This document shows positions 1 to 64,000 of a DNA stretch of 64,000 nucleotides, one piece after another. Position 1 is the first letter of the stretch, and each line of letters opens with the position of its first letter. Where the stretch lies: the NCBI GenBank assembly GCA_963736115.1, contig CAVTNR010000022.1, forward strand, positions 1-64,000. Direction: 5' to 3'. The translations under genes were made by a program, and so were the position numbers. Origin of the DNA: an uncultured bacterium (GTDB taxonomy: Bacteria > Zhuqueibacterota > QNDG01 > DTFT01). The notes under the pieces were generated by a model, which was given only the letters and a program-made list of their open reading frames with translations, was not told the DNA's origin and searched no databases.

Positions 1-873
1 CTACACGGAGGTGACGTCATTCTGCGCGTGGATCCGGCGTATACCACGCTCTTTGACTACAGGCACAAGAAGCACTACCGGGCGGCAGGCGGCGGAAACG
101 GCAAGGGCAAGAAAATGACCGGCCGGAACGGCGAAATCGTTGAGCTTCCGGTTCCGCCTGGCACTCTGGTGAAGGACGGGGAAACGGGAGAGTTGATCGT
201 CGACCTGACCCGCGAAGGCCAGACCGCCGTGGTCGCGAAAGGCGGAAGGGGCGGCAAGGGGAACGTGCATTTCAAGACGTCATCCATTCAGGCGCCCGAG
301 AAATCGACGACCGGAACCGAGGGCGAGCGGCGTTTCATCCGGCTCGAACTCAAACTGCTCGCGGATGTGGGTCTCGTGGGACTGCCCAATGCGGGCAAGT
401 CCACTCTGCTGTCGCGCGTCTCCGCGGCCCGTCCGAAAATAGCCAATTACCCGTTCACGACCCTCGTTCCGAACCTCGGCATTGTCAAGGGCCCGGGCGG
501 CAGGACATTCGTGGCCGCGGACATTCCGGGCCTGATCGAGGGCGCGCATATGGGCAAGGGGCTCGGCGACCGGTTCCTGCGTCACATCGAGCGCACGGCC
601 GTACTGCTCTTTCTCGTGGACGCGGCTTCCGACGATCCCGGCGGGGATTTCAGGCTTCTGCTCCGGGAGCTCAAGGAATTTGATCCGGCAGTCGCGGATA
701 AGCCGCGACTCGTGGCCCTTTCCAAAATCGACCTGATTCCGTCGGGGGACCGGAAGACGCTTCCCAAAAAGATCGGCGGCCAGGGCGTTCTCCGTTTCTC
801 CTGCGTCACGGGCGAGGGCCTTCCCGAGCTGATTGAGGCCGCGGCCGGTCTCCTGACCGGCAGCCGGCTGTGA
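1..873 (+). CDS. obgE: GTPase ObgE/CgtA (5' end outside window)
   Basis: Gly-rich Obg fold (GGDVILRVD, GGRGGKGN) plus G motifs GLPNAGKS, YPFTT, DIPGLIEGA, SKID; frame is open from base 1. Confidence 0.97.
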   Translation, partial: LHGGDVILRVDPAYTTLFDYRHKKHYRAAGGGNGKGKKMTGRNGEIVELPVPPGTLVKDGETGELIVDLTREGQTAVVAKGGRGGKGNVHFKTSSIQAPEKSTTGTEGERRFIRLELKLLADVGLVGLPNAGKSTLLSRVSAARPKIANYPFTTLVPNLGIVKGPGGRTFVAADIPGLIEGAHMGKGLGDRFLRHIERTAVLLFLVDAASDDPGGDFRLLLRELKEFDPAVADKPRLVALSKIDLIPSGDRKTLPKKIGGQGVLRFSCVTGEGLPELIEAAAGLLTGSRL

Positions 874-1979
874 GCGAAGTCCTCTCCCTTCTGCGCCTTC
901 TTTCGGTGCCCAAGGTCGGGCCCCGCCGCGTGCGCCAGATGGTTTCCCGTTTCGGATCCGCATCCGCGGTGTTCCGGGCGAACCGGTCCGAACTGACTGA
1001 AGTGGAGGGGATCGACGAGGCCATCGCCCGGGCCGTGCTCGGCAAAACCGACGGCCGGTTCGCGGAGCAGGAGGCGGAACGGGCGGCCCGGCATGGCGTC
1101 CGGCTCATGACATTCTGGGACGAAGACTATCCCGAACTGCTTAAAGCCATACATGATCCGCCCGTGCTCCTCTATGTCAAGGGTTCGCTCGTCTGGAGCC
1201 GGTTCAACGGCATCGCCGTGGTCGGCACGCGTTTTCCGACGTCCACGGGCCGCGAAGTGGCCGAGCGGCTGTCCGAACAGCTGTCCGGGGCGGGTTTGAC
1301 CGTGGTCAGCGGGCTGGCCCGGGGCGTGGACACGGCCGCGCACCGGGGCGCCCTGCGGGGCACGGGATCGACGGTCGCGGTCACGGGTTCCGGGGTCGAT
1401 GTCGTCTATCCTCCGGAAAACCGAAGGCTGTACCTCGAAATACTGGATCGCGGCGCCGTGATCTCGGAGTTTTTCATGGGCGCGCCGCCCGAGGCCTCGC
1501 ATTTCCCAAAGCGAAACCGGATCATCAGCGGCCTCTGCAAGGCCGTGCTCGTGGTCGAGGCGGGCGAGAAGAGCGGCGCCCTGCTCACGGCCGACCTGGC
1601 CCTCGAGCAGAACCGCGACGTGTTCGCCGTTCCCGGATCGGTGGCGAGCCCCAAGAGCTCGGGCACCAACCGCCTGATCCAGAGCGGGGCCAAGCTCGTG
1701 ACGTCCGTCGAGGACGTGCTCTCCGAATATCCTGAAATCCGTCCGGCCCGGAGGCCGGCCGGGGCCGTGCCTGCTGCGGTCCCCTCCGCGGAAACCGGGC
1801 TTCTGTCTCCGGCCGAGAAAACCCTGTGGGACGGCCTTTCGTCCGAGCCGGAACACATCGACCGCATCGCTTCGGAGAACCGGCTGGCTGTTTCCGAGGC
1901 TCTGGCGATGCTGCTTTCCATGGAACTGAAATCATGCGTGAAACAACTGACCGGCATGCGCTTCGCGAGGGTGGAATGA
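870..1979 (+). CDS. dprA: DNA-processing protein DprA/Smf
   Basis: HDPPVLLY, AVVGTR, VSGLARGVD, FPKRNRIISG, VEAGEKSGAL motifs; C-terminal winged helix. Confidence 0.95.
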   Translation: MSEVLSLLRLLSVPKVGPRRVRQMVSRFGSASAVFRANRSELTEVEGIDEAIARAVLGKTDGRFAEQEAERAARHGVRLMTFWDEDYPELLKAIHDPPVLLYVKGSLVWSRFNGIAVVGTRFPTSTGREVAERLSEQLSGAGLTVVSGLARGVDTAAHRGALRGTGSTVAVTGSGVDVVYPPENRRLYLEILDRGAVISEFFMGAPPEASHFPKRNRIISGLCKAVLVVEAGEKSGALLTADLALEQNRDVFAVPGSVASPKSSGTNRLIQSGAKLVTSVEDVLSEYPEIRPARRPAGAVPAAVPSAETGLLSPAEKTLWDGLSSEPEHIDRIASENRLAVSEALAMLLSMELKSCVKQLTGMRFARVE

Positions 1980-3112
1980 GCCGCTCCCGGGTCGCCGTGG
2001 TGCGCTGCGGCCGGTATGACGCGGCGCTTGTGTCCGAGAAGGTTCTCGAAGCGCTCGGCCGCATCGGCGGCATGGCCGCGTTCGTCAAGCCGGGACAGAA
2101 AGTCCTGGTGAAACCCAACATGCTCTCCGCGAAAGCGCCCGAGCGCGCCATCACCACGCATCCCCTGGTGCTCGAGGCCGTGGTGCGCGAAGTCCAGGCA
2201 GCTGGCGCGGAGCCGTCGATCGGCGACAGTCCTTCGGGCGCGCTGAAGGGCGTGAAGCGGTGCTGGGAGAACACGGGTTTTCTGGCCGTGTCGGAACGGA
2301 CCGGGGCTCCACTCGTCCATTTCGAGGCGGGCGGAACCGCGGTGCGCGAGGCCGGGGGCCAGCGTTACCATGTGGCGCGGGCCGTGACCGAGGCTGATGT
2401 CGTCATCAACCTGCCCAAGTTCAAGACGCACGGGTTCGCCCTGTTCACCGGCGCCATCAAGAACTGCTACGGCGTCCTGCCGGGATTCCAGAAGGCGGCC
2501 CTGCATAAACAGTATCCGCATCCCACGGATTTCAGCCTGCGTCTGGTCGATCTGTACGCGTCCGTCCGTCCCGGCCTCACGCTCATGGACGGCGTCATCG
2601 GCATGGAGGGGAACGGCCCTGCCACCGGCGACGTCCGGCAGGTCGGGCTTCTGCTCGCGTCCGCGGACGGCGTCGCGCTCGACGCCGTGGCCGCGGCGGT
2701 CATGGGATTCCGCGAGGACGAAATCGACGCGATCCGAATCGCGGGCGAACGGGGCCTCGGCGCTTCGCGCCTGGCGGACATCGAGATAGACGGGGAGCCC
2801 CTCGCCTCCGCCCGGATTCCCGATTTCCGCCTGCCGTCCAACCATCTCATGAAAGCGATCCCGCCGGTCGCCGCCCGCTGGCTGGGACGGCGGCTCGGCC
2901 GGTTCATCTGGGTGCGCCCGAAATCCGATCCGGCCCGATGCACGGGATGCGAGGTGTGCGTGCGCGCCTGCCCCGTGCAGGCCATCCGCATGGAAAACGG
3001 AAAGCCGATCACCGACTACCGGCTGTGCATCAACTGCATGTGCTGCAACGAATCCTGCCCAGAAGGGGCCGTTATTCAGGAGCTGTCGTGGCTCGCCCGC
3101 CGCTTCGGATGA
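1976..3112 (+). CDS. DUF362 domain protein with C-terminal 2x[4Fe-4S] ferredoxin
   Basis: [30 protein letters not shown]; CxxCxxCxxxCP twice; ATG overlaps the dprA stop (ATGA). Confidence 0.88.
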
Positions 3113-3143
3113 GCCGGGCGCCCGTCACCGGAAAAGGAAGAAC

Positions 3144-4840
<1,697 letters not shown>

Positions 4841-4844
<4 letters not shown>

Positions 4845-5566
4845 TCGAAATCGAGGGCGTCAGCAAGACCTACAACGGGAAGGTGAGGGCCGTGGACGGA
4901 CTGACCCTCACCGTGCCCGAAGGCGGAATCGTCGGATTCCTCGGGCCCAACGGCGCGGGCAAGACGACCACCTTGAAAATGATCACCGGCATCCTGTCGC
5001 CGGATGCGGGTTCCATCCGGGTCAACGGCATGGACATTGCCAAGCGGCCCGTGGACGTCAAGAAGATCCTCGGGTACGTGCCCGACAATCCGGATCAGTT
5101 CCTCAAGCTGAAGGGCCGGGAGTACCTGCGGTTCATAGCCGACATGTATGGCGTCTCCGAGCCGGACCGGAACGAACGGGCCGGCCGTCTGGCCGAAACG
5201 TTCGAGATGACCGCCTCGCTCGCCGAAACCCTGCAGTCCTATTCGCACGGCATGCGGCAGAAAATCGTTCTCATCGGCGCCCTGCTCCACGACCCGGACG
5301 TCTTCATTCTCGACGAGCCGCTGACCGGCCTCGATCCGAAATCCTCCTTCACGCTGAAGGAGATTCTCCGGGAGCGGGCCCGGGCGGGACGGACCGTTTT
5401 CTTTTCGACCCACGTGCTCGACGTGGCAGAGCGGCTCTGCGACCGGGTGGCCGTGATTCATCGGGGAAAACTGCTGTTTTTCGGGACGATCGCGGAAATG
5501 AAAACCAGCGCCGGCGCGGAGTCCACGCTGGAGAACATGTTCCTGGAAATGACCGAAGATGCGTAA
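4841..5566 (+). CDS. ABC-2 type transporter ATP-binding protein
   Basis: GPNGAGKTT, YSHGMRQK, LDEPLTGLDP, FFSTH; ATG at 4841 overlaps the glnS stop. Confidence 0.93.
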
Positions 5567-7217
5567 CCTGTTCCGGCTCACCTGGGTGCTGATCCGGAAC
5601 GCCCGGAATCCCATCGCCTCAGGGAAGCGCAGGGGGCTGAAACGCTCCCTGTTCATCCTGCTGATCGCCCTGGCGTTCCTGCCCCTCATGGTCCAGATCG
5701 GCATTCTGGCGGATAAAGCGCTCGCCGTGCTCGGCCCGATCGGGCAGAAGGGCATGCTGCTCGCGTTCGCGTTCTCCCTGACCAGCCTTCTGATTCTGAC
5801 TTTCGGCATTCCGTCCGTTCTGGTCGTCTATTATTTCGGCCGCGACCTCGAGTCCCTGCTCGTGCTGCCCCTGCGCCCCTCCATACTCCTGTCCGCGAAA
5901 TTTTTCACGGCCCTGGCGGTCGAGTACGCGGCCGAAGCCCTGTTCCTCGTCCCCGTGTTCGCCGCGTACGGCCTGCACGGGGGCTTTTCCGCGCCGCTGA
6001 TTCTCGCCGCCGCGGTGATCTTCTTGCTCCTTCCCGTGATACCGGTGGCCATGGCCTCGCTTCTGGTCATGACCGCCATGCGGTTCACCGGCCTGGCCCG
6101 GAACCGGGACAATTTCGCCAAGATCGCGGGCGTCGCGCTGATGGGCCTGGTGCTGGCGATGAATTTCGGGCTCCAGAAAGCGGAGACTTCGGGTGTCGAC
6201 CCGGCGCAAATCGTGGCCGCCCTGGTGAACGGCGGCGGAATTTGGGGATTCCTGATCAACCGGCTCTTCCCGGCGTGTCATTTCGCGGTCAAGGCCGTGC
6301 TGTCGGCCGGAAGCGCGGCCGGCGGGCTGAACCTGGCGCTGTTCACGGCTGTTTCAGCCCTCGCGTTCGCCGTTCTTCTGCCGGCCGGGGAGGTTCTCTA
6401 CCTGCGGGGCGTGCGGGGAGGAGGCGGCCTGAAGGCCGGAGCCGCGTCGCAGTCCGCGCCTGGAGCATTCCCGCGGCTGAAGGCCGGCTCCGCTTTCATC
6501 ACCTACCTGGACCGGGAGCTGAAAATTCTGTTCCGCGACCCCGTTTTCTTCATGAACTGCGTGGTGACGAATTTCCTCTGGCCCGTGTTCACGCTTTTTG
6601 TGGTGCTGACGGGAACGGGCACCACGGTGAGCCGCGGTCCCGGTCTGCTCCTCGCCCTGGCAGGGAAGGGCATCCTGAACGCAGGCTGGCTGGGGCTCGG
6701 CATGGTCATGACGGCCATGAACGCGGTCGCTTCATCCGCGATTTCCAGGGAAGGACGTGAGATCGGCAGCCTGAAAATGCTGCCCTTTCCGTTCCAGCGT
6801 CAGCTCATCGCCAAGGCGACCGCGGCCGTGGTTCTGGGCGCGATCGGGTGTGTGCTGATGCTGGTGGTGGCTCTGACGGTTTTCGGCGTGCCGTTTTCCG
6901 CGTTGCCATCGGCCGCCGTACTCATGCCGCTCGGCATGGTTTACGCGGCCTGCACCGGTGTGCTGATCGACCTGTTTTTTCCGAAACTGTACTGGGACAA
7001 CGCGGCAAAAGCAGTCAAGCAGAACATGAATGTGCTGATCCACATGGCCCTGTGCGCCGCGACCGCGGCCGGGGTGTTCTGGCTGGTCAAACGGTCCGGA
7101 GCCCGTCCGGAAGAGGCTTTTCTCGGCCTGGCCGCCGCCTTTCTGGCGGTGGATGCGGCGCTGATCCGCGTTATGTGGACCCGGGGCGCAGCGGTTTTCA
7201 GCCGGCTGGAGGCGTAA
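5559..7217 (+). CDS. ABC-2 type permease (multi-pass membrane protein)
   Basis: About 14 hydrophobic segments, SAISREG motif, coupled to the ATPase gene. Confidence 0.85.
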   Translation: MRNLFRLTWVLIRNARNPIASGKRRGLKRSLFILLIALAFLPLMVQIGILADKALAVLGPIGQKGMLLAFAFSLTSLLILTFGIPSVLVVYYFGRDLESLLVLPLRPSILLSAKFFTALAVEYAAEALFLVPVFAAYGLHGGFSAPLILAAAVIFLLLPVIPVAMASLLVMTAMRFTGLARNRDNFAKIAGVALMGLVLAMNFGLQKAETSGVDPAQIVAALVNGGGIWGFLINRLFPACHFAVKAVLSAGSAAGGLNLALFTAVSALAFAVLLPAGEVLYLRGVRGGGGLKAGAASQSAPGAFPRLKAGSAFITYLDRELKILFRDPVFFMNCVVTNFLWPVFTLFVVLTGTGTTVSRGPGLLLALAGKGILNAGWLGLGMVMTAMNAVASSAISREGREIGSLKMLPFPFQRQLIAKATAAVVLGAIGCVLMLVVALTVFGVPFSALPSAAVLMPLGMVYAACTGVLIDLFFPKLYWDNAAKAVKQNMNVLIHMALCAATAAGVFWLVKRSGARPEEAFLGLAAAFLAVDAALIRVMWTRGAAVFSRLEA

Positions 7218-7232
7218 AATCCCTGTTTGGTA

Positions 7233-7261
7233 TTGATTTGCAGGGCCGGATTTCGTATATT
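7233..7261 (+). promoter_or_regulatory. Sigma70 promoter for the tRNA-Ser pair
   Basis: TTGATT-N17-TATATT about 40 nt upstream of the tRNA. Confidence 0.6.
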
Positions 7262-7303
7262 CTTTAGCTTTTCGGGAGAGTGGGGACGGCTGTTTGTTCA
7301 TCC

Positions 7304-7387
7304 GGAGAGCTAGTCCTAATTGGTAAGGCGTCGGTCTTGAAAACCGATGGGCGAAAGCCCTTGGGAGTTCGAGTCTCCCGCTCTCCG
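7304..7387 (+). tRNA. tRNA-Ser(TGA)
   Basis: GGAGAGC/GCTCTCC acceptor stem, TCGGT-ctTGAaa-ACCGA anticodon arm, long variable arm GGGCGAAAGCCC, GTTCGAGT T-loop; CCA not encoded. Confidence 0.93.
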
Positions 7388-7498
7388 CATTTAGAAGTTG
7401 AGTCAGCGGGTGATCTTGCCGAATCGGATCATGAGGCCGATTCGTTGTTGACCAAGCAATTGTATTTATAAGGTATTGAAGGTCTCCCGCTCTCCGCA
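7373..7498 (+). repeat. 17-bp direct repeat of the tRNA-Ser 3' end (att-like) flanking a 92-bp segment
   Basis: GTCTCCCGCTCTCCGCA at 7373-7389 and 7482-7498. Confidence 0.8.
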
Positions 7499-7560
7499 AC
7501 AAAAAGAGAGTAACGGAACGCCGTCCGCACCGAAGCTCCGTGTTCCATTCGAGTTTTCAA

Positions 7561-7652
7561 GGAGAGGTGGCCGAGTTGGCTGAAGGCAACCGCCTGCTAA
7601 GCGGTTGTAGGGGCTTAAACCTCTACCCAGGGTTCGAATCCCTGCCTCTCCG
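7561..7652 (+). tRNA. tRNA-Ser(GCT)
   Basis: GGAGAGG/CCTCTCC stem, ACCGC-ctGCTaa-GCGGT anticodon arm, long variable arm, GGTTCGAATCC. Confidence 0.95.
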
Positions 7653-7776
7653 CAATTTTTAATTGCGTCCGTCACGGAACTTCAGAACCGTTCCAGCCGG
7701 CCGCGTGTCCGGAAAATCCAATGCGATTGTCATTGGATTTTTCTTTTTTCCGTCCAATCCATTCCGGGAATCCGAC

Positions 7777-9239
7777 ATGACATCTCAATCTTCAGTGCCC
7801 GTTGTCGTCCGTTTCGCGCCGAGCCCCACGGGCTACCTGCACATCGGCGGGGCGCGCACCGCGCTGTTCAACTGGCTTTTCGCGCGGAAGCAAGGCGGCC
7901 GCTTTCTGCTCCGCATCGAGGACACGGACACCGCGCGTTCCAGCCCGGAGATGACCGACAACATCCTCATGAGCCTGAAATGGCTCGGCCTGGACTGGGA
8001 CGGGGAACCCGTGCTTCAGTCCGCCAACCGGCCGGAGCACGTGCGGCTCTGCCGCGATCTCCTGGACCGCGGGCTGGCGTATCCCTGTTTCTGCGACCCC
8101 GAGGAACAGCGCAGGCGCCGGGAGGAAGGTCCTCAGGCCGGGACGGTCTATAAATACGAGCGGACCTGCCTGTCCATACCCCGGGCCCAGGCCGAGGCCC
8201 GCATGAAGGCCGGCGAACCGCATGCTGTACGGTTCCGCATACCGGACGGCCGGACCACGGTCCAGGACCGGATCCGAGGCGACGTCACGGTCGAGCACGC
8301 GGAACTGGACGATTTCGTCATTCTCCGCTCGGACGGAACGCCCGTCTACCAGGTGTCCGTGGTGGCTGACGACCATGCCATGGCGATCACCCACGTCATT
8401 CGCGGCGACGACCACCTGTCCAACACGCCCAAGCAGATTCTTCTCTACCAGGCCATGAACTGGCCCGTCCCCGAGTTCGCCCATGTGCCCATGATTCTCG
8501 GACCGGATAAAAAGCGGCTGTCCAAACGTCACGGCGCCACGTCCGTCGGGGAATACGAAAGGCAGGGCGTACGGCCCGAGGCTTTGCGGAATTTTCTGGC
8601 CCTGCTCGGATGGTCGCCCGGTGATGACCGGGAGATCATGACGCTTGCCGAGATGACGGATGCGTTCTCTCTGGCTTCGGTATCGAAAAAGTCCGCGGTG
8701 TTTGACGAAGCGAAGCTCGCCTGGATGAACGCCCAGTATCTGTCCCGGCTGACGGACGCTGAGTGGCTGATGGCCGCGGAACCTTTCCTGCCGGCCGGTG
8801 CGGCGGACGCCGGAGGATCAAAAGGCTGGATTCCCCTGATGCGTCCACGGGTGCAGAAGCTGTCCGAGCTGACTGAGGCGGCGGCTTTCTTTTTCGCGAT
8901 CCCGAATCCTACGAGCCGGCGGCGGTTGCGAAACACTGGCCCGGACCGCAGGCCGCGGACATTCTGGACGCAGTGCGGGACTGCCTGCGGGGCGCGGACT
9001 GGAGTGTGGCCACGCTCGAGGCGGCGGTTCGAGGCCTGGCGGAAAAACGCGGGGTGAAGGCAGGCGCGCTGATTCATCCGGTGCGCATCGCGCTCACGGG
9101 CAGCGGTTCGAGTCCGGGACTGTTCGAGGTTATCGAAACGCTGGGGGCTGAAACCGTGTTCAAGCGGATGGAAAAGGCCGGGGTCTGGATACGATCCGCG
9201 GGGAATCCGGCCGGAGATGAGGGTAGCCGCGGCCTTTAG
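7777..9239 (+). CDS. gltX: Glutamate--tRNA ligase (one frameshift near 8895, probable error)
   Basis: RFAPSPTGYLHIGGAR, RIEDTD, IRGDDH, KRLSKRHG; the anticodon-binding domain (HPVRIALTG..SPGLFE) continues in another frame after TTCTTTTTC. Confidence 0.92.
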
Positions 9240-9301
9240 GCCGCGCGGTCGCTTCCGGGGGCGTCGTCGGAGTAAAACACGGTCGTAAGACCGCGGCGAC
9301 C
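9223..9301. repeat. GTAG-type REP-like palindrome doublet
   Basis: GTAGCCGCGGCCTTTAGGCCGCG followed by an imperfect inverted partner ACGGTCGTAAGACCGCGGCGAC. Confidence 0.55.
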
Positions 9302-9334
9302 GGGGTGAAAAGTCCCCCTATCTTCATCTTTTGC

Positions 9335-9363
9335 TTGACTTTGTTCCGGTCGTATCATATATT
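9335..9363 (+). promoter_or_regulatory. Sigma70 promoter for tRNA-Thr
   Basis: TTGACT-N17-TATATT. Confidence 0.65.
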
Positions 9364-9380
9364 TCAGGCCGGTTCCATCA

Positions 9381-9453
9381 GCCACCCTAGCTCAGTTGGT
9401 AGAGCAGCTCACTCGTAATGAGCAGGTCGTCGGTTCAATTCCGACGGGTGGCT
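9381..9453 (+). tRNA. tRNA-Thr(CGT)
   Basis: GCCACCC/GGGTGGC stem, TAGCTCAGTTGGTAGAGC D arm, GCTCA-ctCGTaa-TGAGC anticodon arm, GGTTCAATTCC. Confidence 0.95.
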
Positions 9454-9481
9454 CTTTTGTATTCTCCGCAACGGAAAGCCG

Positions 9482-10426
9482 ATGAAACGCCTCATCCAAT
9501 CGCTGATCCTTCTGATCTGCCTGCCGTTTCCCCTGCCCGCTGACGGGTCGGCCGGACAAACAGGCTTCGAATTCCTCCGCATCGATGTGCCCGCGCGGCA
9601 GACCGCCCTGGGCGGCGCGTTCACGGCCATGGACGGGGATCTGAACGGCCTGACCTGCAATCCTGCGAGCCTGGCGGGCGTTCCGAAACGCGAAGCCGCT
9701 TTTTCGTACGTCGATTATTTTCTGGATTTCCAGGTCGGATCCGTTTCCTTCTCGTCTCCGCTGCGAAACGGCGGCACGCTGGGCCTCGGAATCGGATACG
9801 CCAATTACGGTGAATTCGACTGGACGGACGAGGACGGCGGACCGACCGGCTCCTCGACTCCGGGCGACGTGGCCGTCACGCTTGCCTATGCCGCGGGCTG
9901 GACCCGCACCACGCGCATCGGCGCCTCGGTCCGGTACATCCGCTCGAGCATCCAGAATTATTCCGCGGACGCGGCTGTCGTCGGCGCGGGAATCATCCGC
10001 GTCTTTTCATCCCAGCAGATGACGGTCGGACTCGCGGTTGTCAACCTGGGTAAAGGACTGAACGGGTTCAGGGATCATGTCGAGAATGTGCCCACGTCCA
10101 TCCGGGCCGGGTTCACCAAACGGCTCGCCCATCTTCCCCTGCTGCTGGCCGTCGACGCCATCCAGTACACCGGCGCCTCTGAATCGACGCTGGGGAATGC
10201 GGAAATCTCCGCAGGCGGCGAATTCACGTTTTCCAGCGTCCTGGTCGGGCGATTCGGTTACACGACCGTCGGATCCGGGCAGAAAACCGGGCCGTCCGGA
10301 GGCCGCCTGTCCGGCGTCTCCCTCGGCGCCGGCTTCTTCTTCCGGAGTTTCAGGATCGATTACGGGTACGCGAACCATGGTATGCTGGGATCGGTGAACC
10401 ATCTCGGCGTGTCCATGGCCTACTGA
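9482..10426 (+). CDS. PorV/PorQ-family (UPF0164-like) outer-membrane beta-barrel
   Basis: Signal peptide, FLRI..PAR..ALGGA..A, NPA motif, amphipathic strands, C-terminal aromatic residue. Confidence 0.8.
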   Translation: MKRLIQSLILLICLPFPLPADGSAGQTGFEFLRIDVPARQTALGGAFTAMDGDLNGLTCNPASLAGVPKREAAFSYVDYFLDFQVGSVSFSSPLRNGGTLGLGIGYANYGEFDWTDEDGGPTGSSTPGDVAVTLAYAAGWTRTTRIGASVRYIRSSIQNYSADAAVVGAGIIRVFSSQQMTVGLAVVNLGKGLNGFRDHVENVPTSIRAGFTKRLAHLPLLLAVDAIQYTGASESTLGNAEISAGGEFTFSSVLVGRFGYTTVGSGQKTGPSGGRLSGVSLGAGFFFRSFRIDYGYANHGMLGSVNHLGVSMAY

Positions 10427-10466
10427 CTTCCGGCCGCCCCGCTCGTCCGTCCTTTCCGGGAATCCC

Positions 10467-11399
10467 ATGCCGCGTCTTTCCAAACGGTTTCGCAAAGCGC
10501 GTAAGGCTGTTCAGCACCGAATCGAGTATGTCCTCTTCCGGGGGCTGGTTTATTTGTGCGGCCGTGCGTCCATGAAAACCGTTCGCCGTACGGCCGACGT
10601 CATGGGACGTCTCGCGTTCTCCGTTCTTCGCCTCCGCCGGTCCGTCACGCTCGACAATCTGGCCATCGCTTTCCCCGAAAAACCGGCCGAGGAACTTTGC
10701 CGCATCGGCCTCCGAACGTACCGCAATTTCGCCAGGACGTTCATCGAATTCCTGCGCTTTCCGGTCATGGACCGCGACGCTTTGATGTCGCTTTGCGATT
10801 TTCCGGGGCAGGCCGTTCTCGAGGACGCGCGTAAAAACGGAAAAGGCGCTCTTCTCATCAGCGGACATTTCGGCAACTGGGAAATCGTGGGGCCCTACCT
10901 CGCCGCGAGGGGAGTCGCCGTCTCCGGCATCATCGGCCGGCAGAAAAACCGCGCGGTCGACGAGGCGACCCGGCGTTTCCGCGAGAAACTGGGGATGCGG
11001 GTCATCCGTCCCGGTGTCGCGATCCGGGATGTTTTCCGCGCCTTGCGCTCAAACGATTGCGTGGCCATTCTCGCGGATCAGGACGCGCACGCAGGCGGTG
11101 TGTTCGTGGATTTCATGGGCCGAAAGGCTTCGAACCACCAGGGCCCGGCCGTTTTCTCGATCCGCACGGGCGCGCCGATCATTTTCGGATACGGTCTGCG
11201 GCTTCCGGACGGGCGGTACAGCATCGAGGCACAACCGCTCTCCATCGACAGCATCCGAGAGGAGACGCCGGAAAACGTACATCGCATCACCCAGGCCTAC
11301 ACCTCGCTACTGGAGAAAGCCGTGCGCGAGCATCCGGATCAGTATTTCTGGATGCACAAGCGGTGGAAGACGAGACCGGCGGGGGAACAAAGTTCATAG
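10467..11399 (+). CDS. Lipid A late acyltransferase (LpxL/HtrB family)
   Basis: GHFGNWE, LADQD, FMGRKA, HPDQYFWMHKRWK. Confidence 0.9.
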   Translation: MPRLSKRFRKARKAVQHRIEYVLFRGLVYLCGRASMKTVRRTADVMGRLAFSVLRLRRSVTLDNLAIAFPEKPAEELCRIGLRTYRNFARTFIEFLRFPVMDRDALMSLCDFPGQAVLEDARKNGKGALLISGHFGNWEIVGPYLAARGVAVSGIIGRQKNRAVDEATRRFREKLGMRVIRPGVAIRDVFRALRSNDCVAILADQDAHAGGVFVDFMGRKASNHQGPAVFSIRTGAPIIFGYGLRLPDGRYSIEAQPLSIDSIREETPENVHRITQAYTSLLEKAVREHPDQYFWMHKRWKTRPAGEQSS

Positions 11400-11494
11400 T
11401 TCATGGTTCATAGTTCATAAAAAAAAGACGGGGCCTTGGATGAAGGAGGCTGCCGTCTTTTTGCTTTTTAACTATGAACCATGAACTATGAACT
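11391..11494. repeat. Heptamer inverted-repeat element (RGTTCAT)n...(ATGAACY)n
   Basis: AGTTCATAGTTCATGGTTCATAGTTCAT ... ACTATGAACCATGAACTATGAACT. Confidence 0.9.
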
Positions 11495-12538
11495 TTTAAG
11501 TCCCGGAAGCATTTCGAGAATCGTTTCCGCCGCCCTCAGCCCGGCCTTCCCGTCCAGGCTGTCGAACATGTGACGGCTGGCTTCTCGCCTGGCCGCACGG
11601 TGTTCGCCGGGATTCTCCAGCGCGGCCTCTATCGCCCCTGGCAGTTCATCCGCCGAGTCGATGCGCAGGCTGATCCGGTCGAGCATTTCCCGCACATGCG
11701 GGACGGAGCGGCGCGAGTCCGGGACGCGGAACGTCACAATGGGTTTGTCCAGGCCGCAGAATTCGGCGATGATGGAACTGGAATCGCCTACGAGCACGTC
11801 CGCCAGCAGGAGGTAGGGAAGGGTGTCGGGGTCCTCTATGAAACGCACTCGTTTCGTCCGCCGGAGCGCCCGCACGTACCGGCCGGATGTCCAGGGATGC
11901 ACGGTCGCGAGAATGTTGTAACGGTCCGTCAGCGACAGGAGCGACGGCAACCATCGGTCCACCGCGGACATGCCGCTCCGGTTCCAGGTGGCGGTGAAGA
12001 TCACGGTAGGCTTGTCCGGGTCCAGCCCCAGACGGAGCCGGAGTGTCTCGAGTTTTTCCGGCGTCCATGTGCCGTCAAAAGCCGGGTCCAGCTTCGGAAA
12101 ACCGACGGCCCGGGCCGTGCGTATACCGTGTTTGACCGCGCGTTCAAGCTCTTCGCGGCCGGTGAGGAAATACGCGTTGAATGCGTTGTAGTATTTCGCG
12201 CCCGCGAATGATTTGAACGTGTATGCGCCGTGCCGGAACCCGATGCGCACAATGGACTCGCAGGGGAACAGATGGGCGGCGTGGCGGCACATGATCACAG
12301 CGTCCGGGAACACGGGCCAGAACCGCACGGACAGGCCGAGACTCCGCGCGTAACGGGCGGTGCGGCGGTTTTTCACCACAACCGGCATGGCCGGGAGGTG
12401 CTTCAGCACCGGCCTCAGCAGGGCTGCGTCCATCGGCACCGCGCAGAACGCGGCAACGGCCGGCCTGCGGCCCAGCCGTCCGGCCAGTCGCCAGAGCAGG
12501 CAGTAGGGGCCTTTGATGAGGTAATAAGAGGGGATCAT
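11486..12538 (-). CDS. CDP-glycerol glycerophosphotransferase (TagB/TagF)-family protein
   Basis: FRHG, VGFPKLD, ATWN, HP, ADVLVGDSSSIIAEF..LDKPIV, DGKAG motifs. Confidence 0.75.
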   Translation of the reverse strand: MIPSYYLIKGPYCLLWRLAGRLGRRPAVAAFCAVPMDAALLRPVLKHLPAMPVVVKNRRTARYARSLGLSVRFWPVFPDAVIMCRHAAHLFPCESIVRIGFRHGAYTFKSFAGAKYYNAFNAYFLTGREELERAVKHGIRTARAVGFPKLDPAFDGTWTPEKLETLRLRLGLDPDKPTVIFTATWNRSGMSAVDRWLPSLLSLTDRYNILATVHPWTSGRYVRALRRTKRVRFIEDPDTLPYLLLADVLVGDSSSIIAEFCGLDKPIVTFRVPDSRRSVPHVREMLDRISLRIDSADELPGAIEAALENPGEHRAARREASRHMFDSLDGKAGLRAAETILEMLPGLKSS

Positions 12539-12541
12539 GGA

Positions 12542-13594
12542 TCAGTCCGGATCCCGGCCGTCGAGGTATCGGATCAGGCCGGACGCGATTTCATTTTCGA
12601 TTTCCGACCGGGCTCGCGTGAAGCGCCAGGCCGATCCGTCGCGCCTGTAATATCCGGACGATTGAACCACCGAATTAACCCCGAAGTGCAGGGCCTGGAA
12701 CTCGAACAGGCAGAATCCCTTCCCGTGCATCCCAATGTCCATGGACAGGAAGGGGGCGTCCATTTTCCGGAAGATGCCGTCGGCGAAATCGAGCAGCGCC
12801 GGATCCGCCTCGATGCCGAATTCATGGAGCTTGGTGCCGCTGGCGCGGAAATCGTTCTTGAACACGCGGCGCCGGATCACGTAATATTTCCCGGCCACGG
12901 CCTGCACCCGCCAGTCCCAGGTCAGATCGGGCACGTATTCCTGCAGGACGAAATTCCGCTCTTTCAGCGCGTACTCCCGGTACTGGATATAGTCCGTCCG
13001 GTTGTCGTAATCCGGGTATGCGGGGTACCGTTTTTTTCGGCGCAGGGTTTTCCTGCGGAACAGGTCCAGCCGGGTCCCGATGCTCTGCCGTTCCAGTCCC
13101 CGTATTCTTTTGATCAACTCCGCTTCGTCCCGCACTAGAAAGACGCCTTTTCCGTTCGACGTGTCCACGGATTTCAGCACGACCGGGAACCGGATCGGAG
13201 TGCCGGTCAGGTCGTCCGCAGAACTGAAGTAGCGCGCGGCCAGCGATTCGATGCCCAGGCGGCGCTTGACCAGCTCCTGGTATCCCTTGTTCTCGTGGCA
13301 CAGCAGGAGGTCATAGCGCGGGACGAGCCGGTTGGCGCCGTCGTCGAGATGACGGACCGTGTCGATGATGTACCGGCGCAGGTTCGGCTTCTGGCTGAAC
13401 GTGTAGAACACATCGGCGTCGCGCACGATCGAATGCCCGTTCACCACGGCGTGGAAAGGCATCACCTCGGGTTTCAGCCCCGCGGCTTCGAAAACCCGGA
13501 CCATTTTTGCGACGTCCATGCTGACCCAGGCTTTCCGGGTCTGTCCGAAGAAACCCCGGTTTCCGGTCAGCAGGACGAATCGGCTTTTTCTCAT
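12542..13594 (-). CDS. ATP-grasp (RimK-like) ligase
   Basis: HENK, FPVVLKS...SNGKGVFLV, LQEYVP, DFRASG, SMDI..LFEFQ; start placed after a GAGGGG RBS. Confidence 0.75.
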   Translation of the reverse strand: MRKSRFVLLTGNRGFFGQTRKAWVSMDVAKMVRVFEAAGLKPEVMPFHAVVNGHSIVRDADVFYTFSQKPNLRRYIIDTVRHLDDGANRLVPRYDLLLCHENKGYQELVKRRLGIESLAARYFSSADDLTGTPIRFPVVLKSVDTSNGKGVFLVRDEAELIKRIRGLERQSIGTRLDLFRRKTLRRKKRYPAYPDYDNRTDYIQYREYALKERNFVLQEYVPDLTWDWRVQAVAGKYYVIRRRVFKNDFRASGTKLHEFGIEADPALLDFADGIFRKMDAPFLSMDIGMHGKGFCLFEFQALHFGVNSVVQSSGYYRRDGSAWRFTRARSEIENEIASGLIRYLDGRDPD

Positions 13595-13624
13595 TCGAAG
13601 CGATCCCCTCATTTATGAATCTGA

Positions 13625-13910
13625 TCGCTCGCGCATTCCCCGCCGCTTGCCTTCAACCAGAAGGCATATAATAGCTTGGTCCCGTGTAGCGGGCGGCGGG
13701 GTAAGCGAGTGAATATAATCTGTTTTCTTCTTTACAGATAGAAGATTCCCCGGCTTCGCCGGACCAAGCTATACAATTTTATCTGTTTGAAGGCCCGCGG
13801 CTTGCCTTCAATACTCCAGAAATATAATAAATTGGTCCCGCAAAGCGGGGTCTTCAATAATTTAAAAATACAATTGCTTGATCCCGAGCAGCGGGCCGCG
13901 GGGAGCTTCA
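13625..13910. mobile_element. Composite of palindromic repeats carrying four 44-45 bp core+hairpin units
   Basis: Units at 13650-13693(+), 13750-13793(-), 13805-13849(+), 13851-13895(+) interrupt the host hairpins CCCCGCCGCTTG^CGGCGGGG and CCCGCGGCTTG^CCGCGGGG; mobility is inferred. Confidence 0.65.
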
Positions 13911-14927
13911 AAGTCGCCGGACGGAACCGGCGTGCAGCCGGACCCGTGCCGCGACGCTCTCGGGCGTCGTGTCGATCATGCAGCGGAAATGCCGTTCCGG
14001 GCACCGCCTGCCCCCGTGCCGCGAGCAGGGCCTGCAAGCCAGGTCCTGCTCCAGAATTTCGTCTCCGGGCCGCCAGGGCGCGCAGCCGAAACGACGCACC
14101 GTGGGGCCGAATAGGGCGATCACGTCCGTTCCGGCCGCGTCGGCCATATGCAGGGGCGCGCTGTCATTGGTCACCAGCACATCCAGCCGGCTGAGCACGG
14201 CGGCGGACTCGAGCACGGACAATGCACCCGCGCAATTGACCGACCGGCTCCCCGTTCCGTCGAGCACGGAGGCGCAGAGGCTCCTGTCCTCAGGGCCTCC
14301 CACGGCTGTGAGGTTCATCCCTTCGGCCGAAAGGATGCGCGCCAGCGCGGCGTAATGCGATTCAGGCCAGCGTTTGGTGGGCCACACCGAACCGGGCGCC
14401 AGGCCCACCAGGGGGCCGCCGGCTCGCCGCAGGGAGGCGGTGACCGCATCCGCGGTTTGTTCCTCGGCTTCGGACCATCGCAATTCCGTGCGGTCGTCGA
14501 ATGTCCGGTCCGTAAACGGCGAGAGTAAAGTCAGATAGCGGCGCCGCATGTGCAGGCCCTTCGGCGGAGTAACCGGATGTGTCAGCCCCTTCTGGCGGCG
14601 GAATCCGACGCGAGTTCGGATGCCGGCCGCGGCCATGAGAAAGGACGCTGTGGCGTGAAGCTGGAGCGAGAAGGACGCGTCATAATGTTCCGACCTCAGG
14701 CTGCGCACAAGCCGGAACAGTCCGGCCGTCTTGCGGAAAACCGTGCTCTTGTCCAATGTCCACACCCGGTGGACCGCAGGCGAGTGCTGAAACACGATTT
14801 TCGTCTGGGGTACGGTAAGCGCATCCACCTGCGCGTCCGGGAAGACCTGCGCCAGAGCCCTGAAAAACGGGGTGGAAAGTATGACATCGCCGAGATAGGC
14901 GGTCTGGATCACCAGGATTTTCTTCAT
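13908..14927 (-). CDS. GT9 LPS heptosyltransferase (WaaF/WaaQ-like)
   Basis: QTAYLGDVILSTP, APGSVWPTKRWP, NDSAPLHMA, LFGPT. Confidence 0.9.
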   Translation of the reverse strand: MKKILVIQTAYLGDVILSTPFFRALAQVFPDAQVDALTVPQTKIVFQHSPAVHRVWTLDKSTVFRKTAGLFRLVRSLRSEHYDASFSLQLHATASFLMAAAGIRTRVGFRRQKGLTHPVTPPKGLHMRRRYLTLLSPFTDRTFDDRTELRWSEAEEQTADAVTASLRRAGGPLVGLAPGSVWPTKRWPESHYAALARILSAEGMNLTAVGGPEDRSLCASVLDGTGSRSVNCAGALSVLESAAVLSRLDVLVTNDSAPLHMADAAGTDVIALFGPTVRRFGCAPWRPGDEILEQDLACRPCSRHGGRRCPERHFRCMIDTTPESVAARVRLHAGSVRRL

Positions 14928-16171
14928 CGGTCCGCCCGCCGGGCCGGATCCGCGGCCGGCTTGTTCCAGGTCCCCGCAGGCGGGAGGAGCCGGCCGTACA
15001 GATCCATATAGGCGTCCACCGTGCGGCGAATGTCGAAAGAGGCCACGGTCCGCTTCGCCTCTTGCGCCAGTCGCAGTCTCAGTGCCGGATCGGAAACGAG
15101 ACGGAGCAGGGCGTCCGCGAGACGGTCCGGGTCCCGCGGCTGAACCAGAAGCCCGCTGACGCCGTCCTGCACGGCTTCGGGTATGCCGCCGGTTCTGCAG
15201 GCCACAACCGGCACTCCCGCGGCCTGCGCGTCCAGAATGGACGTGCCCAGCCCCTCTTTTTTGCTCGCCAGCACGAACAGGTCAAACGACTTGAGATAGC
15301 GTCCCGCGTCCTTCCGGAATCCGGCGAAATGAAATCGATTTCCGAGGCCCAGGTCCGCGGCCGTGCGCCGCACGGATTTTTCGTCCGGCCCGTCGCCCAC
15401 GGCGCAGAATACGACGCGGGGATCCGCGGCCAGCACTTTGGACGCGGCGGCCAGCAGGTTGGGATAGTCCTTGTGCCCGGCCATGGACGCCACGGTACCG
15501 ATCAACACGCCGCCCTCCGGTACGCCGATTTCAGCGCGAAGGCCGGTGTCCGGCCGCATGCCGTTGAACCGGCGGATGTCGATACCGCTGCGGATGACCT
15601 CGAGTTTCCGGCCGTCGAGACCGTCCGACAGGAGCACGGACCGGATGCCTTCGGATATGCACACGATCCGGTCCAAAGCCCGGGTGCGGTATTTCAGTCG
15701 GCTCCACGGATTGGCGCCGACGTGGAAATCCACGCGACGGACCGCCACGATCCTGAGGGACGGACGAAACAGCCGCGCCCAGAGGCAGAGCGCCAGGCCG
15801 TGCGACGTGTGGGCCTGCAGGATGTCCACACCGCGGCCGCGGCAGAATCGCGCGATCCGGAAAGCCGAGAACGCGTCGAGCTCTCCGGCCAGGGGCAGGG
15901 CGAGCCGCGGGATGCCGGCGGCTTCGCATCGCCGGTCCAGTTCCGAGCCTTCCCTGCAGGCGAGCATGGAGGGCAAACCACACTCGGCCAGGCCGGTCAG
16001 AAGGGACCATACCTGCTGCTGGCCTCCGCGCCATCCCGGGGTTTCGTCCACGTGCAGGACGAAAGGATGCCTGCCGGTATCGGTCCACCCGGATTTCCGG
16101 TCACCGGTCTCGGAGAGGCCGGCCTCCTGCCGGGCAGAAGCCATCGCAGCTGGACCCGTTGCGCCGCTCAT
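14924..16171 (-). CDS. GT4 glycosyltransferase
   Basis: WRGGQQQ, RRVDF, HKDY, SKKEGLGTSILDA, GGIPE. Confidence 0.88.
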   Translation of the reverse strand: MSGATGPAAMASARQEAGLSETGDRKSGWTDTGRHPFVLHVDETPGWRGGQQQVWSLLTGLAECGLPSMLACREGSELDRRCEAAGIPRLALPLAGELDAFSAFRIARFCRGRGVDILQAHTSHGLALCLWARLFRPSLRIVAVRRVDFHVGANPWSRLKYRTRALDRIVCISEGIRSVLLSDGLDGRKLEVIRSGIDIRRFNGMRPDTGLRAEIGVPEGGVLIGTVASMAGHKDYPNLLAAASKVLAADPRVVFCAVGDGPDEKSVRRTAADLGLGNRFHFAGFRKDAGRYLKSFDLFVLASKKEGLGTSILDAQAAGVPVVACRTGGIPEAVQDGVSGLLVQPRDPDRLADALLRLVSDPALRLRLAQEAKRTVASFDIRRTVDAYMDLYGRLLPPAGTWNKPAADPARRADR

Positions 16172-16911
16172 CGGTCATCCAGCCATTGCTTCAGGTATTT
16201 CAGGTACACGCCGAATGCGGAATTCTTCGCGAGAACGAGACCGGTCCAACCGTCGAGGAATCCGAGTTGGAAAAAATACATCTTCAGGAATTTATGATGA
16301 CCGTGGAAAAACGCGCCCAGCCGGGTGAAGGTGCGCCTCCGGCCGGGAATCTGACCGGCGCCGAGAAACGCGTATCGCGTCATCTTGGCCATGTGGGATT
16401 CCAGCGTCGGATACGGGTGGTGGAACAGGAGCTCCTCCAGGACGCCGGCCGGCCCGTTCAGTACGACGCGTTCATGCACCGGGCGGTCATTGAAATTTCC
16501 GGCCCGCCGGTCGAACAGACGGAGCGGCCGGTCGTTCTGCCACCCGCTGAACCGGACGGGTTCGCCCAGATAATGCGATCGTCTGCGGATGCGGTAGCCG
16601 GAGAACGCGGGATGCCCGAGTGTTTCGCGTATCCGCGCGGCGAGGGGGTCCGACACGCGCTCGTCCGCGTCCACGGAGAGAATCCAGTTGTGCGACGCCG
16701 CCTCAACTGCGCGGCGTTTGGTGGGACCGAACCCCATCCACGGTTCCGTGATCACGCGGCATCCGGCGCCGCGGCAGAGTTCCTGCGTGCCGTCCGAGGA
16801 TCCGGAATCGAGCACCACGATTTCATCCGCCCAGGCGACCGATTTGAGGCAGGCGGAGATATTCGCGGCCTCGTTCTTCGTCACGATCACGACGGACAGT
16901 TCAGGACGCAC
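16168..16911 (-). CDS. GT2 glycosyltransferase (WaaE/KdtX-like)
   Basis: VTKNEA, DSGSSDGT, VDADE, VHE, LGFLDG. Confidence 0.88.
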   Translation of the reverse strand: MRPELSVVIVTKNEAANISACLKSVAWADEIVVLDSGSSDGTQELCRGAGCRVITEPWMGFGPTKRRAVEAASHNWILSVDADERVSDPLAARIRETLGHPAFSGYRIRRRSHYLGEPVRFSGWQNDRPLRLFDRRAGNFNDRPVHERVVLNGPAGVLEELLFHHPYPTLESHMAKMTRYAFLGAGQIPGRRRTFTRLGAFFHGHHKFLKMYFFQLGFLDGWTGLVLAKNSAFGVYLKYLKQWLDDR

Positions 16912-18112
16912 GATCCGGCTCCTCCCGGTTTCCGTCAGAAGGCGCGGCCGACGCGGAGCCGGACGGACCCTTTCGGTCGGATTCCACGATGGTCCGGATC
17001 CGGCGGGCCCGCTTCTCCCAGGTCCATTCCGCAGCCGCCTTCAGAACGTTCTCGCGCATCACCTGCCATCGGTCCCGCTGGGAAAAGAAGCGGTCGATCG
17101 CCGCGGCCATCGAGGCCTCGTTTTCCGGCGGGAAGAACAGCCCGGTTTCGTCCTCGCGGACCAGCTCCCGCATGGTGGGCAGATCCGCGGCGAGCACCGG
17201 TATGCCGTGCCCGAAATAGTCGAAAAGTTTCAGCGGGGAGGTGAGGTATCGGTTGAAAAACGTATCCCGGAGCGGCAATGCGCCGAGAGCGGCGCCGGAC
17301 AGGCAATTCTCCAGGGCCATACGATCGAGCCAGCCTGTGACTGTCACGTTGAGGCCGGCCGCGATTCCCGAGGCGTGTTTTTCAAATATCCGCACTTCCG
17401 CGGGCGTCTTCCCGCCGATGATGCGCACGGGCGGTTTTGTTTCGGACCGGGCGGCGGCCCTCAGCATCAGGTCCACGCCCTTATGGCTGTCGAGGGATCC
17501 GATGTAAACCAGTTCGCGGGGGTTGGAGGCGCCGGAGTGAACCTTCCAGAGCCCGGTCCGGGCCACGTGAACCGGCACGTCCGGAAAAGTCCTGCGGTAC
17601 CAGTCCCTCTGCGATTCCTGGAGGCAGATCACGGCGGTGAGTCCCGGTATGTTTTCCCGCTCCAGCCGCTCGAGCCGGCGTTTCCGGGACGGATGGACGT
17701 CGTCCCGCACGGACAGGTCCGCGTAAAAGTCGTGGCTCTCAAAATAGACGGGAATGCCGTATTCCCCCCGCAGGGTTTTGAGCATGGGCAGAAGCACGGG
17801 ATTTCTCGCGATTACCGCGTCGACCGCGCCGGACCGGATCAGGCCGGCCAGGCTGCGTTCGACGCTCCGGACATGCCAGAAGTGGGCGGGCATCCAGGAC
17901 GGGCTGGACACCGCGTGCACGTCCAGATTCGAAGGGGGCTTGAACCCGAAGCGGGAGCGGATGATTTCCGCCGGTTTGAGAGATGAGTTGCGGCGGATGT
18001 AATAGTGGCACCCATTGAAGGCATACGCCAGGGCCATGGCGTTATACGTGGCGAACGTGAAGCTCGGAGAGGGGGACGGAAAGCGTCCCGTGTGCGCGTA
18101 GGCGACGGGCAC
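16901..18112 (-). CDS. GT4 glycosyltransferase
   Basis: FESH, YIGSL..HKG, TSPLKLFDY, GT-B C-terminal WTWEKRA. Confidence 0.8.
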   Translation of the reverse strand: MPVAYAHTGRFPSPSPSFTFATYNAMALAYAFNGCHYYIRRNSSLKPAEIIRSRFGFKPPSNLDVHAVSSPSWMPAHFWHVRSVERSLAGLIRSGAVDAVIARNPVLLPMLKTLRGEYGIPVYFESHDFYADLSVRDDVHPSRKRRLERLERENIPGLTAVICLQESQRDWYRRTFPDVPVHVARTGLWKVHSGASNPRELVYIGSLDSHKGVDLMLRAAARSETKPPVRIIGGKTPAEVRIFEKHASGIAAGLNVTVTGWLDRMALENCLSGAALGALPLRDTFFNRYLTSPLKLFDYFGHGIPVLAADLPTMRELVREDETGLFFPPENEASMAAAIDRFFSQRDRWQVMRENVLKAAAEWTWEKRARRIRTIVESDRKGPSGSASAAPSDGNREEPDRAS

Positions 18113-18115
18113 GGG

Positions 18116-18883
18116 TCAATTCCCCGAACGCCGGCCCGAGACGCCGGCGGAAGGCATGTTCTGCGGTGCGCGTTTTTCCGCGATCGCGGCGAGATAGGCC
18201 GCCTTGCCCGGAAAGAGTCCGTTCAGCAGACGGTCGAGGGCAAGGGCCGCGCCGTTCACCGGCAGACGCGCAGACGCCAGCCATTTCACGGCGCGCTTGT
18301 TCACGATGCGTTCGATCCGGACCACTCGGAATCCTGTTCCATTGATACGCTCCGCGAATCCCGCTTCGTCATACGTGCGGAGGTGGCCGCTGCGGTGCGC
18401 GGAGGCTCCGCATTTCGGACAGCGGACGGTTTTGGCTTCCAGGTTCTCGCGATAGGGCACGCAGAATACGGCCCTTCCGCCCGGCTTGAGCAATTCCGAA
18501 AGTTTCCGCAGGGCCGCCCGGTCGTCCGGAATATGCTCCAGCACCTCCTGGCAGACGAGGGCGTCCGCCGGTTCCATGGAGAACCGGAACAGGTCCGCTC
18601 GGTGGACGCGGATCTTCCAGTCCGCGGCCGCGTCCGCGAAAGCGGCCAGGCTGACCGGGTTCGCGTCCACCGCGGTTACGGACCATCCGCGGGCCGCCAT
18701 CAGGACGGACATGAATCCCGTGCCGCAGCCGGCGTCCACGACGGCCGCAGGCCGTCGCGGGAGCATGCGGAGCAGCCGCCGATACCGCAGAATTTCGTTC
18801 CGGTAACGCCGCGTGCGGGTGTCGGCCGTCCATACGTCGTACAGAGGGTTCGTCTCCAGCGGATGGTCGCAGGCTGTTTTCAT
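18116..18883 (-). CDS. Class I SAM-dependent methyltransferase
   Basis: VDAGCGTG, EVLEHI, LKPGG; carries a CPKC...H..GH insert. Confidence 0.85.
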   Translation of the reverse strand: MKTACDHPLETNPLYDVWTADTRTRRYRNEILRYRRLLRMLPRRPAAVVDAGCGTGFMSVLMAARGWSVTAVDANPVSLAAFADAAADWKIRVHRADLFRFSMEPADALVCQEVLEHIPDDRAALRKLSELLKPGGRAVFCVPYRENLEAKTVRCPKCGASAHRSGHLRTYDEAGFAERINGTGFRVVRIERIVNKRAVKWLASARLPVNGAALALDRLLNGLFPGKAAYLAAIAEKRAPQNMPSAGVSGRRSGN

Positions 18884-20106
18884 CGGACCGCCCCGTTCCG
18901 CAGAACGCGGTCGAACAGTCGCGACAGGTCCGCGGCCTGCTCCCTGCGGTCGAAGCGTTTCACGAACCGGGAGGCGCAGGGCCTATTCAACCGTCCGCGG
19001 CGCCAATCGTCGAGGAGCTTCAGGACCTCGCGTTTCACGGATGCGGGATCCCCCTGGAAGGCCACACGGGCGTTCCGGTAAGCGGACATCATCCGCGTCA
19101 GTTCTCCGGGTCCGTAAGCGACGGCCAGGATGGGATTACCGGTGGCCATGTACTCGAACACCTTCTGGGTCAGAACCTCGGACGCGGCCGTGCCCGTTGC
19201 AAGCAGGAGCAGAGCGTCGGCCTGCCGCATCACCGAGAGCACGGACCGGTGCGGCTGGTATGTTGAAAATTCGGAGACGCGCCTCACGTTCGGCAGGTTC
19301 CGGACGGCACTGCGGTTACCGGTGCCGCCGATCACGCGCAGGGTGATCCGGTCCGCCCATTCGGGACGGGTCCTCAGGATTTCCTCAAGCGCGTTCAGGA
19401 AAACGGCCGGGTCGCTTTTACGCGTGAAACGGCCGCAATAGGCGATCGTCAGCCGGCCTGCGGTTTTTCTGCCTTCGGATGCGGATTCCGGAAAGTCCTC
19501 CGGGTCGTATCCGTTGGGCAGGAAATGGAGAACGGCGGAGGCGGGCGCCGCGGCCCGGATGTTGGCCTTTGCCTGCGGCGTGACCGCGACCACCGCACGG
19601 CACCGGCTGAGCGCCTCTTTTTCCGCCCGTTTCATCCTGTCGCGGCCGGACGGCGCGACGTTCGGATCCATGGACCACTCGTCCCGCAGGTCCGCGACCC
19701 ATGGAATGCCGGTCCGGTCCGCGATTTCAGAGGCGATGATCTGAACCGAATGGGGCGGAGACGACGCAAACAGAAGATCAATTCCATCCTCCCGGACGAT
19801 CCGGACCGCGCGGCGCACGGCCGCTTTCCGCCAGGAGATGTGTCGATCCGGAAAACGTCTGCGTCCGGCCATTCGCCGCCAGGCGGACGGCATCCAGGCG
19901 GCCCAGTCCATGACCCGGTGCACCCGGACGCCAGCGGGCAGATCCGCCAGCAGGGACGCGTCCCGCGTCACCAGCGGGTGTTTTGCCGTCAGGATCACGG
20001 GCTGGTATCCGTTTTCCGGCAGATACTTGACGAATTTCAGCACGCGCTGAACCGCGGGGCCTCCTTCGGGAGGGAAGTGGTAGGCGAGGACCAGGACGCG
20101 TTTCAT
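18880..20106 (-). CDS. GT4 glycosyltransferase
   Basis: YHFPP.GG..VQR..KFVKYL, SSPPHS, DLRDEW, NGYD, KVFEY. Confidence 0.87.
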   Translation of the reverse strand: MKRVLVLAYHFPPEGGPAVQRVLKFVKYLPENGYQPVILTAKHPLVTRDASLLADLPAGVRVHRVMDWAAWMPSAWRRMAGRRRFPDRHISWRKAAVRRAVRIVREDGIDLLFASSPPHSVQIIASEIADRTGIPWVADLRDEWSMDPNVAPSGRDRMKRAEKEALSRCRAVVAVTPQAKANIRAAAPASAVLHFLPNGYDPEDFPESASEGRKTAGRLTIAYCGRFTRKSDPAVFLNALEEILRTRPEWADRITLRVIGGTGNRSAVRNLPNVRRVSEFSTYQPHRSVLSVMRQADALLLLATGTAASEVLTQKVFEYMATGNPILAVAYGPGELTRMMSAYRNARVAFQGDPASVKREVLKLLDDWRRGRLNRPCASRFVKRFDRREQAADLSRLFDRVLRNGAVR

Positions 20107-21050
20107 ATATTTTTCAGGAGACGGTAATTGCGAAATCCGCCGATCGGCCGTCCGCCCAGGACGCGTCGTTCAATGAAGGACAGGAAACGGTATTTCAGGC
20201 ATTCGTGCTTGTGGGGCTGACGCCGCGGGTCTGGTTTTCCGCTCGTCTGAAGCATGCCCGCCCAGTCGAGCCGCGATATTCTGTCCTTCATGACCGCGGG
20301 ATGCGTGCCGGTGAAAACAGCGAGCCTGTCCATGGGGCCGTAATCGAAGGCCTGGGGCCCGGTGTCGTAATGCGATGCGGCGCGCTTCAGGCCCCAGTGA
20401 ACGGAATCGAGCGCGCGCTTCTTGTTCTGCATGAGACGGGGCGGCCTCACCCATCCGTAATGGTAAATCGTCGCGTCGACTTTGGCCACACGGAGCGGCC
20501 GGTGGCCACGCGGCTGGCGGGGATGTTCATAATGACTGAAACTCCGGAAGGACTGGGCGCTCTGCCAGGAACGGATGTCCGGCCGGTTCCGGACAATGCG
20601 GACCTCGAAGGGATACCAGCCATGACCGCCGTGGACATGGCTGTAATCGCCCCAGAAATGGCGGTACCGGAAAAGCAGACCCTCGACCTCGGGCCGATCC
20701 GCCAGTTCCTCGCATCGCGCGCGCACCGCGGGCAGGTCCTGCTCGTGCGCCACCTCGTCGGCCTGGAGATAGAAAAGCCATTCCCCGGCGCAGGCATTCT
20801 TCGCGATATCGGTCTGAACCGCGTTGATCGCGCCTTTGATGAAGTACCGTTCGTCCCACACCGTTTCGATGATGCGGACCTTGGGATCCCGGATGGACCG
20901 GATCGTTTCAAGAGTGGCGTCGTCCGGATCGCCCTTGCCGACCGCCACGACGAACTCGTCCACGATCGGGAGAACGGAGGCGATGGATTCCGCGACCGGG
21001 TAATAGAGTTTGACGCCGTTCCGAACGAATGAAAAACCGCTGATTTTCAT
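20103..21050 (-). CDS. GT2-like glycosyltransferase
   Basis: ISGFSFVRNG, YLQADE, HFWGDY, YHYGWVRPP. Confidence 0.8.
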   Translation of the reverse strand: MKISGFSFVRNGVKLYYPVAESIASVLPIVDEFVVAVGKGDPDDATLETIRSIRDPKVRIIETVWDERYFIKGAINAVQTDIAKNACAGEWLFYLQADEVAHEQDLPAVRARCEELADRPEVEGLLFRYRHFWGDYSHVHGGHGWYPFEVRIVRNRPDIRSWQSAQSFRSFSHYEHPRQPRGHRPLRVAKVDATIYHYGWVRPPRLMQNKKRALDSVHWGLKRAASHYDTGPQAFDYGPMDRLAVFTGTHPAVMKDRISRLDWAGMLQTSGKPDPRRQPHKHECLKYRFLSFIERRVLGGRPIGGFRNYRLLKNI

Positions 21051-21360
21051 GCATAAACCGATAGGTTAAACCGGAAAAATACAGCTTAAAATAAATATTT
21101 TTAATACCATTCGCAAATCCTTTTTCACCGGACGGCCGGTTCCGAGAGTCCTCGGAGCGAGGACTTGCGTTCTGATTCCTATGCGGCCGGAATAATCAGG
21201 ACGGTCGGGGAATGCCACCGCTCTTCCGGCAATCCTGAGGCCCCGGATCCGGACGGTCCGGACCCGGTCTTTCGATGGTTCATGACCGGTTTGCGGGAAG
21301 CCGTAAAGATGAATAAAATATCGTTTTGGATTGTCTTTTTTTATGTTATATTACTCGATT

Positions 21361-23337
21361 ATGCGAATGTATCTGAAAATTTTGCGGTTTCTGAAACCCC
21401 ACTGGAAGATGATCCTCCTGTCAGTCGGGCTGGCCATGACGTATGTGACCTTCAACGGCATTTCCCTGTGGGTGTCGGTCGATTTCGTGCAGGAACTCTT
21501 CGTTCCCTCCGCGTCCGTCGCAGGTCCCGACGCCGGCGTGTCCGCCGTGGACCGTCCGGCCGAACCGCAAACCGGGGTTCCGGCGGCAGTCGACCACGCC
21601 CGGCGGCTCAAACTGACGGACCGTCTGAAACGCGTCGTCAAGAAGCTGCTCGTGCGGCCCGAACGGGACGATACGCTCAAACTCGTGTGCCTGGTCATTT
21701 TCATCTCCTTCCTCCTGAAAAACACAGCATTCTATTTCAAGCGGGTGGTGACGCTGTACATCGAACAGCGGGTGGTCACGTCCATACGGGACAAGGTGTT
21801 CCAGTCCATGATGCGCCTGCCGGTACCTTATTTCGACAACCGGCATTCCGGAACCCTGAATTCGGTCATTTTCAACGACGTGCACGCGATGAATGTCGTG
21901 CTGAACGACAGTTTCGGGAAGCTCATCCTTCTGCCCATCCAGACCGTCGGCTTCCTGATCATCCTCGTCTCTCTGTCCTGGAAAATGTCGCTCATCACCT
22001 TTCTGATCGTGCCGGTCAGCGGGCTGGCCATCGCCAAGATCGGCCAGAGCGTGCGGCGCAAGAGCCGCCGGACCCTGCAGAGCATGTCCCTGCTGGTGGC
22101 CGCTTTCCAGGAGTCCCTCTCCGCCGTCCGCATCGTCAAGGCTTTCGGCCAGGAGGAGAAGGAGCGGAAGCGCTTCCACAAGGAGAACTGGAACTATCTG
22201 GCGCTCAAGTTCAGGCAGGGCCGGCTCAGCTATCTCACCTCGCCGCTGAACGAAACCTTCGGCGCTCTCATTATCGTCGCCCTGCTCTGGTTCGGCGGCC
22301 GTCTGGTGATCCGCGGCCAGGGTCTGTCGCCGGACGATTTCGTCCGTTACCTGGTGTTTCTCTTCGGGATATTCCAGCCCCTCAAGGAGTTGTCGGGCAT
22401 CAACAACACGCTGCAGACGGGCCTTGCCGCGGCGGAGCGCATATTCGCGGTCATCGACGAGCCGAGCGAAGTCTACGAGAAACCCGGCGCGAAAGCGCTG
22501 CAGGGATTCCGCCGAGACATCGTCTACGACAATGTCTCGTTCCGGTACAAGGAAGACGGGCACGCCGTTCTGCACGACGTGTCGCTCCGCGTCGAACGGG
22601 GCCAGACGGTCGCTTTTGTGGGTCCCAGCGGGTCCGGGAAGACGACTCTGGTGAACCTGCTCCCGCGTTTTTACGAGGTCCGGGAGGGGTCCGTCCGGAT
22701 CGACGGCATGGACATCCGGGACATGACCCTGCATTCCCTGCGCGGCCACATCGGCATGGTCACGCAGGAGACCGTCCTGTTCAACGACACGGTGCGCGCG
22801 AACATCGCCTACAGCCTGGACGACGCGGACGACGCCCGCATCCGGGCCGCGGCGGAGGCGGCGAACGCCTGGGAATTCATCCGCGCGATGGACGGCGGGC
22901 TGGACGCGCGCATTGGCGAGAGAGGCGTGAACCTGTCGGGCGGCCAGCGCCAGCGTATCTCGATCGCGCGCGCGATACTGAAGGATCCGCCCATCCTCAT
23001 CCTGGACGAGGCCACCTCAGCGCTCGACACCGAATCGGAACGAGCTGTGCAGGAGGCGATCGAGCGCATCATGAAGCGCCGCACCGTGCTTGTCATCGCC
23101 CACCGGCTGTCGACGGTGATCCGCGCCGACCGAATCGTGGTGATGCAGAAGGGCCGGATGCTGGCCCAGGGCACGCACCCGACGCTCCTGCGGTCCTGCG
23201 GCCTGTACCGGAAACTGTACGAGATGCAATTTCAGGATCGGAATGCCCGCTCCGGGCGTAGAAAGGATAGGGACGGGTCCGGGAATAAGGCCGGAGACGG
23301 GGCCGATGGCTGGTCCCGGTCCCGGCGGACCGCATGA
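21361..23337 (+). CDS. msbA: MsbA-like ABC exporter (TMD+NBD)
   Basis: Six-TM domain, GPSGSGKTT, LSGGQRQR, LDEATSALD, IAHRLST; adjacent to the LPS cluster. Confidence 0.8.
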   Translation: MRMYLKILRFLKPHWKMILLSVGLAMTYVTFNGISLWVSVDFVQELFVPSASVAGPDAGVSAVDRPAEPQTGVPAAVDHARRLKLTDRLKRVVKKLLVRPERDDTLKLVCLVIFISFLLKNTAFYFKRVVTLYIEQRVVTSIRDKVFQSMMRLPVPYFDNRHSGTLNSVIFNDVHAMNVVLNDSFGKLILLPIQTVGFLIILVSLSWKMSLITFLIVPVSGLAIAKIGQSVRRKSRRTLQSMSLLVAAFQESLSAVRIVKAFGQEEKERKRFHKENWNYLALKFRQGRLSYLTSPLNETFGALIIVALLWFGGRLVIRGQGLSPDDFVRYLVFLFGIFQPLKELSGINNTLQTGLAAAERIFAVIDEPSEVYEKPGAKALQGFRRDIVYDNVSFRYKEDGHAVLHDVSLRVERGQTVAFVGPSGSGKTTLVNLLPRFYEVREGSVRIDGMDIRDMTLHSLRGHIGMVTQETVLFNDTVRANIAYSLDDADDARIRAAAEAANAWEFIRAMDGGLDARIGERGVNLSGGQRQRISIARAILKDPPILILDEATSALDTESERAVQEAIERIMKRRTVLVIAHRLSTVIRADRIVVMQKGRMLAQGTHPTLLRSCGLYRKLYEMQFQDRNARSGRRKDRDGSGNKAGDGADGWSRSRRTA

Positions 23338-24017
23338 ACGGGACCGGTCGAGCGGAACTCCGCGGCGCCGTCCGGCGAATCCCCGCGGATCCGGACCGGA
23401 TGTCGGCTCTACAGGAGGCGGCGGCCATCCTTCACAACGGGGGGTTGCTGGCCTACCCAACGGAAACCGTTTACGGCATCGGCGCGGACCCGGAGAACGC
23501 CGGGGCCGTGGGCCGCATCCGGGACTTGAAGGGCGGATCTCCGGATCGCGCGGTTCTACTGGTCGTTGGTTCCGAGGCGGTTCTGCGATCGTGGGTCGGG
23601 GACGTCCCGGAACCGGCCCTGCGCCTGATGCGTCGATTCTGGCCCGGTCCGCTGACCCTGGTGTTCCGGGCCTCGGACCGGCTGCCGTCCGCTATGCGAA
23701 ACGACCGGGGCACGGTTGCCTTCCGGATTTCCCCGGATCCCGTTTGCGCCGGCCTGGCCCGGGCCTTCGGCAAACCCGTCGTATCGACCAGCGCAAATCC
23801 GGCCGGGCGGGAACCCGCCCGGTCCGCGGAGGAAGTGCTGGGTTATTTCAAGCAGGGGCTGGACGCTGTTCTGGACGGAGGCGCGAGGCCCGGTACCGCC
23901 CCGTCCACTCTGGTGGACGTCACCGGCCTTGTTCCCGTACTTCTACGGCGGGGCCCCGTACCGGCGGACGCGATCCGTTCGGAGATCGGACGATTGGATG
24001 AACACGAAACCCTATAA
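23334..24017 (+). CDS. tsaC: Threonylcarbamoyl-AMP synthase (TsaC/YrdC)
   Basis: PTETVYG, FWPGPLT, STSAN, PSTLVD. Confidence 0.9.
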   Translation: MNGTGRAELRGAVRRIPADPDRMSALQEAAAILHNGGLLAYPTETVYGIGADPENAGAVGRIRDLKGGSPDRAVLLVVGSEAVLRSWVGDVPEPALRLMRRFWPGPLTLVFRASDRLPSAMRNDRGTVAFRISPDPVCAGLARAFGKPVVSTSANPAGREPARSAEEVLGYFKQGLDAVLDGGARPGTAPSTLVDVTGLVPVLLRRGPVPADAIRSEIGRLDEHETL

Positions 24018-24513
24018 AGTGCTTTTTGTCTGCACCGGAAACCTGTGCCGCAGTCCGATGGCTGCCGGCATCCTGCGGATCCAACTGACCAAGCGGCGCG
24101 CACCGGCAATCGAGGCGTCATCCGCGGGCATCATGGCTTCGGCAGGCCGGGAGGCGGAACCCCTGGCCGTCTCAATCGCGAGGCACAACGGCGTGGATCT
24201 CTCGCATCACCGGTCCGCCATGCTCACGCGGACCCTGCTGGAATCCGCGGACCTGATTCTGACCATGGAACGAATGCAGCTTCAGTACGTGCGCGGCATG
24301 ATTCCAAACCAGAAAGACAAGGCGTTTCTGCTCAAGGCCTTCGGCCGCAGGAGCGTCGAAGGGGATGTGGACGATCCCATGTCACGCGACGTGGAGGCCT
24401 ACGAGGACTGCTTCGCCACCCTGCAGATGGAGATCGCAAGAATTCTGCCTCAAATCATCAGACGCGCGACCCAGAAAAAGGAAGCGGCCGCAGGACGGAC
24501 GGAAAAGAAATGA
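23998..24513 (+). CDS. Low-molecular-weight protein phosphatase
   Basis: FVCTGNLCRSPMA P-loop, SSAG, DVDDP. Confidence 0.9.
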   Translation: MNTKPYKVLFVCTGNLCRSPMAAGILRIQLTKRRAPAIEASSAGIMASAGREAEPLAVSIARHNGVDLSHHRSAMLTRTLLESADLILTMERMQLQYVRGMIPNQKDKAFLLKAFGRRSVEGDVDDPMSRDVEAYEDCFATLQMEIARILPQIIRRATQKKEAAAGRTEKK

Positions 24514-25286
24514 ATCGCATCACGAACAGGCGCGCCGCCCGGTGGATGGCGCTGGGATTCTGGGCCGCGGGCGCAGTCGCCTCGGCCGACTCGACGGACG
24601 GCGCCTTTCAGTTCCGGCGTGTCGAGAACCGGGCCTTCGGGGTCGGGGAAGTCCTGACATTCGATGTGGCCTACGGCGTGGTGAACGCCGGCACGGCCGT
24701 CATGAGCATCCCGGACACCCAGTGGGTGCAGGGAAGGCCCTGTCTCCACATCGTAACCACGGCCGAATCCAACTCTTTCTTCTCGAAGATCTTCAAGGTG
24801 CGCGACCGGGTCGAGTCCGTGATGGATATGGAGGGGCTGTTCAGCTGGCATTTCCACAAACAGCTCCGCGAGGGAGGATACCGATCCAACCGGACCGAAC
24901 GGTTCGATCCCGTGCGTCGGCTCGCGTACACGAAGCGCGACACGTTCGAGACGCCGCCGTTCGTCCAGGATATCCTCAGCGCCTTTTATTTCACCCGTAC
25001 CCAGCCCCTGAATCCGGGCCAACCGTTCGACATCGATTGCTTCAGCGGCAAGCATGTCTATCCGCTCCGGGTGCTCGTGCATCGGCGGGAGAAGGTGGAA
25101 GTGCCCGCCGGAAAATTCCGGTGCGTCGTGGTGGAACCGGTGCTCCGCGGTGAGGGGCTCTTCAACCAGAAGGGAAAACTGACCATCTGGCTGACGGACG
25201 ACGAGCGCCGGATTCCCGTGCTGATGAAGAGCAAGGTGCTGGTCGGCTCGATCGACTGCCGGCTGAAAAAAATCGTCCGCCCCTGA
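24510..25286 (+). CDS. DUF3108-family exported protein
   Basis: Signal peptide, GE.L.F, QDILSA, VPAGKF, IWLTDDERRIPV. Confidence 0.8.
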   Translation: MNRITNRRAARWMALGFWAAGAVASADSTDGAFQFRRVENRAFGVGEVLTFDVAYGVVNAGTAVMSIPDTQWVQGRPCLHIVTTAESNSFFSKIFKVRDRVESVMDMEGLFSWHFHKQLREGGYRSNRTERFDPVRRLAYTKRDTFETPPFVQDILSAFYFTRTQPLNPGQPFDIDCFSGKHVYPLRVLVHRREKVEVPAGKFRCVVVEPVLRGEGLFNQKGKLTIWLTDDERRIPVLMKSKVLVGSIDCRLKKIVRP

Positions 25287-25319
25287 CTCGGGCGGCCGCA
25301 ACGAAGGGACGGATCGCCC

Positions 25320-26291
25320 ATGGGCCGGTTCCCCGAAATCGACGTGAACAAACTCAAAACCCACTCCATCCGGAGCCGGCGGAGCAAGGTCCGTTCGGCC
25401 GCGTCCGCAAAGCCCCCGGAACCGGGCGTGTCCTTCGATGCGTTCTGGAAGGGTCTGCCGGACATGCTGGCCGTGCGGGAGCTGCGTGAGCTGGTCGGCC
25501 GGACGGCGGCTGCGGTGCGTCGGAAGAAGCCCGTTCTCCTGCTGTCCGGGGCGCATGTGATCAAGGTCGGATTGAGTCCCGTGGTCATCCGTCTTATGGA
25601 GAAAGGCGTTGTTTCGGGCGTGGCGTTCAACGGCGCCGGAGCCGTCCACGACGCGGAGCTTGCCTATTTCGGGGCGACTTCGGAGGAGGTGGAGAAGACG
25701 ATCCGGAACGGCCGGTTCGGCATGGTCCGTGAAACCGCCGGCATTCTCAACGGCGCGGCACGCGAGGGCGCGGCTGAGGGGCTGGGTTTCGGAGAAGCCC
25801 TGGGCCGGCGTATTCTGAAAGACGGGCCGCCGTATACGCGGTCCAGCATTCTGGCACAGGCCGCCCGTCTCGGCGTGCCGGCCACCATCCACGTCGCCAT
25901 CGGAACGGACATCGTGCATCCCCATCCCTCGGCCGACGGCGCGGCCATCGGCGAGACCAGTCTACGCGATTTCCGCATCCTGGCCGAACAGGTTTCGCGG
26001 CTGGGCAACGGCGGCGTGGTCCTGCTGTTCGGGTCCGCCGTGGTGCTCCCCGAAGTATTCCTGAAGGCCTTGTCCGCGGCGCGTAACATCAAGGGCCGCG
26101 TTTCCGGATTCTTCACCGCGAGTTTCGACATGAACCGCCATTACCGGCCGCGTGTCAATGTAGTCGAGCGCCCCACCGCGGACGGCGGCCGGGGATACAC
26201 GTTCACCGGGCATCACGAGATCATGATGCCGCTTTTCGCCTCCGCGGTCCTTGAAGCCCTGTTTCCAGGGTCGCGGGTCCGGGGGCGCTGA
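25320..26291 (+). CDS. Conserved protein, possibly deoxyhypusine-synthase-like fold
   Basis: GAHVIK, HDAE, FGMVRET, GTDIVH, GSAVVLPEVFLKAL, GHHE; family assigned from recall. Confidence 0.6.
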   Translation: MGRFPEIDVNKLKTHSIRSRRSKVRSAASAKPPEPGVSFDAFWKGLPDMLAVRELRELVGRTAAAVRRKKPVLLLSGAHVIKVGLSPVVIRLMEKGVVSGVAFNGAGAVHDAELAYFGATSEEVEKTIRNGRFGMVRETAGILNGAAREGAAEGLGFGEALGRRILKDGPPYTRSSILAQAARLGVPATIHVAIGTDIVHPHPSADGAAIGETSLRDFRILAEQVSRLGNGGVVLLFGSAVVLPEVFLKALSAARNIKGRVSGFFTASFDMNRHYRPRVNVVERPTADGGRGYTFTGHHEIMMPLFASAVLEALFPGSRVRGR

Positions 26292-26320
26292 GCCTCCGCC
26301 GGACGGAAACGCAACCGACG

Positions 26321-27676
26321 ATGGAAAACGGAAAACCCCTCGTCCTGGTCGTGGATGACGACCCCCACCTCTGCGAGATCCTCGCCCATATTCTCGCCCT
26401 CGAAGGCTACGCGTCGGCCGCCGCGCACACCGGAGCGGAAGCCCTCCAGGCGCTCCGTCAGTCGCCCGCCGACCTGGTTTTACTCGACCTGAAATTACCC
26501 GATACCGACGGCCTGGACCTTCTGTCCGCCCTGCGGCGAGGGGAGCCTCCAGTGCCGGTCATCATGATTTCCGGGGAGGGCACCATCCGGACCGCGGTGA
26601 AGGCCGTCGGCATGGGCGCCTATGACTTTCTCGAAAAACCGCTCGACCCGGACCGGGTTCTGCTGACCGTGCGCAACGCCCTGGAACGGCGCCGGCTGGA
26701 GGACGAGAAGGCCTCTCTTCTCCGCACCGTGGCCGCGCAATACGCCATGATCGGCGAGAGCGAAGCAATGCGGCGTGTTCACGAATGGATCCTGAAGGCC
26801 GCCCGGACCGGCAGCAAGGTTCTGATCGAGGGGGAGAACGGGACCGGAAAGGAGCTCGTGGCGCGCGCCATACACCGCGCCGGGCAGAAGGCCGACAGGC
26901 CGTTTGTGGCCGTTAATTGCGCGGCGATTCCGGAGACGCTCATCGAGAGCGAGCTGTTCGGATATCGGAAGGGCGCGTTCACCGGCGCCGTCTCGGACCG
27001 GCCGGGCAAGTTCCAGGCCGCGGAGGGCGGCACGCTGTTTCTCGACGAAATCGGAGACATGAGCCCTGTCACCCAGGCCAAGGTGCTTCGGGCCATTGAA
27101 GCGGAGGTTGTGGAGCCCGTCGGCGCTTCAGCGCCGGTGCGCACCGACATCCGGCTTATCGCGGCCACCAACAAGGACCTCCGGACCGAGATGGCGGAGG
27201 GACGGTTCCGGGAGGATCTGTATTTCCGCCTCAACGTGCTCAATATCCGGATTCCGGCGCTCCGGGAACGGCGGGAGGACATCCCGCTTCTGGTCGGGCA
27301 TTTTATCCGTCTTTTCTGCCGGGAGCACGGCGTTGACCTGAAGCGGATCGAGCCTTCCGCCATGGAGCATCTCTCGGCATTGCCATGGGCCGGCAATGTG
27401 CGGGAGCTGAGGAATTTCATGGAGAAGCTGGTGGTCCTGATCGACCGCGAGGAAATCCGAAAGGCCGACCTCGTCCCCCTGCTGAGTCTTCCGGAAAGGG
27501 CCGGCCGGTCGGACGATCCCTCGCCGCTGACGCTGCATGAGGCGAAGGAGCGTTTCGAAAGGGGATTCATCCGGGAGAAACTGGAGGCCGCGGGATGGAA
27601 CGTAACACGGGCCGCGGAGGCGCTCGGCCTGCCGAGGACGTATCTGCACAGGAAAATGAAACAGCTGGGATTGTGA
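26321..27676 (+). CDS. Sigma54-dependent response regulator (NtrC/NtrX family)
   Basis: Receiver domain, GENGTGKE, GAFTGA, FLDEI, WAGNVREL, Fis-type HTH. Confidence 0.95.
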   Translation: MENGKPLVLVVDDDPHLCEILAHILALEGYASAAAHTGAEALQALRQSPADLVLLDLKLPDTDGLDLLSALRRGEPPVPVIMISGEGTIRTAVKAVGMGAYDFLEKPLDPDRVLLTVRNALERRRLEDEKASLLRTVAAQYAMIGESEAMRRVHEWILKAARTGSKVLIEGENGTGKELVARAIHRAGQKADRPFVAVNCAAIPETLIESELFGYRKGAFTGAVSDRPGKFQAAEGGTLFLDEIGDMSPVTQAKVLRAIEAEVVEPVGASAPVRTDIRLIAATNKDLRTEMAEGRFREDLYFRLNVLNIRIPALRERREDIPLLVGHFIRLFCREHGVDLKRIEPSAMEHLSALPWAGNVRELRNFMEKLVVLIDREEIRKADLVPLLSLPERAGRSDDPSPLTLHEAKERFERGFIREKLEAAGWNVTRAAEALGLPRTYLHRKMKQLGL

Positions 27677-27704
27677 TGGGGGAGGAGGGGCTTGTCGCCC
27701 AAAA

Positions 27705-27907
27705 GGCGATGGGATTGTGATGGGGGAGCGGAAGGGCGGGGCAGTGGGAAGGGTGTGGAAATCGCCCGAAGAGGCGATGGGATTGTGATGGGGGAGCGGA
27801 AGGGCGGGGCAGTGGGAAGGGTGTGGAAATCGCCCGAAGAGGCGATGGGATTGTGATGGGGGAGCGGAAGGGCGGGGCAGTGGGAAGGGTGTGGGAATCG
27901 CCCGAAG
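27705..27907 (+). repeat. Three tandem copies of a 68-bp G-rich unit
   Basis: Units start at 27705, 27773 and 27841; near-identical. Confidence 0.92.
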
Positions 27908-27910
27908 TTG

Positions 27911-27957
27911 AAAGAGAGAAGGTAACCTTCTGACAGAAGGTTGCCTTCTCTCTTTTT
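27911..27957. terminator. Bidirectional intrinsic terminator
   Basis: AAAGAGAGAAGGTAACCTTCT-gac-AGAAGGTTGCCTTCTCTCTTTT between convergent genes. Confidence 0.75.
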
Positions 27958-27980
27958 CCTATCAATGAACCATGAACTTT

Positions 27981-29306
27981 CTATTCCACGTTCTTCTTTT
28001 CCTTCCGCTTCCTCTCGTTTTCCCCGTTCATTTTCGGTCTGATGCCGAACCGGGTCAGCAGCACAGCGCCGAATCCGGGAACCCAGGTGCATGAGAAGAT
28101 GAGCAGATTGACGATCAGGAACGTCCGGCCCACGACGGGGTTTGCGACGTTGACGATTTTACCGATCATGGCCGCGGCTTCAATCGCCAGAATGCCGATG
28201 CAGGCGAGGGCCGCGGGTGCGGTCCACCGCAGGCGGGCCTGGTCGCGTATCGCCTGTCCGATTCTGAGACCCACGGCCGCGCCGCCGAGAAGGAATGCGG
28301 CCAGAACCGCGAGCGGCAGTCCGATCAGGGCAACGGGAATGCCGATGATAGTGACCAGGAGGACCAGGAACACCACGGGAATGAGAAGGATTCCCAAGAA
28401 GCCGACGATCAGACTCCGGGCGTACTGTTGCCTCAGCTTTTCCGTCACCCTCCGGGACGGATCCGGGAAAGCCGCGATGATGAGGGCCGTCACCGCGAGC
28501 AGCAGCAGAATCCGGAACAGGTCGAAGAAGAGCATCCACCCGGAATGCGGCCTGCCCGGGAGGATTTTCCCGAACATCCGGCCGAAATTGAAAACCGTGG
28601 TCTGGCCGGTGGAGGCGCCTTCCTCAACCTCTGCGTTGCCCCAGATGCACACCACGTCGCCTTCCACCTTTGCCGTGGAGGCGAGACGCACGTCCCCCTT
28701 GACCGTCACGACGCCGCCCTGCACTTCCCCGTACACGGTCGCGTCTCCGTCGAAAACGACCACGTCGCCGATGACGCATTCGGTCCGGCCGATGACAGCG
28801 TCACCTCCGAACTTCAGAATGCCCTCCCGTTCGGTGATTTTCGGGGGAGGGATGATTTTCACGTTCTGGCGGCCGCCCGGCATGTTCCACCGGAAGCCCT
28901 TGCCGTCGATCTGGATCTCGTCCGGTATAGGGAGGTGTTTCAGCAGGGTGTCGATCCCCATCAGCAGGGAGTCCATATTCCGGACCTTCATTCTCAGCTT
29001 GAACGGCTGATCCCCGGGGTCGAATCCGTGCAGTTCGCGGAGATGTTCTTCCTCCCGCTGGCGTTCCTTCTCCTTCAATTCCCGGAAAATCCGCTCATTC
29101 AACTGACGCTCTTTCTCCCTGATATTCCGGGCCCGCTCCTCCTCCATTCGCGCTTCCGAATCCATCCTGATGGCTTCGCGTTCCTCGTCCCGGTCGGTGC
29201 GGATCCGGACTTCGGAGGAGTCCGCGGTGATGACGACGTCCTGTGCATCCAGGCGGGCCGCCGCGGCCAGCGCCAGCGCGATCCAGACGAACGATCGGGT
29301 CTTCAT
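27981..29306 (-). CDS. Exported/membrane protein with coiled coil, bactofilin-like beta-helix and C-terminal TM bundle
   Basis: Signal peptide, E/R-rich helix, GD(V/A)V..G.V.G repeats, 5-6 TM segments with TIIGIP. Confidence 0.7.
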   Translation of the reverse strand: MKTRSFVWIALALAAAARLDAQDVVITADSSEVRIRTDRDEEREAIRMDSEARMEEERARNIREKERQLNERIFRELKEKERQREEEHLRELHGFDPGDQPFKLRMKVRNMDSLLMGIDTLLKHLPIPDEIQIDGKGFRWNMPGGRQNVKIIPPPKITEREGILKFGGDAVIGRTECVIGDVVVFDGDATVYGEVQGGVVTVKGDVRLASTAKVEGDVVCIWGNAEVEEGASTGQTTVFNFGRMFGKILPGRPHSGWMLFFDLFRILLLLAVTALIIAAFPDPSRRVTEKLRQQYARSLIVGFLGILLIPVVFLVLLVTIIGIPVALIGLPLAVLAAFLLGGAAVGLRIGQAIRDQARLRWTAPAALACIGILAIEAAAMIGKIVNVANPVVGRTFLIVNLLIFSCTWVPGFGAVLLTRFGIRPKMNGENERKRKEKKNVE

Positions 29307-29872
29307 GTGCCGGACTCCCGGAGTTTTTTCTTGAGCACTTCGCGGGCGCGGAAAATCCGCGCCTTCACCGTTCCGATGGGGAGTTTCAGCCGTTCGCTGA
29401 TTTCCTCGTAGGAGCGTTCCTCCTGGTGGCGGAGGCGGATGACCTCGCGGTAGATGTCCGGCAGGCTGTCGATCGCGGCCTGGATGGTCCGGCGTCTTTC
29501 GTCGTACAGGTATTCGCCCTCGGGGCTGGTCGAATCGTCCCGGATCTCCTGCGGCGTTTCGCCGTCCGCGTGCTGAATCGGGCGGTCCAGCGGCAGGGTC
29601 CGGAGCTTGCGTTTCCGAATGGCGTCGATGCAGTTGTTGTAGGCGATTTTATACAGCCAGGTCGAGAAGGCAAACTGGTCGTTGTAGTGGGGAAGGGCGT
29701 GGAACGCCTTCATGAAAGTTTCCTGAACCAGGTCTTCGGTTTCCTCCCGGTTCCGGATCATCTGGTAGATCATCACGTAGATCCCGTGTCGATACCTTTT
29801 CTCCAGGTTGTCGTAGGCCGTCTGGTCGCCGGCAAGCGCCTTCCGAACGAGCTCGCTGTTGTCTTCCTTCAA
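29303..29872 (-). CDS. ECF sigma factor (SigW/RpoE-like)
   Basis: EDLVQETFMKAF, FSTWLYKIA, SYEEIS...PIGTVKARIFRAR. Confidence 0.93.
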   Translation of the reverse strand: MKEDNSELVRKALAGDQTAYDNLEKRYRHGIYVMIYQMIRNREETEDLVQETFMKAFHALPHYNDQFAFSTWLYKIAYNNCIDAIRKRKLRTLPLDRPIQHADGETPQEIRDDSTSPEGEYLYDERRRTIQAAIDSLPDIYREVIRLRHQEERSYEEISERLKLPIGTVKARIFRAREVLKKKLRESGT

Positions 29873-29976
29873 TTCCGGCTACCTGTGATTACGTGATTCA
29901 GGAGAAAAAGATTCGTCAAAACCCGGGATCGCATCAAAAAGTAAGGAAACATTGGCGTCCAGTCAAGAAAATTCTC

Positions 29977-30004
29977 TTGCAAATGACGGTCAAAATGCTA
30001 ATTT
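29977..30004 (+). promoter_or_regulatory. Sigma70 promoter, probable leaderless acpS transcript
   Basis: TTGCAA-N16-(TGc)TAATTT-N6-ATG. Confidence 0.45.
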
Positions 30005-30010
30005 TCAATC

Positions 30011-30400
30011 ATGGGCATACTGGGAATCGGCGTGGATCTGGTCGACAAACGGCGGATTGAGGAGGCACTCAACCGCTGGGGGCGGCATTTTTCGGACCGA
30101 ATCCTCACCGAGCGGGAATCCCTCCTGTGCGACGCAAAGGGGGACCGGGTGGGTTCAATCGCGGCCCGTTTCGCGGCCAAGGAGGCCGTGCTGAAGGCCC
30201 TGGGCACCGGGTGGAACCGTGAGATCGGATGGAAGGACATCGAAATCCTGTCCGAAGAGAGCGGCCGGCCCAGGGTGATCCTCAGCCGCGGCGCGGGGAG
30301 GCGGGTCGGCACGGGCCGGGTCTGGCTTTCACTGTCGCACAGCCGCGAGCAGGCCGCCGCGTTCGTCGTCATCGAAACCCCGGAGGAAATTTCGGCTTGA
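30011..30400 (+). CDS. acpS: Holo-ACP synthase
   Basis: GIGVDLV, RFAAKEAVLKALG, SGRP, SLSH. Confidence 0.95.
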   Translation: MGILGIGVDLVDKRRIEEALNRWGRHFSDRILTERESLLCDAKGDRVGSIAARFAAKEAVLKALGTGWNREIGWKDIEILSEESGRPRVILSRGAGRRVGTGRVWLSLSHSREQAAAFVVIETPEEISA

Positions 30401-31953
30401 AATGCCTCGCCACCGCGGCCCAGATGCGGGCCATGGACCGTTACGCCGTCGAGCAGGCCGGGATACCGGGAACCGCGCTCATGGAGAGTGCCGGGGTTTC
30501 GGTCGCGGCCGAGGCCGCGGACATGCTGGCCGCTTCCGGCGGCCGGCGCATTCTCATCTGCTGCGGAAAGGGAAACAACGGCGGGGACGGCCTGGTTGCG
30601 GCCAGGCGGCTTTCAGAAATGGGATTTGAAGCGCGGCCTGTTCTGTTCGGCGGCCGGGATGATGTCCGCGGCGATGCGCGGACGGCCCTTCAGGCGCTGG
30701 AGAAGAAAGGTCCGGCCGTCCGGTCCGCCGGAACGGGGGATGAATGGCGGGACGGCGGACGATTCGACCTGATCATCGACGCTCTGCTCGGCACGGGAAT
30801 CAGCGGTCCGGCGCAGGGCCCGGTTGCGGAAGCCATTGTCTGGATGAACGGCTCAGGCGTTCCGGTTCTCTCGGTGGACCTGCCGTCAGGCCTGAACGCG
30901 GATACCGGCGCGGCGCCGGGCCCCTGCGTCCGCGCGTCGCGGACGGTCACGTTCGCGGAATGGAAGCGCGGTCTGGTATTTTATCCGGGTCGCGGACTCG
31001 CCGGAGTCGTACGGGTCGCGGATATAGGCATCCCGGAGGCTTCCGTCGAATCCGCGGAAATCAGGACCTGGCTCTACGAGACCGGGGACTGCGGGGACGA
31101 CCTTCCCGTCAGGCCGGAAAACGGCCACAAAGGTACTTTCGGAACGGTTTTTCTGCTGGCCGGTTCCAGGGGCATGACCGGCGCGGCCGTTCTATCGTCA
31201 CTGGCTGCGCTCCGGTCAGGAGCGGGCCTTGTCCGTCTCGGCCTGCCCGGCTCCCTTCTGACCGTCATCGGCTCGGCTGCGCCCGAGGTGATCACTGATC
31301 CCGTTCCGGAGACGCCGGACGGATCGGCCGCGTTGTCCGCGGAGCATTTCCTCGCCGGCCGCATGAAAGGCCCGAAAGCGGCTGTTCTGGGTCCCGGGCT
31401 CGGACGGCATCCTGAGACAGCCGATCTGATCCGCAGGCTTTATGCGGATTGCCCGTGTCCGTTGGTGCTGGACGCAGACGGTCTGAACGCCTTCGAAGGC
31501 CGGTCCGGCAGACTGAGAAGGCGCGCCGGAGAAACGGTCCTGACCCCGCACGCGGGTGAAATGTCCCGTTTGACCGGAGCCCCGGCCGCGGACATCGCCG
31601 CCGATCCCGTCGCGGCAGCGACAGCCGCGGCCGTGGAATGGAACTGCGTCGTGGTGCTGAAGGGCGGTCCGACGGTCACAGCGGATCCTTCAGGAAACGC
31701 ATGGGTGAATTCAACCGGGAATTCGGGAATGGCGACCGCAGGGTCGGGAGATATTCTGGCCGGTCTGATCGGCGGGCTCATCGCGCAGGGCGCTTCCGCC
31801 CCGGCCGCGGCCCGATGCGGCGTCTGGCTGCACGGCAGGGCAGGAGACCTGGCCGCGGCGGAACGACACTCCCGGTCCATGATCGCCGGAGATATTCTTG
31901 AATTCATCGGGAGGGCTTTCCATGCGGCTGAAGCGGTGGATGCTTCCTCATGA
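30397..31953 (+). CDS. nnr: Bifunctional NAD(P)HX epimerase/dehydratase
   Basis: LMESAG, GKGNNGGDG, DALLGTG, HKG.FG, GPGLG, LDADGL, LTPH.GE, ATAGSGD; TTG start overlapping the acpS stop. Confidence 0.93.
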   Translation: MKCLATAAQMRAMDRYAVEQAGIPGTALMESAGVSVAAEAADMLAASGGRRILICCGKGNNGGDGLVAARRLSEMGFEARPVLFGGRDDVRGDARTALQALEKKGPAVRSAGTGDEWRDGGRFDLIIDALLGTGISGPAQGPVAEAIVWMNGSGVPVLSVDLPSGLNADTGAAPGPCVRASRTVTFAEWKRGLVFYPGRGLAGVVRVADIGIPEASVESAEIRTWLYETGDCGDDLPVRPENGHKGTFGTVFLLAGSRGMTGAAVLSSLAALRSGAGLVRLGLPGSLLTVIGSAAPEVITDPVPETPDGSAALSAEHFLAGRMKGPKAAVLGPGLGRHPETADLIRRLYADCPCPLVLDADGLNAFEGRSGRLRRRAGETVLTPHAGEMSRLTGAPAADIAADPVAAATAAAVEWNCVVVLKGGPTVTADPSGNAWVNSTGNSGMATAGSGDILAGLIGGLIAQGASAPAAARCGVWLHGRAGDLAAAERHSRSMIAGDILEFIGRAFHAAEAVDASS

Positions 31954-32333
31954 ATGAATCCCTGAAAGCCCACGGTCCGGCCGCGGCCATGGCGGCGCTC
32001 ATTTTCGCCCTTTCGTCTTTTCCGTCCCTCCATCCGCCTGAAATGCTCGGGTTCAGACCCGGCGACAAGCTTCTGCACGGCCTCGTGTACGCGGTTTTCG
32101 GATTTCTGCTCCTTCGAAGCGCCCGGGCCCTGATGAAGGGCGCTTTCCGGACGGCCGCCGCGGCCGCTGCGGCAGGCATTCTCTACGGTCTGACGGATGA
32201 AGTCCACCAGGTTTTTGTGCCCGGCCGTCAAGCCGACCCGGCTGACTGGGCGGCGGACGCGGCCGGCGCGGTGCTCGGTGTTCTTCTGGCCGTTTGGCTC
32301 CAGCGGCGGAAGGCCGGCGGAAAGGGCGCCTGA
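31950..32333 (+). CDS. VanZ-family membrane protein
   Basis: DKLLH...Y, DEVHQ.FVPGR...D..AD. Confidence 0.88.
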   Translation: MNESLKAHGPAAAMAALIFALSSFPSLHPPEMLGFRPGDKLLHGLVYAVFGFLLLRSARALMKGAFRTAAAAAAAGILYGLTDEVHQVFVPGRQADPADWAADAAGAVLGVLLAVWLQRRKAGGKGA

Positions 32334-32456
32334 GATCGAGCATTTTTCAGTTGACTTTTAGGCTAAAAATGATCAACTTAGCCTTAATCGTCCAGACACA
32401 CACCTGCAGTCATCCGTCTGCAGTCATCCAAATGAAAATCAAGGAGGGTCCATCAT

Positions 32457-32606
32457 ATGGCTGAAAAGGGATACTGTGTCAAATGCCGCAAGGAAAGCGA
32501 AATGGTCGAGGCCCAGCAAGTCACGATGAAGAACGGCCGGCCTGCGGTGAAGGGGAAATGTGAAAAATGCGGAACCGGGATGTATAAAATCCTTTCCAAG
32601 AAGTAG
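32457..32606 (+). CDS. DUF5679-family 49-aa zinc-ribbon protein (absent from ORF track)
   Basis: MAEKGYCVKCRKESEMVEAQQVTMKNGRPAVKGKCEKCGTGMYKILSKK; AAGGAGG RBS; TTGACT -35 box upstream. Confidence 0.88.
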   Translation: MAEKGYCVKCRKESEMVEAQQVTMKNGRPAVKGKCEKCGTGMYKILSKK

Positions 32607-32629
32607 AACTTTTTCAAGGAGGATCATGA

Positions 32630-33865
32630 ATGGTTGCGCTGCGGTTTGATGTCCGGGATCTGTTCCGGGCCCCGAGGGTCGCCTTCAGCTTCCAGCGGCT
32701 GTGGATTCAGTTTCTCGGCCTGCTGGCCGCGATGGCCGGCTACATTGTCCTGACCTATCTCGCGCTGGTTTCCGCAGGCGCGGATTTCGGACTGGCGTGG
32801 TCCCAATTCGGGCTCCTGCCTGTCGCGTCCGGGCAGCCTCTGCCCTGGGTTTCCAGGATTCTGGCCTGCCTCGCCATTCTCTGGCTGGCCGTGGTTCTGT
32901 TCTGGACGGCCGTGGCCGTCTGCCGGGCCGTCTATATGCACCTCAAAGGCAACCATTTCTACACCTGGAAGGAAGCCGTCCGCTTCAGCCTGAAGAAGAA
33001 AGCCGGCGCCTCGGTCGCCACACCGGTGGCCATCGCCCTGATCATCCTGTTCACGGTGATCGGTGGCGTGGTGGTCGGTCTGTTCGGCCGTATTCCGTGG
33101 GGCGTGGGGGACGTCCTGGGTGTGGGTATTTCCCTGCTGTCCCCCATCTGGTTCGCCGCTTCGCTGTTCCTCGTTTTTCTCGGCCTGGCCCTCGCCGTGT
33201 CCCTTCTGCTCACGCCCTCCGTTCTGGCCACAACCGATGATGACGCCTTCGAGGGCATTTTTCAGAGTTTTTCAACCCTGGCGGCCCAGCCCTGGCGGAT
33301 CGCTCTCTACGGCCTCCTGCTGGCCGCGCTTTCCCTGATCGGGTTCGGCGTCCTGGCCTGGTTCGTGAAACAGGCCTGGATCGTCATGACGCGGGTGCTC
33401 TCGGCCGGCATGGGAGAAAAATACGCGGACATCTCGTATGCCGCGTCCTACCTGTTCCAGAACTGGATCTACCCGGCCGTTGAGTGGACGCGCCATATTC
33501 CCGCGTCCGTCTCCAGCGCCTGCTTCTTCTCATCTGATTTCGTCGGGGTCGACCTCCCCGCGGTCCAGACCGTGTCCGCTGTCGTGACAGCGGTTTTTCT
33601 CGCCGCGTTCGCGCTTGCGGTGGCGGCCTACCCGCTCGCCATACTCAACAGTGGCCTCTGCATCCTGTTCCTGGTCCTGAAAAAGAAGAAGGATGACGAA
33701 AACCTGCTCGAACGGAAGGACAAGGAAGAGGAGACCGGCGAGGAGGAAAACGAAGAAGCCGCTGAACCCGAGGCCGAACCGAAGAAGGCCGCGTCCAGAA
33801 AAGCGGCGCGCAAACCGGCGCGTTCCCGCGCCAAATCATCCGGACGGACCGCCAGAAAAAAATAA
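32630..33865 (+). CDS. Multi-pass membrane protein with acidic then K/A/R-rich C-terminal tail
   Basis: AAGGAGG RBS, several TM segments, low-complexity tail. Confidence 0.75.
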   Translation: MVALRFDVRDLFRAPRVAFSFQRLWIQFLGLLAAMAGYIVLTYLALVSAGADFGLAWSQFGLLPVASGQPLPWVSRILACLAILWLAVVLFWTAVAVCRAVYMHLKGNHFYTWKEAVRFSLKKKAGASVATPVAIALIILFTVIGGVVVGLFGRIPWGVGDVLGVGISLLSPIWFAASLFLVFLGLALAVSLLLTPSVLATTDDDAFEGIFQSFSTLAAQPWRIALYGLLLAALSLIGFGVLAWFVKQAWIVMTRVLSAGMGEKYADISYAASYLFQNWIYPAVEWTRHIPASVSSACFFSSDFVGVDLPAVQTVSAVVTAVFLAAFALAVAAYPLAILNSGLCILFLVLKKKKDDENLLERKDKEEETGEEENEEAAEPEAEPKKAASRKAARKPARSRAKSSGRTARKK

Positions 33866-33884
33866 CGTGGAACCGTTTTCGATA

Positions 33885-34529
33885 ATGAAAAAGCGTCGGG
33901 TCTTTTCCGCCTGGCGCTTTTTTGTTCCCCCGCGCGCCGCATCCGCCGTTTCCGTCCCGCTCCTCGCGGCCGCGCTGACGGTCGCCGGATGCCGGAATCC
34001 CTTCTCACTGCGCACGCCTGAAGATCCGGAGCGGACCCGTTCGACCTGGATTCAGCCCCTCTATCCGGAGGCCGTGCTGGAGAATCTCCGGAGCGCCGTG
34101 CTGGAGCGGAACGCGGATCATTTTCTGAAATGTCTCGCGGATCCCGCCTATTCGACCCGGATCTACCGTTTCGAACCCGATCCCGAAACGGCCGCCGTTC
34201 ATCCGGAGGTATTCCGGTCCTGGAGCCGCGAGCGGGAGGAGTCGGTGATGCGCCAGTCTTTCTCTCTGGTGCCCGACGATTCCGTCTGCTCATTGACGTG
34301 GCGGGAGACGGTGCGGTCCTTCATCGCGGCCGATTCGGCCGTGTTCGTCTACCGCTACCGGCTGGATCTGCCGCACCGCAGCAGCGCGCCCGGACGCCGT
34401 CATGAAGGGCTGGCCGAGTTCCGGCTCGCGGAAGACGGCCGGGGAGAGTGGTCGGTTTTCCTGTGGATCGACCATGCGGAGTCCGCGGTTCCCCCTTGGA
34501 GCATGTTGAAGGCTTTTTTCGGAGGTTGA
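33885..34529 (+). CDS. Putative lipoprotein
   Basis: Lipobox TVAGC followed by NPF.LR.PE.P. Confidence 0.65.
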   Translation: MKKRRVFSAWRFFVPPRAASAVSVPLLAAALTVAGCRNPFSLRTPEDPERTRSTWIQPLYPEAVLENLRSAVLERNADHFLKCLADPAYSTRIYRFEPDPETAAVHPEVFRSWSREREESVMRQSFSLVPDDSVCSLTWRETVRSFIAADSAVFVYRYRLDLPHRSSAPGRRHEGLAEFRLAEDGRGEWSVFLWIDHAESAVPPWSMLKAFFGG

Positions 34530-34533
34530 GGCG

Positions 34534-35691
34534 ATGGGTGCGACCCGCGTCTGGAAGCTGAGAATCAGACAATTCGTCCAGAGTTTCTGGTTTCCGCTCC
34601 TTCTGGTTCTGATTCTACTGGCGGCCGCCGTGGCGGTGCAGCGGCATTTTCAGAAAAAGGAGACGGCCGACGCCCTGCGTTCGTCACGAACCGGGATGGC
34701 CCAGCCGCCTCCCGGCCGCGGCGGGCCGAGAGACGGAATGGCGGACAGCCTAAAGAAGGCCGTCGAGGCGGTTCTGACCGCGGAGAATCTGGTCCGTAAA
34801 ACCGGCCCGTCGGACCGTCGGCCCCCGAAATGGACGGTGGAAGTGCCCGCCCGGATCCCCGTGCCGTCCGTGCATCAGCGCCTGCAGGAAGCCCTGCTCG
34901 CGTCCGGCGGGCAGGTGCTCTCCGCCATCAGCGATCCATCCACGGGGAACGTCGAACTGAGGGCCGGCGTGCCCGATTCCTGCCTGCTGGTGATCTCCCT
35001 GATCCGGGCGAAAGCCGCGCCGGCCGAATCGGGCCGCATCGCCGTGGTCATCGACGATTTCGGCGACCGGCGCGATTCGATGGTGGACGCCTTCCTGTCG
35101 ATCGGGACGCCCCTGACCGTTTCGGTGCTGGCCGGCCGGCGTCACAGCGCGGCCGTTTCGCGCGAAGCCGCGGAACGCGGCCACGAGGTCCTGCTCCATC
35201 TGATGATGGAGCCGCTGAGCGGAACCTACAAGGACGACGGATCGATCGTGCTGAAGGGCATGACGCCGTCCCGTATCCGGGAAGTGGTCGAGCGGTCGCT
35301 GGCGGACGTGCCGGGCGCGGTCGGCGTCAACAACCACATGGGGTCCAAGGCCACCCAGGACCGCGCCACGATGGCGCCGGTCCTGCAGGCGCTTCTGGAA
35401 CGCGGCCTTTTCTTCATGGACAGCTACACCATCGCCTCGAGCGTGGCCTATCCGCTCGCGGACGAAATGGGCGTGCGGTCCGCCCGGCGCGACGTTTTTC
35501 TCGATGTCGCGGACGGGGAAGCGGAAATACGAAAGGCCCTGTGGGCACTCGCCCGGCGGGCCGGAAAGAACGGCAGCGCGATCGGCATCGGCCACTGTCA
35601 CCGGGCCATGCTGGAGGCGCTCCGGGCGGAGATCCCGAACATCGAAGCCAGAGGATACCGGTTCGTTTTCCTGTCCGAACTGGTCCAATAA
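34534..35691 (+). CDS. Divergent polysaccharide deacetylase family (YibQ-like)
   Basis: AVVIDDFG, LHLMMEP, GVNNHMGS, DSYT, RDVFLD, IGIGH. Confidence 0.9.
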   Translation: MGATRVWKLRIRQFVQSFWFPLLLVLILLAAAVAVQRHFQKKETADALRSSRTGMAQPPPGRGGPRDGMADSLKKAVEAVLTAENLVRKTGPSDRRPPKWTVEVPARIPVPSVHQRLQEALLASGGQVLSAISDPSTGNVELRAGVPDSCLLVISLIRAKAAPAESGRIAVVIDDFGDRRDSMVDAFLSIGTPLTVSVLAGRRHSAAVSREAAERGHEVLLHLMMEPLSGTYKDDGSIVLKGMTPSRIREVVERSLADVPGAVGVNNHMGSKATQDRATMAPVLQALLERGLFFMDSYTIASSVAYPLADEMGVRSARRDVFLDVADGEAEIRKALWALARRAGKNGSAIGIGHCHRAMLEALRAEIPNIEARGYRFVFLSELVQ

Positions 35692-35706
35692 CCGGAGGAC
35701 TGCATC

Positions 35707-36420
35707 ATGGCAAAACTCGGCGTATGCATTGAACCCATTGCGCTGCTGCGGGACAGGGGGCGGATCGCCGACGCGGATCCCGTTCTGGCCTCGGTCTGGG
35801 CCGACCTGGGCGGCGCGGACCTGATCGTCTGCCCGCTCCGGGAGAGCCTGCACCCCCTGACCGACAGGGACGTGAAACTCATCAGAACGATGGTCAAACT
35901 GCCCGTGGAACTCCAGTTCTATCCGTCCGACACACTGGTCGGATTCGCGCCGACCGTTTCGCCCGAATGGATCACACTCGTGCCGGTGCGGCCGTCGGAC
36001 AATCCGGAAACGCCGCGTCCGGAGGGATCCGGACTGGTGGAGGACGTGGGCAAGGCCGTGCGGGAGCTGAAGTCGTCCGACCGGCGCGTGGGCCTGCGCA
36101 TCGAGCCGGAGATCGGCCAGGTGAAGGCCGCGGCTTCCATGGGGGTTGATTACGTGAAGTTCCGGATGGGCCGGCTGTCCGAGGCGCGGAGTCTGTCCGA
36201 GCGCGCGGAGGCGCTTGAATCCGCGGCTTCGCTGATTCTTGCGGCCGGCAAAATGGGATTGTCCGTCGCGCTGGAAGGCGATGTGGATTACCACAACGCG
36301 GCGGAATACTCCGGCCTGGGCAGGATCCATCATATCGCCGTGGGCGGCGCTATCGCCGGCCGCGCCCTGGCCGTGGGCATGGAACAGGCGGTGCGGGATA
36401 TGGCGGGGCTGGTTCACTGA
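35707..36420 (+). CDS. pdxJ: PdxJ-like protein with degenerate active site
   Basis: Colinear with PdxJ (KLGV, DPV, GAD, LRE, TDRDV, TLVP, YHN, AI.GRAL.VGM..AV) but catalytic His/Glu/Asn residues are substituted. Confidence 0.7.
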   Translation: MAKLGVCIEPIALLRDRGRIADADPVLASVWADLGGADLIVCPLRESLHPLTDRDVKLIRTMVKLPVELQFYPSDTLVGFAPTVSPEWITLVPVRPSDNPETPRPEGSGLVEDVGKAVRELKSSDRRVGLRIEPEIGQVKAAASMGVDYVKFRMGRLSEARSLSERAEALESAASLILAAGKMGLSVALEGDVDYHNAAEYSGLGRIHHIAVGGAIAGRALAVGMEQAVRDMAGLVH

Positions 36421-36424
36421 AAAC

Positions 36425-36563
36425 AAGTTCATGGTTGATAGTTCATAGTTCATTGTTAAAAAATGTTCGTGGTTTACAGTTCATCATTCATTGTGAATAA
36501 ATAGATTCATGAGCGACAGATTTTTTTCTGAACTATGAACTATGAACCATGAACTATGAACTG
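36425..36563. repeat. Heptamer inverted-repeat element
   Basis: GTTCATGGTTGATAGTTCATAGTTCAT ... TGAACTATGAACTATGAACCATGAACTATGAAC. Confidence 0.85.
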
Positions 36564-36586
36564 AAAATGTATCCGGAGTACGAAAA

Positions 36587-38284
36587 CTGAAATCACTAAA
36601 AAACATTCCCGTCTGGCTGTCCTTGATCGGTCTGTGTTTTGCCTGCGCCAAGCAGGGCTTTCCGCCCGGCGGGCCGGAGGACAAAACGCCTCCCGCTGTG
36701 ACGGGGACGGCCCCCGGACAGGGCATGGTGAGCGTACCCCTGAGCGCAGCGGTTGAAATCCGCTTCAGCGAGCCGGTGAAACCGGGGCCGTCCGGAGAAG
36801 CGGTCTTCATCTCTCCCTTCGAGGGGCCGAACACAGTCGTGAAATGGAAGGGGAGTCGCCTCCGGATCCAATTCCGAAAACCGCTCAAGCCGAACTGCAC
36901 CTATGTGGTGACGTTGGGATCCTCGATCCGCGATTACCGTAACAATAAGATGGACTCCTCGTTCACGCTGGCATTCTCTACGGGCCCGGCGTTGGATCTC
37001 GGTGAAATCGCGGGCCGCGTGTACGCATCCGGGGATGCGGGCACGGATGTGTGGGCATACCGGCTGGACGGGATCGCGGACGGCGGCGCGGATCCGGATC
37101 CCGCGGTCCGGACTCCCGATTACATTGTCCAGGCTGCCGCGGACGGCGCCTTCCGCTTCAGGCATGTGGCGCCGGTCCGATACCGGCTGTTCGCGGTCCG
37201 CGACCGGGCGGGGGACCGGCTGTACCAGCCCGGAGAGGACGAGATCGGCGTACCGAGCCGGGACGTGGAGCCGGACCCCGGCGGCGCGCTCCGTGCGGAC
37301 AGCTGTTTTTTCCGGCCGACCAGGCGGGAGCAGGGCGTTCCCGCGCTTCAGGCGGTCACGGCAACGGACCGGAACCATCTGTCCGTCCGGTTCGACCGCT
37401 GGCTGACGTCCGCCGCCCCGATTCCGGAAAACGGCGTGATCATCGCCGCGGCCGCGGACTCCTCGGACCGTCTTGCGGTGCGGACCGCTTATTTGAACCG
37501 GGAGAATCCCCGCGAGCTTTTTGTCGTGACCGCGGACCAGGAGGAGAAGAAACCATACTGGTTTTTCCTGAGAACCGACTGGACCGCGATTCACCCGGAT
37601 ACGGCCTGGTGGAAGGCGTCGTTCACCGGCTCCGGACGCCCCGATACCACGCGGCCGAAAATCCTGAAATCATCGCCGGCATTCCGGGAACGCGCATTCA
37701 ACCCCCTGGCCCCGGTGCGACTGACCTTCGACGAGGCCATGGACACGGTCCGGTTTTTATCCGGATTTTCACTTTCGGACACATCCGGCCGTCCGGTTGA
37801 CGGCCTTATCCGGTGGGCCGATCCGGCGGAAGCGCACTTTACGCCTGCGGCCGCCTTCACCGGTCCGGCGGACTACGAGCTGAGATTGACGGGCGCGGGA
37901 GCCGCGGACGTCTGCGGCAACGCGCTCGCGGACACGCTCCTCCCTTTCCGCACATCGACCGCGGACACGTTTTCCGAGATCGCGGGAACGGTCCGCCTGT
38001 CCCGCCGGGGCCCGTCCGGGATTTTTATTGTCACCGCGGTTCAGGCCTCCGCGCCGGATGTCCGGTACACCGTCCGTGCGTCGGACAACGGCGGCTACCG
38101 GATACGCGAATGCCTGCCCGGACCGTACCTGCTGGATAGCTTTCTCGACCGCGACGGCAACGGCGCCTGGTCGGCCGGCGCGCCCTTTCCCTTCGAACCT
38201 TCGGAGCGTTTCGTCGTATACCGGGATACGGTGCAGGTGCGATCGCGCTGGCCGAATGAAGGCAATGACCTGACACTTCCGTAA
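36587..38284 (+). CDS. Lipoprotein with Ig-like (Big_5) domains
   Basis: CA...PPGGPEDKTPP, IRFSEPV, FTLAFSTG, FDEAMD; likely CTG start after GGAG gives a complete signal peptide. Confidence 0.8.
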   Translation: MKSLKNIPVWLSLIGLCFACAKQGFPPGGPEDKTPPAVTGTAPGQGMVSVPLSAAVEIRFSEPVKPGPSGEAVFISPFEGPNTVVKWKGSRLRIQFRKPLKPNCTYVVTLGSSIRDYRNNKMDSSFTLAFSTGPALDLGEIAGRVYASGDAGTDVWAYRLDGIADGGADPDPAVRTPDYIVQAAADGAFRFRHVAPVRYRLFAVRDRAGDRLYQPGEDEIGVPSRDVEPDPGGALRADSCFFRPTRREQGVPALQAVTATDRNHLSVRFDRWLTSAAPIPENGVIIAAAADSSDRLAVRTAYLNRENPRELFVVTADQEEKKPYWFFLRTDWTAIHPDTAWWKASFTGSGRPDTTRPKILKSSPAFRERAFNPLAPVRLTFDEAMDTVRFLSGFSLSDTSGRPVDGLIRWADPAEAHFTPAAAFTGPADYELRLTGAGAADVCGNALADTLLPFRTSTADTFSEIAGTVRLSRRGPSGIFIVTAVQASAPDVRYTVRASDNGGYRIRECLPGPYLLDSFLDRDGNGAWSAGAPFPFEPSERFVVYRDTVQVRSRWPNEGNDLTLP

Positions 38285-38293
38285 GGAGAAGGA

Positions 38294-40390
38294 ATGACGG
38301 GGAAAGCGGCCGGAGGGAAACGTTTGTTCCGGAACTGGAGAACCGGATTCGCCGCCGGTATCGGCATTCTGGTTCTTGCGGCCCTGCTCCGTTTTCTGCC
38401 GGTCCACATCCCCTTTCTGGCCGAACAGGCCCGAGAGTGGGTGGTTGCCGCGGGACTGGTTTTTCTGCTTCTCAGGATACGGAAGCGGAATCCGTTCGGC
38501 GGTTGGAGCCTGGACCGGAAGATCCGCCTTTTCGGCCTGGGGCTTCTCGGGCTGGGGGCAACGGGCCGCTTGTTCTCCTCGCTGGAAAGCTGGACTTCGG
38601 GCGGATCCGCGGTTTTCCGGATTCTGGGTGCGTCTCTTTTACAGACCGGTTCAGCGATTCTGGTCACGGCCCTCGCCATCAGCCTGTTCGGGCTGTTCCG
38701 GGACCTGGTTTTCGTTCAGCAGGGCCGGCAGACGCAAAAGCTGTTCGCCGCATTCGAAGGGTCCGTGGTGCTCCGCCTGCTGTTCGCGCTGGTTCCTTCG
38801 ACGGACCGTGCCCTGTTTCCGGCTTCGTCTCAATGGACCGATAGCCCGAATCCGCCGCTGATTCTGACCGCCGGCCTGGCCGTGCTTCTCGGATTCCGCT
38901 GCAAATGGATTCCGTTTCTCAACAGGCGTTCGAAGACCGCGCTTTTTTTCCTGGGGCTTCCGGTGGCTGTTCTGTTCATGAGCCAGAGGGAATCCCTGAC
39001 CGAGGCCGTGTTCCCGTTCAGCGCGGCGGCGGTGACCGTGATTTCGTCGCTTCTGACCGCCTTCGGGGTTTACCTGGTCATTTCTCTCGTCAGCCTGCTC
39101 ATCCATCTGCCGACAGCCGGCCTGCTGGACCGGCGGATGCGCGAAGTGCGGTCCTTTCAGGAATTGAGCGCCGCGCTGGGCGCGGATCTCAAGAAAGACG
39201 CCCTGATTGAAAAAATTCCCGTGCTTGCCTGCCGGATGGTGGAGGCGGATACGGTCTGTCTCGAAATTGATGAGGGGGCAGGCTTCAGGCCGGCTTCGAT
39301 TCACAGGAACCGACCGGATTCGCCGGGCATGCCGCCCGAAACTCTGGCCGCCGGGATCCGGAAGCAGGTTCTCGAACGGGCGCGTCCGGTTCTGATGAAC
39401 GACGCGTCCCGGGGTATCCGGGGAAGAAAGGCCGCCGGGCCGTCACCCGGCTCCCTGCTCGCGGCGCCCGTGGCGTTTCAGTCCAGGGTGATCGGCGTCC
39501 TGTACGCGCTTAAGTCCGACTCCTTCGGCTTCGTCGAGGAAAGCCAGGGCCTGTTTCAGGCTTTCGCGCATCAGGCCGCGATTTCACTTCAGAACGCCGG
39601 ACTCGTCGAGCAGTCCATCACGCGGGAGAAGGCCGAGGAGGAACTCCGACTCGCGCATGAAGCGCAGATGCGTCTTCTGCCCCAGTCGATGCCGGCGGTG
39701 CGGGGTTTCGAACTGGATGGCGTCTGCGTCACCGCCAACGAGATCGGGGGCGATTTCTACGATGTCATCGCGGCCGGCCGCGACCGGATCGACATCGTCG
39801 TGGGAGATGTGTCCGGCAAGGGCGCGGCCGCGGCGTTCATCATGGCTGAAACCAAGGGCGCCATCCGGGCCCTGGCCGGCCGGTACCGCTCGCCGAAAGA
39901 CATCCTGTGCGAGCTGAACGGTTTTTTCAGGGATCAGAACGAGCCGGGCCTCTTTCTGACCATGGTGTACGCCATACTGACGCCTTCCCGGCGCCGGATC
40001 CGGATCGCCCGTGCGGGTCACTGCCCCGTCGGCCTGATCCGGAAGGGAGGGGTGAAGTGGCTGGAGCCGCGGGGACTGGGCCTGGGTCTGGCGGACGATC
40101 GGATTTTCCGCCCGGGCCTCCGCGAAAAGGAAATTGCGTTGACGCCGGGTGACCGGCTGTTCTTCTACACGGACGGCCTGGTTGAAGCGCGGAATGCCGC
40201 GGAAGAGGAATTCGGCGAAGACCGGCTGACGGGACTGCTGGCAGCGGCCCCGCCCTCCGATCCGGCGGCGGCGCTGGTCCGCTCGGTCATCGACCGGCTG
40301 GAAAAATTCACCCGCGGCGTCGCCCGGCATGACGACGTCACGGTTCTGGCTTTGCGGTGCGGCGTTCCGCGCCGGGGTTCAAAGGGTTAA
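38294..40390 (+). CDS. Membrane-bound GAF + PP2C (SpoIIE/RsbU-like) phosphatase
   Basis: N-terminal TM segments, GAF, IGGDFYD, GDVSGKG, YTDG..EARN, DDVT. Confidence 0.9.
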   Translation: MTGKAAGGKRLFRNWRTGFAAGIGILVLAALLRFLPVHIPFLAEQAREWVVAAGLVFLLLRIRKRNPFGGWSLDRKIRLFGLGLLGLGATGRLFSSLESWTSGGSAVFRILGASLLQTGSAILVTALAISLFGLFRDLVFVQQGRQTQKLFAAFEGSVVLRLLFALVPSTDRALFPASSQWTDSPNPPLILTAGLAVLLGFRCKWIPFLNRRSKTALFFLGLPVAVLFMSQRESLTEAVFPFSAAAVTVISSLLTAFGVYLVISLVSLLIHLPTAGLLDRRMREVRSFQELSAALGADLKKDALIEKIPVLACRMVEADTVCLEIDEGAGFRPASIHRNRPDSPGMPPETLAAGIRKQVLERARPVLMNDASRGIRGRKAAGPSPGSLLAAPVAFQSRVIGVLYALKSDSFGFVEESQGLFQAFAHQAAISLQNAGLVEQSITREKAEEELRLAHEAQMRLLPQSMPAVRGFELDGVCVTANEIGGDFYDVIAAGRDRIDIVVGDVSGKGAAAAFIMAETKGAIRALAGRYRSPKDILCELNGFFRDQNEPGLFLTMVYAILTPSRRRIRIARAGHCPVGLIRKGGVKWLEPRGLGLGLADDRIFRPGLREKEIALTPGDRLFFYTDGLVEARNAAEEEFGEDRLTGLLAAAPPSDPAAALVRSVIDRLEKFTRGVARHDDVTVLALRCGVPRRGSKG

Positions 40391-40402
40391 GGAGAGGAGC
40401 AC

Positions 40403-40753
40403 ATGGATCGTTTTGAAATCGCCACGCGTCACGCCGGCGCGGTGTCGGTGGTCAGCCTGAAGGGATACCTCGACGCCCATACGGCCCCGGAGTTCGAGCA
40501 GGTCCTGCAGGCGCTTGTGGACGAGAAGCACGTGCGCATCGTGGTCAACTGCGCGAGCCTGAATTACATCAGCAGCGCCGGGCTGGGCGTGTTCATGGGT
40601 TTCATCGAAAACGTGCGGTCCCAGAACGGTGACATCAAGCTGGCCGAACTGACCGACAAGGTGTTCCGCGTGTTTGACCTGCTGGGTTTTCCGGTTCTTT
40701 TCGAAATCCTCAAACGGGAAGAAGATGCCCTCGCGAAGTTCGAAAAACCGTAA
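40403..40753 (+). CDS. Anti-anti-sigma factor (STAS, RsbV/SpoIIAA)
   Basis: GYLDAHTA, YISSAGLG phosphoacceptor motif. Confidence 0.92.
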   Translation: MDRFEIATRHAGAVSVVSLKGYLDAHTAPEFEQVLQALVDEKHVRIVVNCASLNYISSAGLGVFMGFIENVRSQNGDIKLAELTDKVFRVFDLLGFPVLFEILKREEDALAKFEKP

Positions 40754-40781
40754 GACGCCGCCGGGTTCGTCCGGCGGATCG

Positions 40782-41273
40782 TTGAAGCGCGCTAAAAGCG
40801 CGCCCCGCGTCGGGCGTCCGCCGGCCGCCGGCCGCGGCGCGACCCGCCTGCGCGTGCCCGGCCTGACCGGGCGGCTGGAGGAGATCCGGACCTTCGTTTC
40901 GGGAATCGCGCGGAAGTCAGGTTTCGTCGAGGAGGAAGTGAACAAGATCGAACTCGCCGTGGATGAGGCTTGCTCGAACGTCATTGAGCATGCCTACGGG
41001 GAGGAACGGCCGGGGGACATTGACGTGGCCGTCCGGGCCGACCGGAACCGGCTCACGGTGACCGTGTCGGACACCGGGAAGAGTTTCCGGTTCGACGGCG
41101 TGCCCGTTCCCGACATGAAACAGTATCTTTCCGAGCTCCGGGTCGGCGGCCTGGGCATCTACCTGATGCGAATGCTGATGGATGACGTCACCTACCGGAC
41201 CCGGGCGGGCCGGAACGAACTCCGGATGGTGAAATACCGCGGCCGGACCAGTCCGTCCCGGGATAAAGACTGA
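40782..41273 (+). CDS. Anti-sigma Ser kinase (RsbW/SpoIIAB-like)
   Basis: LAVDEACSNVIEHAY, SDTG, GGLGIYLM..LMD; start uncertain. Confidence 0.88.
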   Translation: MKRAKSAPRVGRPPAAGRGATRLRVPGLTGRLEEIRTFVSGIARKSGFVEEEVNKIELAVDEACSNVIEHAYGEERPGDIDVAVRADRNRLTVTVSDTGKSFRFDGVPVPDMKQYLSELRVGGLGIYLMRMLMDDVTYRTRAGRNELRMVKYRGRTSPSRDKD

Positions 41274-41279
41274 ACGCTG

Positions 41280-43010
41280 ATGGAACCGACGGGACCCGCA
41301 TTCGCGCCGGACGCCAGCCTCTCGCTTGACCAGCGCCTTCTCGAACAGTCGGCCCTGTTCGAGATGTGCCACACCATCACTTCCTCGCTGAGTCTCGGCG
41401 CCATCGTCGAGAACATGCTCCGCATCCCCATGGGCTATTTCCTTATCGCGCGGGGTATCGTCCTGCTGCGGGACCCGAAAGAACCCGAATACCGGGTCGA
41501 GGGGCTGCGGGGCATCCCTCGCGACATTTTCCATAAAACGCTCCGACTGAACGATCCGCCCGGACACTCCGTGCTGATGCGCGACCACACCGGCGAGGAG
41601 GAATGGGCGGCTTTTTTCAGGGGATTCGGAATCGAAATCGTCCTGCCCCTCGCGACCTCGCGGGGCGTGCTCGGCCTGCTCGGATTCGGCGAAAGAATCG
41701 GCGGGCAGACATTCGGCCTGCGGGAAATCGAATTTCTCGATTCCCTTTCCGGAATCGCGGGGACCGCGGTCGCGAACGGCCTTCTCGTCGAGGAGATCCG
41801 AAGCGTCAATCAGCAGCTCGACCGCAAGATCCAGCAGCTGCACACGATCTTCGACATCGGACGGGAGCTGAACGTGACCCTCGACACGGAGAAGATCGGG
41901 CATATCCTGAGCTTCGCCATCATGGGAGAATTGCTGGTGAACCGGTGCATGGTGCTGGCGGAAAAAGGGGAGGGCGCGGGCATCCGGGTTCTGGTTTCAA
42001 AGGGCGCTGTCTCGGCCCCGCCGGCGGATCCCGCCTGGCTCCGGCTGGCGAAACCCGAAACGTCCACGGGGGACGGTTTTTTCCCGGAATGGAAGCAGGC
42101 CGGCATCACCGCGCTGGTGCCGATGCGCATGCACGACGAAACCCGGGGGCTTCTGGCGCTCGGCCCGAAACTGTCAGGCGAGCCGTTTTCCGAATCCGAC
42201 CTGGAGTTTCTCTCCACCCTCGGGCACCAGGCGATGTCCTCCATCGAAAACGTCCGGCTGTTCCGCGAGGCTCTGGACAAAGAGCGGATGGAGGAGGAAC
42301 TGCGCTTCGCCCGCGGCATCCAGCAGGATCTTCTGCCCCGATCCATGCCGCCGATGAAGGGCCTCGACATCGCGGCCGTGAACGTTCCCAGCCGGGAGAT
42401 CGGAGGCGATTCCTACGACGTCCTTCAGCTTGACGCGGCCCGCGTGGGGTTCGCGATCGCCGATGTGTCCGGCAAGGGCGCCGGCGCCGCCCTGCTGATG
42501 GCCAATCTGCAGGCCAGCCTGCGCGCGCTGGCGGGCACCGGACTCCCGATTCGGGAACTGGTGTTCCGGATCAACAACCTGATCCATCGGAACACCGCGC
42601 TCGACAAATTCATCACGTTCTTCTACGGCGTGCTCGACACGGAGGCGCGGACCTTCGTTTTCTGCAATGCCGGCCATAATCCGCCCATCCGCGTGTCGGC
42701 CGGGGGGGACGAGACGCTCCTCGAGAAGGGGGGCGTCATCCTGGGCATGATGGCGAATGTCCCATACGAAACCGGCGAGGTTTCGCTCGTCCCGGGCGAC
42801 CGGCTGTTGTTCTATACGGACGGCGTCTCCGAGGCGGTGAATGAAAAAGGCGAGGAATTCGGCACCGACCGGATCATGGACGTGCTCCGGTCCGGACGGG
42901 AAGAGTCGGCCTCCGGCCTGATCGAGGCCATGATGGATGCGGTAGGGCGGTTCCGCGGCAAGGCGGAGCAGAACGACGATTTGACGCTGATGGCGGTGAA
43001 GATCGAGTGA
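41280..43010 (+). CDS. Double-GAF PP2C (RsbU-like) phosphatase
   Basis: Two GAF-like repeats, IGGDSYD, ADVSGKG, NAGHNPP, YTDGVSEA, DDLT. Confidence 0.92.
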   Translation: MEPTGPAFAPDASLSLDQRLLEQSALFEMCHTITSSLSLGAIVENMLRIPMGYFLIARGIVLLRDPKEPEYRVEGLRGIPRDIFHKTLRLNDPPGHSVLMRDHTGEEEWAAFFRGFGIEIVLPLATSRGVLGLLGFGERIGGQTFGLREIEFLDSLSGIAGTAVANGLLVEEIRSVNQQLDRKIQQLHTIFDIGRELNVTLDTEKIGHILSFAIMGELLVNRCMVLAEKGEGAGIRVLVSKGAVSAPPADPAWLRLAKPETSTGDGFFPEWKQAGITALVPMRMHDETRGLLALGPKLSGEPFSESDLEFLSTLGHQAMSSIENVRLFREALDKERMEEELRFARGIQQDLLPRSMPPMKGLDIAAVNVPSREIGGDSYDVLQLDAARVGFAIADVSGKGAGAALLMANLQASLRALAGTGLPIRELVFRINNLIHRNTALDKFITFFYGVLDTEARTFVFCNAGHNPPIRVSAGGDETLLEKGGVILGMMANVPYETGEVSLVPGDRLLFYTDGVSEAVNEKGEEFGTDRIMDVLRSGREESASGLIEAMMDAVGRFRGKAEQNDDLTLMAVKIE

Positions 43011-43052
43011 CGGTCGGGGGAAGAGCGGAATAGGAGAGGCGGCTTCGGCCGG

Positions 43053-43400
43053 TCAGCGCTGGTGATCAGGTGAAGTGCACCGGACGGCGCCGTTCGGCAT
43101 CAGCTCGTACGCGAATCCGTCCGGGCAGACGGGAAGAACCCCGTCCTGCATGAACGGAGCAAGTTCTTCGATTGCATCAGGGGTGACGGCCTTCCCTGTT
43201 TCCAGCAGCGTTCGGCTGTAGTATAACTTCTGTGCTTCTTCAAGGCTTCGCTGATTGGCGAAGCAGGTTGCGCGCTTGGCGGATTCCTGCAAAGGAATAT
43301 AATTGGTGACAGCGATGGATGCCAGAATGCCGACGATCACAATGACAAGCACGATCTCAACGAGGGTGAAACCTGGATGTTTTTCATTAAGGAGTTTCAT
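43053..43400 (-). CDS. Type IV pilin / pseudopilin
   Basis: Prepilin site G^FTLVE(5)IVLVIVIVGILASIA; C-terminal CP..C..H; lower GC. Confidence 0.88.
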   Translation of the reverse strand: MKLLNEKHPGFTLVEIVLVIVIVGILASIAVTNYIPLQESAKRATCFANQRSLEEAQKLYYSRTLLETGKAVTPDAIEELAPFMQDGVLPVCPDGFAYELMPNGAVRCTSPDHQR

Positions 43401-43717
43401 GTTTTCGATCATCTTTTAAAAGTGAAATATGCAAGAAACCGATTTCGAATCGAAATGACAGCCGAGGCTTTCCGGTTCGAAACGACCGGGATAGTTCAGA
43501 GCCGCGAACAGGCCTGATCGTTGTTAAGGCTTTGTAATTATATGTCTTACGCCAACAACCAATAAGGACAATATTCCGGAAAATCAGAATATGGCAGGCT
43601 TTATGCCTGAATGTCATTGTCAAACGGCAAAAATCAAACCAATGCGAATCCGGAGAATGAACTACGTTCTGCGTGGATTGATCAACTGGAGGCAAACGAG
43701 GAAAAGCCGATAAATAC

Positions 43718-43749
43718 AAAAGAGGAAGAAGCACGGGCTTCTTCCTCTT
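43718..43749 (-). terminator. Intrinsic terminator of the small lipoprotein gene
   Basis: AAGAGGAAGAAGC-ccgt-GCTTCTTCCTCTTTT on the minus strand. Confidence 0.8.
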
Positions 43750-43771
43750 CCCAATCCTGGATCTGATTCTG

Positions 43772-43927
43772 TTACTGAGCAACCACGGTCGAATCAACCA
43801 CAGCCGCGACAGAATCAACCGGAGCCGGAGCCGGAGCCGGCTGCTGTTCCTCTGCCTTCTTCGCGCAACCCATGACCGTCAATGCCATAACGGACACGCA
43901 GAACATCATCACGATGAATCTCTTCAC
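43772..43927 (-). CDS. 51-aa lipoprotein (absent from ORF track)
   Basis: AAGGAGGTG RBS, GTG start, MKRFIVMMFCVSVMALTVMG-CAKKAEEQQPAPAPAPVDSVAAVVDSTVVAQ; own promoter and terminator. Confidence 0.88.
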   Translation of the reverse strand: MKRFIVMMFCVSVMALTVMGCAKKAEEQQPAPAPAPVDSVAAVVDSTVVAQ

Positions 43928-43999
43928 CTTCTTCACCTCCTTGTGGTGTTTTGTATCTATGTGATTTTAAAGGATGTTGTTCATTAAAAACTTCATATA

Positions 44000-44027
44000 A
44001 ATATATAAAAAAAAGCCCGCAAGTCAA
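44000..44027 (-). promoter_or_regulatory. Sigma70 promoter for the small lipoprotein gene
   Basis: TTGACT-N16-TATATT on the minus strand. Confidence 0.55.
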
Positions 44028-44504
44028 GATAATTTTAAAGAATTTTCATGGGAGGACGTAAAATTTCGCTTGATTTTGATTGTCTGTTATTATAAATTTT
44101 TTAATGAGTTAATCTTGAATGGGATGTTTTTTCGGCCCCATCCGGAGGGCTCAGGCGGCAGGAACTACCTGAAAAGTACCGCGTAAAACCCGGCGATGCA
44201 GTCCTTCTGCACGGATCAATTGATACAGAAGACATACGGGTGAAAAGTCAAATTCCTGTTTTTGAGACGATGTGTTTGGGGTTGCACGGTAAATCGGGCG
44301 GCCAGAAGCCTCGTCATTCTGGTTCCAATTTTCCTGGATGATCGGAGATTGGGCTTCTGGCCGCTCCGACGAGTCGAATTCCCCGCCGCTGGCGGCTTCC
44401 ATCATCCAAGTTACCTGTGATACCCAGCTGCTTGCGGCGGGGTCCTTCATTAGACGGCCATCTGTCCGGATGGGCCGGATCCGGACATGCGAAAGGGAGA
44501 AGCC

Positions 44505-45428
44505 ATGACCGATTCCGTCATTTTCACCGAGGACCTAACCAAGATCTATCAGGGGGAACTCGGACAGAAGCCGACAATCGGAGTCGAGGGTTTGCATCTC
44601 GACGTACGGCCCGGTGAGGTTTTCGCCTTCCTTGGACCGAACGGCGCGGGCAAGACTTCGACCATCAAGCTCCTGACGCGGCTTTTAATGCCCACCCGGG
44701 GACGGGCCCTGATTTTCGGGGAGCCGGTATCGGACAACCGGACCATGCGCCGTGTGGGTTTTGTTCCGGAACAGCCGAATCTGTACGGTTACCTGACGGC
44801 CGCGGAAATGCTCGATTTCGTCGCGAAAATATTCGGTCTGCCCGCGTCCGTCCGGAAGAAGCGGATCAGCGACACCCTCGGCCGAGTGGGCCTTGCGTCG
44901 GCCGGCGGTCGGGCGGTTCGCACTTTCTCGCGCGGCATGATGCAGCGGCTGGGCATGGCCCAGGCCCTGATCAATGATCCTGATCTGCTCATACTCGACG
45001 AGCCCATGTCCGCGCTCGACCCGATCGGCCGGAAGGATTTCCGTGACCTGATACTGGAGCTCAAGAAACGCGGCAAGACGCTCTTTTTCAGCTCGCATAT
45101 ACTGTCGGACGCGGAGCTCGTCGCGGATCGTTGCGGCATCCTGAACCGGGGCCGTCTGGTGCAGACCGGCACTCTGGGAGACCTGCTGGACAGTCAGACG
45201 GGATCCGTTGAAATCGCCTTCATTCCGGCCGGAGGAAGGCCGTCCGCGGAGGACCTGACTCGATTTTCCATTTCGGACCAGGGCGGGAACCGGGTGGTCC
45301 GGGTAACCCGGCCCGAAGACGTGACCACCGTCGTGACCGCGGTCCAGGCGCACGGCGGCCGTCTGGTGTCCGTGTCGCCCGAGAGAAAAAGTCTCGAAGA
45401 CGTTTTCATGGCAGAAATCGGGAGATGA
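44505..45428 (+). CDS. ABC ATP-binding protein (PilH/XapD-like)
   Basis: GPNGAGKTS, FSRGMMQRLG, LDEPMSALDPIGR, FSSHIL. Confidence 0.92.
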   Translation: MTDSVIFTEDLTKIYQGELGQKPTIGVEGLHLDVRPGEVFAFLGPNGAGKTSTIKLLTRLLMPTRGRALIFGEPVSDNRTMRRVGFVPEQPNLYGYLTAAEMLDFVAKIFGLPASVRKKRISDTLGRVGLASAGGRAVRTFSRGMMQRLGMAQALINDPDLLILDEPMSALDPIGRKDFRDLILELKKRGKTLFFSSHILSDAELVADRCGILNRGRLVQTGTLGDLLDSQTGSVEIAFIPAGGRPSAEDLTRFSISDQGGNRVVRVTRPEDVTTVVTAVQAHGGRLVSVSPERKSLEDVFMAEIGR

Positions 45429-45431
45429 ACC

Positions 45432-46196
45432 ATGCGCATCCTGGCCGTGGCTTCGAACACATTCAAGGAAACGATCCGGAACCGGATCCTGGTGAACATC
45501 CTGCTGTTCGCCGTTTTCCTCATCCTGCTCTCCCTGGTCGTCGGCGAATGGTCGATGGGCCATCAGGTCAAGGTCATCAAGGATTTCGGGCTTTCCGCTA
45601 TGTCCCTGTTCGGGCTTCTCATCGCCGTTTTCATCGGCATCCGCCTGATGGTGCAGGAGATGGAACAGCGCACCATATATCTGATTCTCTCAAAACCCAT
45701 ACGGCGTTGGGAGTTCGTTCTCGGAAAATACCTGGGGCTCGCGGCCACGCTCGCTGTGAACGTGGCGCTCATGGCCGCGGCGCTCTGGGCCGTGGGGCTC
45801 ATGCAGGAAGGCCGTGTCGACCTGAGTCTGATTCCGGCCATTCTCCTCATCTACCTGGAGATTCTGCTCATCGTGGCCTTCGCCCTGCTCTTCTCGACCA
45901 TCACATCGCCCACTCTGGCCGCGGTTTTCACCCTGTGCGTCTACGTGATCGGCCACACCACCGCGTTCATCCGGGAATTCATCACGGTCCACCCAGACAA
46001 GGGTTTCCACTGGCTTCTGAGGATCATCTATCTGGTGATGCCCAATCTCGAAAACCTGAACCTGAAAGCGGCCGCGGTCGAACATTCGGCCCTGCCGCCC
46101 CATGCCGCGATGTTCGGCGCACTGTACGGCCTGGGCTACATCGCGTTTATCCTGATGCTGACCGTGCTGATCTTCGAAAACAAGGACCTGAAGTAG
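45432..46196 (+). CDS. ABC-2 permease (PilI/XapB-like)
   Basis: NTFKETIRNR, DFGL, EMEQRTIY.ILSKP..R, LGKY.G, FENKDL. Confidence 0.88.
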   Translation: MRILAVASNTFKETIRNRILVNILLFAVFLILLSLVVGEWSMGHQVKVIKDFGLSAMSLFGLLIAVFIGIRLMVQEMEQRTIYLILSKPIRRWEFVLGKYLGLAATLAVNVALMAAALWAVGLMQEGRVDLSLIPAILLIYLEILLIVAFALLFSTITSPTLAAVFTLCVYVIGHTTAFIREFITVHPDKGFHWLLRIIYLVMPNLENLNLKAAAVEHSALPPHAAMFGALYGLGYIAFILMLTVLIFENKDLK

Positions 46197-46206
46197 GAAA
46201 GCGGCC

Positions 46207-47019
46207 ATGAGACGCGGAATACGTCTTCTCCCTCTCTGGATCCTCCTGGTCCTGTCCGCGGCCTGCGTCACGGCGGTTCAGCGGAAACTGGACCGGGACC
46301 GGTCTGTGCATTTTGTGGACACCCGGCCCGTATTTCTGCCGAACGGCAAACTGCTCCGGTGGATGAGCATGGGTCATACCGCGTCATTTGCGGACGCGCT
46401 CTGGATTCAGAGTGTTCTCTACTTCGGCCGGCGGGTCATGGACCACGATAACCCGTATTACATGTATGCCTTGCGTCAGGGAATGCTGGACCGGGAGATG
46501 GAACGCGTCAAGCGGCCGGAAGTGCATCTTCCGGTCAATCCGGGTTTCGAGGTCCTGCATTCGCACCTCTTCTTCGGATTTAAAGAACGCGGCATGGTCG
46601 GCGATGTCTACCCGCTTCTCGACCGGGTGACCACGCTCGATCCGCATTTTATTGATCCCTATATTTTCGGAGGCGTATACGTCCTGATGAGCACAGGCGA
46701 GCTCGACGCGGCGGAAAGCCTTTTACTCAAGGGACACCGGGAGAACCCCGGCTCCTGGAAACTCGCGTTCTACCTCGGCTGGTATTACTGGATGTACAGG
46801 GGGGATGCCGATCAAAGCCGCGTTTATATGGAGCGCGCCGTGGCCCTGCCCGGATGCAGGGATTATGTGTTCAGCCTCCTGAAAGGCGTCTCGCGACAGG
46901 CCGATAAGTTGGACCTGACGGTTCAGTACCTGAGAGGCGTGCTCGAGAGCACGGACAATCCGGAAATCCGGAAGAAGATACAGAAGGAACTCGAAGCGCT
47001 GGAGGCGGCGCGGAAATAA
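46207..47019 (+). CDS. Membrane-anchored TPR-like protein (PilG/XapA-like)
   Basis: N-terminal TM, ADALWI...YFG, TTLDPHF..Y, KG..ENP..W. Confidence 0.65.
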   Translation: MRRGIRLLPLWILLVLSAACVTAVQRKLDRDRSVHFVDTRPVFLPNGKLLRWMSMGHTASFADALWIQSVLYFGRRVMDHDNPYYMYALRQGMLDREMERVKRPEVHLPVNPGFEVLHSHLFFGFKERGMVGDVYPLLDRVTTLDPHFIDPYIFGGVYVLMSTGELDAAESLLLKGHRENPGSWKLAFYLGWYYWMYRGDADQSRVYMERAVALPGCRDYVFSLLKGVSRQADKLDLTVQYLRGVLESTDNPEIRKKIQKELEALEAARK

Positions 47020-47140
47020 GTTCATCGTTCATGGTTCCTGGTTCATAGTTCAAAAAAATGTAATTTATCAGTATTGATTTCCTTCTTTCACTATGAACGA
47101 TACACTATCAACAATGAACTGTTTTCACAATGAACCATGA
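47019..47140. repeat. Heptamer inverted-repeat element
   Basis: GTTCATCGTTCATGGTTCCTGGTTCATAGTTC ... CTATGAAC..CAATGAAC..CAATGAACCATGAA. Confidence 0.8.
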
Positions 47141-47162
47141 AATTCTTTTTAAAGGAGACCCC

Positions 47163-47396
47163 ATGCCCGCAAGAAGAACACTCGCTGACGAAAAAAGCAG
47201 GCCATCCTGCCGATGCAGATCCAACGAGACGTTCTGGCCCGTTGCCCTGATCGCCGTGGGACTGGTCTGGCTGGCCCGGAACATGGGATGGCTCGATGGC
47301 GACGTGCCCTGGCTTCCGCTTCTGCTCATCGGACTGGGCGTCTACCTGATCGTCCGGCAAAACAGCCGCCGGAACGACAAACAAGACCCGGCGTAG
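47163..47396 (+). CDS. Small two-TM protein (LiaF-TM/DUF5668-like)
   Basis: AAGGAG RBS; FW...LI..G..WL..N.G, P..LI..G. Confidence 0.7.
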   Translation: MPARRTLADEKSRPSCRCRSNETFWPVALIAVGLVWLARNMGWLDGDVPWLPLLLIGLGVYLIVRQNSRRNDKQDPA

Positions 47397-47432
47397 TTCT
47401 GCCGCATCGCGATCTCCCGCTCCGGCAGTCTC

Positions 47433-48872
47433 TTGTCCCGGTCCGTTCCGTCGATCCTGCTCGTCAATCCCTGGATCGTCGACTTCGCCGCGTATGATTT
47501 CTGGAACAAGCCGGTCGGACTCCTGTCCGTTGGCGCGGTACTCCGGGACGCGGGATTCGAAGTCCGTTTGCTGGACTGCATGGACCGGTATCATCCGGCC
47601 CTGGCCGGCGATTCCGCGGCCCGGGCCGTCACGGCCGTGCGGACCCGGGACGACGGGTCCGGTCATTTCCTGAAAACCATTCTGGACAAGCCGGAACTCC
47701 TGGCGGCCGTCCCCAGGCGGTGGGGCCGGTACGGACTTCCCCTTGAAACGGTCCGCCGTCTGATCGCCTCACAGCCCGCGCCGGACGTTGTTCTCGTGAC
47801 TTCCGGTATGACGTACTGGTACCCGGGCGTGCAGGCGGTCATCGCAAGCATACGGGAACGCCATCCCGGCGTTCCGGTTCTGCTCGGCGGCATATACGCC
47901 ACGCTCTGCACGGAGCATGCGAGGAAGTGGTCCGGAGCGGACCGCGTGATACCCGGAGAGGGCGAGCGTGCGGGCCTGGAAGCCGTGGCTTCGATCACGG
48001 GACTGCGACTGGATCCGTCCCCCGGCGCTTTTCCGGAATATTTTCCCCGGCCTGCGCAGGATCTCTACCCCGTGCTCCGTTCCGCGTCCCTGATCACTTC
48101 GCGCGGATGCCCGTTCCGGTGCCCGTTCTGCGCCTCGCATCTGCTCAACAGCGGCGGTTTCAGGATGCGCGGCACTGAATCCGTCGTCCGGGAGATCGAG
48201 AGCCTTCACCTGGAGAAGGGCACGGTTGATTTTGCTTTTGTGGACGACGCGCTTCTGTTCCGTAAAGAAGAACATCTTCTGCCGCTCCTCAGGCTCCTTG
48301 CCGGGAAGAATCTGCCTTTGCGCCTGCACGCGCCGAACGGCATGCACCCGTCCTGGATCGACGGGGAGACCGCGGTTCTGATGCGGAAAACCGGGTTCCG
48401 GACCATCCGGCTGAGTGTTGAAACCGTGAATCCGGAACGCCTTCGTGAAATGGGGGGCAAGGTCACGGCGGAGAGCCTGAAGGAAGCGGTGAGACGGTTC
48501 GTCGAAGCGGGTTATAGTCCGGCCGAACTCGGGGCGTACGCGATCATGGGACTGCCGGGCCAGCCGATCGCGGAAACAGCCGAGACCCTGGCCTTCATTT
48601 TTTCCCTGGGCTTGCGCATCAGCCTGGCCGCATTTTCGCCCATTCCCGGAACCGCGAGCTGGGCCGAGGCTGTTCGGGCCGGGCTGATCTCCGAGGACGC
48701 GGATCCGCTCGTGTCGAACCACGCGGCGTTTCTCGCGCTGACCAGGCCGTCCGAATATGGGCGATTCGTGAAACTGGGCACTCTGGCCGCGGACGGAAAC
48801 GGCATGCTGAAAAAAGGCATCCCGCCCATGGAGAGCGCCGGTTTCCGGAGACGGTTGTCTGAATTTTCATAA
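47433..48872 (+). CDS. B12-binding-domain radical SAM protein
   Basis: NPWI.DFAAYD.W.KP.GL, TS.MTYWYPG, SRGCPFRCPFC. Confidence 0.9.
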   Translation: MSRSVPSILLVNPWIVDFAAYDFWNKPVGLLSVGAVLRDAGFEVRLLDCMDRYHPALAGDSAARAVTAVRTRDDGSGHFLKTILDKPELLAAVPRRWGRYGLPLETVRRLIASQPAPDVVLVTSGMTYWYPGVQAVIASIRERHPGVPVLLGGIYATLCTEHARKWSGADRVIPGEGERAGLEAVASITGLRLDPSPGAFPEYFPRPAQDLYPVLRSASLITSRGCPFRCPFCASHLLNSGGFRMRGTESVVREIESLHLEKGTVDFAFVDDALLFRKEEHLLPLLRLLAGKNLPLRLHAPNGMHPSWIDGETAVLMRKTGFRTIRLSVETVNPERLREMGGKVTAESLKEAVRRFVEAGYSPAELGAYAIMGLPGQPIAETAETLAFIFSLGLRISLAAFSPIPGTASWAEAVRAGLISEDADPLVSNHAAFLALTRPSEYGRFVKLGTLAADGNGMLKKGIPPMESAGFRRRLSEFS

Positions 48873-48952
48873 GCTGGATGCGGTTGGATGCGTACGCGAC
48901 AACAGCCGCACCCTGTCACGCCGGCTGAAGGCCGGCACACGGAGATCGTCTT

Positions 48953-49642
48953 ATGAACGAAAAGAATCCTTCCGGAATTCTGCCGTCCCCGGATCCTGTG
49001 CTGATTCCGTTTCCCGATGTGCCGATACCGGTCGGGGATGTGATGCGGCGGCTCGGGTATCCATCCGCCGGGTACGATCTGTCCGGCGGCATGGAAGAAA
49101 TCCTCAACAATGCCATGACCGAGGCGGGACGGCGGATGGACATCCGGACATCGCACCGGATTCTGGCCGTGGCCTCGAACGACGGCGGACGCGTTCTTTT
49201 CAAAGACTCGGACCTGATCATCGAGAGTGGAATGGTGGCGAAGCTTCTGCGCCGCGCGTCCTGCGTCGTGTGCCTCGCGGCCACGGCGGGCATTGCCATG
49301 GATAATGCCGTATCATCCGAAATGGACAGGGGGGAGATGACGGAGGCGTTCATGCTGGACGCCATCGGCTCCGAAACCGTGGAAGCGGCAGTGGATGAAC
49401 TGCACTGGAAAATTCTGAAGGAAATGGCCGAGGAGAACGGACTGAACGTCACGCCCCGTTTCAGCCCGGGTTACGGGGATTGGCGGCTCACGGTTCAGGC
49501 GGATCTGGTGCGCGCAAGCGGCGGGCCGCTCATCGGCATTTCGGTTACGCCTTCGTCTCTGATGATACCGAGAAAATCCGTAACCGCGGTGCTGGGATTC
49601 GAGCCGTGCTGTTTGGATGAGGGGGTATTGAGTGAAAGTTAA
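48953..49642 (+). CDS. Stand-alone methionine synthase activation-domain-like protein
   Basis: AATAG, LDAIGS..VE, TPRFSPGYGDW, LMIPRKSVTA. Confidence 0.82.
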   Translation: MNEKNPSGILPSPDPVLIPFPDVPIPVGDVMRRLGYPSAGYDLSGGMEEILNNAMTEAGRRMDIRTSHRILAVASNDGGRVLFKDSDLIIESGMVAKLLRRASCVVCLAATAGIAMDNAVSSEMDRGEMTEAFMLDAIGSETVEAAVDELHWKILKEMAEENGLNVTPRFSPGYGDWRLTVQADLVRASGGPLIGISVTPSSLMIPRKSVTAVLGFEPCCLDEGVLSES

Positions 49643-49908
49643 GGGTAATTTTGTTTGATTACGACAAACTTCGTCCTGGAAGATGGGTTCTATAAGTGCA
49701 CGATTACTCTGTTCCGGAGTCGGACCGGCTTTCCCTTCGTTAAATTCCGCTTGATTTTATCGTCTTCATTATTTAAGATGGAATATCCGATACTTTGAAC
49801 TCCTGACGCGGAAAATGAATCGTGCCCCGTCCTCCTGATGAAAATCGCCCTCTTGGCGCCGTCCCCGGACACGCGGCTCCGCCTGATCCGCATGGAAAGA
49901 ACGACCCC

Positions 49909-52242
49909 ATGACCGTTCCCGACCACGCACAGCCGCCGTCTCCGCGCTCCATGAACTTCATCCTGGTGAGCGCCTTTTTCAGCCTGTTCTACTGGGTGCT
50001 TGAATCCGTGCGCGACGTCATTGTGTTCGACAAGGGCACGATCTGGAGCCGCCTGTTCAAACCAGACCTGATGAGCTTCTGGATGCGGATGCTCATCGTC
50101 TGCATCCTGTTCCTCTTCGGCATCTACGCGCAGTCCCTGAAACAAAAGCTCGATGTGCCGGACGTGAAGGCGCAGAAGCGGCTTCGGCGTCTTGGCATGG
50201 TCTGGCGGGGACTCGGATTCGGCCTGCTGTACTGGGTGCTGGAGGCGTTCCGCGATGTGATCGTCTTTCACAAGGGCGGCTTGCTCGAGCGGCTGTTTCA
50301 GCCCGATCTGATCAGCGTCTGGATGCGCCTGCTCGCCGTCTGCGTCATGCTGCTGTTCAGCGTCTATGCGGAAAACCTGTTCGAGGAGCGCGAGAGGGCC
50401 AAACAGGCGCTGCAGAAGGCGCATGACGATCTTGAAGATCTCGTCCGGAAGAGGACGTCCGAGCTGGTCCAGTCCTATGAAATGCTCAAGCGGGAGAACG
50501 AGGAACGGAGCCACGTCGAGGACGAACTGCTCCGAGTCAACCGGGCGCTGAAAACCCTGTCGCAATGCAACGAGGTCATGGTCCGGGCAACCGAGGAGAA
50601 AGCGCTCTTCGACAGCGTCTGCCGCATCCTGGTGGACGTGGGCGGCTATCCCTTCACCTGGGTCGGGCTGGCCGAACCGGACGGCCCCGGCCTCCTGCGG
50701 CCCGTCGCGTCCGCCGGCCGCGCGGATTACGGTTTCGCGCCGGAATCCATGGTGTCGGACGGGGCCGGCGGGAATCCGTTTTTCGGGGTGATCCGCGACG
50801 GCCGGCCGAAGCGGATTCCGCTGACCGGCGGGGATTTGCCGGGATCGCAATGGTCGCGTCCGGCCGTGGAACAGGGGTTTACATCCGCGCTGGCCCTTCC
50901 GCTGACCGCGGGGGAAAAAACATACGGCGTCCTATGCATCTTCTCCGTGGCTGCGGAGTCTTTCGACACTTCCGAGATCGACCTGATGCAGGAGCTCGCG
51001 GACGACCTGGCCTTCGGGGTCACCGCGCTCCGCACCCGGCTCGAGCGGAACCGAGCGGAGGAGGAGAACGAGAAAATGCGGGCCCAGCTCCTCCACGCTC
51101 AGAAGCTCGAGGCCGTGGGCATACTGGCCGGGGGCGTGGCGCACGATTTCAACAACCTTCTGACGGCCATCCAGGTCAGCGCCGATCTCGCCATGCTGGA
51201 CATACGGGACGGCGACCCGGTCCGCAACACGCTGCAGGAAATCCACCAGACGGCCGCCCGTGCGGGGGATCTGGCCCGCCAGCTCCTTCTGTTCAGCCGC
51301 AAACATCCGATGGAATACACTCCGCTGAACATCAACCAGACGATCGAGCACCTCAATAAAATGCTGCACCGTCTCATCGGTGAGGATATCGAGATTCAAA
51401 TGGCCCTGTGCCGGAATCCCTGGAGCGTCATGGCCGACCGGGGGACCATCGAGCAGCTGCTGGTGAACATCGCGGTGAATGCGCGAGACGCCATGCCCGA
51501 AGGCGGTCAGCTCCTCATCCGGTCCGCCAACATCGAGATTTCGCCGGAGGAGTCGCGGCGGATACCGGAGTCCCGGCCGGGGCAATTCGTCCGCCTCACC
51601 CTGCAGGACACCGGCATCGGCATGACGCCCGAGACCCTGTCCCGCATCTTCGAGCCGTTTTTCAGCACCAAAGGCCCGGGCCGCGGAACCGGCCTGGGGC
51701 TCTCGGTGGTCTACGGCATCGTCAAACAGCATGAGGGGTGGATCAATGTGACGAGCAGTCCCGGAAACGGGGCGCGCTTCGAGGTCTATCTGCCGGCGGT
51801 GTCGGAATCCGCGGCCGCCGATCTGCCCCAGAGCGTTGCGCCGGGCGACCTGCAGGGCAGGGGAGAGCGGATTCTGCTGGTCGAGGATGAGAACAGCGTG
51901 CGGGAATACACGGAAAAAGCGCTGACCAAGTCCGGCTACCGGGTGGAAACCGCGACCAGCGCCCAGGAGGCCATGGCCGTTTTCGAACGGGAGAAGACTG
52001 CCTTTGACCTGGTCTTCAGCGATGTCGTGCTTCCCGACCGCAGCGGCATCGAACTCGTGGAAAACCTGAAGGCCCGCAACCGGGACCTGGCCGTTTTGCT
52101 GAACAGCGGGTACACGGATCACAAATCCCAGTGGCCGCTGATCGTGCAGAAGGGCTTCCGCTACCTGCAGAAGCCCTACTCCCTCAACGAGCTCCTGAAG
52201 GCGATGCGGGAGGTTCTTCAGAAAGACAAAAGAAGTTCATAG
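49909..52242 (+). CDS. Hybrid sensor histidine kinase (membrane sensor, GAF, HisKA, HATPase, receiver)
   Basis: QKLEAVG.LAGGVAHDFNN, NARDAM, DTGIGM, GTGLGL, C-terminal receiver; start uncertain. Confidence 0.93.
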   Translation: MTVPDHAQPPSPRSMNFILVSAFFSLFYWVLESVRDVIVFDKGTIWSRLFKPDLMSFWMRMLIVCILFLFGIYAQSLKQKLDVPDVKAQKRLRRLGMVWRGLGFGLLYWVLEAFRDVIVFHKGGLLERLFQPDLISVWMRLLAVCVMLLFSVYAENLFEERERAKQALQKAHDDLEDLVRKRTSELVQSYEMLKRENEERSHVEDELLRVNRALKTLSQCNEVMVRATEEKALFDSVCRILVDVGGYPFTWVGLAEPDGPGLLRPVASAGRADYGFAPESMVSDGAGGNPFFGVIRDGRPKRIPLTGGDLPGSQWSRPAVEQGFTSALALPLTAGEKTYGVLCIFSVAAESFDTSEIDLMQELADDLAFGVTALRTRLERNRAEEENEKMRAQLLHAQKLEAVGILAGGVAHDFNNLLTAIQVSADLAMLDIRDGDPVRNTLQEIHQTAARAGDLARQLLLFSRKHPMEYTPLNINQTIEHLNKMLHRLIGEDIEIQMALCRNPWSVMADRGTIEQLLVNIAVNARDAMPEGGQLLIRSANIEISPEESRRIPESRPGQFVRLTLQDTGIGMTPETLSRIFEPFFSTKGPGRGTGLGLSVVYGIVKQHEGWINVTSSPGNGARFEVYLPAVSESAAADLPQSVAPGDLQGRGERILLVEDENSVREYTEKALTKSGYRVETATSAQEAMAVFEREKTAFDLVFSDVVLPDRSGIELVENLKARNRDLAVLLNSGYTDHKSQWPLIVQKGFRYLQKPYSLNELLKAMREVLQKDKRSS

Positions 52243-52333
52243 TTCATAGAAAAAGCCGCAAGCAGAGGTTTGCGGCTTTTTAACTGTATCGGGGGGAGGT
52301 GAACTATGAACCATGAACAATGAACAATGAACT
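52234..52333. repeat. Heptamer inverted-repeat element enclosing a terminator hairpin
   Basis: AGTTCATAGTTCATAG ... TGAACTATGAACCATGAACAATGAACAATGAAC. Confidence 0.85.
52250..52281. terminator. Bidirectional intrinsic terminator
   Basis: AAAAAGCCGCAA...TTGCGGCTTTTT between convergent genes. Confidence 0.75.
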
Positions 52334-52354
52334 CTTAAAGATGAGCTCCTGAAC

Positions 52355-53131
52355 CTAGACTTCTAATTCGAGTGATATCGGCGCATGATCAGATCCCTCG
52401 ACGTCTTTCAGGATGTCCGCGCGCCGTACGCAGTCCCGCAGTGGGGAGCTTACGAAAAAGTAGTCGATTCTCCAGCCCACATTCCGCTTTCGCGCGCCGC
52501 TTTTCATGTCCCACCATGTGTAATGCCCGCCGCCAGGCTCGAACATCCGGAAGGTGTCCAGAAATCCCGCTTCGAGAAAGCGGTCCATCCACTCCCTCTC
52601 CTCGGGCAAAAATCCGGACGTCTTTTCATTCTCCTTCGGCCGGGCGAGATCGATCTCGCGGTGAGCCGTGTTGACGTCCCCGCAGACGACGATCCGTTCG
52701 CCTTTACGGAGGGCCGGCCTGAGCCGCGCCAGGAAGGATTCGTAAAACGCCATCTTGTAGCGCAGGCGTTCCACCGAGGCTTTGCCGTTGGGAAAATAGA
52801 TGTTGTAGAGCTTGAATGCATCCAGTTCCAGCGCCAGAACGCGGCCTTCCCCCGTGAACCCGGAGTCTCCGAAAGTCTCCGAGGTCCGCTTCGGAGCCTG
52901 CCGGCTGTAGACCGCCACGCCGCTGTATCCCTTCTTTTCCGCTGAGGAAAATGCGGCGTGATACCCCGGAACCGACAGCAGTTCCTCCGGAAGCTGGCCC
53001 GGATGCGACTTGGTCTCCTGAAGGCAGACCATGTCCGCGTTTTCGGAACGGAACCATTCCATGAAATTCTTTCGGTACACGGCCCGAAGACCGTTGACAT
53101 TCCAGGAGATGAGGCGGAGGGATTTTTTCAT
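52355..53131 (-). CDS. xth: Exodeoxyribonuclease III / AP endonuclease
   Basis: SWNVNG, LQETK, GYSGV, GDVNTAH, YTWW, GWRIDY, GSDHAP. Confidence 0.95.
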   Translation of the reverse strand: MKKSLRLISWNVNGLRAVYRKNFMEWFRSENADMVCLQETKSHPGQLPEELLSVPGYHAAFSSAEKKGYSGVAVYSRQAPKRTSETFGDSGFTGEGRVLALELDAFKLYNIYFPNGKASVERLRYKMAFYESFLARLRPALRKGERIVVCGDVNTAHREIDLARPKENEKTSGFLPEEREWMDRFLEAGFLDTFRMFEPGGGHYTWWDMKSGARKRNVGWRIDYFFVSSPLRDCVRRADILKDVEGSDHAPISLELEV

Positions 53132-53165
53132 GCGGCTTTATAATCCGGCGAGGATTGGATAATAA

Positions 53166-53259
53166 AGTTCATAGTTCATGGTTCATAGTTAAGAGAAATT
53201 TTGGAAAAGCGTTTATTTTTCTTTTTCAACAATGAACTATGAACCATGAACCATGAACT
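53166..53259. repeat. Heptamer inverted-repeat element
   Basis: AGTTCATAGTTCATGGTTCATAGTT ... AACAATGAACTATGAACCATGAACCATGAACT. Confidence 0.9.
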
Positions 53260-53262
53260 TCT

Positions 53263-53709
53263 CTACCGATGCTGATGGCTGAACTTGCGGTTGATGCTTG
53301 ATTCCACGAGGAAAATGAAGCGGATCCGGTCGGCCTTATCCAGGGGATGCAGGTCGATCCGAACTGATTTCTCTTCTTCGCGGCCCAGAAGTTCGATGTA
53401 GGTTTCAGGCCGGTTGGTATGCGCGCCCTGTATGTGCTCGAGGGAGTAATGGTTCGCTTTGGGAAGAAGGCCGTTGTATACGGTGACCCGGTTATCCGTC
53501 AGATCCAGATAGGGCTTCTTGACAGCGATGAAAAGACGGGCCGCCAGAATGACGGTGATCACGCCGAGAAGAATTCCGGCCGCGGCCCAGGGTCCGGAAT
53601 GGTTCCGGAAGGACAGAATGGAAAGAATCAGCAAGCCAAGCGTGAGAAAACCTGTGACTGCGACGTCCACTGTTTTCCGCTTGAACAGGACAGCCGGCTG
53701 GGAATGCAT
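53263..53709 (-). CDS. Hypothetical two-TM protein with soluble C-terminal domain
   Basis: GGGGAG RBS, two TM segments. Confidence 0.6.
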   Translation of the reverse strand: MHSQPAVLFKRKTVDVAVTGFLTLGLLILSILSFRNHSGPWAAAGILLGVITVILAARLFIAVKKPYLDLTDNRVTVYNGLLPKANHYSLEHIQGAHTNRPETYIELLGREEEKSVRIDLHPLDKADRIRFIFLVESSINRKFSHQHR

Positions 53710-53948
53710 CCGATCCGCTCCCCTATCGAATTAACGTCCGAAATGACTATTCCAAATCGCGGGAATCAAGTTAAAACAGGAACTGAATCCTTTCAAAATT
53801 GAAAGAATCCCCGAGAAAATACCCTGTTTTTAATGGATCAAGCAATTATTACACCAAAGAGAACGATCAGATGGGTTGAAGAAGGGGACAATGGCTGGGA
53901 TCGAAATTTCCCGAGAGGTTTGTTTATCGCATAATATACAAGTATTTA

Positions 53949-54797
53949 TCAAGAATCCGGCGACTTGCTCCCTCCTTCATGTTTTTCAAACGCATGCTCC
54001 TCGAATAATGAGAGGGTTCCGGCTGGCTCGAAAACGCTCACCCACGCAAGAGGCCAGCGCCAGATCATTCCGTCCATGGTGCGGATGACCATTCTTTCTG
54101 CATTGGAACGGACCGGACGCACCAGTTCAGCCGGTTCCCCGGTGTAACGGTTTCGCGGATCCCTGTCAATGCGGACCCGTTCGCCTCTCTTGAGCCGCCT
54201 CAGGGTCCCGTACGGATCCGTTTTTTTCCGCAAGCCCGCAAACAACCCGGAGAGCATTGAGACCGGCCGCCGTCGAGCCGGTTGTCCGGGTTTCCCATGC
54301 ACATCGTATCCGAGTCGGACCGCATGCTCGAGGGCCCAGCGGTTGGCCGCATGTTCCCCCGCGCGGGGGTGCATTCCGAGGTGATGCCGTCTGAAGTGAT
54401 GCAGTTCATGGCCGAACAACGCGGCCAGATGGTCGTGGAATCCGCCGTACCGGAAAAGCCAGCGGTAGCCGTCTCTCTCGTCCCGCGGGTACGTGGCGGG
54501 GTCCGGGTCGAGACGCATGCGGATCAGCTTGAAGCGGTCCGGAAGACCGTCGGCCGCGCCGAAACGGAGCGTGAACTTCCAGTTTCCGCGGCCGGTTGTG
54601 AACGCGTCCGGCGTCATCCAGCGGTGCACATAAGCCGTGCCCCGGCTTGCGTGAATGCCGGGCAGGAGATACAGAGAGACCACCAGGTCCCGGGTGTCCG
54701 TTCCTTCCGCGACATGTTCCAGTACGCGGCTGATCTCATCCTGCGTCAGGGCCGACCGGGACCAGGTGCGGGGGGACGCGAACTGGAAAACCCTCAC
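53949..54797 (-). CDS. Hypothetical protein with HExxH motif
   Basis: FGHELHH followed by GE..AN; directly downstream of the PAP2 gene. Confidence 0.6.
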   Translation of the reverse strand: MRVFQFASPRTWSRSALTQDEISRVLEHVAEGTDTRDLVVSLYLLPGIHASRGTAYVHRWMTPDAFTTGRGNWKFTLRFGAADGLPDRFKLIRMRLDPDPATYPRDERDGYRWLFRYGGFHDHLAALFGHELHHFRRHHLGMHPRAGEHAANRWALEHAVRLGYDVHGKPGQPARRRPVSMLSGLFAGLRKKTDPYGTLRRLKRGERVRIDRDPRNRYTGEPAELVRPVRSNAERMVIRTMDGMIWRWPLAWVSVFEPAGTLSLFEEHAFEKHEGGSKSPDS

Positions 54798-54803
54798 GCG
54801 GAA

Positions 54804-55730
54804 TCACTCCCGTTCCGGAAGCGGCCGGTCGGCGGAGCGGAGGATGCGGCGTCCGATCCCATACAGCAGAATGCCGCAGAGGATACCGGCGATGGCGTCC
54901 ACGGCGTGGTGGTACCGGCAGTAGACCGTTGCCAGCGCGACACCGACGGCAAGCGGTAGAATGACGAGCCCCACGGGACGGTTATACTGCAAGCCGGCCA
55001 ACGTGATGGTGAACGCGGCGGCGACATGCGAACTGGGAAACGCGCCGCCCCGCATGGTGCCGTTCGACTGAACCCACTGGATGAAATGGAGGAAGAATCC
55101 GCCTTCGGGCTCGACCGTGTGCTTGTCCCTCAGAATGACCCAGGCGCCCTCGGACGGGAAGACGAGGAACAGGAGAAAGGAAACGGCGAAGGTGAAGGTG
55201 ACCAGAAAGAGAAATTCAACCGTTTCCTGCCGCTTCCCGCGGAAATAGAGGGGAAAGGAGATTGCGGCGATGAAGAAATAGTAGATCGTGTAGAAGAAAT
55301 TCATGAGTTCGGTCAGCCAGGGCCGGAACAGCCGCTCGACCCAGACGGTGGGGTGCACCCCGAATATCCAGAGGTCCGCTTTGACGACGAAATCGTTCGC
55401 CCAGTACGGGAAAATCATGGTCACCAGGTTGTCCATCTCGGTCCAGGCGAAGGCTATCCACAGAACGGGATAGAACGTCCGCAGGAAATCGATCGCCGGA
55501 CCGGGGCGTTTGGACTGCCATCGGATCAGGCCGAGCACCGCGGCGCAGAGCCCGGCGTGCACGAAGGGCACGGCAGCCCAGTTCCGGACGTCGCGGTGGA
55601 AGGGCACCACGAGAATACCGAGTAGGGCCAGATAGGCGAGGATGACCGCGTCCATCGGCCGCAGATCCCACTCGGAGTATCGCTTGCGCAGAAAGCCCAT
55701 GATGCCCATTGACGGCCGCTCCGTTTTCAT
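54804..55730 (-). CDS. PAP2-family membrane phosphatase/phosphotransferase (AUR1/PAP2_3-like)
   Basis: AFPSSHV, ATVYCRYHHAVD, multiple TM segments. Confidence 0.87.
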   Translation of the reverse strand: MKTERPSMGIMGFLRKRYSEWDLRPMDAVILAYLALLGILVVPFHRDVRNWAAVPFVHAGLCAAVLGLIRWQSKRPGPAIDFLRTFYPVLWIAFAWTEMDNLVTMIFPYWANDFVVKADLWIFGVHPTVWVERLFRPWLTELMNFFYTIYYFFIAAISFPLYFRGKRQETVEFLFLVTFTFAVSFLLFLVFPSEGAWVILRDKHTVEPEGGFFLHFIQWVQSNGTMRGGAFPSSHVAAAFTITLAGLQYNRPVGLVILPLAVGVALATVYCRYHHAVDAIAGILCGILLYGIGRRILRSADRPLPERE

Positions 55731-55736
55731 TTGTTG

Positions 55737-55765
55737 AAATTACAGATTCGATCTGCAAGGGTCAA
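55737..55765 (-). promoter_or_regulatory. Sigma70 promoter, probable leaderless transcript
   Basis: TTGACC-N17-TAATTT-N6-ATG(55730). Confidence 0.55.
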
Positions 55766-55820
55766 GTTGTTTTTTATACGGGGAAAGACGGGAAATGTTT
55801 TCAGATGTCCACTGTAAAAC

Positions 55821-55886
55821 GTTCCGAGTTCCGGGTTTCGGGTTCCGGGTTGAAGAACTCGGAACACGGAACTCGAAACCTGGAAC
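55821..55886. repeat. Second heptamer inverted-repeat family (GTTCCGR)n...(YCGGAAC)n
   Basis: GTTCCGAGTTCCGGGTTTCGGGTTCCGGGTT-gaag-AACTCGGAACACGGAACTCGAAACCTGGAAC. Confidence 0.88.
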
Positions 55887-55898
55887 GCTTTTCATGAT

Positions 55899-57301
55899 TC
55901 ACGTTTCTTCTCCCACCAGATCCGGTTCAATCACCCGCATCGTTTTCCATTTCCCCCGGATGAACCGCACGGTGAACACGATTCCGATCACGCAGATGTA
56001 CAGGGTGGCGAACGCCCACAGGGTTTCCAGCGTCGCATCGAACCACAGGACGGCGGCGATCGAAGGCAGGGCCATCAGGCTCCAGGACAGCGCCATGGAC
56101 ACCCACATCACGAATCGGGTGTCCCCGGCGCCTTTCACGGCAGATGCGAACACGATATTTGCGGTGTCGAAGAGGGAGTAGAAGGCGACGAATTTCAGCA
56201 GGCGGACGGCCGTGGCCGCGATCGGGGCGAAACGGACGGGGTCCGCCTGAGCCGCGAATGCGGAGATGAACACGCCAGGGGAGAAAAAGTAAACGGCGGC
56301 CACCGAGGCCATGTAGGCGAAGGTCAGCTCGAAAATGAGGCGCACCGAGCGCGCCGCCTCCTCGGGCCGGTTCTCGCCGAGCCGCTGGCCCACGAGAATC
56401 GACGCCGCCGTGCCGAAACCGAACATGGGCATGAAGGCCAGGTGGTTGATGCTGAAGGCGATGTTGGTCGCGGCCAGCGCGTCCGTACCGAGCCGGCCGA
56501 TGAGAATTAAAAGAGCGTGAAACCCGAGGTTTCCAGCGCGAAATGCAGGCCGTTCGGAAAACCGAACCGGGCCAGCCTGCGAAACAGTCGGACATCCGGC
56601 CGCCAGCCTTTCCTGAAACCGAAACGGTCGCCGTCTCCCCGCCGCAAAGCCAATGCGCCGTATACAGCCATTGACAGAATCTGCGAGAACACCGTGGCCC
56701 AGGCAGCGCCTGCGATTCCCATTTCCGGGAAAGCCCATTTCCCGAAAACGAGCGCATAATCGAAGAATAGGTTGAACAGTGTCGCGGCGAGGGTCACCCA
56801 GAGCACCGTCCAGGTCCTTCCCAGGCCGCTGAAATGATTGGCCAACGCGGATGCGGCGGCCGCGGGGAAAAGGCCGAGCATCATGATGTTGAAATAGGTC
56901 CGCTCGAGGGACTGAAGGCCCGCCGGATGGCCGAGGCTGCTGAACAGCCAACCGGAGAATGGAAGGGTCAGAAGGCCAATGATGCCTGCGGCGAGCGACA
57001 GATAGATCCCCTGCCACACGACCGGCCCGATCCGGTCAAACCTGCCGGCTCCGAAATATTGGGCCGTGAATGTGCCGACATAACCCGCTGCGCCGATAAA
57101 GAGAGAGGCGATTGTAAAATAGATCATGCCTGACGGCATGGCCGCGGCCACGGCCTCAGGCGCGTACCAGGATAGGAATACGCGATCGATGACTGCCTGA
57201 ATGGTCAGCGATCCTTGGCTGAAGATGAGCGGAAGGGAAAGCCTGAGGATATCTTTATATCCCCCGTCCCTGTGCCAGCGTTTTTTCATTCTGATAATCA
57301 T
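55899..57301 (-). CDS. MATE-family efflux transporter (one frameshift near 56510, probable homopolymer error)
   Basis: LSLPLI, AQYFGAG, EMGIAGAAWAT in one frame; GTDALAA, VGQRLG, GAGDT in the other; one extra T restores GFTLFLILIGRLG. Confidence 0.88.
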
Positions 57302-57531
57302 GGCTAAGTTTTCAATATAGTGAATTTAAATGCGGATGTAAAGCGCACCTCCCGAAGGTGGGGGTACCTTCGGGAGGTACGCTTAATGCCAAAAATGACT
57401 ATGCGGCATGAAAAATTGGCAGTTTTTCATCGATCAGGTCAAATAGACATGAACCTATTAATATTGTATAATTATTGTATTTGTTATTTAAAATCATAAA
57501 AATCAATTACTAAAAAGCTCATAAAAACTTG

Positions 57532-57547
57532 TGGCATCCCTATTGCA
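57532..57547 (+). promoter_or_regulatory. Sigma54 -24/-12 promoter of the Hsp20 gene
   Basis: TGGCAT-CCCTA-TTGCA, with an AT-rich tract and inverted repeats upstream. Confidence 0.7.
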
Positions 57548-57607
57548 TTATTATTGTTCAGCTGACGGAAATCAATATGAAAATAGAGAGATGAAAGGAG
57601 AATAACC

Positions 57608-58039
57608 ATGACACTCGTACGCTACAATCCCATGCGACATCTGGCTGAGCTTCCGCTGGATGTTGAGACGTTCTTCGAAAATTACGGTCTGGGTCTGGGC
57701 CGCGACACGGTCTGGAATCCTTCGGTGGACATCCTGGAAACCGAGGACGGCTATGAGCTGAAAGCCGAAGTCCCGGGCCTGAAAAAGGAAGACATTCAGG
57801 TGTCGCTCGAGGACGGCCTGCTGACCATTCGGGGCGAGAAGAAGCAGGAAGCCGAGACCCAGAAGAAAAATTACCACTCCATGGAGCGGGTGTTCGGCAA
57901 GTTCGAACGGTCCTTCCGCCTGCCCGAGAACGTGAAGGGCGAAGCGATTCACGCGAAGTACGACAACGGCGTGCTCAGCATCGAGATCCCGAAGTCCGAG
58001 GCGGCCAAACCGAAGCAGATCGAAGTGAGCGTGGAATAA
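57608..58039 (+). CDS. Hsp20/alpha-crystallin small heat-shock protein
   Basis: PSVDI.ET, EVPGLKKEDI, ER.FGKFERSFRLP, A.YDNGVL.I.IPK. Confidence 0.96.
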   Translation: MTLVRYNPMRHLAELPLDVETFFENYGLGLGRDTVWNPSVDILETEDGYELKAEVPGLKKEDIQVSLEDGLLTIRGEKKQEAETQKKNYHSMERVFGKFERSFRLPENVKGEAIHAKYDNGVLSIEIPKSEAAKPKQIEVSVE

Positions 58040-58066
58040 ACGCAAGCCGCGCATGAGGTGCAAACC

Positions 58067-58099
58067 AGCGGGGTCTCTGTGAGACCCCGCTTCTTTTTT
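58067..58099 (+). terminator. Intrinsic terminator
   Basis: AGCGGGGTCTC-tgt-GAGACCCCGCT-TCTTTTTT. Confidence 0.85.
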
Positions 58100-58114
58100 G
58101 GCCTTTCACTTTTA

Positions 58115-58197
58115 AGTTCATAGTTCATGGTTCCTAGTTCATAGTTGAAAAGGAAAATCTGTCTCAACAATGAACAATGAACTATGAACCATGAACT
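58115..58197. repeat. Heptamer inverted-repeat element
   Basis: AGTTCATAGTTCATGGTTCCTAGTTCATAGTT ... AACAATGAACAATGAACTATGAACCATGAACT. Confidence 0.9.
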
Positions 58198-58207
58198 CTC
58201 TTTTCAG

Positions 58208-58236
58208 TTGACATTCCCCCCGTCCCTGCCTAACTT
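58208..58236 (+). promoter_or_regulatory. Sigma70 promoter, probable leaderless transcript
   Basis: TTGACA-N17-TAACTT-N6-ATG(58243). Confidence 0.6.
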
Positions 58237-58242
58237 GTCGCG

Positions 58243-61200
58243 ATGAAATTCATCGCGGACTTCCACATCCATTCGCATTTCTCGCTCGCCACGAGCGGCC
58301 TGCTCAAGCCGGAGCATCTCGACCGGTGGGGCCGCATCAAGGGCATCCGGGTCATCGGAACCGGCGACTTCACCCACCCGGGCTGGGTGGCGGAATTGAA
58401 GGAAAAGCTGGATCCCGCGGAACCGGGTTTGTACAGACTCAAGCCGGCGCTCCGTCTGCCCGCATTTGGAGGCCCGACGGATGCGGACGACGGCGTCCGC
58501 TTCATGCTCACCGCAGAGATCAGCTGTATCTACAAGCGGTCGGGCCGCGTGCGCAAGGTGCACAATGTTGTCTTTGCGCCGGATTTCGAGAGCGCGGAGC
58601 GCATCCAAAGCCGGCTCAGGTCCATGGACTTCAATATCACCTCGGACGGACGGCCCATTCTCGGTTTCGATTCACGGGACCTGCTTGAACTCTGCCTGAA
58701 CGCCTCTCCGGACATCTTCTTCGTCCCGGCCCACATCTGGACGCCGTGGTTTTCCGCGCTCGGCGACAAGTCCGGATTCGATTCGATCCGCGAATGTTAC
58801 GCGGACCTGTCGGATCACATTCATGCCGTGGAAACCGGGCTCTCGTCCGATCCAGCGATGAACCGGCTGTGCAGTCAACTCGATCCGTACGCCCTCATCT
58901 CTAATTCAGACGCCCATTCGCCCGAGAAACTTGGACGCGAGGCGAACCGGTTCGATGCGGAACTCTCGTACCCCGCCATCATGGAAGCGCTGAAGCATCC
59001 GGACTCGGGCCGGTTTCTCGGAACAGTGGAATTCTTTCCCCAGGAAGGCAAATACCACCACGACGGACACCGCAAATGCGGCATTTCCTGGACGCCGGAT
59101 GAGACGGATCGGCATGCCGGGATCTGTCCCGTGTGCGGGAAACAAGTGACCGTCGGCGTTCTCAATCGTGTGCATCAGCTGGCGGACCGCAGCGGCCAGG
59201 AGGAGAAAATCGGACGGCCGACGTTCCGGTCCATCATTCCGCTCTGCGAAGTGCTGTCCGAGATCCGAGGCACAGGTCCGCACAGCAAGGCGGTGCAGGC
59301 TGATTACGCGGCCGTGGTCCGGAAACTCGGAAGCGAGCTGGACATTCTGCTCGAAGCGGAAGCAGAGGACATCCGGAATGCCGGGGGCGCATTGCTCGTC
59401 GAGGCGGTCAAGCGGATGCGGGATGGACGCGTGTCCGTTGAGGCGGGCTATGACGGGGAATACGGCCGTATTCGCGTATTCGGTCCGGAAGACAGACAGT
59501 CGCTCAGTCAGGAGAGTCTGTTCATCGGTGATTCCGAGCCAGTCGGACAACCGGTCCGGCGGGGGCGCATGAAAAAAAGCGAGGCCGCGGTCGGTGAAAA
59601 AGGATCGAACGGGTCCGGAAGAAAGGAGACGGGGAAGGACGCCGCAGGCGCCGGATTCATCCTTTCGGCACGGCCGAATACCCGTGCCCTTTCAGCGGAG
59701 GAGGGATCCGGCGGGACCGCAGGAGAGGGATCCGGGACGACCGGCCGAGTTCCGCTCAACGCGGAGCAGGAAGCGGCCGCGATTCACGACAGCGGGCCCG
59801 CGCTGGTTCTGGCCGGTCCCGGAACAGGCAAAACAGCCGTGCTGACCGGCCGGATTCTCCGCCTGATACAAGGTCGCGGCGTTCCGCCGGAACGCATTCT
59901 CGCCATCACCTTCACCAACAAGGCTGCTGAAGAGATACGCAGCCGTGTGTCCGCGGCCACCGGGGGGCCGGTAGAAGGGAAGCGGATGCCGTCCGTCCTG
60001 ACTTTCCATTCCTTCGGCCATGCTTTGCTCCGGGAGCGGCCGGACTGTTTCGGCCGGAACCGTGATTTCCGCATCGCGGATGAAGACGACACGCTCGATA
60101 TCCTCAGAACCTTATATCCGGAATCAAAAGACGTTCGTCGTTTCGCGAAAATGCTGAAACAGTCGGTGGGAAAAGCCGGACCGGAGACGGGAGTGACGGA
60201 CGCGGATGCTTCGGACGGGGAACAGCAGGCGCTGAGGGACCGTTACGAAGAAGCGCTCCGGTCCGAAAACCTGTTTGATTTCAGCGATCTGCTGACCCGG
60301 CCGTTGCGGCTGTTCCGGGAGGATGCGGAATGGGCCCGTTCCGTTGCCGGCCGGTACGATCACATCCTGGTGGACGAGTTCCAGGACGCGGACGAAGCGC
60401 AGTACGAGTGGATGAGGCTTCTGGCTGGGCGGGATTCCGGGGCGGGGTCGCCTCATCTCTGGGCGGTGGGAGACCCGGACCAGTCCATATACGGTTTCCG
60501 CGGCGCCAGCCCGGTTTTCATGACCCGGTTCACCGAGGATTTCCCGGGCGTCACGGTGTACCGTCTGACGCGCAGTTACCGGTGTCCGGATACGGTGCTG
60601 CGGGCATCGGGGATGGTTTTACTGAAAGCCGGTTCCGGGTTCCGAGTTCCGGGTTCCGTGTTGGAAGAGAGCGGTTCCGCGTTCCGCGTTCCGGGTTCCG
60701 GGTCGAAAAATGAAAATGATTCGGAAAATGATTCGGGGGGTGTGTCATGCCCGTTAAAACGGACCAAGCAATCCTATTTCTTGAATAGGGAAGGCCCGCA
60801 TTCCTTAAGCGGGCATCCAGGGGCGTGGGTAGAGAGGTCGAATCTCCGCGGAACGGACGAGAAGGTCAAGGTCCGCATTGCGGGAAACGTATCCGAGGCG
60901 TCCGAGGCGGAGTTCATCAGCCGCACCATTGAGGCGATGACGGGCGGCGTTCGGTTCTTTTCCATGGACAGCGGCATCACAACCGGAGCGGAGGAGGAAT
61001 CGCTTGGTTTTTCCGACTTCGCCGTGCTGTGCCGGATCAGCCGTCAGTTTCCGGCATTGGAAAAAGCATTTCGCGATCACGGCATTCCGTACCGCCGCTC
61101 GGACGCGGAGCCGTTCTACAGGCGGGAGCCCGCGAAAACAATCGTTAAGGCGCTTAAAAAATGTTCCGTGTTTCGGGTTCCGGGTTCCGGGTTAAAAGAA

Positions 61201-61962
61201 ACGGGTTCCGAGTTCCGAGTTCAGGGTTCCGGGTTGAAAAACGAAAATGATTCAGGGGGGGATGTCATTCCCGTTGAAACGGACCAAGCAATTCTATTTA
61301 TTGATCGTGGAAGGCCCGCGTTCTTGAAGCGGGAATCCAGGGAGGGGGGAGAGAGTTCAGAGGAAGAGAAGGCTTCCGAGTTCCGGGTCCCGAGTTCGGA
61401 GTTGAACGAAAAGGAATGGTCCGAGCTTGCGGCCGTCACGGGCAGGGTGCCTGTCCGCGACCTGATCCACAGGCTGATCTCCGTCCTCCCTCCGGTTTCG
61501 GATCCCGCGGACAGGCTCGATCTGGAACTGCTGGCGGAGCGGTCCGTCCCGTTCGGAACGGACTTGCCCGCTTTTCTGGCCGCGCTGGCCCTGGGATCAG
61601 GACCCGACTGGGTCCGTACCGGAGGCGATTCCGTATCGCTCTTCACCTTGCACGCGGCCAAGGGGCTGGAATTCCCGTGCGTCTTCATCGCGGGCGTGGA
61701 GGACGGCCTTCTGCCCTACACCCTGTCCGGTCAATCCTCCTGCGACCCGGAAGAGGAACGCCGTCTGCTTTACGTGGGCATGACGCGCGCCAAGAAGCAT
61801 CTGATCCTGTCCCACGCCGACCGGCGGGAGCTGTTCGGCCGCATGCGCAATCCCGCGAGAAGCCCGTTTCTCGATGACATCGAACAGACGCTTCTCAGCA
61901 CTGGAAAAGCGCAGGGAAAGAGGGGCCGAAAGCCCGGCCGGGACCAGTTGAATCTGTTTTAG
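58243..61962 (+). CDS. EndoQ-family PHP nuclease fused to UvrD/PcrA SF1 helicase
   Basis: DFHIHS, GTGDFTHP, PAHIWTPW, ETGLSSD, NSDAHS, GKYH.DGH..C, CPVCG; then AGPGTGKT, TFTNKAA, VDEFQD, GDPDQSIYGFRG, TLHAAKGLEF, EERRLLYVGMTRA. Confidence 0.93.
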   Translation: MKFIADFHIHSHFSLATSGLLKPEHLDRWGRIKGIRVIGTGDFTHPGWVAELKEKLDPAEPGLYRLKPALRLPAFGGPTDADDGVRFMLTAEISCIYKRSGRVRKVHNVVFAPDFESAERIQSRLRSMDFNITSDGRPILGFDSRDLLELCLNASPDIFFVPAHIWTPWFSALGDKSGFDSIRECYADLSDHIHAVETGLSSDPAMNRLCSQLDPYALISNSDAHSPEKLGREANRFDAELSYPAIMEALKHPDSGRFLGTVEFFPQEGKYHHDGHRKCGISWTPDETDRHAGICPVCGKQVTVGVLNRVHQLADRSGQEEKIGRPTFRSIIPLCEVLSEIRGTGPHSKAVQADYAAVVRKLGSELDILLEAEAEDIRNAGGALLVEAVKRMRDGRVSVEAGYDGEYGRIRVFGPEDRQSLSQESLFIGDSEPVGQPVRRGRMKKSEAAVGEKGSNGSGRKETGKDAAGAGFILSARPNTRALSAEEGSGGTAGEGSGTTGRVPLNAEQEAAAIHDSGPALVLAGPGTGKTAVLTGRILRLIQGRGVPPERILAITFTNKAAEEIRSRVSAATGGPVEGKRMPSVLTFHSFGHALLRERPDCFGRNRDFRIADEDDTLDILRTLYPESKDVRRFAKMLKQSVGKAGPETGVTDADASDGEQQALRDRYEEALRSENLFDFSDLLTRPLRLFREDAEWARSVAGRYDHILVDEFQDADEAQYEWMRLLAGRDSGAGSPHLWAVGDPDQSIYGFRGASPVFMTRFTEDFPGVTVYRLTRSYRCPDTVLRASGMVLLKAGSGFRVPGSVLEESGSAFRVPGSGSKNENDSENDSGGVSCPLKRTKQSYFLNREGPHSLSGHPGAWVERSNLRGTDEKVKVRIAGNVSEASEAEFISRTIEAMTGGVRFFSMDSGITTGAEEESLGFSDFAVLCRISRQFPALEKAFRDHGIPYRRSDAEPFYRREPAKTIVKALKKCSVFRVPGSGLKETGSEFRVQGSGLKNENDSGGDVIPVETDQAILFIDRGRPAFLKRESREGGESSEEEKASEFRVPSSELNEKEWSELAAVTGRVPVRDLIHRLISVLPPVSDPADRLDLELLAERSVPFGTDLPAFLAALALGSGPDWVRTGGDSVSLFTLHAAKGLEFPCVFIAGVEDGLLPYTLSGQSSCDPEEERRLLYVGMTRAKKHLILSHADRRELFGRMRNPARSPFLDDIEQTLLSTGKAQGKRGRKPGRDQLNLF
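60631..60820. repeat. Composite repeat inside the helicase CDS (heptamers + REP-like hairpin + 45-bp unit), copy 1
   Basis: (GTTCCGR)n arms, then GTCATG^[60750-60794]^CCCGCATTCCTTAAGCGGGCATCCAG. Confidence 0.85.
61163..61404. repeat. Composite repeat inside the helicase CDS, copy 2
   Basis: (GTTCCGR)n arms, then GTCATT^[61270-61314]^CCCGCGTTCTTGAAGCGGGAATCCAG, then another heptamer run. Confidence 0.85.
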
Positions 61963-61977
61963 CGGATCGTCCGTTCC

Positions 61978-62472
61978 ATGGAAATCAATCCATCCGAAAA
62001 GAAACTTTTTCGTGAAATCGTCCGTTTCGAATGCCGGGGCTGCGGCGCCTGCTGCAAGGTCCACGGGAAGTATGCTTACGTCTACCTGACCACGGCGGAC
62101 CGTAGGCGTCTCGCCCGCCATCTGGGCCTGAGCGTGCGCGAACTGATCAGAACCGTCTGTGTCCGGATCGACGGCCACTATTATATAGGCGAATCGAAGC
62201 GGAAATGCCGTTTTCTGGAAGGGAACCGGTGTTCGATCTATCCCGGCCGGCCGCATCAGTGCCGGTCATGGCCTTTCTGGCCGGACAACCTGGATGGGGA
62301 AGCGTGGATGAAAAATGTCCGGTCCGTGTGCCCGGGCGCAGGTCCGGTATTGGCTTCACGCTCCGCGGCTGCGGGACCGGAACAGAATGTCCCGGGAACG
62401 ACCGGATCCATCCGAACAAACGCATGCCGGAATCGCGACTTTTCCCTTGGAAAGAGCCGCGGCGATGCTTAA
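61978..62472 (+). CDS. YkgJ-family cysteine-cluster (CxxCxxCC) protein
   Basis: FEC..CGACC, C.FL....CSIY..RP.QCR.WPFW, CPG. Confidence 0.85.
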   Translation: MEINPSEKKLFREIVRFECRGCGACCKVHGKYAYVYLTTADRRRLARHLGLSVRELIRTVCVRIDGHYYIGESKRKCRFLEGNRCSIYPGRPHQCRSWPFWPDNLDGEAWMKNVRSVCPGAGPVLASRSAAAGPEQNVPGTTGSIRTNACRNRDFSLGKSRGDA

Positions 62473-62511
62473 ATTATTGCTCGAAACGACCACACAGAAG
62501 GGAGTGAACAG

Positions 62512-62886
62512 ATGACAACCATTTGGGATGATCTGAAGAAATCCGTCAAGGACGGATTGTCCGTAGCCGCGGCCAAAACCGAGGAATACACAAAAATCGG
62601 CAAGGCCAAGCTGGACCTGATGAACCTGAACAAGAGCCTGAACGCCGCTTATCACGACCTGGGTGTCACCGTATTTGAGCAGGCGTCCGAATCATCGAAA
62701 AAGACCGCTCCCCAGGATCCCAAAGTCAAGGATCATGTCGGCCGGATTGAAAAGTTCCTGCAGGACATCCAGGACAAGGAGAAGGAGATCGAGGAGATCC
62801 GCAGGGTTTCCGCCGCGTCCGTGAAATCCGGGGGCGAGGCCGGGCATACTGCTGAACCGGGCGCGGATGACAATCCAAAGGTTTGA
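62512..62886 (+). CDS. Conserved hypothetical coiled-coil protein
   Basis: AAGGGAG RBS; W..LKK...DG....A.KTEEYTKIGK.KL...LG. Confidence 0.7.
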   Translation: MTTIWDDLKKSVKDGLSVAAAKTEEYTKIGKAKLDLMNLNKSLNAAYHDLGVTVFEQASESSKKTAPQDPKVKDHVGRIEKFLQDIQDKEKEIEEIRRVSAASVKSGGEAGHTAEPGADDNPKV

Positions 62887-62974
62887 GGATCAGACAGACG
62901 CCGGCCGGCCGCGTTCCGGCGTCCACGGTTTCAGCGATCCGGCTCCGTCCTCTTCCGACGGGTTGGAAATAAAG

Positions 62975-64000
62975 ATGGACTTCACGGGCAGGGCGGACCT
63001 CCGGAAACGGTCGGCCGTTTTCCTCTTTCTCGCGTTTTCCGCCGCATGGGCAGGATCGTGCGGCAGGGAAGACGTTCCGCCCCCGGGTTCCGCCGACTCC
63101 GTCCATACGGCGGCCGCGGTGCCGGCGCGGAAAATGTCCGTGACCGTGGCAGCGGTCGGGGACGTCATGCTGGCCGGATCCGCGATTCCGGTGGTCAGCC
63201 GGTTTGGACCCGATTATCCGTTCGATTCCACGAGGACTTTGCTGCTGTCCGCTGACTTCGCGATCGGCAACCTCGAGGCGCCTTTCGGCACCAGCGGCAA
63301 ACCTTTCCAGAAGACTTACACGTTCCGTGCACCGCCCGGCTTCGCGGGCGGCCTGCGCAACGCCGGATTCAACGTCCTCAACCTGGCCAACAACCATATT
63401 CTCGATTACGGCGTGCAGCCGTTCCGGCAGACGCTTGAGATTCTCGACAGTCTGGGCATTGCGGCCTGCGGCGCGGGCATGAACCGTCATGCGGCGGAGG
63501 CGGGCGCGATCGTCGTCCGGGGCGGGTGGAAGGCTGCGTTTCTCGGATTCTCCCTGACCTATCCGGACGCCTTTTGGGCCACGGCTTCCAGGCCCGGCAC
63601 GGCCTTCGCCGTGAAGGAACGGATCGCGGCACGCATCGACTCCCTGCGGCCGGCCGCCGATCTCGTGATCGTCTCCTTTCACTGGGGCAAGGAACTGCAC
63701 GGCATGCCCCAGCCCTATCAGCGCGAGTTCGCGCGCGCCGCGATCGACGCCGGAGCGGACTTCGTCATCGGGCATCATCCGCATGTGCTTCAGGGTTTCG
63801 AACTCTACAGGGGAAAGCCGATCGCCTACAGTCTCGGTAATTTCGCCTTCGGGTCGAAAAGCGTCTCCTGCCGCGAAGGCGCTCTTTTCATCGCGTCCTT
63901 CGATTCCTCCGGATTCGCGGGCGGACGGGTCATCCCGCTCCGCGTGGACTATCAGAAGGTGCAGTATCAGCCGCGTCCGATGACGGGCGCGCCCGCGGAC
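62975..64000 (+). CDS. CapA/PGA_cap-family metallophosphatase-like protein (runs off the window; absent from ORF track)
   Basis: AVGDVML, NLEAP, LANNHILDYG, FHWG, GHHPHVLQG, YSLGNF in one open frame from ATG 62975. Confidence 0.92.
   Translation, partial: MDFTGRADLRKRSAVFLFLAFSAAWAGSCGREDVPPPGSADSVHTAAAVPARKMSVTVAAVGDVMLAGSAIPVVSRFGPDYPFDSTRTLLLSADFAIGNLEAPFGTSGKPFQKTYTFRAPPGFAGGLRNAGFNVLNLANNHILDYGVQPFRQTLEILDSLGIAACGAGMNRHAAEAGAIVVRGGWKAAFLGFSLTYPDAFWATASRPGTAFAVKERIAARIDSLRPAADLVIVSFHWGKELHGMPQPYQREFARAAIDAGADFVIGHHPHVLQGFELYRGKPIAYSLGNFAFGSKSVSCREGALFIASFDSSGFAGGRVIPLRVDYQKVQYQPRPMTGAPAD

Follow-up and report, generated by a model that had tools for sequence, protein, structure and literature searches.

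A 45-nucleotide hairpin-and-core unit nested in palindromic repeats of one order of uncultured bacteria

The 64,000-nucleotide stretch of DNA analysed here (the window) contains seven copies of a small interspersed sequence that is represented by 152 copies (nhmmer profile, E<0.01) in its 3.34-Mb genome, G000. This family is best read as an unusually small, new relative of the bacterial REP/BOX-type interspersed repeats. We give a probability of roughly one half to the reading that the unit is a non-autonomous "selfish" module, moved in trans via hairpin-folded single-stranded DNA, likeliest by a Y1 HUH/RAYT enzyme, and accompanied by gene conversion. Small interspersed repeats shape bacterial genomes, and for most of them the way of moving is still unknown. 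The present family is an unusually sharp test case: it offers exact 45-bp empty sites, a defined position in several host hairpins, in-frame survival in an essential-type helicase gene and an apparent cassette-like exchange of its middle.

Build of the unit and its copies in the window

All seven cores listed by the sequence-only reading were confirmed, as were the contexts assigned to them: an intergenic array (13620–13915), a tRNA-Ser duplication (7451) and an ORF containing two copies (58243–61962). Its count of seven is correct for the window part of contig C22, which contains exactly seven of the profile matches, but not for the genome, where the family has about 150 members. The profile that recovered them was built from 55 fixed-length copies. 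The motif of that reading, used as a regular expression, found 64 copies across the whole of G000, and the pattern GGAYCAAKYWAT-N13-20-TGAAGR produced 88 matches versus none for a backward-read control. The seven window cores are not a chance pattern.

The conserved entity spans about 45 nt and is composed of a GC-rich 13-nt hairpin (5-bp stem, 3–5-nt loop), directly followed by a 31–32-nt AT-rich core with conserved ends, A[CT]CAAG[CT]WAT and ATTGAAG[GA]. The geometry could be parsed for 143 of the 152 matches. Core length was 32 nt in 77 of these units, 31 nt in 51 and different in 15. All five hairpin pairs were formed in 107 units and four of five in 16, and the stem variants included CCCGC/GCGGG (n = 72), CCGGC/GCCGG (n = 15), GCCGC/GCGGC (n = 6) and CCAGC/GCTGG (n = 3). 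Based on this frequency of full pairing and on the double compensatory variants, the hairpin appears to be under selection. Many copies read ATCA rather than ACCA beside it. A second hairpin, which includes the 3′ end of the unit, is confined to one large subfamily (43/143 units), where its stem GCCTTC/GAAGGC covaries with GTCTTC/GAAGAC.

Across 50 copies from G000, information content rises at the start of the hairpin and drops within a few bases past the core, and 15 copies from other families share exactly hairpin plus core with these. The same two parts are kept across families with unrelated flanks, in genomes ranging from ~40% to 60% GC, which supports the 45-nt unit as a discrete, portable entity. 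Its two ends, the GC hairpin and ...ATTGAAGR, are not inverted copies of each other. Only 19 of the 143 units have an identical twin, mostly within the same composite, and there is accordingly no sign of a recent burst in G000, a point against transposition.

Six of the window cores carry the 13-nt mini-hairpin directly 5′ of the core, as had been proposed. Unit 1 (13650–13693, minus strand) comprises a 31-nt core (13650–13680) with the internal GCCTTC/GAAGGC hairpin and a mini-hairpin at 13681–13693. It is enclosed by an outer stem in which residues 13638–13645 pair with 13694–13701, and the minus-strand DNA fold of 13635–13705 has an energy of -19.7 kcal/mol (z = -4.6), with 0 of 200 shuffles as good. 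Unit 2 (13750–13793, plus strand; fold z = -3.1) has a mini-hairpin of the CCGGC/GCCGG variant at 13750–13762 and a core at 13763–13793. It is positioned head-to-head, across an 11-bp spacer, with unit 3 (13805–13849, minus strand; core 13805–13836, mini-hairpin 13837–13849), which is in tandem, at a 46-bp period, with unit 4 (13851–13895, minus strand; core 13851–13882, mini-hairpin 13883–13895). Together with end and connector modules, these four units form the composite intergenic array.

Units 5 (60750–60798; mini-hairpin 60750–60762, core 60763–60794) and 6 (61270–61318; mini-hairpin 61270–61282, core 61283–61314) are both on the plus strand within the plus-strand ORF at 58243–61962. This ORF encodes 1239 aa with UvrD-helicase and UvrD_C domains (PF00580, 230.7 bits; PF13361, 109.4 bits) and stays open through both units. 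The remaining core (7451–7482, plus strand) has no mini-hairpin and terminates a 93-bp plus-strand insert (7390–7482) after tRNA-Ser(TGA). The insert is located between two 16-bp copies of the tRNA 3′ end (7374–7389 and 7483–7498), and its first 60 nt are unique in the genome.

Host palindromes, arrays and genomic context

Units lie within or next to the apical portion of larger repeats that form hairpins, and at least 41 of the 143 are inside an outer stem. Among the hosts are two RAYT-type REP families, an "H" palindrome and long CCCCGCCG/CGGCGGGG stems, and in low-GC relatives the host is an unrelated A/T-rich hairpin. This near-constant nesting was missed by the sequence-only reading. Among 110 GCGGCTAC sites, eight rows were flagged as unit-filled, about seven of them REPs of that family, and manual reading identified ~40 rows as unit-free REPs. 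The H module is a hairpin bordered by a G-run/GTCAT at one flank and by ATCCAGG at the opposite flank. Unit 5 occupies the 5′ stem arm of one such module (60735–60823, plus strand), and a second (~61255–61343) hosts unit 6. Automatic labels gave 28 empty and 6 filled H-module rows; manual reading reduced these counts to ~19 unit-free and 5 filled, and all five filled modules carry the unit at the same base.

The 101 clusters of G000, of which many are head-to-head, consist of 62 singles, 28 pairs, 10 triples and 1 quadruple. The 39 multi-unit clusters follow the same module grammar as the window array: these composites are ~100–300 bp long, with conserved end and connector modules and 1–4 units, and some tandem copies are missing the 5′ half of the hairpin. 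According to crude ORF/gene calls, 130 of the 152 units are intergenic. By type of intergenic region, 54 clusters are tandem, 21 convergent and 10 divergent; convergent regions are mildly over-represented and divergent ones under-represented (21 and 10 clusters versus a background of 335 and 342).

This architecture is similar to that of REP, BIME and REPIN sequences in its short GC-rich hairpin with a covarying stem, in its tens to hundreds of mostly extragenic and some intragenic copies, and in its head-to-head pairs and clusters. The 13-nt hairpin corresponds to the short stem-loop palindrome (20–40 bp) by which REPs are recognised. The REP literature describes nesting of one palindromic repeat inside another (PMC3733652, PMC3116915, PMC3337134), and one study gives a stem range of 5–13 bp (PMC3733652), with the 5-bp stem of the unit at its lower limit. 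The unit differs in having A[CT]CA beside the stem (TGRT on the other strand) in place of the GTAG/CGTC tag, whereas the true REPs of the same genome do carry GTAG (GGTAGCC...). Its 31–32-nt AT-rich tail with conserved ends has no REP counterpart, REPs of two RAYT families serve as insertion sites for it, and a REPtron arrangement, with copies flanking a RAYT gene, was observed at 0 of 23 loci.

The arrays are also comparable, by description only, to the BOX repeats of Streptococcus pneumoniae, of which boxB is 45 bp long. A BOX study describes a modular boxA-boxB(n)-boxC organisation with a variable number of internal modules, an internal module that folds independently and makes few contacts with the end modules, and the capacity to stay open-reading when inserted in genes (PMC3049150). 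The arrays identified here likewise consist of end modules, connectors and 1–4 units of ~45 bp. However, the terminal inverted repeats and target duplications reported for BOX in the same study (PMC3049150) were not seen in unit arrays, and the unit also occurs alone in unrelated host hairpins.

Gain, loss and exchange between related species

Species of a single genus differ by clean blocks, gained or lost, that consist of one unit or of a whole array. The clean presence/absence of 45 bp at orthologous loci, suggested earlier as a check, was found in the helicase gene, where the blocks 60754–60798 and 61274–61318, each of 45 bp and with CCCG on both sides, are absent from two sister species (G001:C246 and G002:C211). 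Protein alignment identified both as 15-aa in-frame insertions. The ~296-bp array at 13620–13915 is missing in three of three sister species (G001:C2, G002:C72 and G003:C284), which join the flanking genes with only 1–32 bp between matches, and G002 shares a second array (C14:112078–112323, 246 bp) that G001 and G003 lack. Both array insertions with known empty sites are without inverted termini or a clear target duplication. At the tRNA-Ser site, G001:C2 has a single 16-bp copy and no insert, and the H module plus unit at C8:111156 is absent in G002. The movement of whole composite arrays had not been noticed in the sequence-only reading.

At a fixed orthologous site, one unit subtype can also take the place of another. 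In the orthologous C14 array, the middle units of G000 and G002 have different hairpins and different cores, unit number and type vary at shared array sites, and the unit at C8:245105, common to G000, G002 and G003, has conserved ends and a different middle. Most unit sites are not common even to species of one genus.

The distribution of the family is limited to a single order of uncultured bacteria, where it was identified in 13 and absent from 18 of 31 surveyed genomes. Rfam contained no match for the unit: at gathering score the window gave three tRNAs only, and 13550–13960 gave no match even at E<=1. Searches among plasmids and phages likewise found no unit matches. Two known classes were considered and rejected. 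CRISPR repeats are direct, at least 23 nt long and separated by unique spacers of similar length, whereas the units are mostly single or in inverted pairs, and their tandem period of 46 bp leaves no more than ~13 variable bases. A classical MITE is not compatible with the absence of terminal inverted repeats and with border repeats of 0, 4, 9 or 16 bp.

Candidate enzymes and rival explanations

In the reading that we favour, a process acting on single-stranded, hairpin-folded DNA would spread the module. Most likely, a Y1 HUH (RAYT-type) transposase whose gene lies elsewhere in the genome would mobilise it in trans. The ends would be kept uniform and the middles shuffled by frequent gene conversion among the copies. 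Insertions would survive mainly between genes, and within genes only if whole codons without a stop were added, 45 bp being 15 codons. Elements of the IS200/IS605 type have hairpin-bearing ends and no terminal inverted repeats, and they insert beside a short specific sequence without true duplication; IS1397, a full-size IS with its own transposase, targets REP hairpin loops. The unit has one constant hairpin, at its 5′ end, and may in this respect differ from the miniature elements derived from IS200/IS605 (PATEs), which carry subterminal hairpins at both ends. Single-strand transposition of this type gives a strong orientation bias, and the absence of a replication-strand bias in the unit (41/41/38/32 for unit strand versus 50-kb GC-skew sign, a weak test on fragmentary contigs) speaks against transposition. 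So do the border repeats, which have no single length and are lacking in most copies.

A Y1 HUH transposase, as proposed by the sequence-only reading, is a candidate enzyme. G000 contains three RAYT genes above the NCBIfam cut-off of 80 (90.2, 87.8 and 133.9 bits); all three Y1 proteins are below the cut-off of the IS200 model, and there is no canonical IS200 TnpA. RAYTs are present in 13 of 13 unit-bearing genomes, and Y1 HUH is the only tested enzyme family with this distribution (IS110, 5/13; Y2/IS91, 2/13). However, RAYTs are also found in 17 of 18 unit-free genomes, outside the genus, where identity is <=38%, the unit is tracked by no group of RAYT orthologues, and it lacks the REP tag. 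No unit was located within ~1 kb of 20 RAYT genes from G001, G026 and G028, and the three RAYT genes of G000 are flanked by their own, different REPs, the nearest unit being ~2 kb or more away. At none of these 20 fetched and three own loci was the RAYT gene bounded by units, the arrangement that the sequence-only reading had suggested looking for. The assemblies are without exception incomplete (87% completeness for G000), and an enzyme gene may therefore be missing from them.

A bolder reading, which we consider rather unlikely, makes the unit a "parasite of parasites". Some enzyme specific for hairpins, or an atypical RAYT activity, would insert it into the stems and loops of other palindromes (REPs of two RAYT families, H modules and long GC stems) and, as 15 codons, into genes, and would swap its middle as a cassette; the system would have persisted across the order. 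If so, the 45-nt unit would be among the smallest mobile DNAs known in bacteria. Should an enzyme be identified, the unit would represent its minimal substrate for hairpin-directed DNA insertion; if no enzyme exists, the family would clearly illustrate how sequences spread in nature by templated, hairpin-driven copying.

Spread of the latter kind is a possible explanation that we hold only tentatively: template switching or microhomology-mediated repair where replication stalls at GC hairpins, followed by gene conversion among repeats, would need no dedicated transposase. Border direct repeats measure 4 bp in three cases (CCCG), 9 bp in two and 16 bp at tRNA-Ser, and most copies have none; the first four nucleotides of the hairpin equal the four past the core in only 9 of 143 units (shuffled mean, 28). 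The two cleanest insertions are bounded by CCCG, which is the 5′ arm of the target hairpin, and the 9-bp or 16-bp repeats of other copies include hairpin sequence. Borders that differ in this way are more easily explained by homology tracts of varying length than by a target duplication of fixed size. In the two helicase cases and one REP case the insert follows CCCG, and other hosts were entered after other sequences. The swapping of units at fixed orthologous sites, the lack of strand bias and the failure of any tested enzyme family to track the unit are also consistent with enzyme-free spread. However, the same ends and a 31–32-nt core are kept across families from ~40–60% GC and in unrelated host hairpins, which would not be expected of a purely neutral copying accident, and the insertion positions are very regular, as in the five of five H modules filled at the same base.

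It is quite improbable that the unit is a host-functional cis element. Its core would then bind a nucleoid or regulatory protein, or the hairpin with A[CT]CA would direct the processing or stability of RNA; selection would maintain the element, and REP-like repeats would have taken it up, as in the BIME/RIP elements of E. coli. The 5′ end of B-type units resembles an IHF-like site, ATCAA-N4-TTR, but this holds for part of the copies only. The conserved ends and fixed core length across an order, the retention of ends at the old site C8:245105 and the location of units in the loops of stable stems would suit such a function; gene conversion from other copies also accounts for conserved ends with changed middles. 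The mild convergent excess and divergent deficit follow the 3′-end pattern for which REPs are known. Against a cis function, units are oriented without regard to their neighbouring genes (in co-directional intergenic regions, 43 share the gene strand and 44 do not), most sites are unshared within a genus, 18 of the 31 genomes are without the unit, and Rfam matches are nil.

We regard scars of a site-specific recombinase, tyrosine or other, as highly improbable. The unit ends would be imperfect inverted arms (shared CC..CAAT) around a variable overlap and the tRNA-Ser copy an island remnant, and duplication of a tRNA 3′ end, as seen over 16 bp at the 7451 copy, is a classical integrase footprint. 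However, a tRNA context is seen for just 1 of 152 copies, the insert there begins with 60 unique nt, and the "arms" are poorly symmetric and ~12–14 bp apart, whereas known tyrosine-recombinase core sites have overlaps of 6–8 bp. The arrays examined had no adjoining integrase gene, and direct border repeats of 4, 9 and 16 bp speak against a fixed-site recombinase. The earlier suggestion of a retro-element, in which a reverse transcriptase would read hairpin-ACCA as a tRNA-like 3′ end and insert cDNA copies, is close to refuted: many copies do mimic an acceptor minihelix, and tandem copies without the hairpin 5′ half could be read as 5′ truncations, but a large share have ATCA instead of ACCA, and RVT_1 (PF00078), which was not found in the unit-rich genus, matched in only 2 of 13 unit-bearing genomes and gave no match in G000, G001 (96% complete), G002, G003, G004, G019, G023 or G026–G028.

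In coding sequence, there is a parallel with the Rickettsia palindromic elements (RPEs), small palindromic repeats of ~100–150 bp that are tolerated in-frame in protein-coding genes. The two 15-codon helicase insertions resemble these, as does an array of 82 codons directly after a start codon. The unit differs from RPEs, which one study lists as CGTC-tagged repeats (PMC3733652), in its length of 45 bp, its lack of that tag and its mostly intergenic location (130/152). In metagenome-assembled genomes of this lineage, the ~150 units, together with the composites that they build, probably fragment assemblies and mislead gene callers, which may for instance add false N-terminal extensions.

Anatomy, hosts and distribution of the unit

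The unit is a discrete module of 45 nt, nested in hairpins and confined to one order, and its mini-hairpin is selected. The sequence-only reading had counted seven copies of a mobile unit of 44–45 bp in the window; all seven cores lie exactly where it had placed them, and the 13-nt mini-hairpin that it described precedes six of the seven. The count of seven holds for the window, positions 1–64000 of contig C22, where a profile search (nhmmer, 55 fixed-length copies as source, threshold E<0.01) finds exactly this number, but not for the genome as a whole (G000; 3.34-Mb assembly, 60% GC, 31 contigs), in which the same search reveals further copies and gives 152 hits. Written as a regular expression, the original motif matches 64 copies across the genome, and the pattern GGAYCAAKYWAT-N13-20-TGAAGR matches 88 times, its reversed version 0 times.

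Unit geometry could be parsed for 143 of the 152 hits. The core measures 32 nt in 77 units, 31 nt in 51 and has another length in 15, whereas the mini-hairpin forms all five pairs in 107 units and four of five in 16. Its stem is CCCGC/GCGGG in 72 units, and compensatory two-sided variants are represented by CCGGC/GCCGG (n = 15), GCCGC/GCGGC (n = 6) and CCAGC/GCTGG (n = 3). Single linkage grouped the 143 cores into subfamilies of 50, 43 and 8 members plus many singletons. Information content per position, calculated over 50 copies from this genome, increases at the hairpin's first base and drops within a few bases past the core. When 15 copies from the order's other families are included, the consensus common to all covers exactly the hairpin and the core, and the loci of the other families (~37–55% GC) have unrelated flanks. 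On this basis the portable entity is the ~45-nt unit, in agreement with the discrete element first proposed.

Units are almost never naked, as a larger hairpin encloses or adjoins them. One host, a long GC stem (CCCCGCCG ... CGGCGGGG) that GCGAGCG-type arms often lengthen, encloses at least 41 of the 143 units; the fold of the unit with this stem has z = -4.6, and a unit-free hairpin of this type with a CAAG loop was identified beside C12:424560. A second host is the family of REPs flanking the gene for a REP-associated tyrosine transposase (RAYT) on contig C2. Among 110 GCGGCTAC sites, eight were flagged as unit-filled, ~7 of them being C2-type REPs, and by reading of the same sites ~40 C2-type REPs are unit-free. 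REP-like palindromes related to the REPs of the RAYT gene on contig C19 host units in three to four copies. The fourth host is the H module, a palindromic repeat also present in a UvrD-type helicase gene; a script labelled six such modules as filled and 28 as empty. By reading of the individual rows, five really contain a unit, inserted at an identical base in every case, and ~19 are truly empty. In low-GC families the unit occupies the 3' foot of an A/T-rich hairpin with an 11-bp stem. Of the 101 clusters formed by the 152 units, 62 are singles, 28 pairs and 10 triples; the sole quadruple is the composite array in the window. Clusters with several units share a grammar that combines end modules, a ~50-bp connector and units arranged head-to-head or as 46-bp tandems.

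Across the 31 species genomes of the order the pattern occurs in 13, and the reversed control is 0 everywhere. Within the genus, the studied genome has 88 matches and its sister species G001, G002 and G003 have 49, 40 and 31; the other carriers are G026 (19), G028 (11), G019 (5), G023 and G027 (4 each), G004 and G005 (3 each), and G030 and G012 (1 each). In a phylum sample of 167 genomes, the 136 outside the order include 10 with just 1–2 hits each, which is the level of the reversed control (2 hits). A scan of all prokaryotes with a stricter pattern and one genome per species returned 67 stretches, nearly all in assemblies corresponding to these order and phylum genomes, together with about five single hits in unrelated taxa; approximately six hits are expected by chance, a rough estimate that assumes equal base frequencies. 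A search of Rfam, suggested from the sequence alone, gave no match to a catalogued family, nor did the unit match plasmid and phage collections. The sequencing runs listed comprise five DNA runs, each with ≤0.06 of the sampled words, and no RNA run.

Gain, loss and exchange between sister species

The unit has been gained, lost and exchanged between close species, as established by comparison with the three sister species of the genus (DNA identity of genes ~85–90%). The sequence-only reading had pointed to clean empty orthologous sites as a check on mobility, and these exist in the helicase gene, a 1,239-aa ORF (58243..61962) with UvrD-helicase and UvrD_C domains that carries two units. In G002 (contig C211) and G001 (contig C246) the H module lacks the unit at both sites; the differences are exactly 45 bp (60754–60798 and 61274–61318), with CCCG on either side. 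Each block amounts to 15 in-frame codons without a stop, and the CCCG of the host stem serves as the 5' arm of the unit's mini-hairpin.

Larger differences involve whole arrays. The window array (13620–13915) is missing in all three sister species, where only 1–32 bp separate the matches to its flanking genes. A second array of 246 bp (C14:112078–112323) immediately follows a gene's start codon; it is absent in G001 and G003 and present in G002. It adds 82 codons, and the reading frame is open throughout in both carriers; by reading, the gene product in G001 and G003 starts with a signal-peptide-like sequence, and a start codon within the array end may be the true start. Downstream of tRNA-Ser, G001 lacks the insert and has the 16-bp 3'-end sequence only once; the palindromic insert of ~200 bp in G002 and G003 is a different, unrelated one, built from CACGGAT-like repeats (contig C72 of G002, locus L050, ~14540–14730; contig C284 of G003, locus L052, ~6365–6560). 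As different elements follow the same tRNA gene, this position is a hot spot at which members of several repeat families insert. G002 lacks the H module and its unit at C8:111156. In the reverse direction, ~100 kb of sister DNA orthologous to unit-rich regions of the studied genome contained only two unit sites with six non-redundant units, which indicates high turnover.

Sequence is also swapped between copies at orthologous sites. In the shared C14 array, the middle units of the studied genome and G002 have different hairpin stem types and cores that differ over much of their length, whereas the rest of the array is far less different and the total length is unchanged. The unit at C8:245105 occupies the same place in the studied genome, G002 and G003, split by a ~300-bp insertion in the last of these, and is degenerate in G001; its ends are kept, and its middle is different and changes in length (32 versus 34 nt). 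At C8:96871, both the studied genome and G002 have units that differ in number and orientation. This swapping explains the conserved ends and variable middle of the unit, and inter-copy exchange maintains the similarity of its ends.

Mode of spread and relation to known repeats

We infer that the unit would spread by a process requiring single-stranded hairpin DNA. With a probability of about one half, we propose that it is mobilised in trans by a hairpin-directed enzyme, HUH (RAYT-like) or similar, in combination with gene conversion. Three RAYT-type Y1 HUH proteins of the genome score above the NCBIfam cut-off (C17:75009–75746, C2:71373–71915 and C19:57396–57902; loci L001–L003), and each of their genes is bordered by REPs of its own GTAG-type family, not by units. 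RAYTs are abundant in the whole order (up to 21 matches per genome), and because the family is present in 30 of the 31 genomes its co-occurrence with the unit is uninformative. No unit was found within ~1 kb of 20 further RAYT loci from unit-rich genomes, and no orthologue of the three RAYTs was detected outside the genus at >38% identity. The search for an enzyme gene bounded by unit ends, another check proposed initially, led in three candidate intervals between inverted units of this genome to ordinary genes by ORF reading; one of the three holds a gene resembling a tyrosyl-tRNA synthetase.

Most units have no border repeat; the exceptions are 4-bp CCCG repeats at the two helicase sites and one REP, 9-bp repeats at C27:147743 and C8:116986, and the 16-bp repeat at tRNA-Ser. 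A fixed 4-bp target duplication does not hold in general (9 of 143 observed, shuffled mean 28). The 8-bp AAAAGAAC around units of G026 is not a duplication, since a unit-free host hairpin (locus L149) already has both copies. Units were likewise rejected as the ends of a multi-copy IS in G026, where 14 loci share similarity over only ~150–450 bp. Unit orientation is unrelated to GC skew. Templated insertion without an enzyme, plus conversion, is a possible but rather unlikely alternative to mobilisation in trans.

That the unit is a putative protein- or RNA-binding element serving the host appears improbable. According to a crude ORF-based gene call covering 81% of the genome, 130 of the 152 units are intergenic. 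Where the neighbouring genes are co-directional, the gene strand holds 43 units and the opposite strand 44, and clusters fall into 54 tandem, 21 convergent and 10 divergent regions (background intergenic regions: 1,214, 335 and 342). This placement speaks against a role as promoter, terminator or oriented small-RNA gene, and fits REP-like selfish or structural DNA. A promoter reading of the TATAAT-like hexamers on the reverse strand was rejected: conservation at the presumptive -11 A is among the lowest of any position, the spacing to a -35-like hexamer is ~15 bp by reading, and units show no orientation preference towards genes. The T-run of a terminator is absent after the hairpins.

Little weight is given to a recombinase scar or to spread by reverse transcription. 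For the latter idea, raised earlier, RVT_1 gave no match in the unit-rich genus and occurs in only two of the 13 unit-bearing genomes; IS110 (5 of 13) and Y2/IS91 (2 of 13) also show no co-occurrence with the unit.

REP/BIME/REPIN and BOX elements are described as small, structured, modular and mostly extragenic repeats (PMC3733652, PMC3049150), properties that the unit shares, including an at times open reading frame within genes. Nesting of REPs inside other palindromes has already been described (PMC3733652). Unlike REPs, the unit lacks both a GTAG or CGTC tag and a REPtron (a RAYT gene flanked by its REPs), and unlike MITEs and BOX elements it has neither inverted termini nor a fixed duplication. 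The unit belongs to the small interspersed palindromic repeats; it is a member of no named family and is not categorically new.

Other repeats and inserts

On the minus strand of contig C14, five unit-free copies of the C2-type REP follow one another with a period of 56 bp (by reading). In the window, a ~108-bp insert (9199–9305) with a GTAG-type REP (GGTAGCCGCGGCC...) and other GC hairpins is absent in all three sister species, which have 17–27 bp there. Relative to contig C2 of G001, intergenic lengths differ at 11374–11526 (152 vs 210 bp), 21132–21293 (161 vs 102 bp) and 24673–25167 (494 vs 101 bp); the profile search found no unit in these three regions.

The N-terminal ~500 aa of the helicase ORF (58243–59700) had no Pfam match at E≤0.001, and no search confirmed the PHP-type phosphoesterase domain that the start of the translation had first suggested. 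At 60600–60720 and 61150–61250, 7-bp repeat blocks (GTTCCGR-like) and the H palindrome make up larger in-frame inserts, translated as GSGFRVPGSG...-type stretches, which are absent or shorter in contig C170 of G001 and contig C50 of G003. The 7-bp blocks alone have dozens of 90–97% matches in each sister genome. G001 contains two diverged copies of the helicase 3' part (L053 on C170 and L056 on C246), one with and one without large inserts, which could represent a true paralogue or a strain mix in the assembly.

What the first reader, a model, noticed from the sequence alone, without database searches (positions are those of the whole stretch)
13625..13910. Units insert precisely into host palindromes and stack in tandem at one site
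Seen: removing 13650-13693 restores a perfect hairpin CCCCGCCGCTTG^CGGCGGGG. Removing 13805-13895 (two head-to-tail, sequence-divergent units plus 1 bp) restores CCCGCGGCTTG^CCGCGGGGAGCTTCA. Both junctions follow GCTTG at the loop, with no obvious target duplication. A fourth, inverted unit sits at the hairpin base, the same position used in the helicase copies. An uninterrupted relative of the host repeat lies at 44381-44449. From recall, the host hairpins resemble IS200/IS605-type ends. Inference: structure-targeted, repeated insertion builds small arrays, a parasite-of-repeats pattern.
Basis: partly seen in the sequence, partly recalled or inferred. Interest (0 to 1): 0.75.

Follow-up and report, generated by a model that had tools for sequence, protein, structure and literature searches.

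The report
45-base mobile element invading DNA hairpins
A tiny gene-less piece of DNA, about 45 bases long, has repeatedly inserted itself into the hairpin-forming repeats of a group of uncultured bacteria, and into copies of itself, offering an unusually clean case for studying how such small repeats move.

Summary
Confirmed and extended. The four units at 13650-13895 belong to a family of 44-46 nt elements: YCTTCAA, an AT-rich middle, TTGRT, then a short GC hairpin flush with the 3' end. The window has seven copies; 66 more were curated from five other unclassified genome assemblies. They insert without target duplication into at least four unrelated palindromic repeats (two IS200/IS605-like miniature elements, GTAG-type and CGTC-type REPs) and into their own hairpin, nesting four deep and stacking in tandem. 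Empty copies of the hosts sit in the same genomes. Tandem neighbours are only 61-78% alike, while near-identical units occupy different hosts, so local duplication is excluded. New here: the element's first base covaries with the base just before its hairpin (69 of 73 complementary), as expected of a DNA guide at a hairpin foot. The best model is a single-strand circle cut and joined in trans by a RAYT/TnpA-like HUH enzyme (about 0.5). No enzyme gene was found. The behaviour has a precedent in haloarchaeal SMR-A repeats; the anatomy (no terminal inverted repeats, one terminal hairpin, self-nesting) was not found in ten literature searches.

The parts
13620..13911 (+). Host: IS200/IS605-like non-coding miniature element (PATE-like), 112 nt when empty, two GC hairpins, carrying four inserted units
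   Evidence: Left end follows TGAA and right end is CTTCAA in relatives from four assemblies; empty fold
13650..13693 (+). Unit U1, 44 nt, C/G type, in the loop of host hairpin 1 (CTTG^C)
   Evidence: 42/45 identical to a unit in a different host hairpin in another assembly
13749..13793 (-). Unit U2, 45 nt, inverted, at the foot of host hairpin 2
13805..13850 (+). Unit U3, 46 nt, C/G type, in the loop of host hairpin 2
13851..13895 (+). Unit U4, 45 nt, T/A type, tandem to U3 (32/46 identical to it)
7419..7482 (-). Long variant T1, 64 nt, with a different 3' hairpin, inserted in a hairpin beside a duplicated tRNA-Ser 3' fragment
60750..60794 (-). Unit H1, 45 nt, at the foot of a CGTC-type REP (60744-60820) inside the PHP/UvrD helicase ORF; frame kept
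61270..61314 (-). Unit H2, 45 nt, same position in a second CGTC-type REP (61264-61340) in the same ORF; frame kept
44294..44449 (+). Second host family (IS200/IS605-like miniature element), empty here; filled in L012, L015, L016, L019, L024, L025, L027

Best explanation
A non-autonomous mobile element of about 45 nt that moves as single-stranded DNA. SHOWN: fixed 5' end (YCTTCAA), a 3' hairpin kept by compensatory changes and flush with the end, a free AT-rich middle of nearly fixed length, no terminal inverted repeats, no target duplication, insertion into hairpins of many unrelated repeats and of itself, and covariation of base 1 with the R of TTGRT. INFERRED: on one strand the element folds so that G-R-T, just 5' of the hairpin, pairs with the first two bases and the last base, bringing both ends together; this tetranucleotide (TGRT) acts like the GTAG guide of REPs and selects a purine|pyrimidine cut. 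A Y1 HUH nuclease of the RAYT/IS200-TnpA kind, encoded elsewhere, cuts there, holds the 5' end as a phosphotyrosine, releases a circle (or a protein-linked strand) and joins it to a 3'-OH made in another hairpin, mostly at a G|C step next to the loop or at the stem foot. Each insertion leaves a usable junction and adds a new hairpin, which explains tandem and nested arrays. The enzyme is not identified. Confidence that it is an independently mobile hairpin-targeting element is about 0.9; the figure below is for the HUH mechanism.
For: Base 1 vs R: CG 57, TA 12, CA 3, TG 1 of 73; this pair and one stem pair are the two strongest column couplings in a 43-row alignment; 21 double-sided changes, 0 of 500 shuffles as high, slid controls far lower. 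Left junction fits the published RAYT guide rule (base before the cut pairs with guide position 4, base after with position 3 or 2; PMC8266576 passages) in 66 of 73. 5' end nearly invariant while the 3' end varies by 1-2 nt or runs long, as 5'-phosphotyrosine chemistry would allow. Hairpin loop is C-GNA-G in 32 of 62, the DNA mini-hairpin motif (PMC13037366 abstract and passages), pointing to folded DNA of the top strand. Hosts are themselves hairpin substrates of this enzyme class. A REPIN excision at the 3' ends of palindromes is reported (PMC3337134 passage).
Against: No HUH, transposase, IS110 or reverse-transcriptase gene in the window (59 ORFs) or in 278 of 330 non-redundant ORFs of the loci (the second batch only at E 1e-22), and no hit of E. 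coli RayT in 7886 six-frame segments; the loci cover only about 0.42 Mb of several genomes. The right junction fits the rule in only 42 of 67; foot insertions are mostly G|G or G|A. The base1-R coupling stays significant over 37 middle-sequence clusters (p 1.4e-4) but not over 8 coarser ones (p 0.13), so shared descent is not fully excluded. The end-joining fold is not the minimum-energy fold of isolated linear units. No circle was observed, and no orthologous filled/empty pair for the unit alone was found.
Confidence: 0.5

Rival explanations
1. A site-specific recombinase with a 1-2 base core moves the unit as a circle: an integron-type tyrosine recombinase acting on the folded strand, or an IS110/IS607-type enzyme working in trans.
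For: Single crossover with 1-2 shared bases (G, C) at loop sites; the circle junction would lie inside a folded stem, as in integron attC sites (recalled); an integron-integrase-like gene lies 5 kb from one unit (L056:635-1645); IS110-family ISPpu9 inserts in REPs and mobilises a transposase-free module through minicircles with an AG core (PMC12288879 passages).
Against: No constant core: junctions are G^C 27, G^G 16, G^A 5, other 7 of 55; targets share structure, not 10-14 bases of sequence; no GTT/AAC box; the integrase is near only 1 of 33 loci and no cassette array was seen beside it (one search covers 1.6 kb only).
Confidence: 0.2
2. The unit is a circularly permuted 'ends-only' IS200/IS605 derivative (right-end tail, left end, one hairpin) that enters host hairpins by exchange between similar stems rather than by a dedicated cut.
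For: The right-end/left-end junction of the host element, measured from hairpin foot to hairpin foot, is 46 nt with the same layout and also contains CTTCAA (L004); foot and tandem sites share 3-4 bases with the unit's end; 52-bp ends-only PATEs exist (PMC3119063 passages).
Against: Loop sites (the largest class), GTAG-REP sites and self-nesting share only 1-2 bases; no copy opened after TTCAA, the standard transposase cut, was seen: 48 of 55 TTGRT-hairpins have the head upstream and none of the 7 without it is followed by one, though the seed pattern is biased against such copies. Could be true as an origin and still need the enzyme of the main model.
Confidence: 0.15
3. The unit moves through a processed RNA (5' tag, variable middle, 3' stem, like a mature type I CRISPR RNA) and is reverse-transcribed or reverse-spliced into hairpins.
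For: Anatomy resembles a processed crRNA (recalled); TATAAT lies 6 nt before the R in 30 of 73 copies.
Against: No Rfam family, no cas or reverse-transcriptase gene; middles are related to each other rather than captured spacers; TATAAT is absent from 43 of 73; the loop motif is more stable as DNA than RNA.
Confidence: 0.08
4. Local duplication, replication slippage or mis-assembly.
For: Copies cluster in G-rich palindromes; all sources are metagenome bins; one site (L021) looks like a duplication that includes flank.
Against: Seven tandem pairs are 28-36 of 46 identical, while units 42-45 of 45 identical sit in four different host hairpins in different assemblies; same ends in 73 copies from six sources.
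Confidence: 0.02

Closest known systems
SMR-A small mobile repeats of Haloquadratum walsbyi (PMC3119063; passages of sections 13-40 seen, supplements unreadable)
   Same: Transposase-free, no target duplication, insert inside the near-terminal palindromes of PATEs and IS605-type transposons; mechanism called enigmatic.
   Different: SMR-A are about 110 bp with prominent terminal inverted repeats and archaeal; this unit is 44-46 nt, has none, ends in one hairpin, also hits REPs and itself (SMR-A into SMR-A: 1 of 114 events in their Table 5). Their sequences could not be compared.
REP / REPIN with RAYT (TnpA-REP) (PMC8266576 introduction and passages; PMC3733652 section 7 and passages; PMC3337134 passages; 10.1101/279083 section 12 and passages)
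   Same: Short perfect stem with a tetranucleotide at its 5' foot whose pairing fits the cut site; some REP families are found inside small target palindromes and in frame in UvrD-type genes.
   Different: Tag is TGRT, not GT[AG]G or CGTC; fixed 31-nt 5' extension and sharp ends; the moving unit is a single hairpin, whereas REP doublets are held to be the unit; no RAYT gene seen beside any copy.
IS200/IS605 family and PATEs
   Same: No terminal inverted repeats, no target duplication, subterminal hairpin, CTTCAA as in the host's right end.
   Different: One hairpin flush with the 3' end; no constant 4-5 nt target; opened 7 nt before the TTCAA end. The hosts fit this family; the unit does not.
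IS91 family (10.1101/2025.01.24.634351 passages)
   Same: HUH, no duplication, CTTG target at the commonest site, hairpin next to the terminal cut, occasional long 3' variants.
   Different: Many sites lack CTTG/GTTC; the ends used in mini-IS91 are 89 and 82 bp, far longer than the whole unit.
IS110-family ISPpu9 and its ssr9 module (PMC12288879 abstract and passages)
   Same: Inserts in REP palindromes, circular intermediates, transposase-free module, tandem copies.
   Different: Invariant AG core and one REP consensus target; module encodes a small RNA and is much longer.

Membership tests
SMR-A (Haloquadratum) | No target duplication; inserts within palindromes of PATE/IS605-type elements | tested here: met
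SMR-A (Haloquadratum) | Prominent terminal inverted repeats, about 110 bp | tested here: not met
   57 of 67 complete copies are 44-46 nt; ends YCTTCAA and CGGG(R) are not inverted repeats
MITE | Terminal inverted repeats and target duplication | tested here: not met
REP/RAYT | Short palindrome with GT[AG]G or CGTC tag | tested here: not met
   tag is TGRT
REP/RAYT | Cut site complementary to the tetranucleotide at the hairpin foot | tested here: inconclusive
   left junction 66 of 73, right junction 42 of 67; sequence inference only
REP/RAYT | Cognate RAYT gene flanked by the repeats | tested here: inconclusive
   none in the loci held; whole genomes not available
IS200/IS605 or PATE (unit) | Hairpins near both ends, set back from the cut sites | tested here: not met
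   one hairpin, flush with the 3' end
IS200/IS605 or PATE (unit) | Insertion 3' of a constant tetra/pentanucleotide | tested here: not met
   only the last base is constrained: G 65, A 5, C 3 of 73
IS200/IS605 or PATE (host 13620-13911) | Two subterminal hairpins, constant target tetranucleotide, no duplication, non-coding | tested here: met
   TGAA before the left end in most true copies and CTTCAA at every right end listed; cognate TnpA not seen
IS91 | CTTG/GTTC target tetranucleotide | tested here: not met
   CTTG at the host-loop class only; foot, REP and self sites differ
IS110/IS1111 | Invariant core dinucleotide and one programmed target sequence | tested here: not met
   junction dinucleotides vary and targets are unrelated
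Integron cassette (attC) | GTT/AAC core box and cassette array at an integrase | tested here: not met
   no such box in the consensus; units lie between housekeeping genes
CRISPR array | Identical repeats, unrelated spacers, cas genes | tested here: not met
   middles are related and 16-21 nt; no Rfam or Pfam support
HUH-mobilised element (any) | 5'-phosphotyrosine intermediate and single-strand circle | not testable with these tools
   needs reads or biochemistry

The most novel reading that the evidence does not exclude
A distinct class of self-guided micro-transposon: a single-hairpin DNA of 45 nt whose internal guide juxtaposes its own two ends, which is moved by a still unrecognised single-strand nuclease, recognises targets by shape rather than sequence, and lives as a hyperparasite of REPs, IS605-type elements and itself. 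It would be shorter than the 52-bp and 80-bp mobile repeats in the papers read, and would show that a lone REP-like hairpin can be a transposing unit.
Probability: 0.3. Interest if true: 0.88.

Novelty: new variant of a known kind. Interest (0 to 1): 0.7.

Why it matters
How short palindromic repeats spread in prokaryotic genomes is stated as unresolved both for REPs (PMC8266576) and for the palindrome-targeting SMR-A repeats (PMC3119063). This family gives what those systems lack: sharp ends on both sides, filled and empty copies of several hosts, nesting order, and a natural compensatory pair that predicts the cut site. The whole substrate is one oligonucleotide, so the mechanism can be tested directly once a candidate enzyme is found. 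A 45-nt unit that keeps reading frames and targets by structure also shows a route by which proteins gain inserts and IS605-type elements are disabled.

Tried and rejected
BLASTN of 13630-13915 against plasmids and phages gave only chance 27-29 nt hits at E 0.9. Rfam: tRNAs only. Motif scan for HUH, IS91, IS110 and RT signatures in ORFs of the family loci gave no credible hit beyond two tyrosine recombinases. Hypothetical ORFs next to units showed no shared candidate enzyme. A partial match at 53834-53849 was considered as the end of a long autonomous element and rejected: no head motif, no covariance-model hit, flanking genes unrelated. The alternative parse of foot insertions (host hairpin on the right, unit hairpin on the left) was rejected because the left hairpin has the 11-nt loop or the sequence of the empty hosts. 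A 2-bp GC duplication was rejected because many junctions lack it on one side. A required internal promoter was rejected (TATAAT in 30 of 73). An automatic end-caller over-extended several hairpins, so ends were curated by hand. The tree of 59 short rows was unresolved and gave no phylum for the carrier assemblies. Supplements of PMC3119063 with the SMR-A details could not be read and may bear on novelty.

Full report
OBSERVATION. The sequence at 13625-13910 is as described. Cutting out 13650-13693, 13749-13793 (inverted), 13805-13850 and 13851-13895 leaves a 112-nt non-coding element with two 8-bp GC hairpins and CTTG loops. The core pattern occurs 7 times in the window against 0.26 by chance, with 0 of 100 shuffles reaching 7. 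The other three copies are at 7419-7482, beside tRNA-Ser, and at 60750-60794 and 61270-61314, inside a PHP/UvrD helicase ORF, each 45 nt and frame-preserving. The stretch 44381-44449 is the empty right part of a second host family (44294-44449), not the same host.

FAMILY. One pattern scan of 185,579 species genomes returned 56 loci. Thirty-three have the full anatomy: 11 from assembly CAZNXX, 10 from JAFGAX (one a duplicate), 7 from JAUCQC, 3 from JBFZEN, one each from CAZTZL and JAFGLS. The other 23 are singletons, lack the hairpin by eye and score at most 25.3 bits with a covariance model, while most family copies score 35-69 (the weakest accepted window copy scores 23.4, so the border is not clean). 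Carriers are unclassified bins; the window is 86-89% identical to CAZNXX over orthologous genes. Looser searches (74 hits against 0-2 in shuffles) and hand curation gave 73 copies, 7 in the window and 66 in five assemblies. Left out were the JAFGLS copy, the duplicate locus, two false regex hits and about seven degenerate or cut-off copies. Of 67 copies with a callable end, 57 are 44-46 nt, nine are 41-48, one is 64. Consensus: YCTTCAA, 16-21 AT-rich bases, (C)TTGRT, CCCG-N5-CGGG, optional purine. The seed pattern favours one subfamily, so all counts are biased samples.

TARGETS. Of 55 reconstructable sites (13 copies in nested or contig-edge clusters dropped, 5 tandem junctions merged), 39 lie within a stem of at least 8 bp, against 103 of 800 random intergenic positions and 85 of 480 intergenic G^S steps; sites are not independent, but 17 of 24 site classes pass by their median (my tally). 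Offsets from the hairpin axis cluster at +2 (19), +9/+9.5 (14) and -3 (4). Junctions are G^C 27, G^G 16, G^A 5, other 7. Hosts include both hairpins of the element in the window, both hairpins of the second family, GTAG-type and CGTC-type REPs, several unrelated hairpins, and the unit's own hairpin: four levels deep in L053, also in L008 and L024. Empty hosts occur in the same assemblies: 9 empty against 19 loop-filled miniature-element hairpins, 5 empty CGTC REPs, 4 empty GTAG REPs. Orthologous comparisons showed presence/absence only of host plus unit together, not of the unit alone. A few sites have no clear hairpin (L014:498, L021).

NOT DUPLICATION. Seven tandem pairs are 28-36 of 46 identical; units 42-45 of 45 identical sit in four different host hairpins across assemblies; five of the seven window units have their closest relative outside the window.

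INTERNAL STRUCTURE. The stem shows compensatory changes (CG, GC, AT, TA at one pair). Base 1 covaries with the R of TTGRT: CG 57, TA 12, CA 3, TG 1 (Fisher p 3e-10; over 37 clusters p 1.4e-4; over 8 coarse clusters p 0.13). In a 43-row alignment these two pairs are the top couplings, with 21 double-sided changes and 0 of 500 shuffles as high (this control ignores relatedness). The simplest reading is that G-R-T before the hairpin pairs with the first two bases and the last base, so both ends meet on one helix; the natural U3|U4 junction folds as such an extended stem, while isolated linear units do not show it as their lowest-energy fold. The loop is C-GNA-G in 32 of 62, the DNA mini-hairpin motif, reported as more stable in DNA than RNA (PMC13037366, abstract and passages).

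MECHANISM. For RAYT enzymes the tetranucleotide at the hairpin foot selects the cut: position 4 pairs with the base before it and position 3 or 2 with the base after it (PMC8266576, introduction and passages). Read that way, TGRT predicts purine|C or purine|complement-of-R. Left junctions comply in 66 of 73, right junctions in 42 of 67; foot insertions are the main failure. With the exact 5' end, the looser 3' end, the lack of duplication and hairpin targets, this makes a Y1 HUH enzyme acting in trans on single-stranded DNA the best model, at about 0.5. It is inference: no enzyme gene was found in the window, in 278 of 330 locus ORFs, by motif or with E. coli RayT as query. An integron-integrase-like gene lies 5 kb from one unit. 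Rivals are a short-core recombinase (0.2), a permuted ends-only IS605 derivative entering by stem exchange (0.15; compatible with the main model as an origin), an RNA route (0.08) and duplication (0.02).

KNOWN SYSTEMS. The hosts behave as IS200/IS605-type miniature elements. The closest behavioural precedent is SMR-A of Haloquadratum: about 110 bp, inverted terminal repeats, no duplication, inserted in the palindromes of PATEs and IS605-type transposons, mechanism unexplained; that paper also reports 52-bp ends-only PATEs and an 80-bp repeat (PMC3119063 passages; supplements unreadable). REPs inside small target palindromes and in frame in UvrD-type genes are described (PMC3733652), as are a REPIN excision at palindrome 3' ends (PMC3337134), non-canonical RAYT-associated structures (10.1101/279083), IS91 targets and an IS110 module in REPs. 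The unit fails a defining test of each of these families. Ten full-text searches of open-access papers found no description of a 45-nt, single-hairpin, self-nesting element; subscription journals and ISfinder were not searched. Statements on attC sites and CRISPR RNAs are recalled, not from calls.

VERDICT. Real, independently mobile, structure-targeted and recursive. The lifestyle is a known kind; the anatomy and the guide-like covariation appear new. Interest 0.7.

Noticed in passing
window 60620-60730, 61150-61410, 11389-11501, 36424-36567, 47017-47120, 52292-52347, 53157-53260, 58108-58197: Short 6-7 nt tandem repeats (two families) in paired inverted blocks between genes, and in frame inside the helicase ORF around both REP-plus-unit inserts.
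   Followed up: no
window 7372-7388 and 7483-7498: The 3' end of tRNA-Ser(TGA) is repeated about 110 nt downstream, like an attachment-site remnant; the long unit T1 sits at its edge.
   Followed up: partly
window 44294-44449; L019:9860-10070; L025:9901-10075: Second IS200/IS605-like miniature family with a looser T-N-N-A target; present in L025 and absent at the orthologous site in L019.
   Followed up: partly
window 27698-27907: Three 68-nt tandem copies, 96-97% alike, purine-rich, between convergent genes.
   Followed up: no
window 3144-4844 and 55899-57301: The glutaminyl-tRNA synthetase-like gene and a MATE transporter gene each appear as two ORFs (frameshift or assembly error).
   Followed up: no
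window 9223-9250: An empty GTAG-type REP of the kind that carries units in L030, L040, L041, L052.
   Followed up: partly
window 53834-53849 and L030:21-36: Conserved upstream motif resembling the unit's middle and TTGAT box without head or hairpin; possibly chance or a decayed copy.
   Followed up: partly
window 13749-13850; L008, L011, L016, L022, L024, L027, L035, L037, L040, L042: An inverted foot unit and a loop unit often stand head to head, 11 nt apart, in the same host hairpin; the foot unit's own hairpin restores a host-like hairpin. May reflect selection or seed bias.
   Followed up: no
L029:1590-1631: A short-stem copy in a Syntrophaceae-labelled contig beside HTH and primase-zinc-finger genes; transfer between lineages or a binning error.
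   Followed up: partly
L021:3040-3200: Unit plus about 35 nt of flank appears repeated, suggesting read-through past the hairpin to the next A|C step.
   Followed up: no
L056:635-1645: Integron-integrase-like tyrosine recombinase gene without an evident cassette array in the part read.
   Followed up: partly

Follow-up and report, generated by a model that had tools for sequence, protein, structure and literature searches.

Two composite repeat inserts lie within a helicase gene of the window (the whole 64,000-nucleotide stretch of DNA that was analysed), each of which is a stack of three repeat families found genome-wide: heptamer arrays, a 32-bp hairpin and a 45-bp unit. The explanation that we consider probable is that repeats have accreted in two permissive loops of the protein and have been filtered solely for an open reading frame. 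Every element that the original prediction attributed to these inserts is present in its place, and the host ORF is open over its full length. The features are as follows.

58243..61962, + strand: host ORF, 1239 amino acids; a conserved N-terminal domain (weak PHP_C match) fused to a UvrD/PcrA-type helicase.
60631-60843, + strand: insert 1, 213 bp, residues 797-867; composite repeat, in the loop that joins the SYRC helix to the strand after it.
60632-60659 and 60674-60701, + strand: two four-unit GTTCCGN heptamer arrays of insert 1, read as FRVPGS-type peptides.
60706-60722, + strand: linker AAAAATGAAAATGATTC of insert 1.
60706..60743, + strand: linker region of insert 1; AAAAATGAAAATGATTC with a 12-bp duplication (GAAAATGATTCG twice), then a G6 run and TGT.
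60744..60820, + strand: core of insert 1, 77-bp long form; hairpin GTCATGCCCG / CCCGCATTCCTTAAGCGGGCATCCAG split by the 45-bp unit.
60744-60753, + strand: hairpin left arm GTCATGCCCG of insert 1.
About 60754-60798, + strand: 45-bp unit of insert 1, with its boundary ambiguous inside the CCCG repeat.
60795-60820, + strand: hairpin right part, CCCGC..GCGGGMATCCAG, of insert 1.
61165-61404, + strand: insert 2, 240 bp, residues 975-1054; composite repeat, where the 2B-like region begins.
61163-61190 and 61205-61232, + strand: two four-unit GTTCCGN heptamer arrays of insert 2.
61237-61253, + strand: linker AAAAACGAAAATGATTC of insert 2.
61237..61263, + strand: linker region of insert 2; AAAAACGAAAATGATTC, then A, a G7 run and AT.
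61264..61340, + strand: core of insert 2, 77-bp long form; GTCATTCCCG / CCCGCGTTCTTGAAGCGGGAATCCAG split by the 45-bp unit.
61264-61273, + strand: hairpin left arm GTCATTCCCG of insert 2.
About 61274-61318, + strand: 45-bp unit of insert 2.
61315-61340, + strand: hairpin right part, CCCGC..GCGGGMATCCAG, of insert 2.
61341..61404, + strand: tail of insert 2; G-rich, with a G6 run (61344-61349) followed by a third, degenerate heptamer array.
61374-61403, + strand: the third, degenerate heptamer array of insert 2, in direct orientation, its GTTCCGN-like part at 61380-61400.

A search of the host protein against Pfam identified UvrD-helicase (residues 505-768; 3e-68) and UvrD_C (3e-31) domains, its matches in the PDB are UvrD1, PcrA, UvrD and Rep, and all 45 columns that are invariant in a 45-sequence alignment are retained, as expected of a UvrD/PcrA/Rep superfamily 1 helicase. 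Insert 1 lies between GDPDQSIYGFRGA (residues 743-755), which is motif III, and FAVLCRISRQ (residues 926-935), which aligns to PcrA 343-400. The original prediction had placed insert 1 after helicase motif IV, but it precedes canonical motif IV; the assignment of insert 2 to the 2B region stands, at the start of a 2B-like segment. In an AlphaFold2 model the pLDDT is below 50 at model residues 316-375 (insert 1) and 490-563 (insert 2) and mostly above 90 outside the insert loops, and both inserts are thus predicted to be disordered, low-confidence loops on a confidently modelled helicase fold. The model fits the earlier suggestion that the inserts form new protein loops, with translation as its presumed step.

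The two copies align by blastn with 78% identity over 204 nt (E = 7e-44). Their array parts (85% identity over 91 nt) are spaced by 531 nt and are therefore read in the same frame, while their cores (82% identity over 95 nt) are spaced by 520 nt and are therefore read in different frames, the shift arising because the linker region of insert 2 is 1 nt longer than that of insert 1. The cores translate as VSCPLKRTKQSYFLNREGPHSLSGHP (insert 1) and DVIPVETDQAILFIDRGRPAFLKRES (insert 2), and the insert peptides quoted previously are true translations (residues 834-853 and 1007-1027). Both insert lengths are multiples of three. The array block of insert 1 (60632-60701) contains stop codons in none of its six frames, and the 77-bp core of either insert is free of stops solely in the frame that is actually read; among three intergenic long forms, one of nine forward frames is open. 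The 45-bp unit had been described as exact, which holds for its length, each unit being exactly 45 bp relative to the empty sites of congeners, but not for its sequence, the two units agreeing at 38 of 45 positions.

Each layer belongs to a family of its own with its own phylogenetic range. The pattern (GTTCNNN)4 gives 213 exact heptamer arrays in this genome, with the units GTTCATA, GTTCATG, GTTCCGG and GTTCCGA, and array-pattern matches number 168 in this genome (G000), 198, 37 and 48 in its congeners G001, G002 and G003, and 0-2 in other genera of the order. In two genomes of the same phylum the matches are a simple GTTCATT microsatellite. Elsewhere in the genome the arrays form inverted pairs between genes; no inverted repeats were found in 60400-61600, where the in-gene arrays are in direct orientation. 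The hairpin family (32 bp, GTCATYCCCG..CGGGRATCCAG) has 36 matches in this genome and is found in 22 of 41 relatives, with none in reversed controls. Five of the 36 are long forms, three of them outside genes, and in all five the 45-bp unit occupies the same position and orientation. Intergenic hairpin copies are preceded by similar TGAT..G-run leaders. The 45-bp unit belongs to a mosaic family, GGACCAAGC..GGAAGGCCCG, with 74 units in this genome and occurrences in 10 of 41 relatives, mainly within the genus.

In all five long forms a direct repeat of 4 bp, CCCG (or CCCA), stands on both sides of the 45-bp unit, as might be expected of a MITE, but the CCCG also belongs to the unit's own consensus end and may represent microhomology rather than a target-site duplication. 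Each unit of this gene has the other as its best match (0.88), although in one case an unrelated copy scores equally well, so that separate insertions are indistinguishable from copying of one site to the other. Judged by eye, the unit presumably does not fit the attC core-site consensus. No mobilising enzyme for the arrays or the 45-bp unit was found in the genome; three Y1_Tnp matches and one IS110-type match were rejected as candidates, none of the three repeat families (array, hairpin or mosaic unit) being within 1.5 kb of any of them.

The original prediction proposed that empty sites be sought in an orthologue alignment, and these were found. The helicase is present in all 41 relatives searched, and complete ORFs extracted from other genera encode 1071-1193 residues compared with 1239 here. 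Across 43 orthologues site 1 spans 16-33 residues (86 here) and site 2 spans 14-71 (87 here), with the intervening segment constant at 94-99 residues in all 43, and orthologues outside the genus have neither insert. Five congeneric alleles from four congeneric genomes, including this one, vary at exactly sites 1 and 2 and carry inserts at both. In alleles L002 and L022 each site carries arrays and a hairpin form shorter by exactly 45 bp; at site 2 of L021 a mosaic unit lies in reverse, and L023 contains arrays alone. A metagenome scan for further congeneric alleles returned 32 loci, the best with 64% identity, and no congener. Together with the empty sites, the five alleles form a natural series from empty, through array only and array plus hairpin, to array plus hairpin plus nested unit, which bears out the proposed layered repeat invasion and is in effect a stepwise conversion of non-coding selfish repeats into protein sequence. 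That the 45-bp event was an insertion is the probable polarity, favoured by parsimony over three lineages; deletion between the CCCG repeats could alternatively have given rise to the short forms.

Conservation at the nucleotide level, as originally claimed, is evident from the frames. Of the seven hairpin copies in the helicase alleles, two are read in frame a, four in frame b and one in frame c. The orthologous site-2 hairpin has frame a in this genome and in L022 and frame b in L002, the switch between L002 and this genome being due to compensating 1-nt changes in the G runs that flank it. By eye, orthologous flanks are more alike than paralogous flanks in the allele alignment. As three frames are used to read the same DNA, an open frame is the sole visible constraint on it. 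The dN/dS is 0.19-0.24 in the helicase core and 0.53-0.80 in the inserts, the latter calculated from protein-level alignments that are short and rich in repeats; the core is under purifying selection and the inserts are nearly neutral. Selection keeps the ORF open, as shown by a dN/dS of about 0.2 in the helicase core and by long cores that are each free of stops in no frame but the one read.

In the favoured explanation, two permissive, length-variable loops of a functional PHP-like/UvrD-type helicase would act as sinks for short interspersed repeats. One of the three families stacked there would be the genus-specific (GTTCNNN)4 arrays and another an ancient, oriented 32-bp hairpin with G-run flanks, of the NTS/SRM class discussed below. 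In this genome only, these would be joined by one 45-bp unit from a mosaic repeat that is mostly confined to the genus (GGACCAAGC..GAAGGCCCG), located within the hairpin at one fixed position and orientation with the CCCG direct repeat flanking it. The inserts would be translated as disordered loops, with selection acting on the open frame and on total length in register and not on the peptide. Translation of the inserts, harmlessness of the loops and the mode by which each repeat spreads are the steps that we infer.

The hairpin agrees both with the NTS sequence and with the degenerate SRM motif as published (PMC11893778), where these are described as the single-strand DNA target of Ssn GIY-YIG nucleases. 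The fit to the SRM motif extends to the short forms (two matches in L002 and two in L022) and not to either long form in the window, and the motif alone is loose, with 53 matches in the genome against 28 in a reversed control and 24 of the 53 forming a hairpin of at least 5 bp. Two small GIY-YIG genes of this genome are accompanied by hairpins, one of ∼95 residues (C26:17703-17987) being bracketed by inverted copies and another (C8:41057-41344) by tandem copies, and in relatives a hairpin lies within 300 bp of 10 of 16 homologous loci. A search of these small proteins against NCBIfam identified no family, and their sole PDB match is a weak one to a UPF0213 protein. Ssn nucleases as a class are characterised by membership of cd10448 and by cleavage of the motif solely in single-stranded form. 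In sequence and association, the hairpin would belong to the NTS/SRM class and the genome would encode putative Ssn-like nucleases. As in that class, an oriented hairpin with a GTCAT leader, close to the NTS, is present in many copies and, here as in relatives, lies beside small GIY-YIG genes of a single domain. The helicase hairpins differ in being intragenic, read through, flanked by G runs and, when split by the 45-bp insertion, removed from the published motif; NTS repeats are described as rarely lying inside genes (2% in N. meningitidis 8013; PMC11893778). The newly described Ssn target is thereby placed inside a coding region of a distant, uncultured lineage, whose closest named records are of candidate division KSB1, with intact and split hairpins as a natural target pair for probing Ssn nuclease recognition. 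In this genome 45-bp units also occur 231-275 bp from a second GIY-YIG paralogue (C9:110219-110533), which was rejected as a partner of the unit on finding the unit at none of five homologous loci in relatives.

These similarities raise the rather unlikely alternative that the repeats have a DNA-level function, the helicase gene being a contingency locus by virtue of its coding-strand SRM hairpins, G6-G7 flanks and 7-nt arrays. Slippage, or the cleavage of single-stranded copies by Ssn, might then, with similarly low probability, bring about rapid frame-compensated remodelling, control of recombination and perhaps ON/OFF switching, in keeping with the hairpin-flanked Ssn-like genes, with the 1-nt G-run changes that account for the frame switch between L002 and this genome, and with the modulation by NTS repeats of the integration of transforming DNA in Neisseria (PMC11893778). 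It is no more probable that the 45-bp unit is a secondary insertion disarming a nuclease target in this genome, although the hairpins lie on the coding strand and the congeners' copies match the published motif while the long forms here no longer do: only 5 of 36 hairpins are split, three of those outside genes, and the published SsnA cut is upstream of the NTS and not at the 45-bp insertion point (PMC11893778). Moreover, the G6-G7 tracts and the arrays of four units are short for slippage to occur often, and nothing connects Ssn activity with the helicase gene.

The persistence of inserts at both sites in all five alleles, and their Gly/Ser/Glu-rich, linker-like and predicted disordered character, might suggest that the peptides are selected flexible linkers or interaction loops conferring a new helicase property. 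The differing frames at orthologous sites, the different insert content of every allele, the insert dN/dS of 0.53-0.80 and the mostly intergenic location of the same repeats elsewhere in the genome make such an adaptive role improbable. Removal before maturation, whether from the RNA as a small intron-like element or from the protein in the manner of an intein, is very improbable: apart from the small hairpin inside the core, which would be compatible with it, Rfam gave no family at the gathering score in the window except three tRNAs and only two chance-level matches (E = 4-6) in 60500-61500, folding is no stronger in the long-form cores (z = -0.79, 0.17 and 0.30) or the array block than in shuffled sequence, excision would not require lengths in multiples of three or freedom from stops only in the frame used, and the 71-80 residues have no conserved peptide and ends that vary between alleles. 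Known inteins are larger than these inserts. Misassembly, or a pseudogene that stays open by chance, is just as improbable even though the assembly has 31 contigs with many copies of each repeat and independent read support is thin, given that three further congeneric genomes, each assembled independently, carry homologous composites at both of these sites, that a contig from an unrelated run spans 61280-61430 with four differences, that core dN/dS is about 0.2 and that every invariant helicase residue is present. That contig (151 nt, 97% identity) is the only independent read support for a long form; the contigs from sequencing runs are mostly G002-like short-form alleles, none covers the 45-bp unit of insert 1, and five DNA sequencing runs contain 5-11% of the sampled words.

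Among known systems, accretion of repeats in open loops most resembles, in a layered form, the Rickettsia palindromic elements (RPEs), which lie within protein-coding genes without disturbing the frame (Ogata et al., 2000, as cited in PMC10969869). As there, short selfish repeats lie inside a functional gene, keep its frame and add peptide where the fold tolerates it, the host ORF being open and apparently functional (core dN/dS ∼0.2) and the inserts falling in predicted low-confidence loops. An RPE, as described in PMC10969869, is a single element of ∼150 bp with one conserved peptide per family in one frame, whereas here three unrelated families are stacked or nested, the hairpin module is read in three frames among seven copies and each congeneric allele has remodelled the two sites in its own way.

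BIMEs and REPs are mosaic intergenic repeats that combine short hairpins and AT-rich units in both orientations. The 45-bp unit similarly belongs to a mosaic family combining hairpins and AT-rich units between genes, but no RAYT or IS200-type gene was found near any copy examined and the unit is nested in another repeat within a gene. BIMEs and REPs are also discussed in PMC11893778. Heptanucleotide repeat arrays have been described in Xanthomonas and Nostoc (Rehm et al., 2015; PMC4692102) and, like those here, have 7-nt units, a preference for four units, a genome-wide distribution and a mostly non-coding location. Those arrays consist of G-rich, quadruplex-forming GGGNATC-type units (PMC4692102), whereas the present units are GTTCATR or GTTCCGN, usually in inverted pairs around terminator-like hairpins and with stop-free variants in-frame inside genes. 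Stop-free types make up 4 of the 6 arrays inside genes compared with 58 of the other 207 (p = 0.06), a trend only, with three of the six in this one helicase gene, and a stop-codon filter on in-gene array types was accordingly set aside. Other genes with in-frame arrays are those encoding a BcrAD_BadFG activase and an OPT transporter.

The C-terminal two thirds of a 1239-residue ORF encode a UvrD/PcrA-type helicase (Pfam UvrD-helicase over residues 505–768, 3e-68; UvrD_C, 3e-31), and the solved structures that match the ORF are those of UvrD1, PcrA, UvrD and Rep (1e-61 to 1e-71). Two homologous composite inserts read in two different frames had been predicted within it, and both are present.

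58243..61962, + strand: helicase ORF, 1239 aa
60631-60843, + strand: insert 1, aa 797-867, with DNA homology to insert 2
61165-61404, + strand: insert 2, aa 975-1054, with DNA homology to insert 1

The inserts align over 204 nt with 78% identity (blastn, E = 7e-44) and with a mean column identity of 81% in MAFFT, and the length of each is a multiple of three. Both contain the same parts in the same order: two four-unit GTTCCGN arrays, a linker (AAAAAYGAAAATGATTC), a G run, GTCATKCCCG, 45 bp, CCCGC..GCGGGMATCCAG and a G-rich tail; insert 2 has a third heptamer array in addition. The spacing is 531 nt for the array blocks, which are in one frame, and 520 nt for the cores, which are in different frames and are translated as VSCPLKRTKQSYFLNREGPH and DVIPVETDQAILFIDRGRPAF. 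The 45 bp unit was expected to be exact in the two inserts; it occurs in both, but the copies match at only 38 of 45 positions. Insert 1 comes after motif III and before FAVLCRISRQ, a motif that aligns with PcrA 343–400, and it therefore precedes the canonical motif IV instead of following it as first proposed.

The helicase gene was found in all 41 relatives searched, with complete ORFs of 1071–1193 aa extracted from other genera. The original prediction proposed defining empty sites by orthologue alignment. When the helicase part from this genome (G000) was aligned with 44 orthologues (one from a congener and 43 from other genera in many phyla), both insert positions proved shorter in the 43 other-genus sequences, at 16–33 aa versus 86 aa in G000 for site 1 and 14–71 aa versus 87 aa for site 2. 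The segment separating the sites stays at 94–99 aa in all 43. These lengths together indicate that both sites are naturally length-variable loops of the helicase. Five congeneric alleles from four genomes (G000, two versions in G001, G002 and G003) differ exactly at these two sites.

G003: arrays alone at the sites
G001a: site 1 with arrays; site 2 with arrays and a mosaic unit in reverse orientation
G001b and G002: both sites with arrays and a hairpin; the extra unit of G000 corresponds to exactly 45 gapped columns
G002: a second hairpin in addition at site 1

Parsimony over three lineages favours an insertion of the 45 bp unit in the lineage of G000 as the probable event. A CCCG direct repeat brackets the unit and could represent a target duplication, microhomology or a deletion substrate. 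The two versions in the G001 bin (G001:C170, L021, versus G001:C246 and C364, L022 and L003) are unlike in insert content and could arise from two strains in one bin or from a duplication.

The seven hairpin copies in the helicase alleles use all three frames (2, 4 and 1 copies). The orthologous site 2 hairpin is read as DVIP.. in G000 and G001b versus VSFP.. in G002, because a 1 nt change in the upstream G run is compensated in the downstream G run. Each 77 bp long core in the helicase, a hairpin split by the 45 bp unit, is free of stops only in the frame actually read and would be interrupted by one or more stops if read in the frame of the other copy; among three intergenic long forms, one of nine forward frames is open. 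Relative to the four congeneric alleles, dN/dS is 0.19–0.24 for the helicase core and 0.53–0.80 for the aligned insert codons, the latter being rough values from short, repeat-rich alignments. The G000 helicase retains all 45 residues that are invariant across the 45-sequence alignment, and an AlphaFold2 model based on this alignment (pTM 0.78) has pLDDT values mostly above 90, the exceptions being model residues 316–375 and 490–563, which are the two inserts, and a few short loops. Frames, stops, dN/dS, conserved residues and model together argue for a working helicase gene, with the inserts read through as probably unconstrained loops that are predicted to be disordered.

The hairpin (GTCATYCCCG..CGGGRATCCAG, 32 bp in its short form) has 36 matches in G000, many of which, like the helicase copies, follow a heptamer array with a TGAT-type linker and a G run. 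The strict pattern is found in 22 of 41 relatives, and a reversed control gave no match. PMC11893778 describes the Neisseria Transformation Sequence (NTS; CGTCATTCCCGCGMAVGCGGGAATCYRG) along with a degenerate motif, the Ssn-related motif (SRM). Both serve small GIY-YIG nucleases (Ssn) as targets in single-stranded DNA, and SRM copies typically bracket the genes of these nucleases. Seven GIY-YIG matches were obtained in G000, and two Ssn-like genes are bracketed by hairpins.

G000:C26:17600-18080 (L148/L166): Ssn-like GIY-YIG gene (17703-17987), ~95 aa, between two inverted 27 bp hairpins
G000:C8:40900-41620 (L146/L151): Ssn-like GIY-YIG gene (41057-41344) between tandem 32 bp-type hairpins

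The open frame of the C26 gene continues into its downstream hairpin, and both flanks of the C8 gene carry head-to-tail tandem arrays of 27–32 nt hairpin units (GTCATCCCCTCAGTTTTCAGGCGGGAT..). Homologues of the Ssn-like genes occur in 13 of 21 relatives, with a hairpin no more than 300 bp away at 10 of 16 homologous loci. The SRM motif matches short-form hairpins of the helicase alleles, two in G002 (L002) and two in G001b (L022), and has no match to the two split long forms in the window. A role of the inserts at the DNA level, in Ssn targeting or through slippage of the G runs or arrays, is possible but unsupported; SsnA, as described in the same source, makes its cut upstream of the NTS, at a distance of a few nucleotides, and not at the 45 bp insertion point (PMC11893778). 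A hairpin variant of 49–53 bp with a second small hairpin nested inside (GTCATCCCCGCG..GTGTCTTTTTCATCCGCGTCAGCGGACGGGGATCCAG) is present at seven places in G000 (for example C2:102842-102893, C8:234040-234091 and C12:381471-381522), and hairpins of this family seem to acquire nested elements readily.

Misassembly is unlikely because independently assembled congeners hold homologous composites at the same two sites. In addition, a contig assembled from an unrelated run spans 61280–61430 with four differences; this support is thin, and no independent contig covers the 45 bp unit of insert 1. The change of hairpin frame between alleles argues against adaptive insert peptides. Nothing supports excision at the RNA or protein level: an Rfam search of the window gave no family match to the inserts, their long cores fold no better than shuffled sequence, their ends differ among alleles and their peptides lack conservation.

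Small repeats that settle in-frame in genes are known, the reference case being the Rickettsia palindromic elements (reviewed in PMC10969869). Four-unit heptamer arrays are likewise known from Xanthomonas and Nostoc (PMC4692102). What is new is the stacking of three unrelated repeat families at the same two helicase loops, the graded series of alleles among congeners and the reading of one DNA module in three frames, together with the identification of the hairpin layer as a putative Ssn-type target within coding sequence and the apparent splitting of this target in G000 by a nested insertion. Among named records, those closest to the host lineage are MAGs labelled candidate division KSB1 or unclassified bacterium.

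The 45 bp unit (core GGACCAAGCNAT..GAAGGC) is a member of a 74-copy mosaic family in G000, copies of which combine with small GC hairpins in intergenic DNA. In one such mosaic, at window positions 13600–13920, three GAYCAAGCNAT..TTGAAGRC units in both orientations alternate with CCCGC..GCGGG hairpins, and longer inverted repeats lie at the flanks. The family pattern has 72, 36, 32 and 23 matches in the genus, 13 in one other genus and 0 in controls, and the family is largely restricted to the genus. A mosaic unit is present in five of the 36 hairpins, always in the same position and orientation: two in the helicase and three intergenic on contig C8. The two helicase units are mutual best matches (0.88), one of them tying with an unrelated copy, so that unit similarity would fit either independent insertion or copying between sites. 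No mobilizer of the arrays or of the 45 bp unit was found among the Y1_Tnp, IS110-type and GIY-YIG paralogue candidates in G000; the Y1_Tnp and IS110-type genes have no arrays, hairpins or mosaic units within 1.5 kb, and a second GIY-YIG paralogue, considered as a partner of the mosaic unit, adjoins units in G000 but at none of five loci in relatives. A separate tandem repeat at window positions 27695–27907 has a 68 bp period (3.1 copies, 97% matches).

G000 contains 213 runs of at least three exact GTTCNNN units, mostly GTTCATA or GTTCATG. The array pattern has 168 matches in G000, 198, 37 and 48 in three congeners and 0–2 in other genera of the order, and it appears essentially genus-specific; two genomes of the same phylum have a plain GTTCATT microsatellite. 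Arrays are typically arranged as inverted four-unit pairs in intergenic DNA, often enclosing terminator-like hairpins, and such pairs occupy seven places in the window.

11391-11494: inverted (RGTTCAT)4 .. (ATGAACY)4 pair, intergenic
36418-36562: the same
47020-47120: the same
52234-52332: the same
53166-53258: the same
55821-55879: inverted array pair, intergenic, GTTCCGG-type
58115-58196: inverted (RGTTCAT)4 .. (ATGAACY)4 pair, intergenic

Several of these enclose what resembles a terminator, a GC hairpin with a T run after it. Three 7 nt units make 21 nt, so an array gives one circularly permuted 7-residue peptide in every frame; forward frames are stop-free in 184 of 186 cases for non-GTTCAT arrays versus 235 of 453 for GTTCAT arrays. 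In-frame arrays also occur in two other genes. A BcrAD_BadFG/DUF2229 activase (G000:C17:828-4070, L104) contains an entire inverted pair between two ATPase domains (EVHSSWFIVHSS ... NYEPGTMNHEL), and a transporter (G000:C17:12106-14385, L105) contains one GTTCCGG array (SSGFRVPGS) inside its OPT domain. The open frames of a pseudouridine synthase (G000:C5:73276-74619, L106) and a PNPOx-like protein (G000:C4:43066-44010, L107) extend beyond the domain through a heptamer array (peptides SKFKVQ.. and FRVPSS..), and these extensions may be repeat-derived C-terminal tails.
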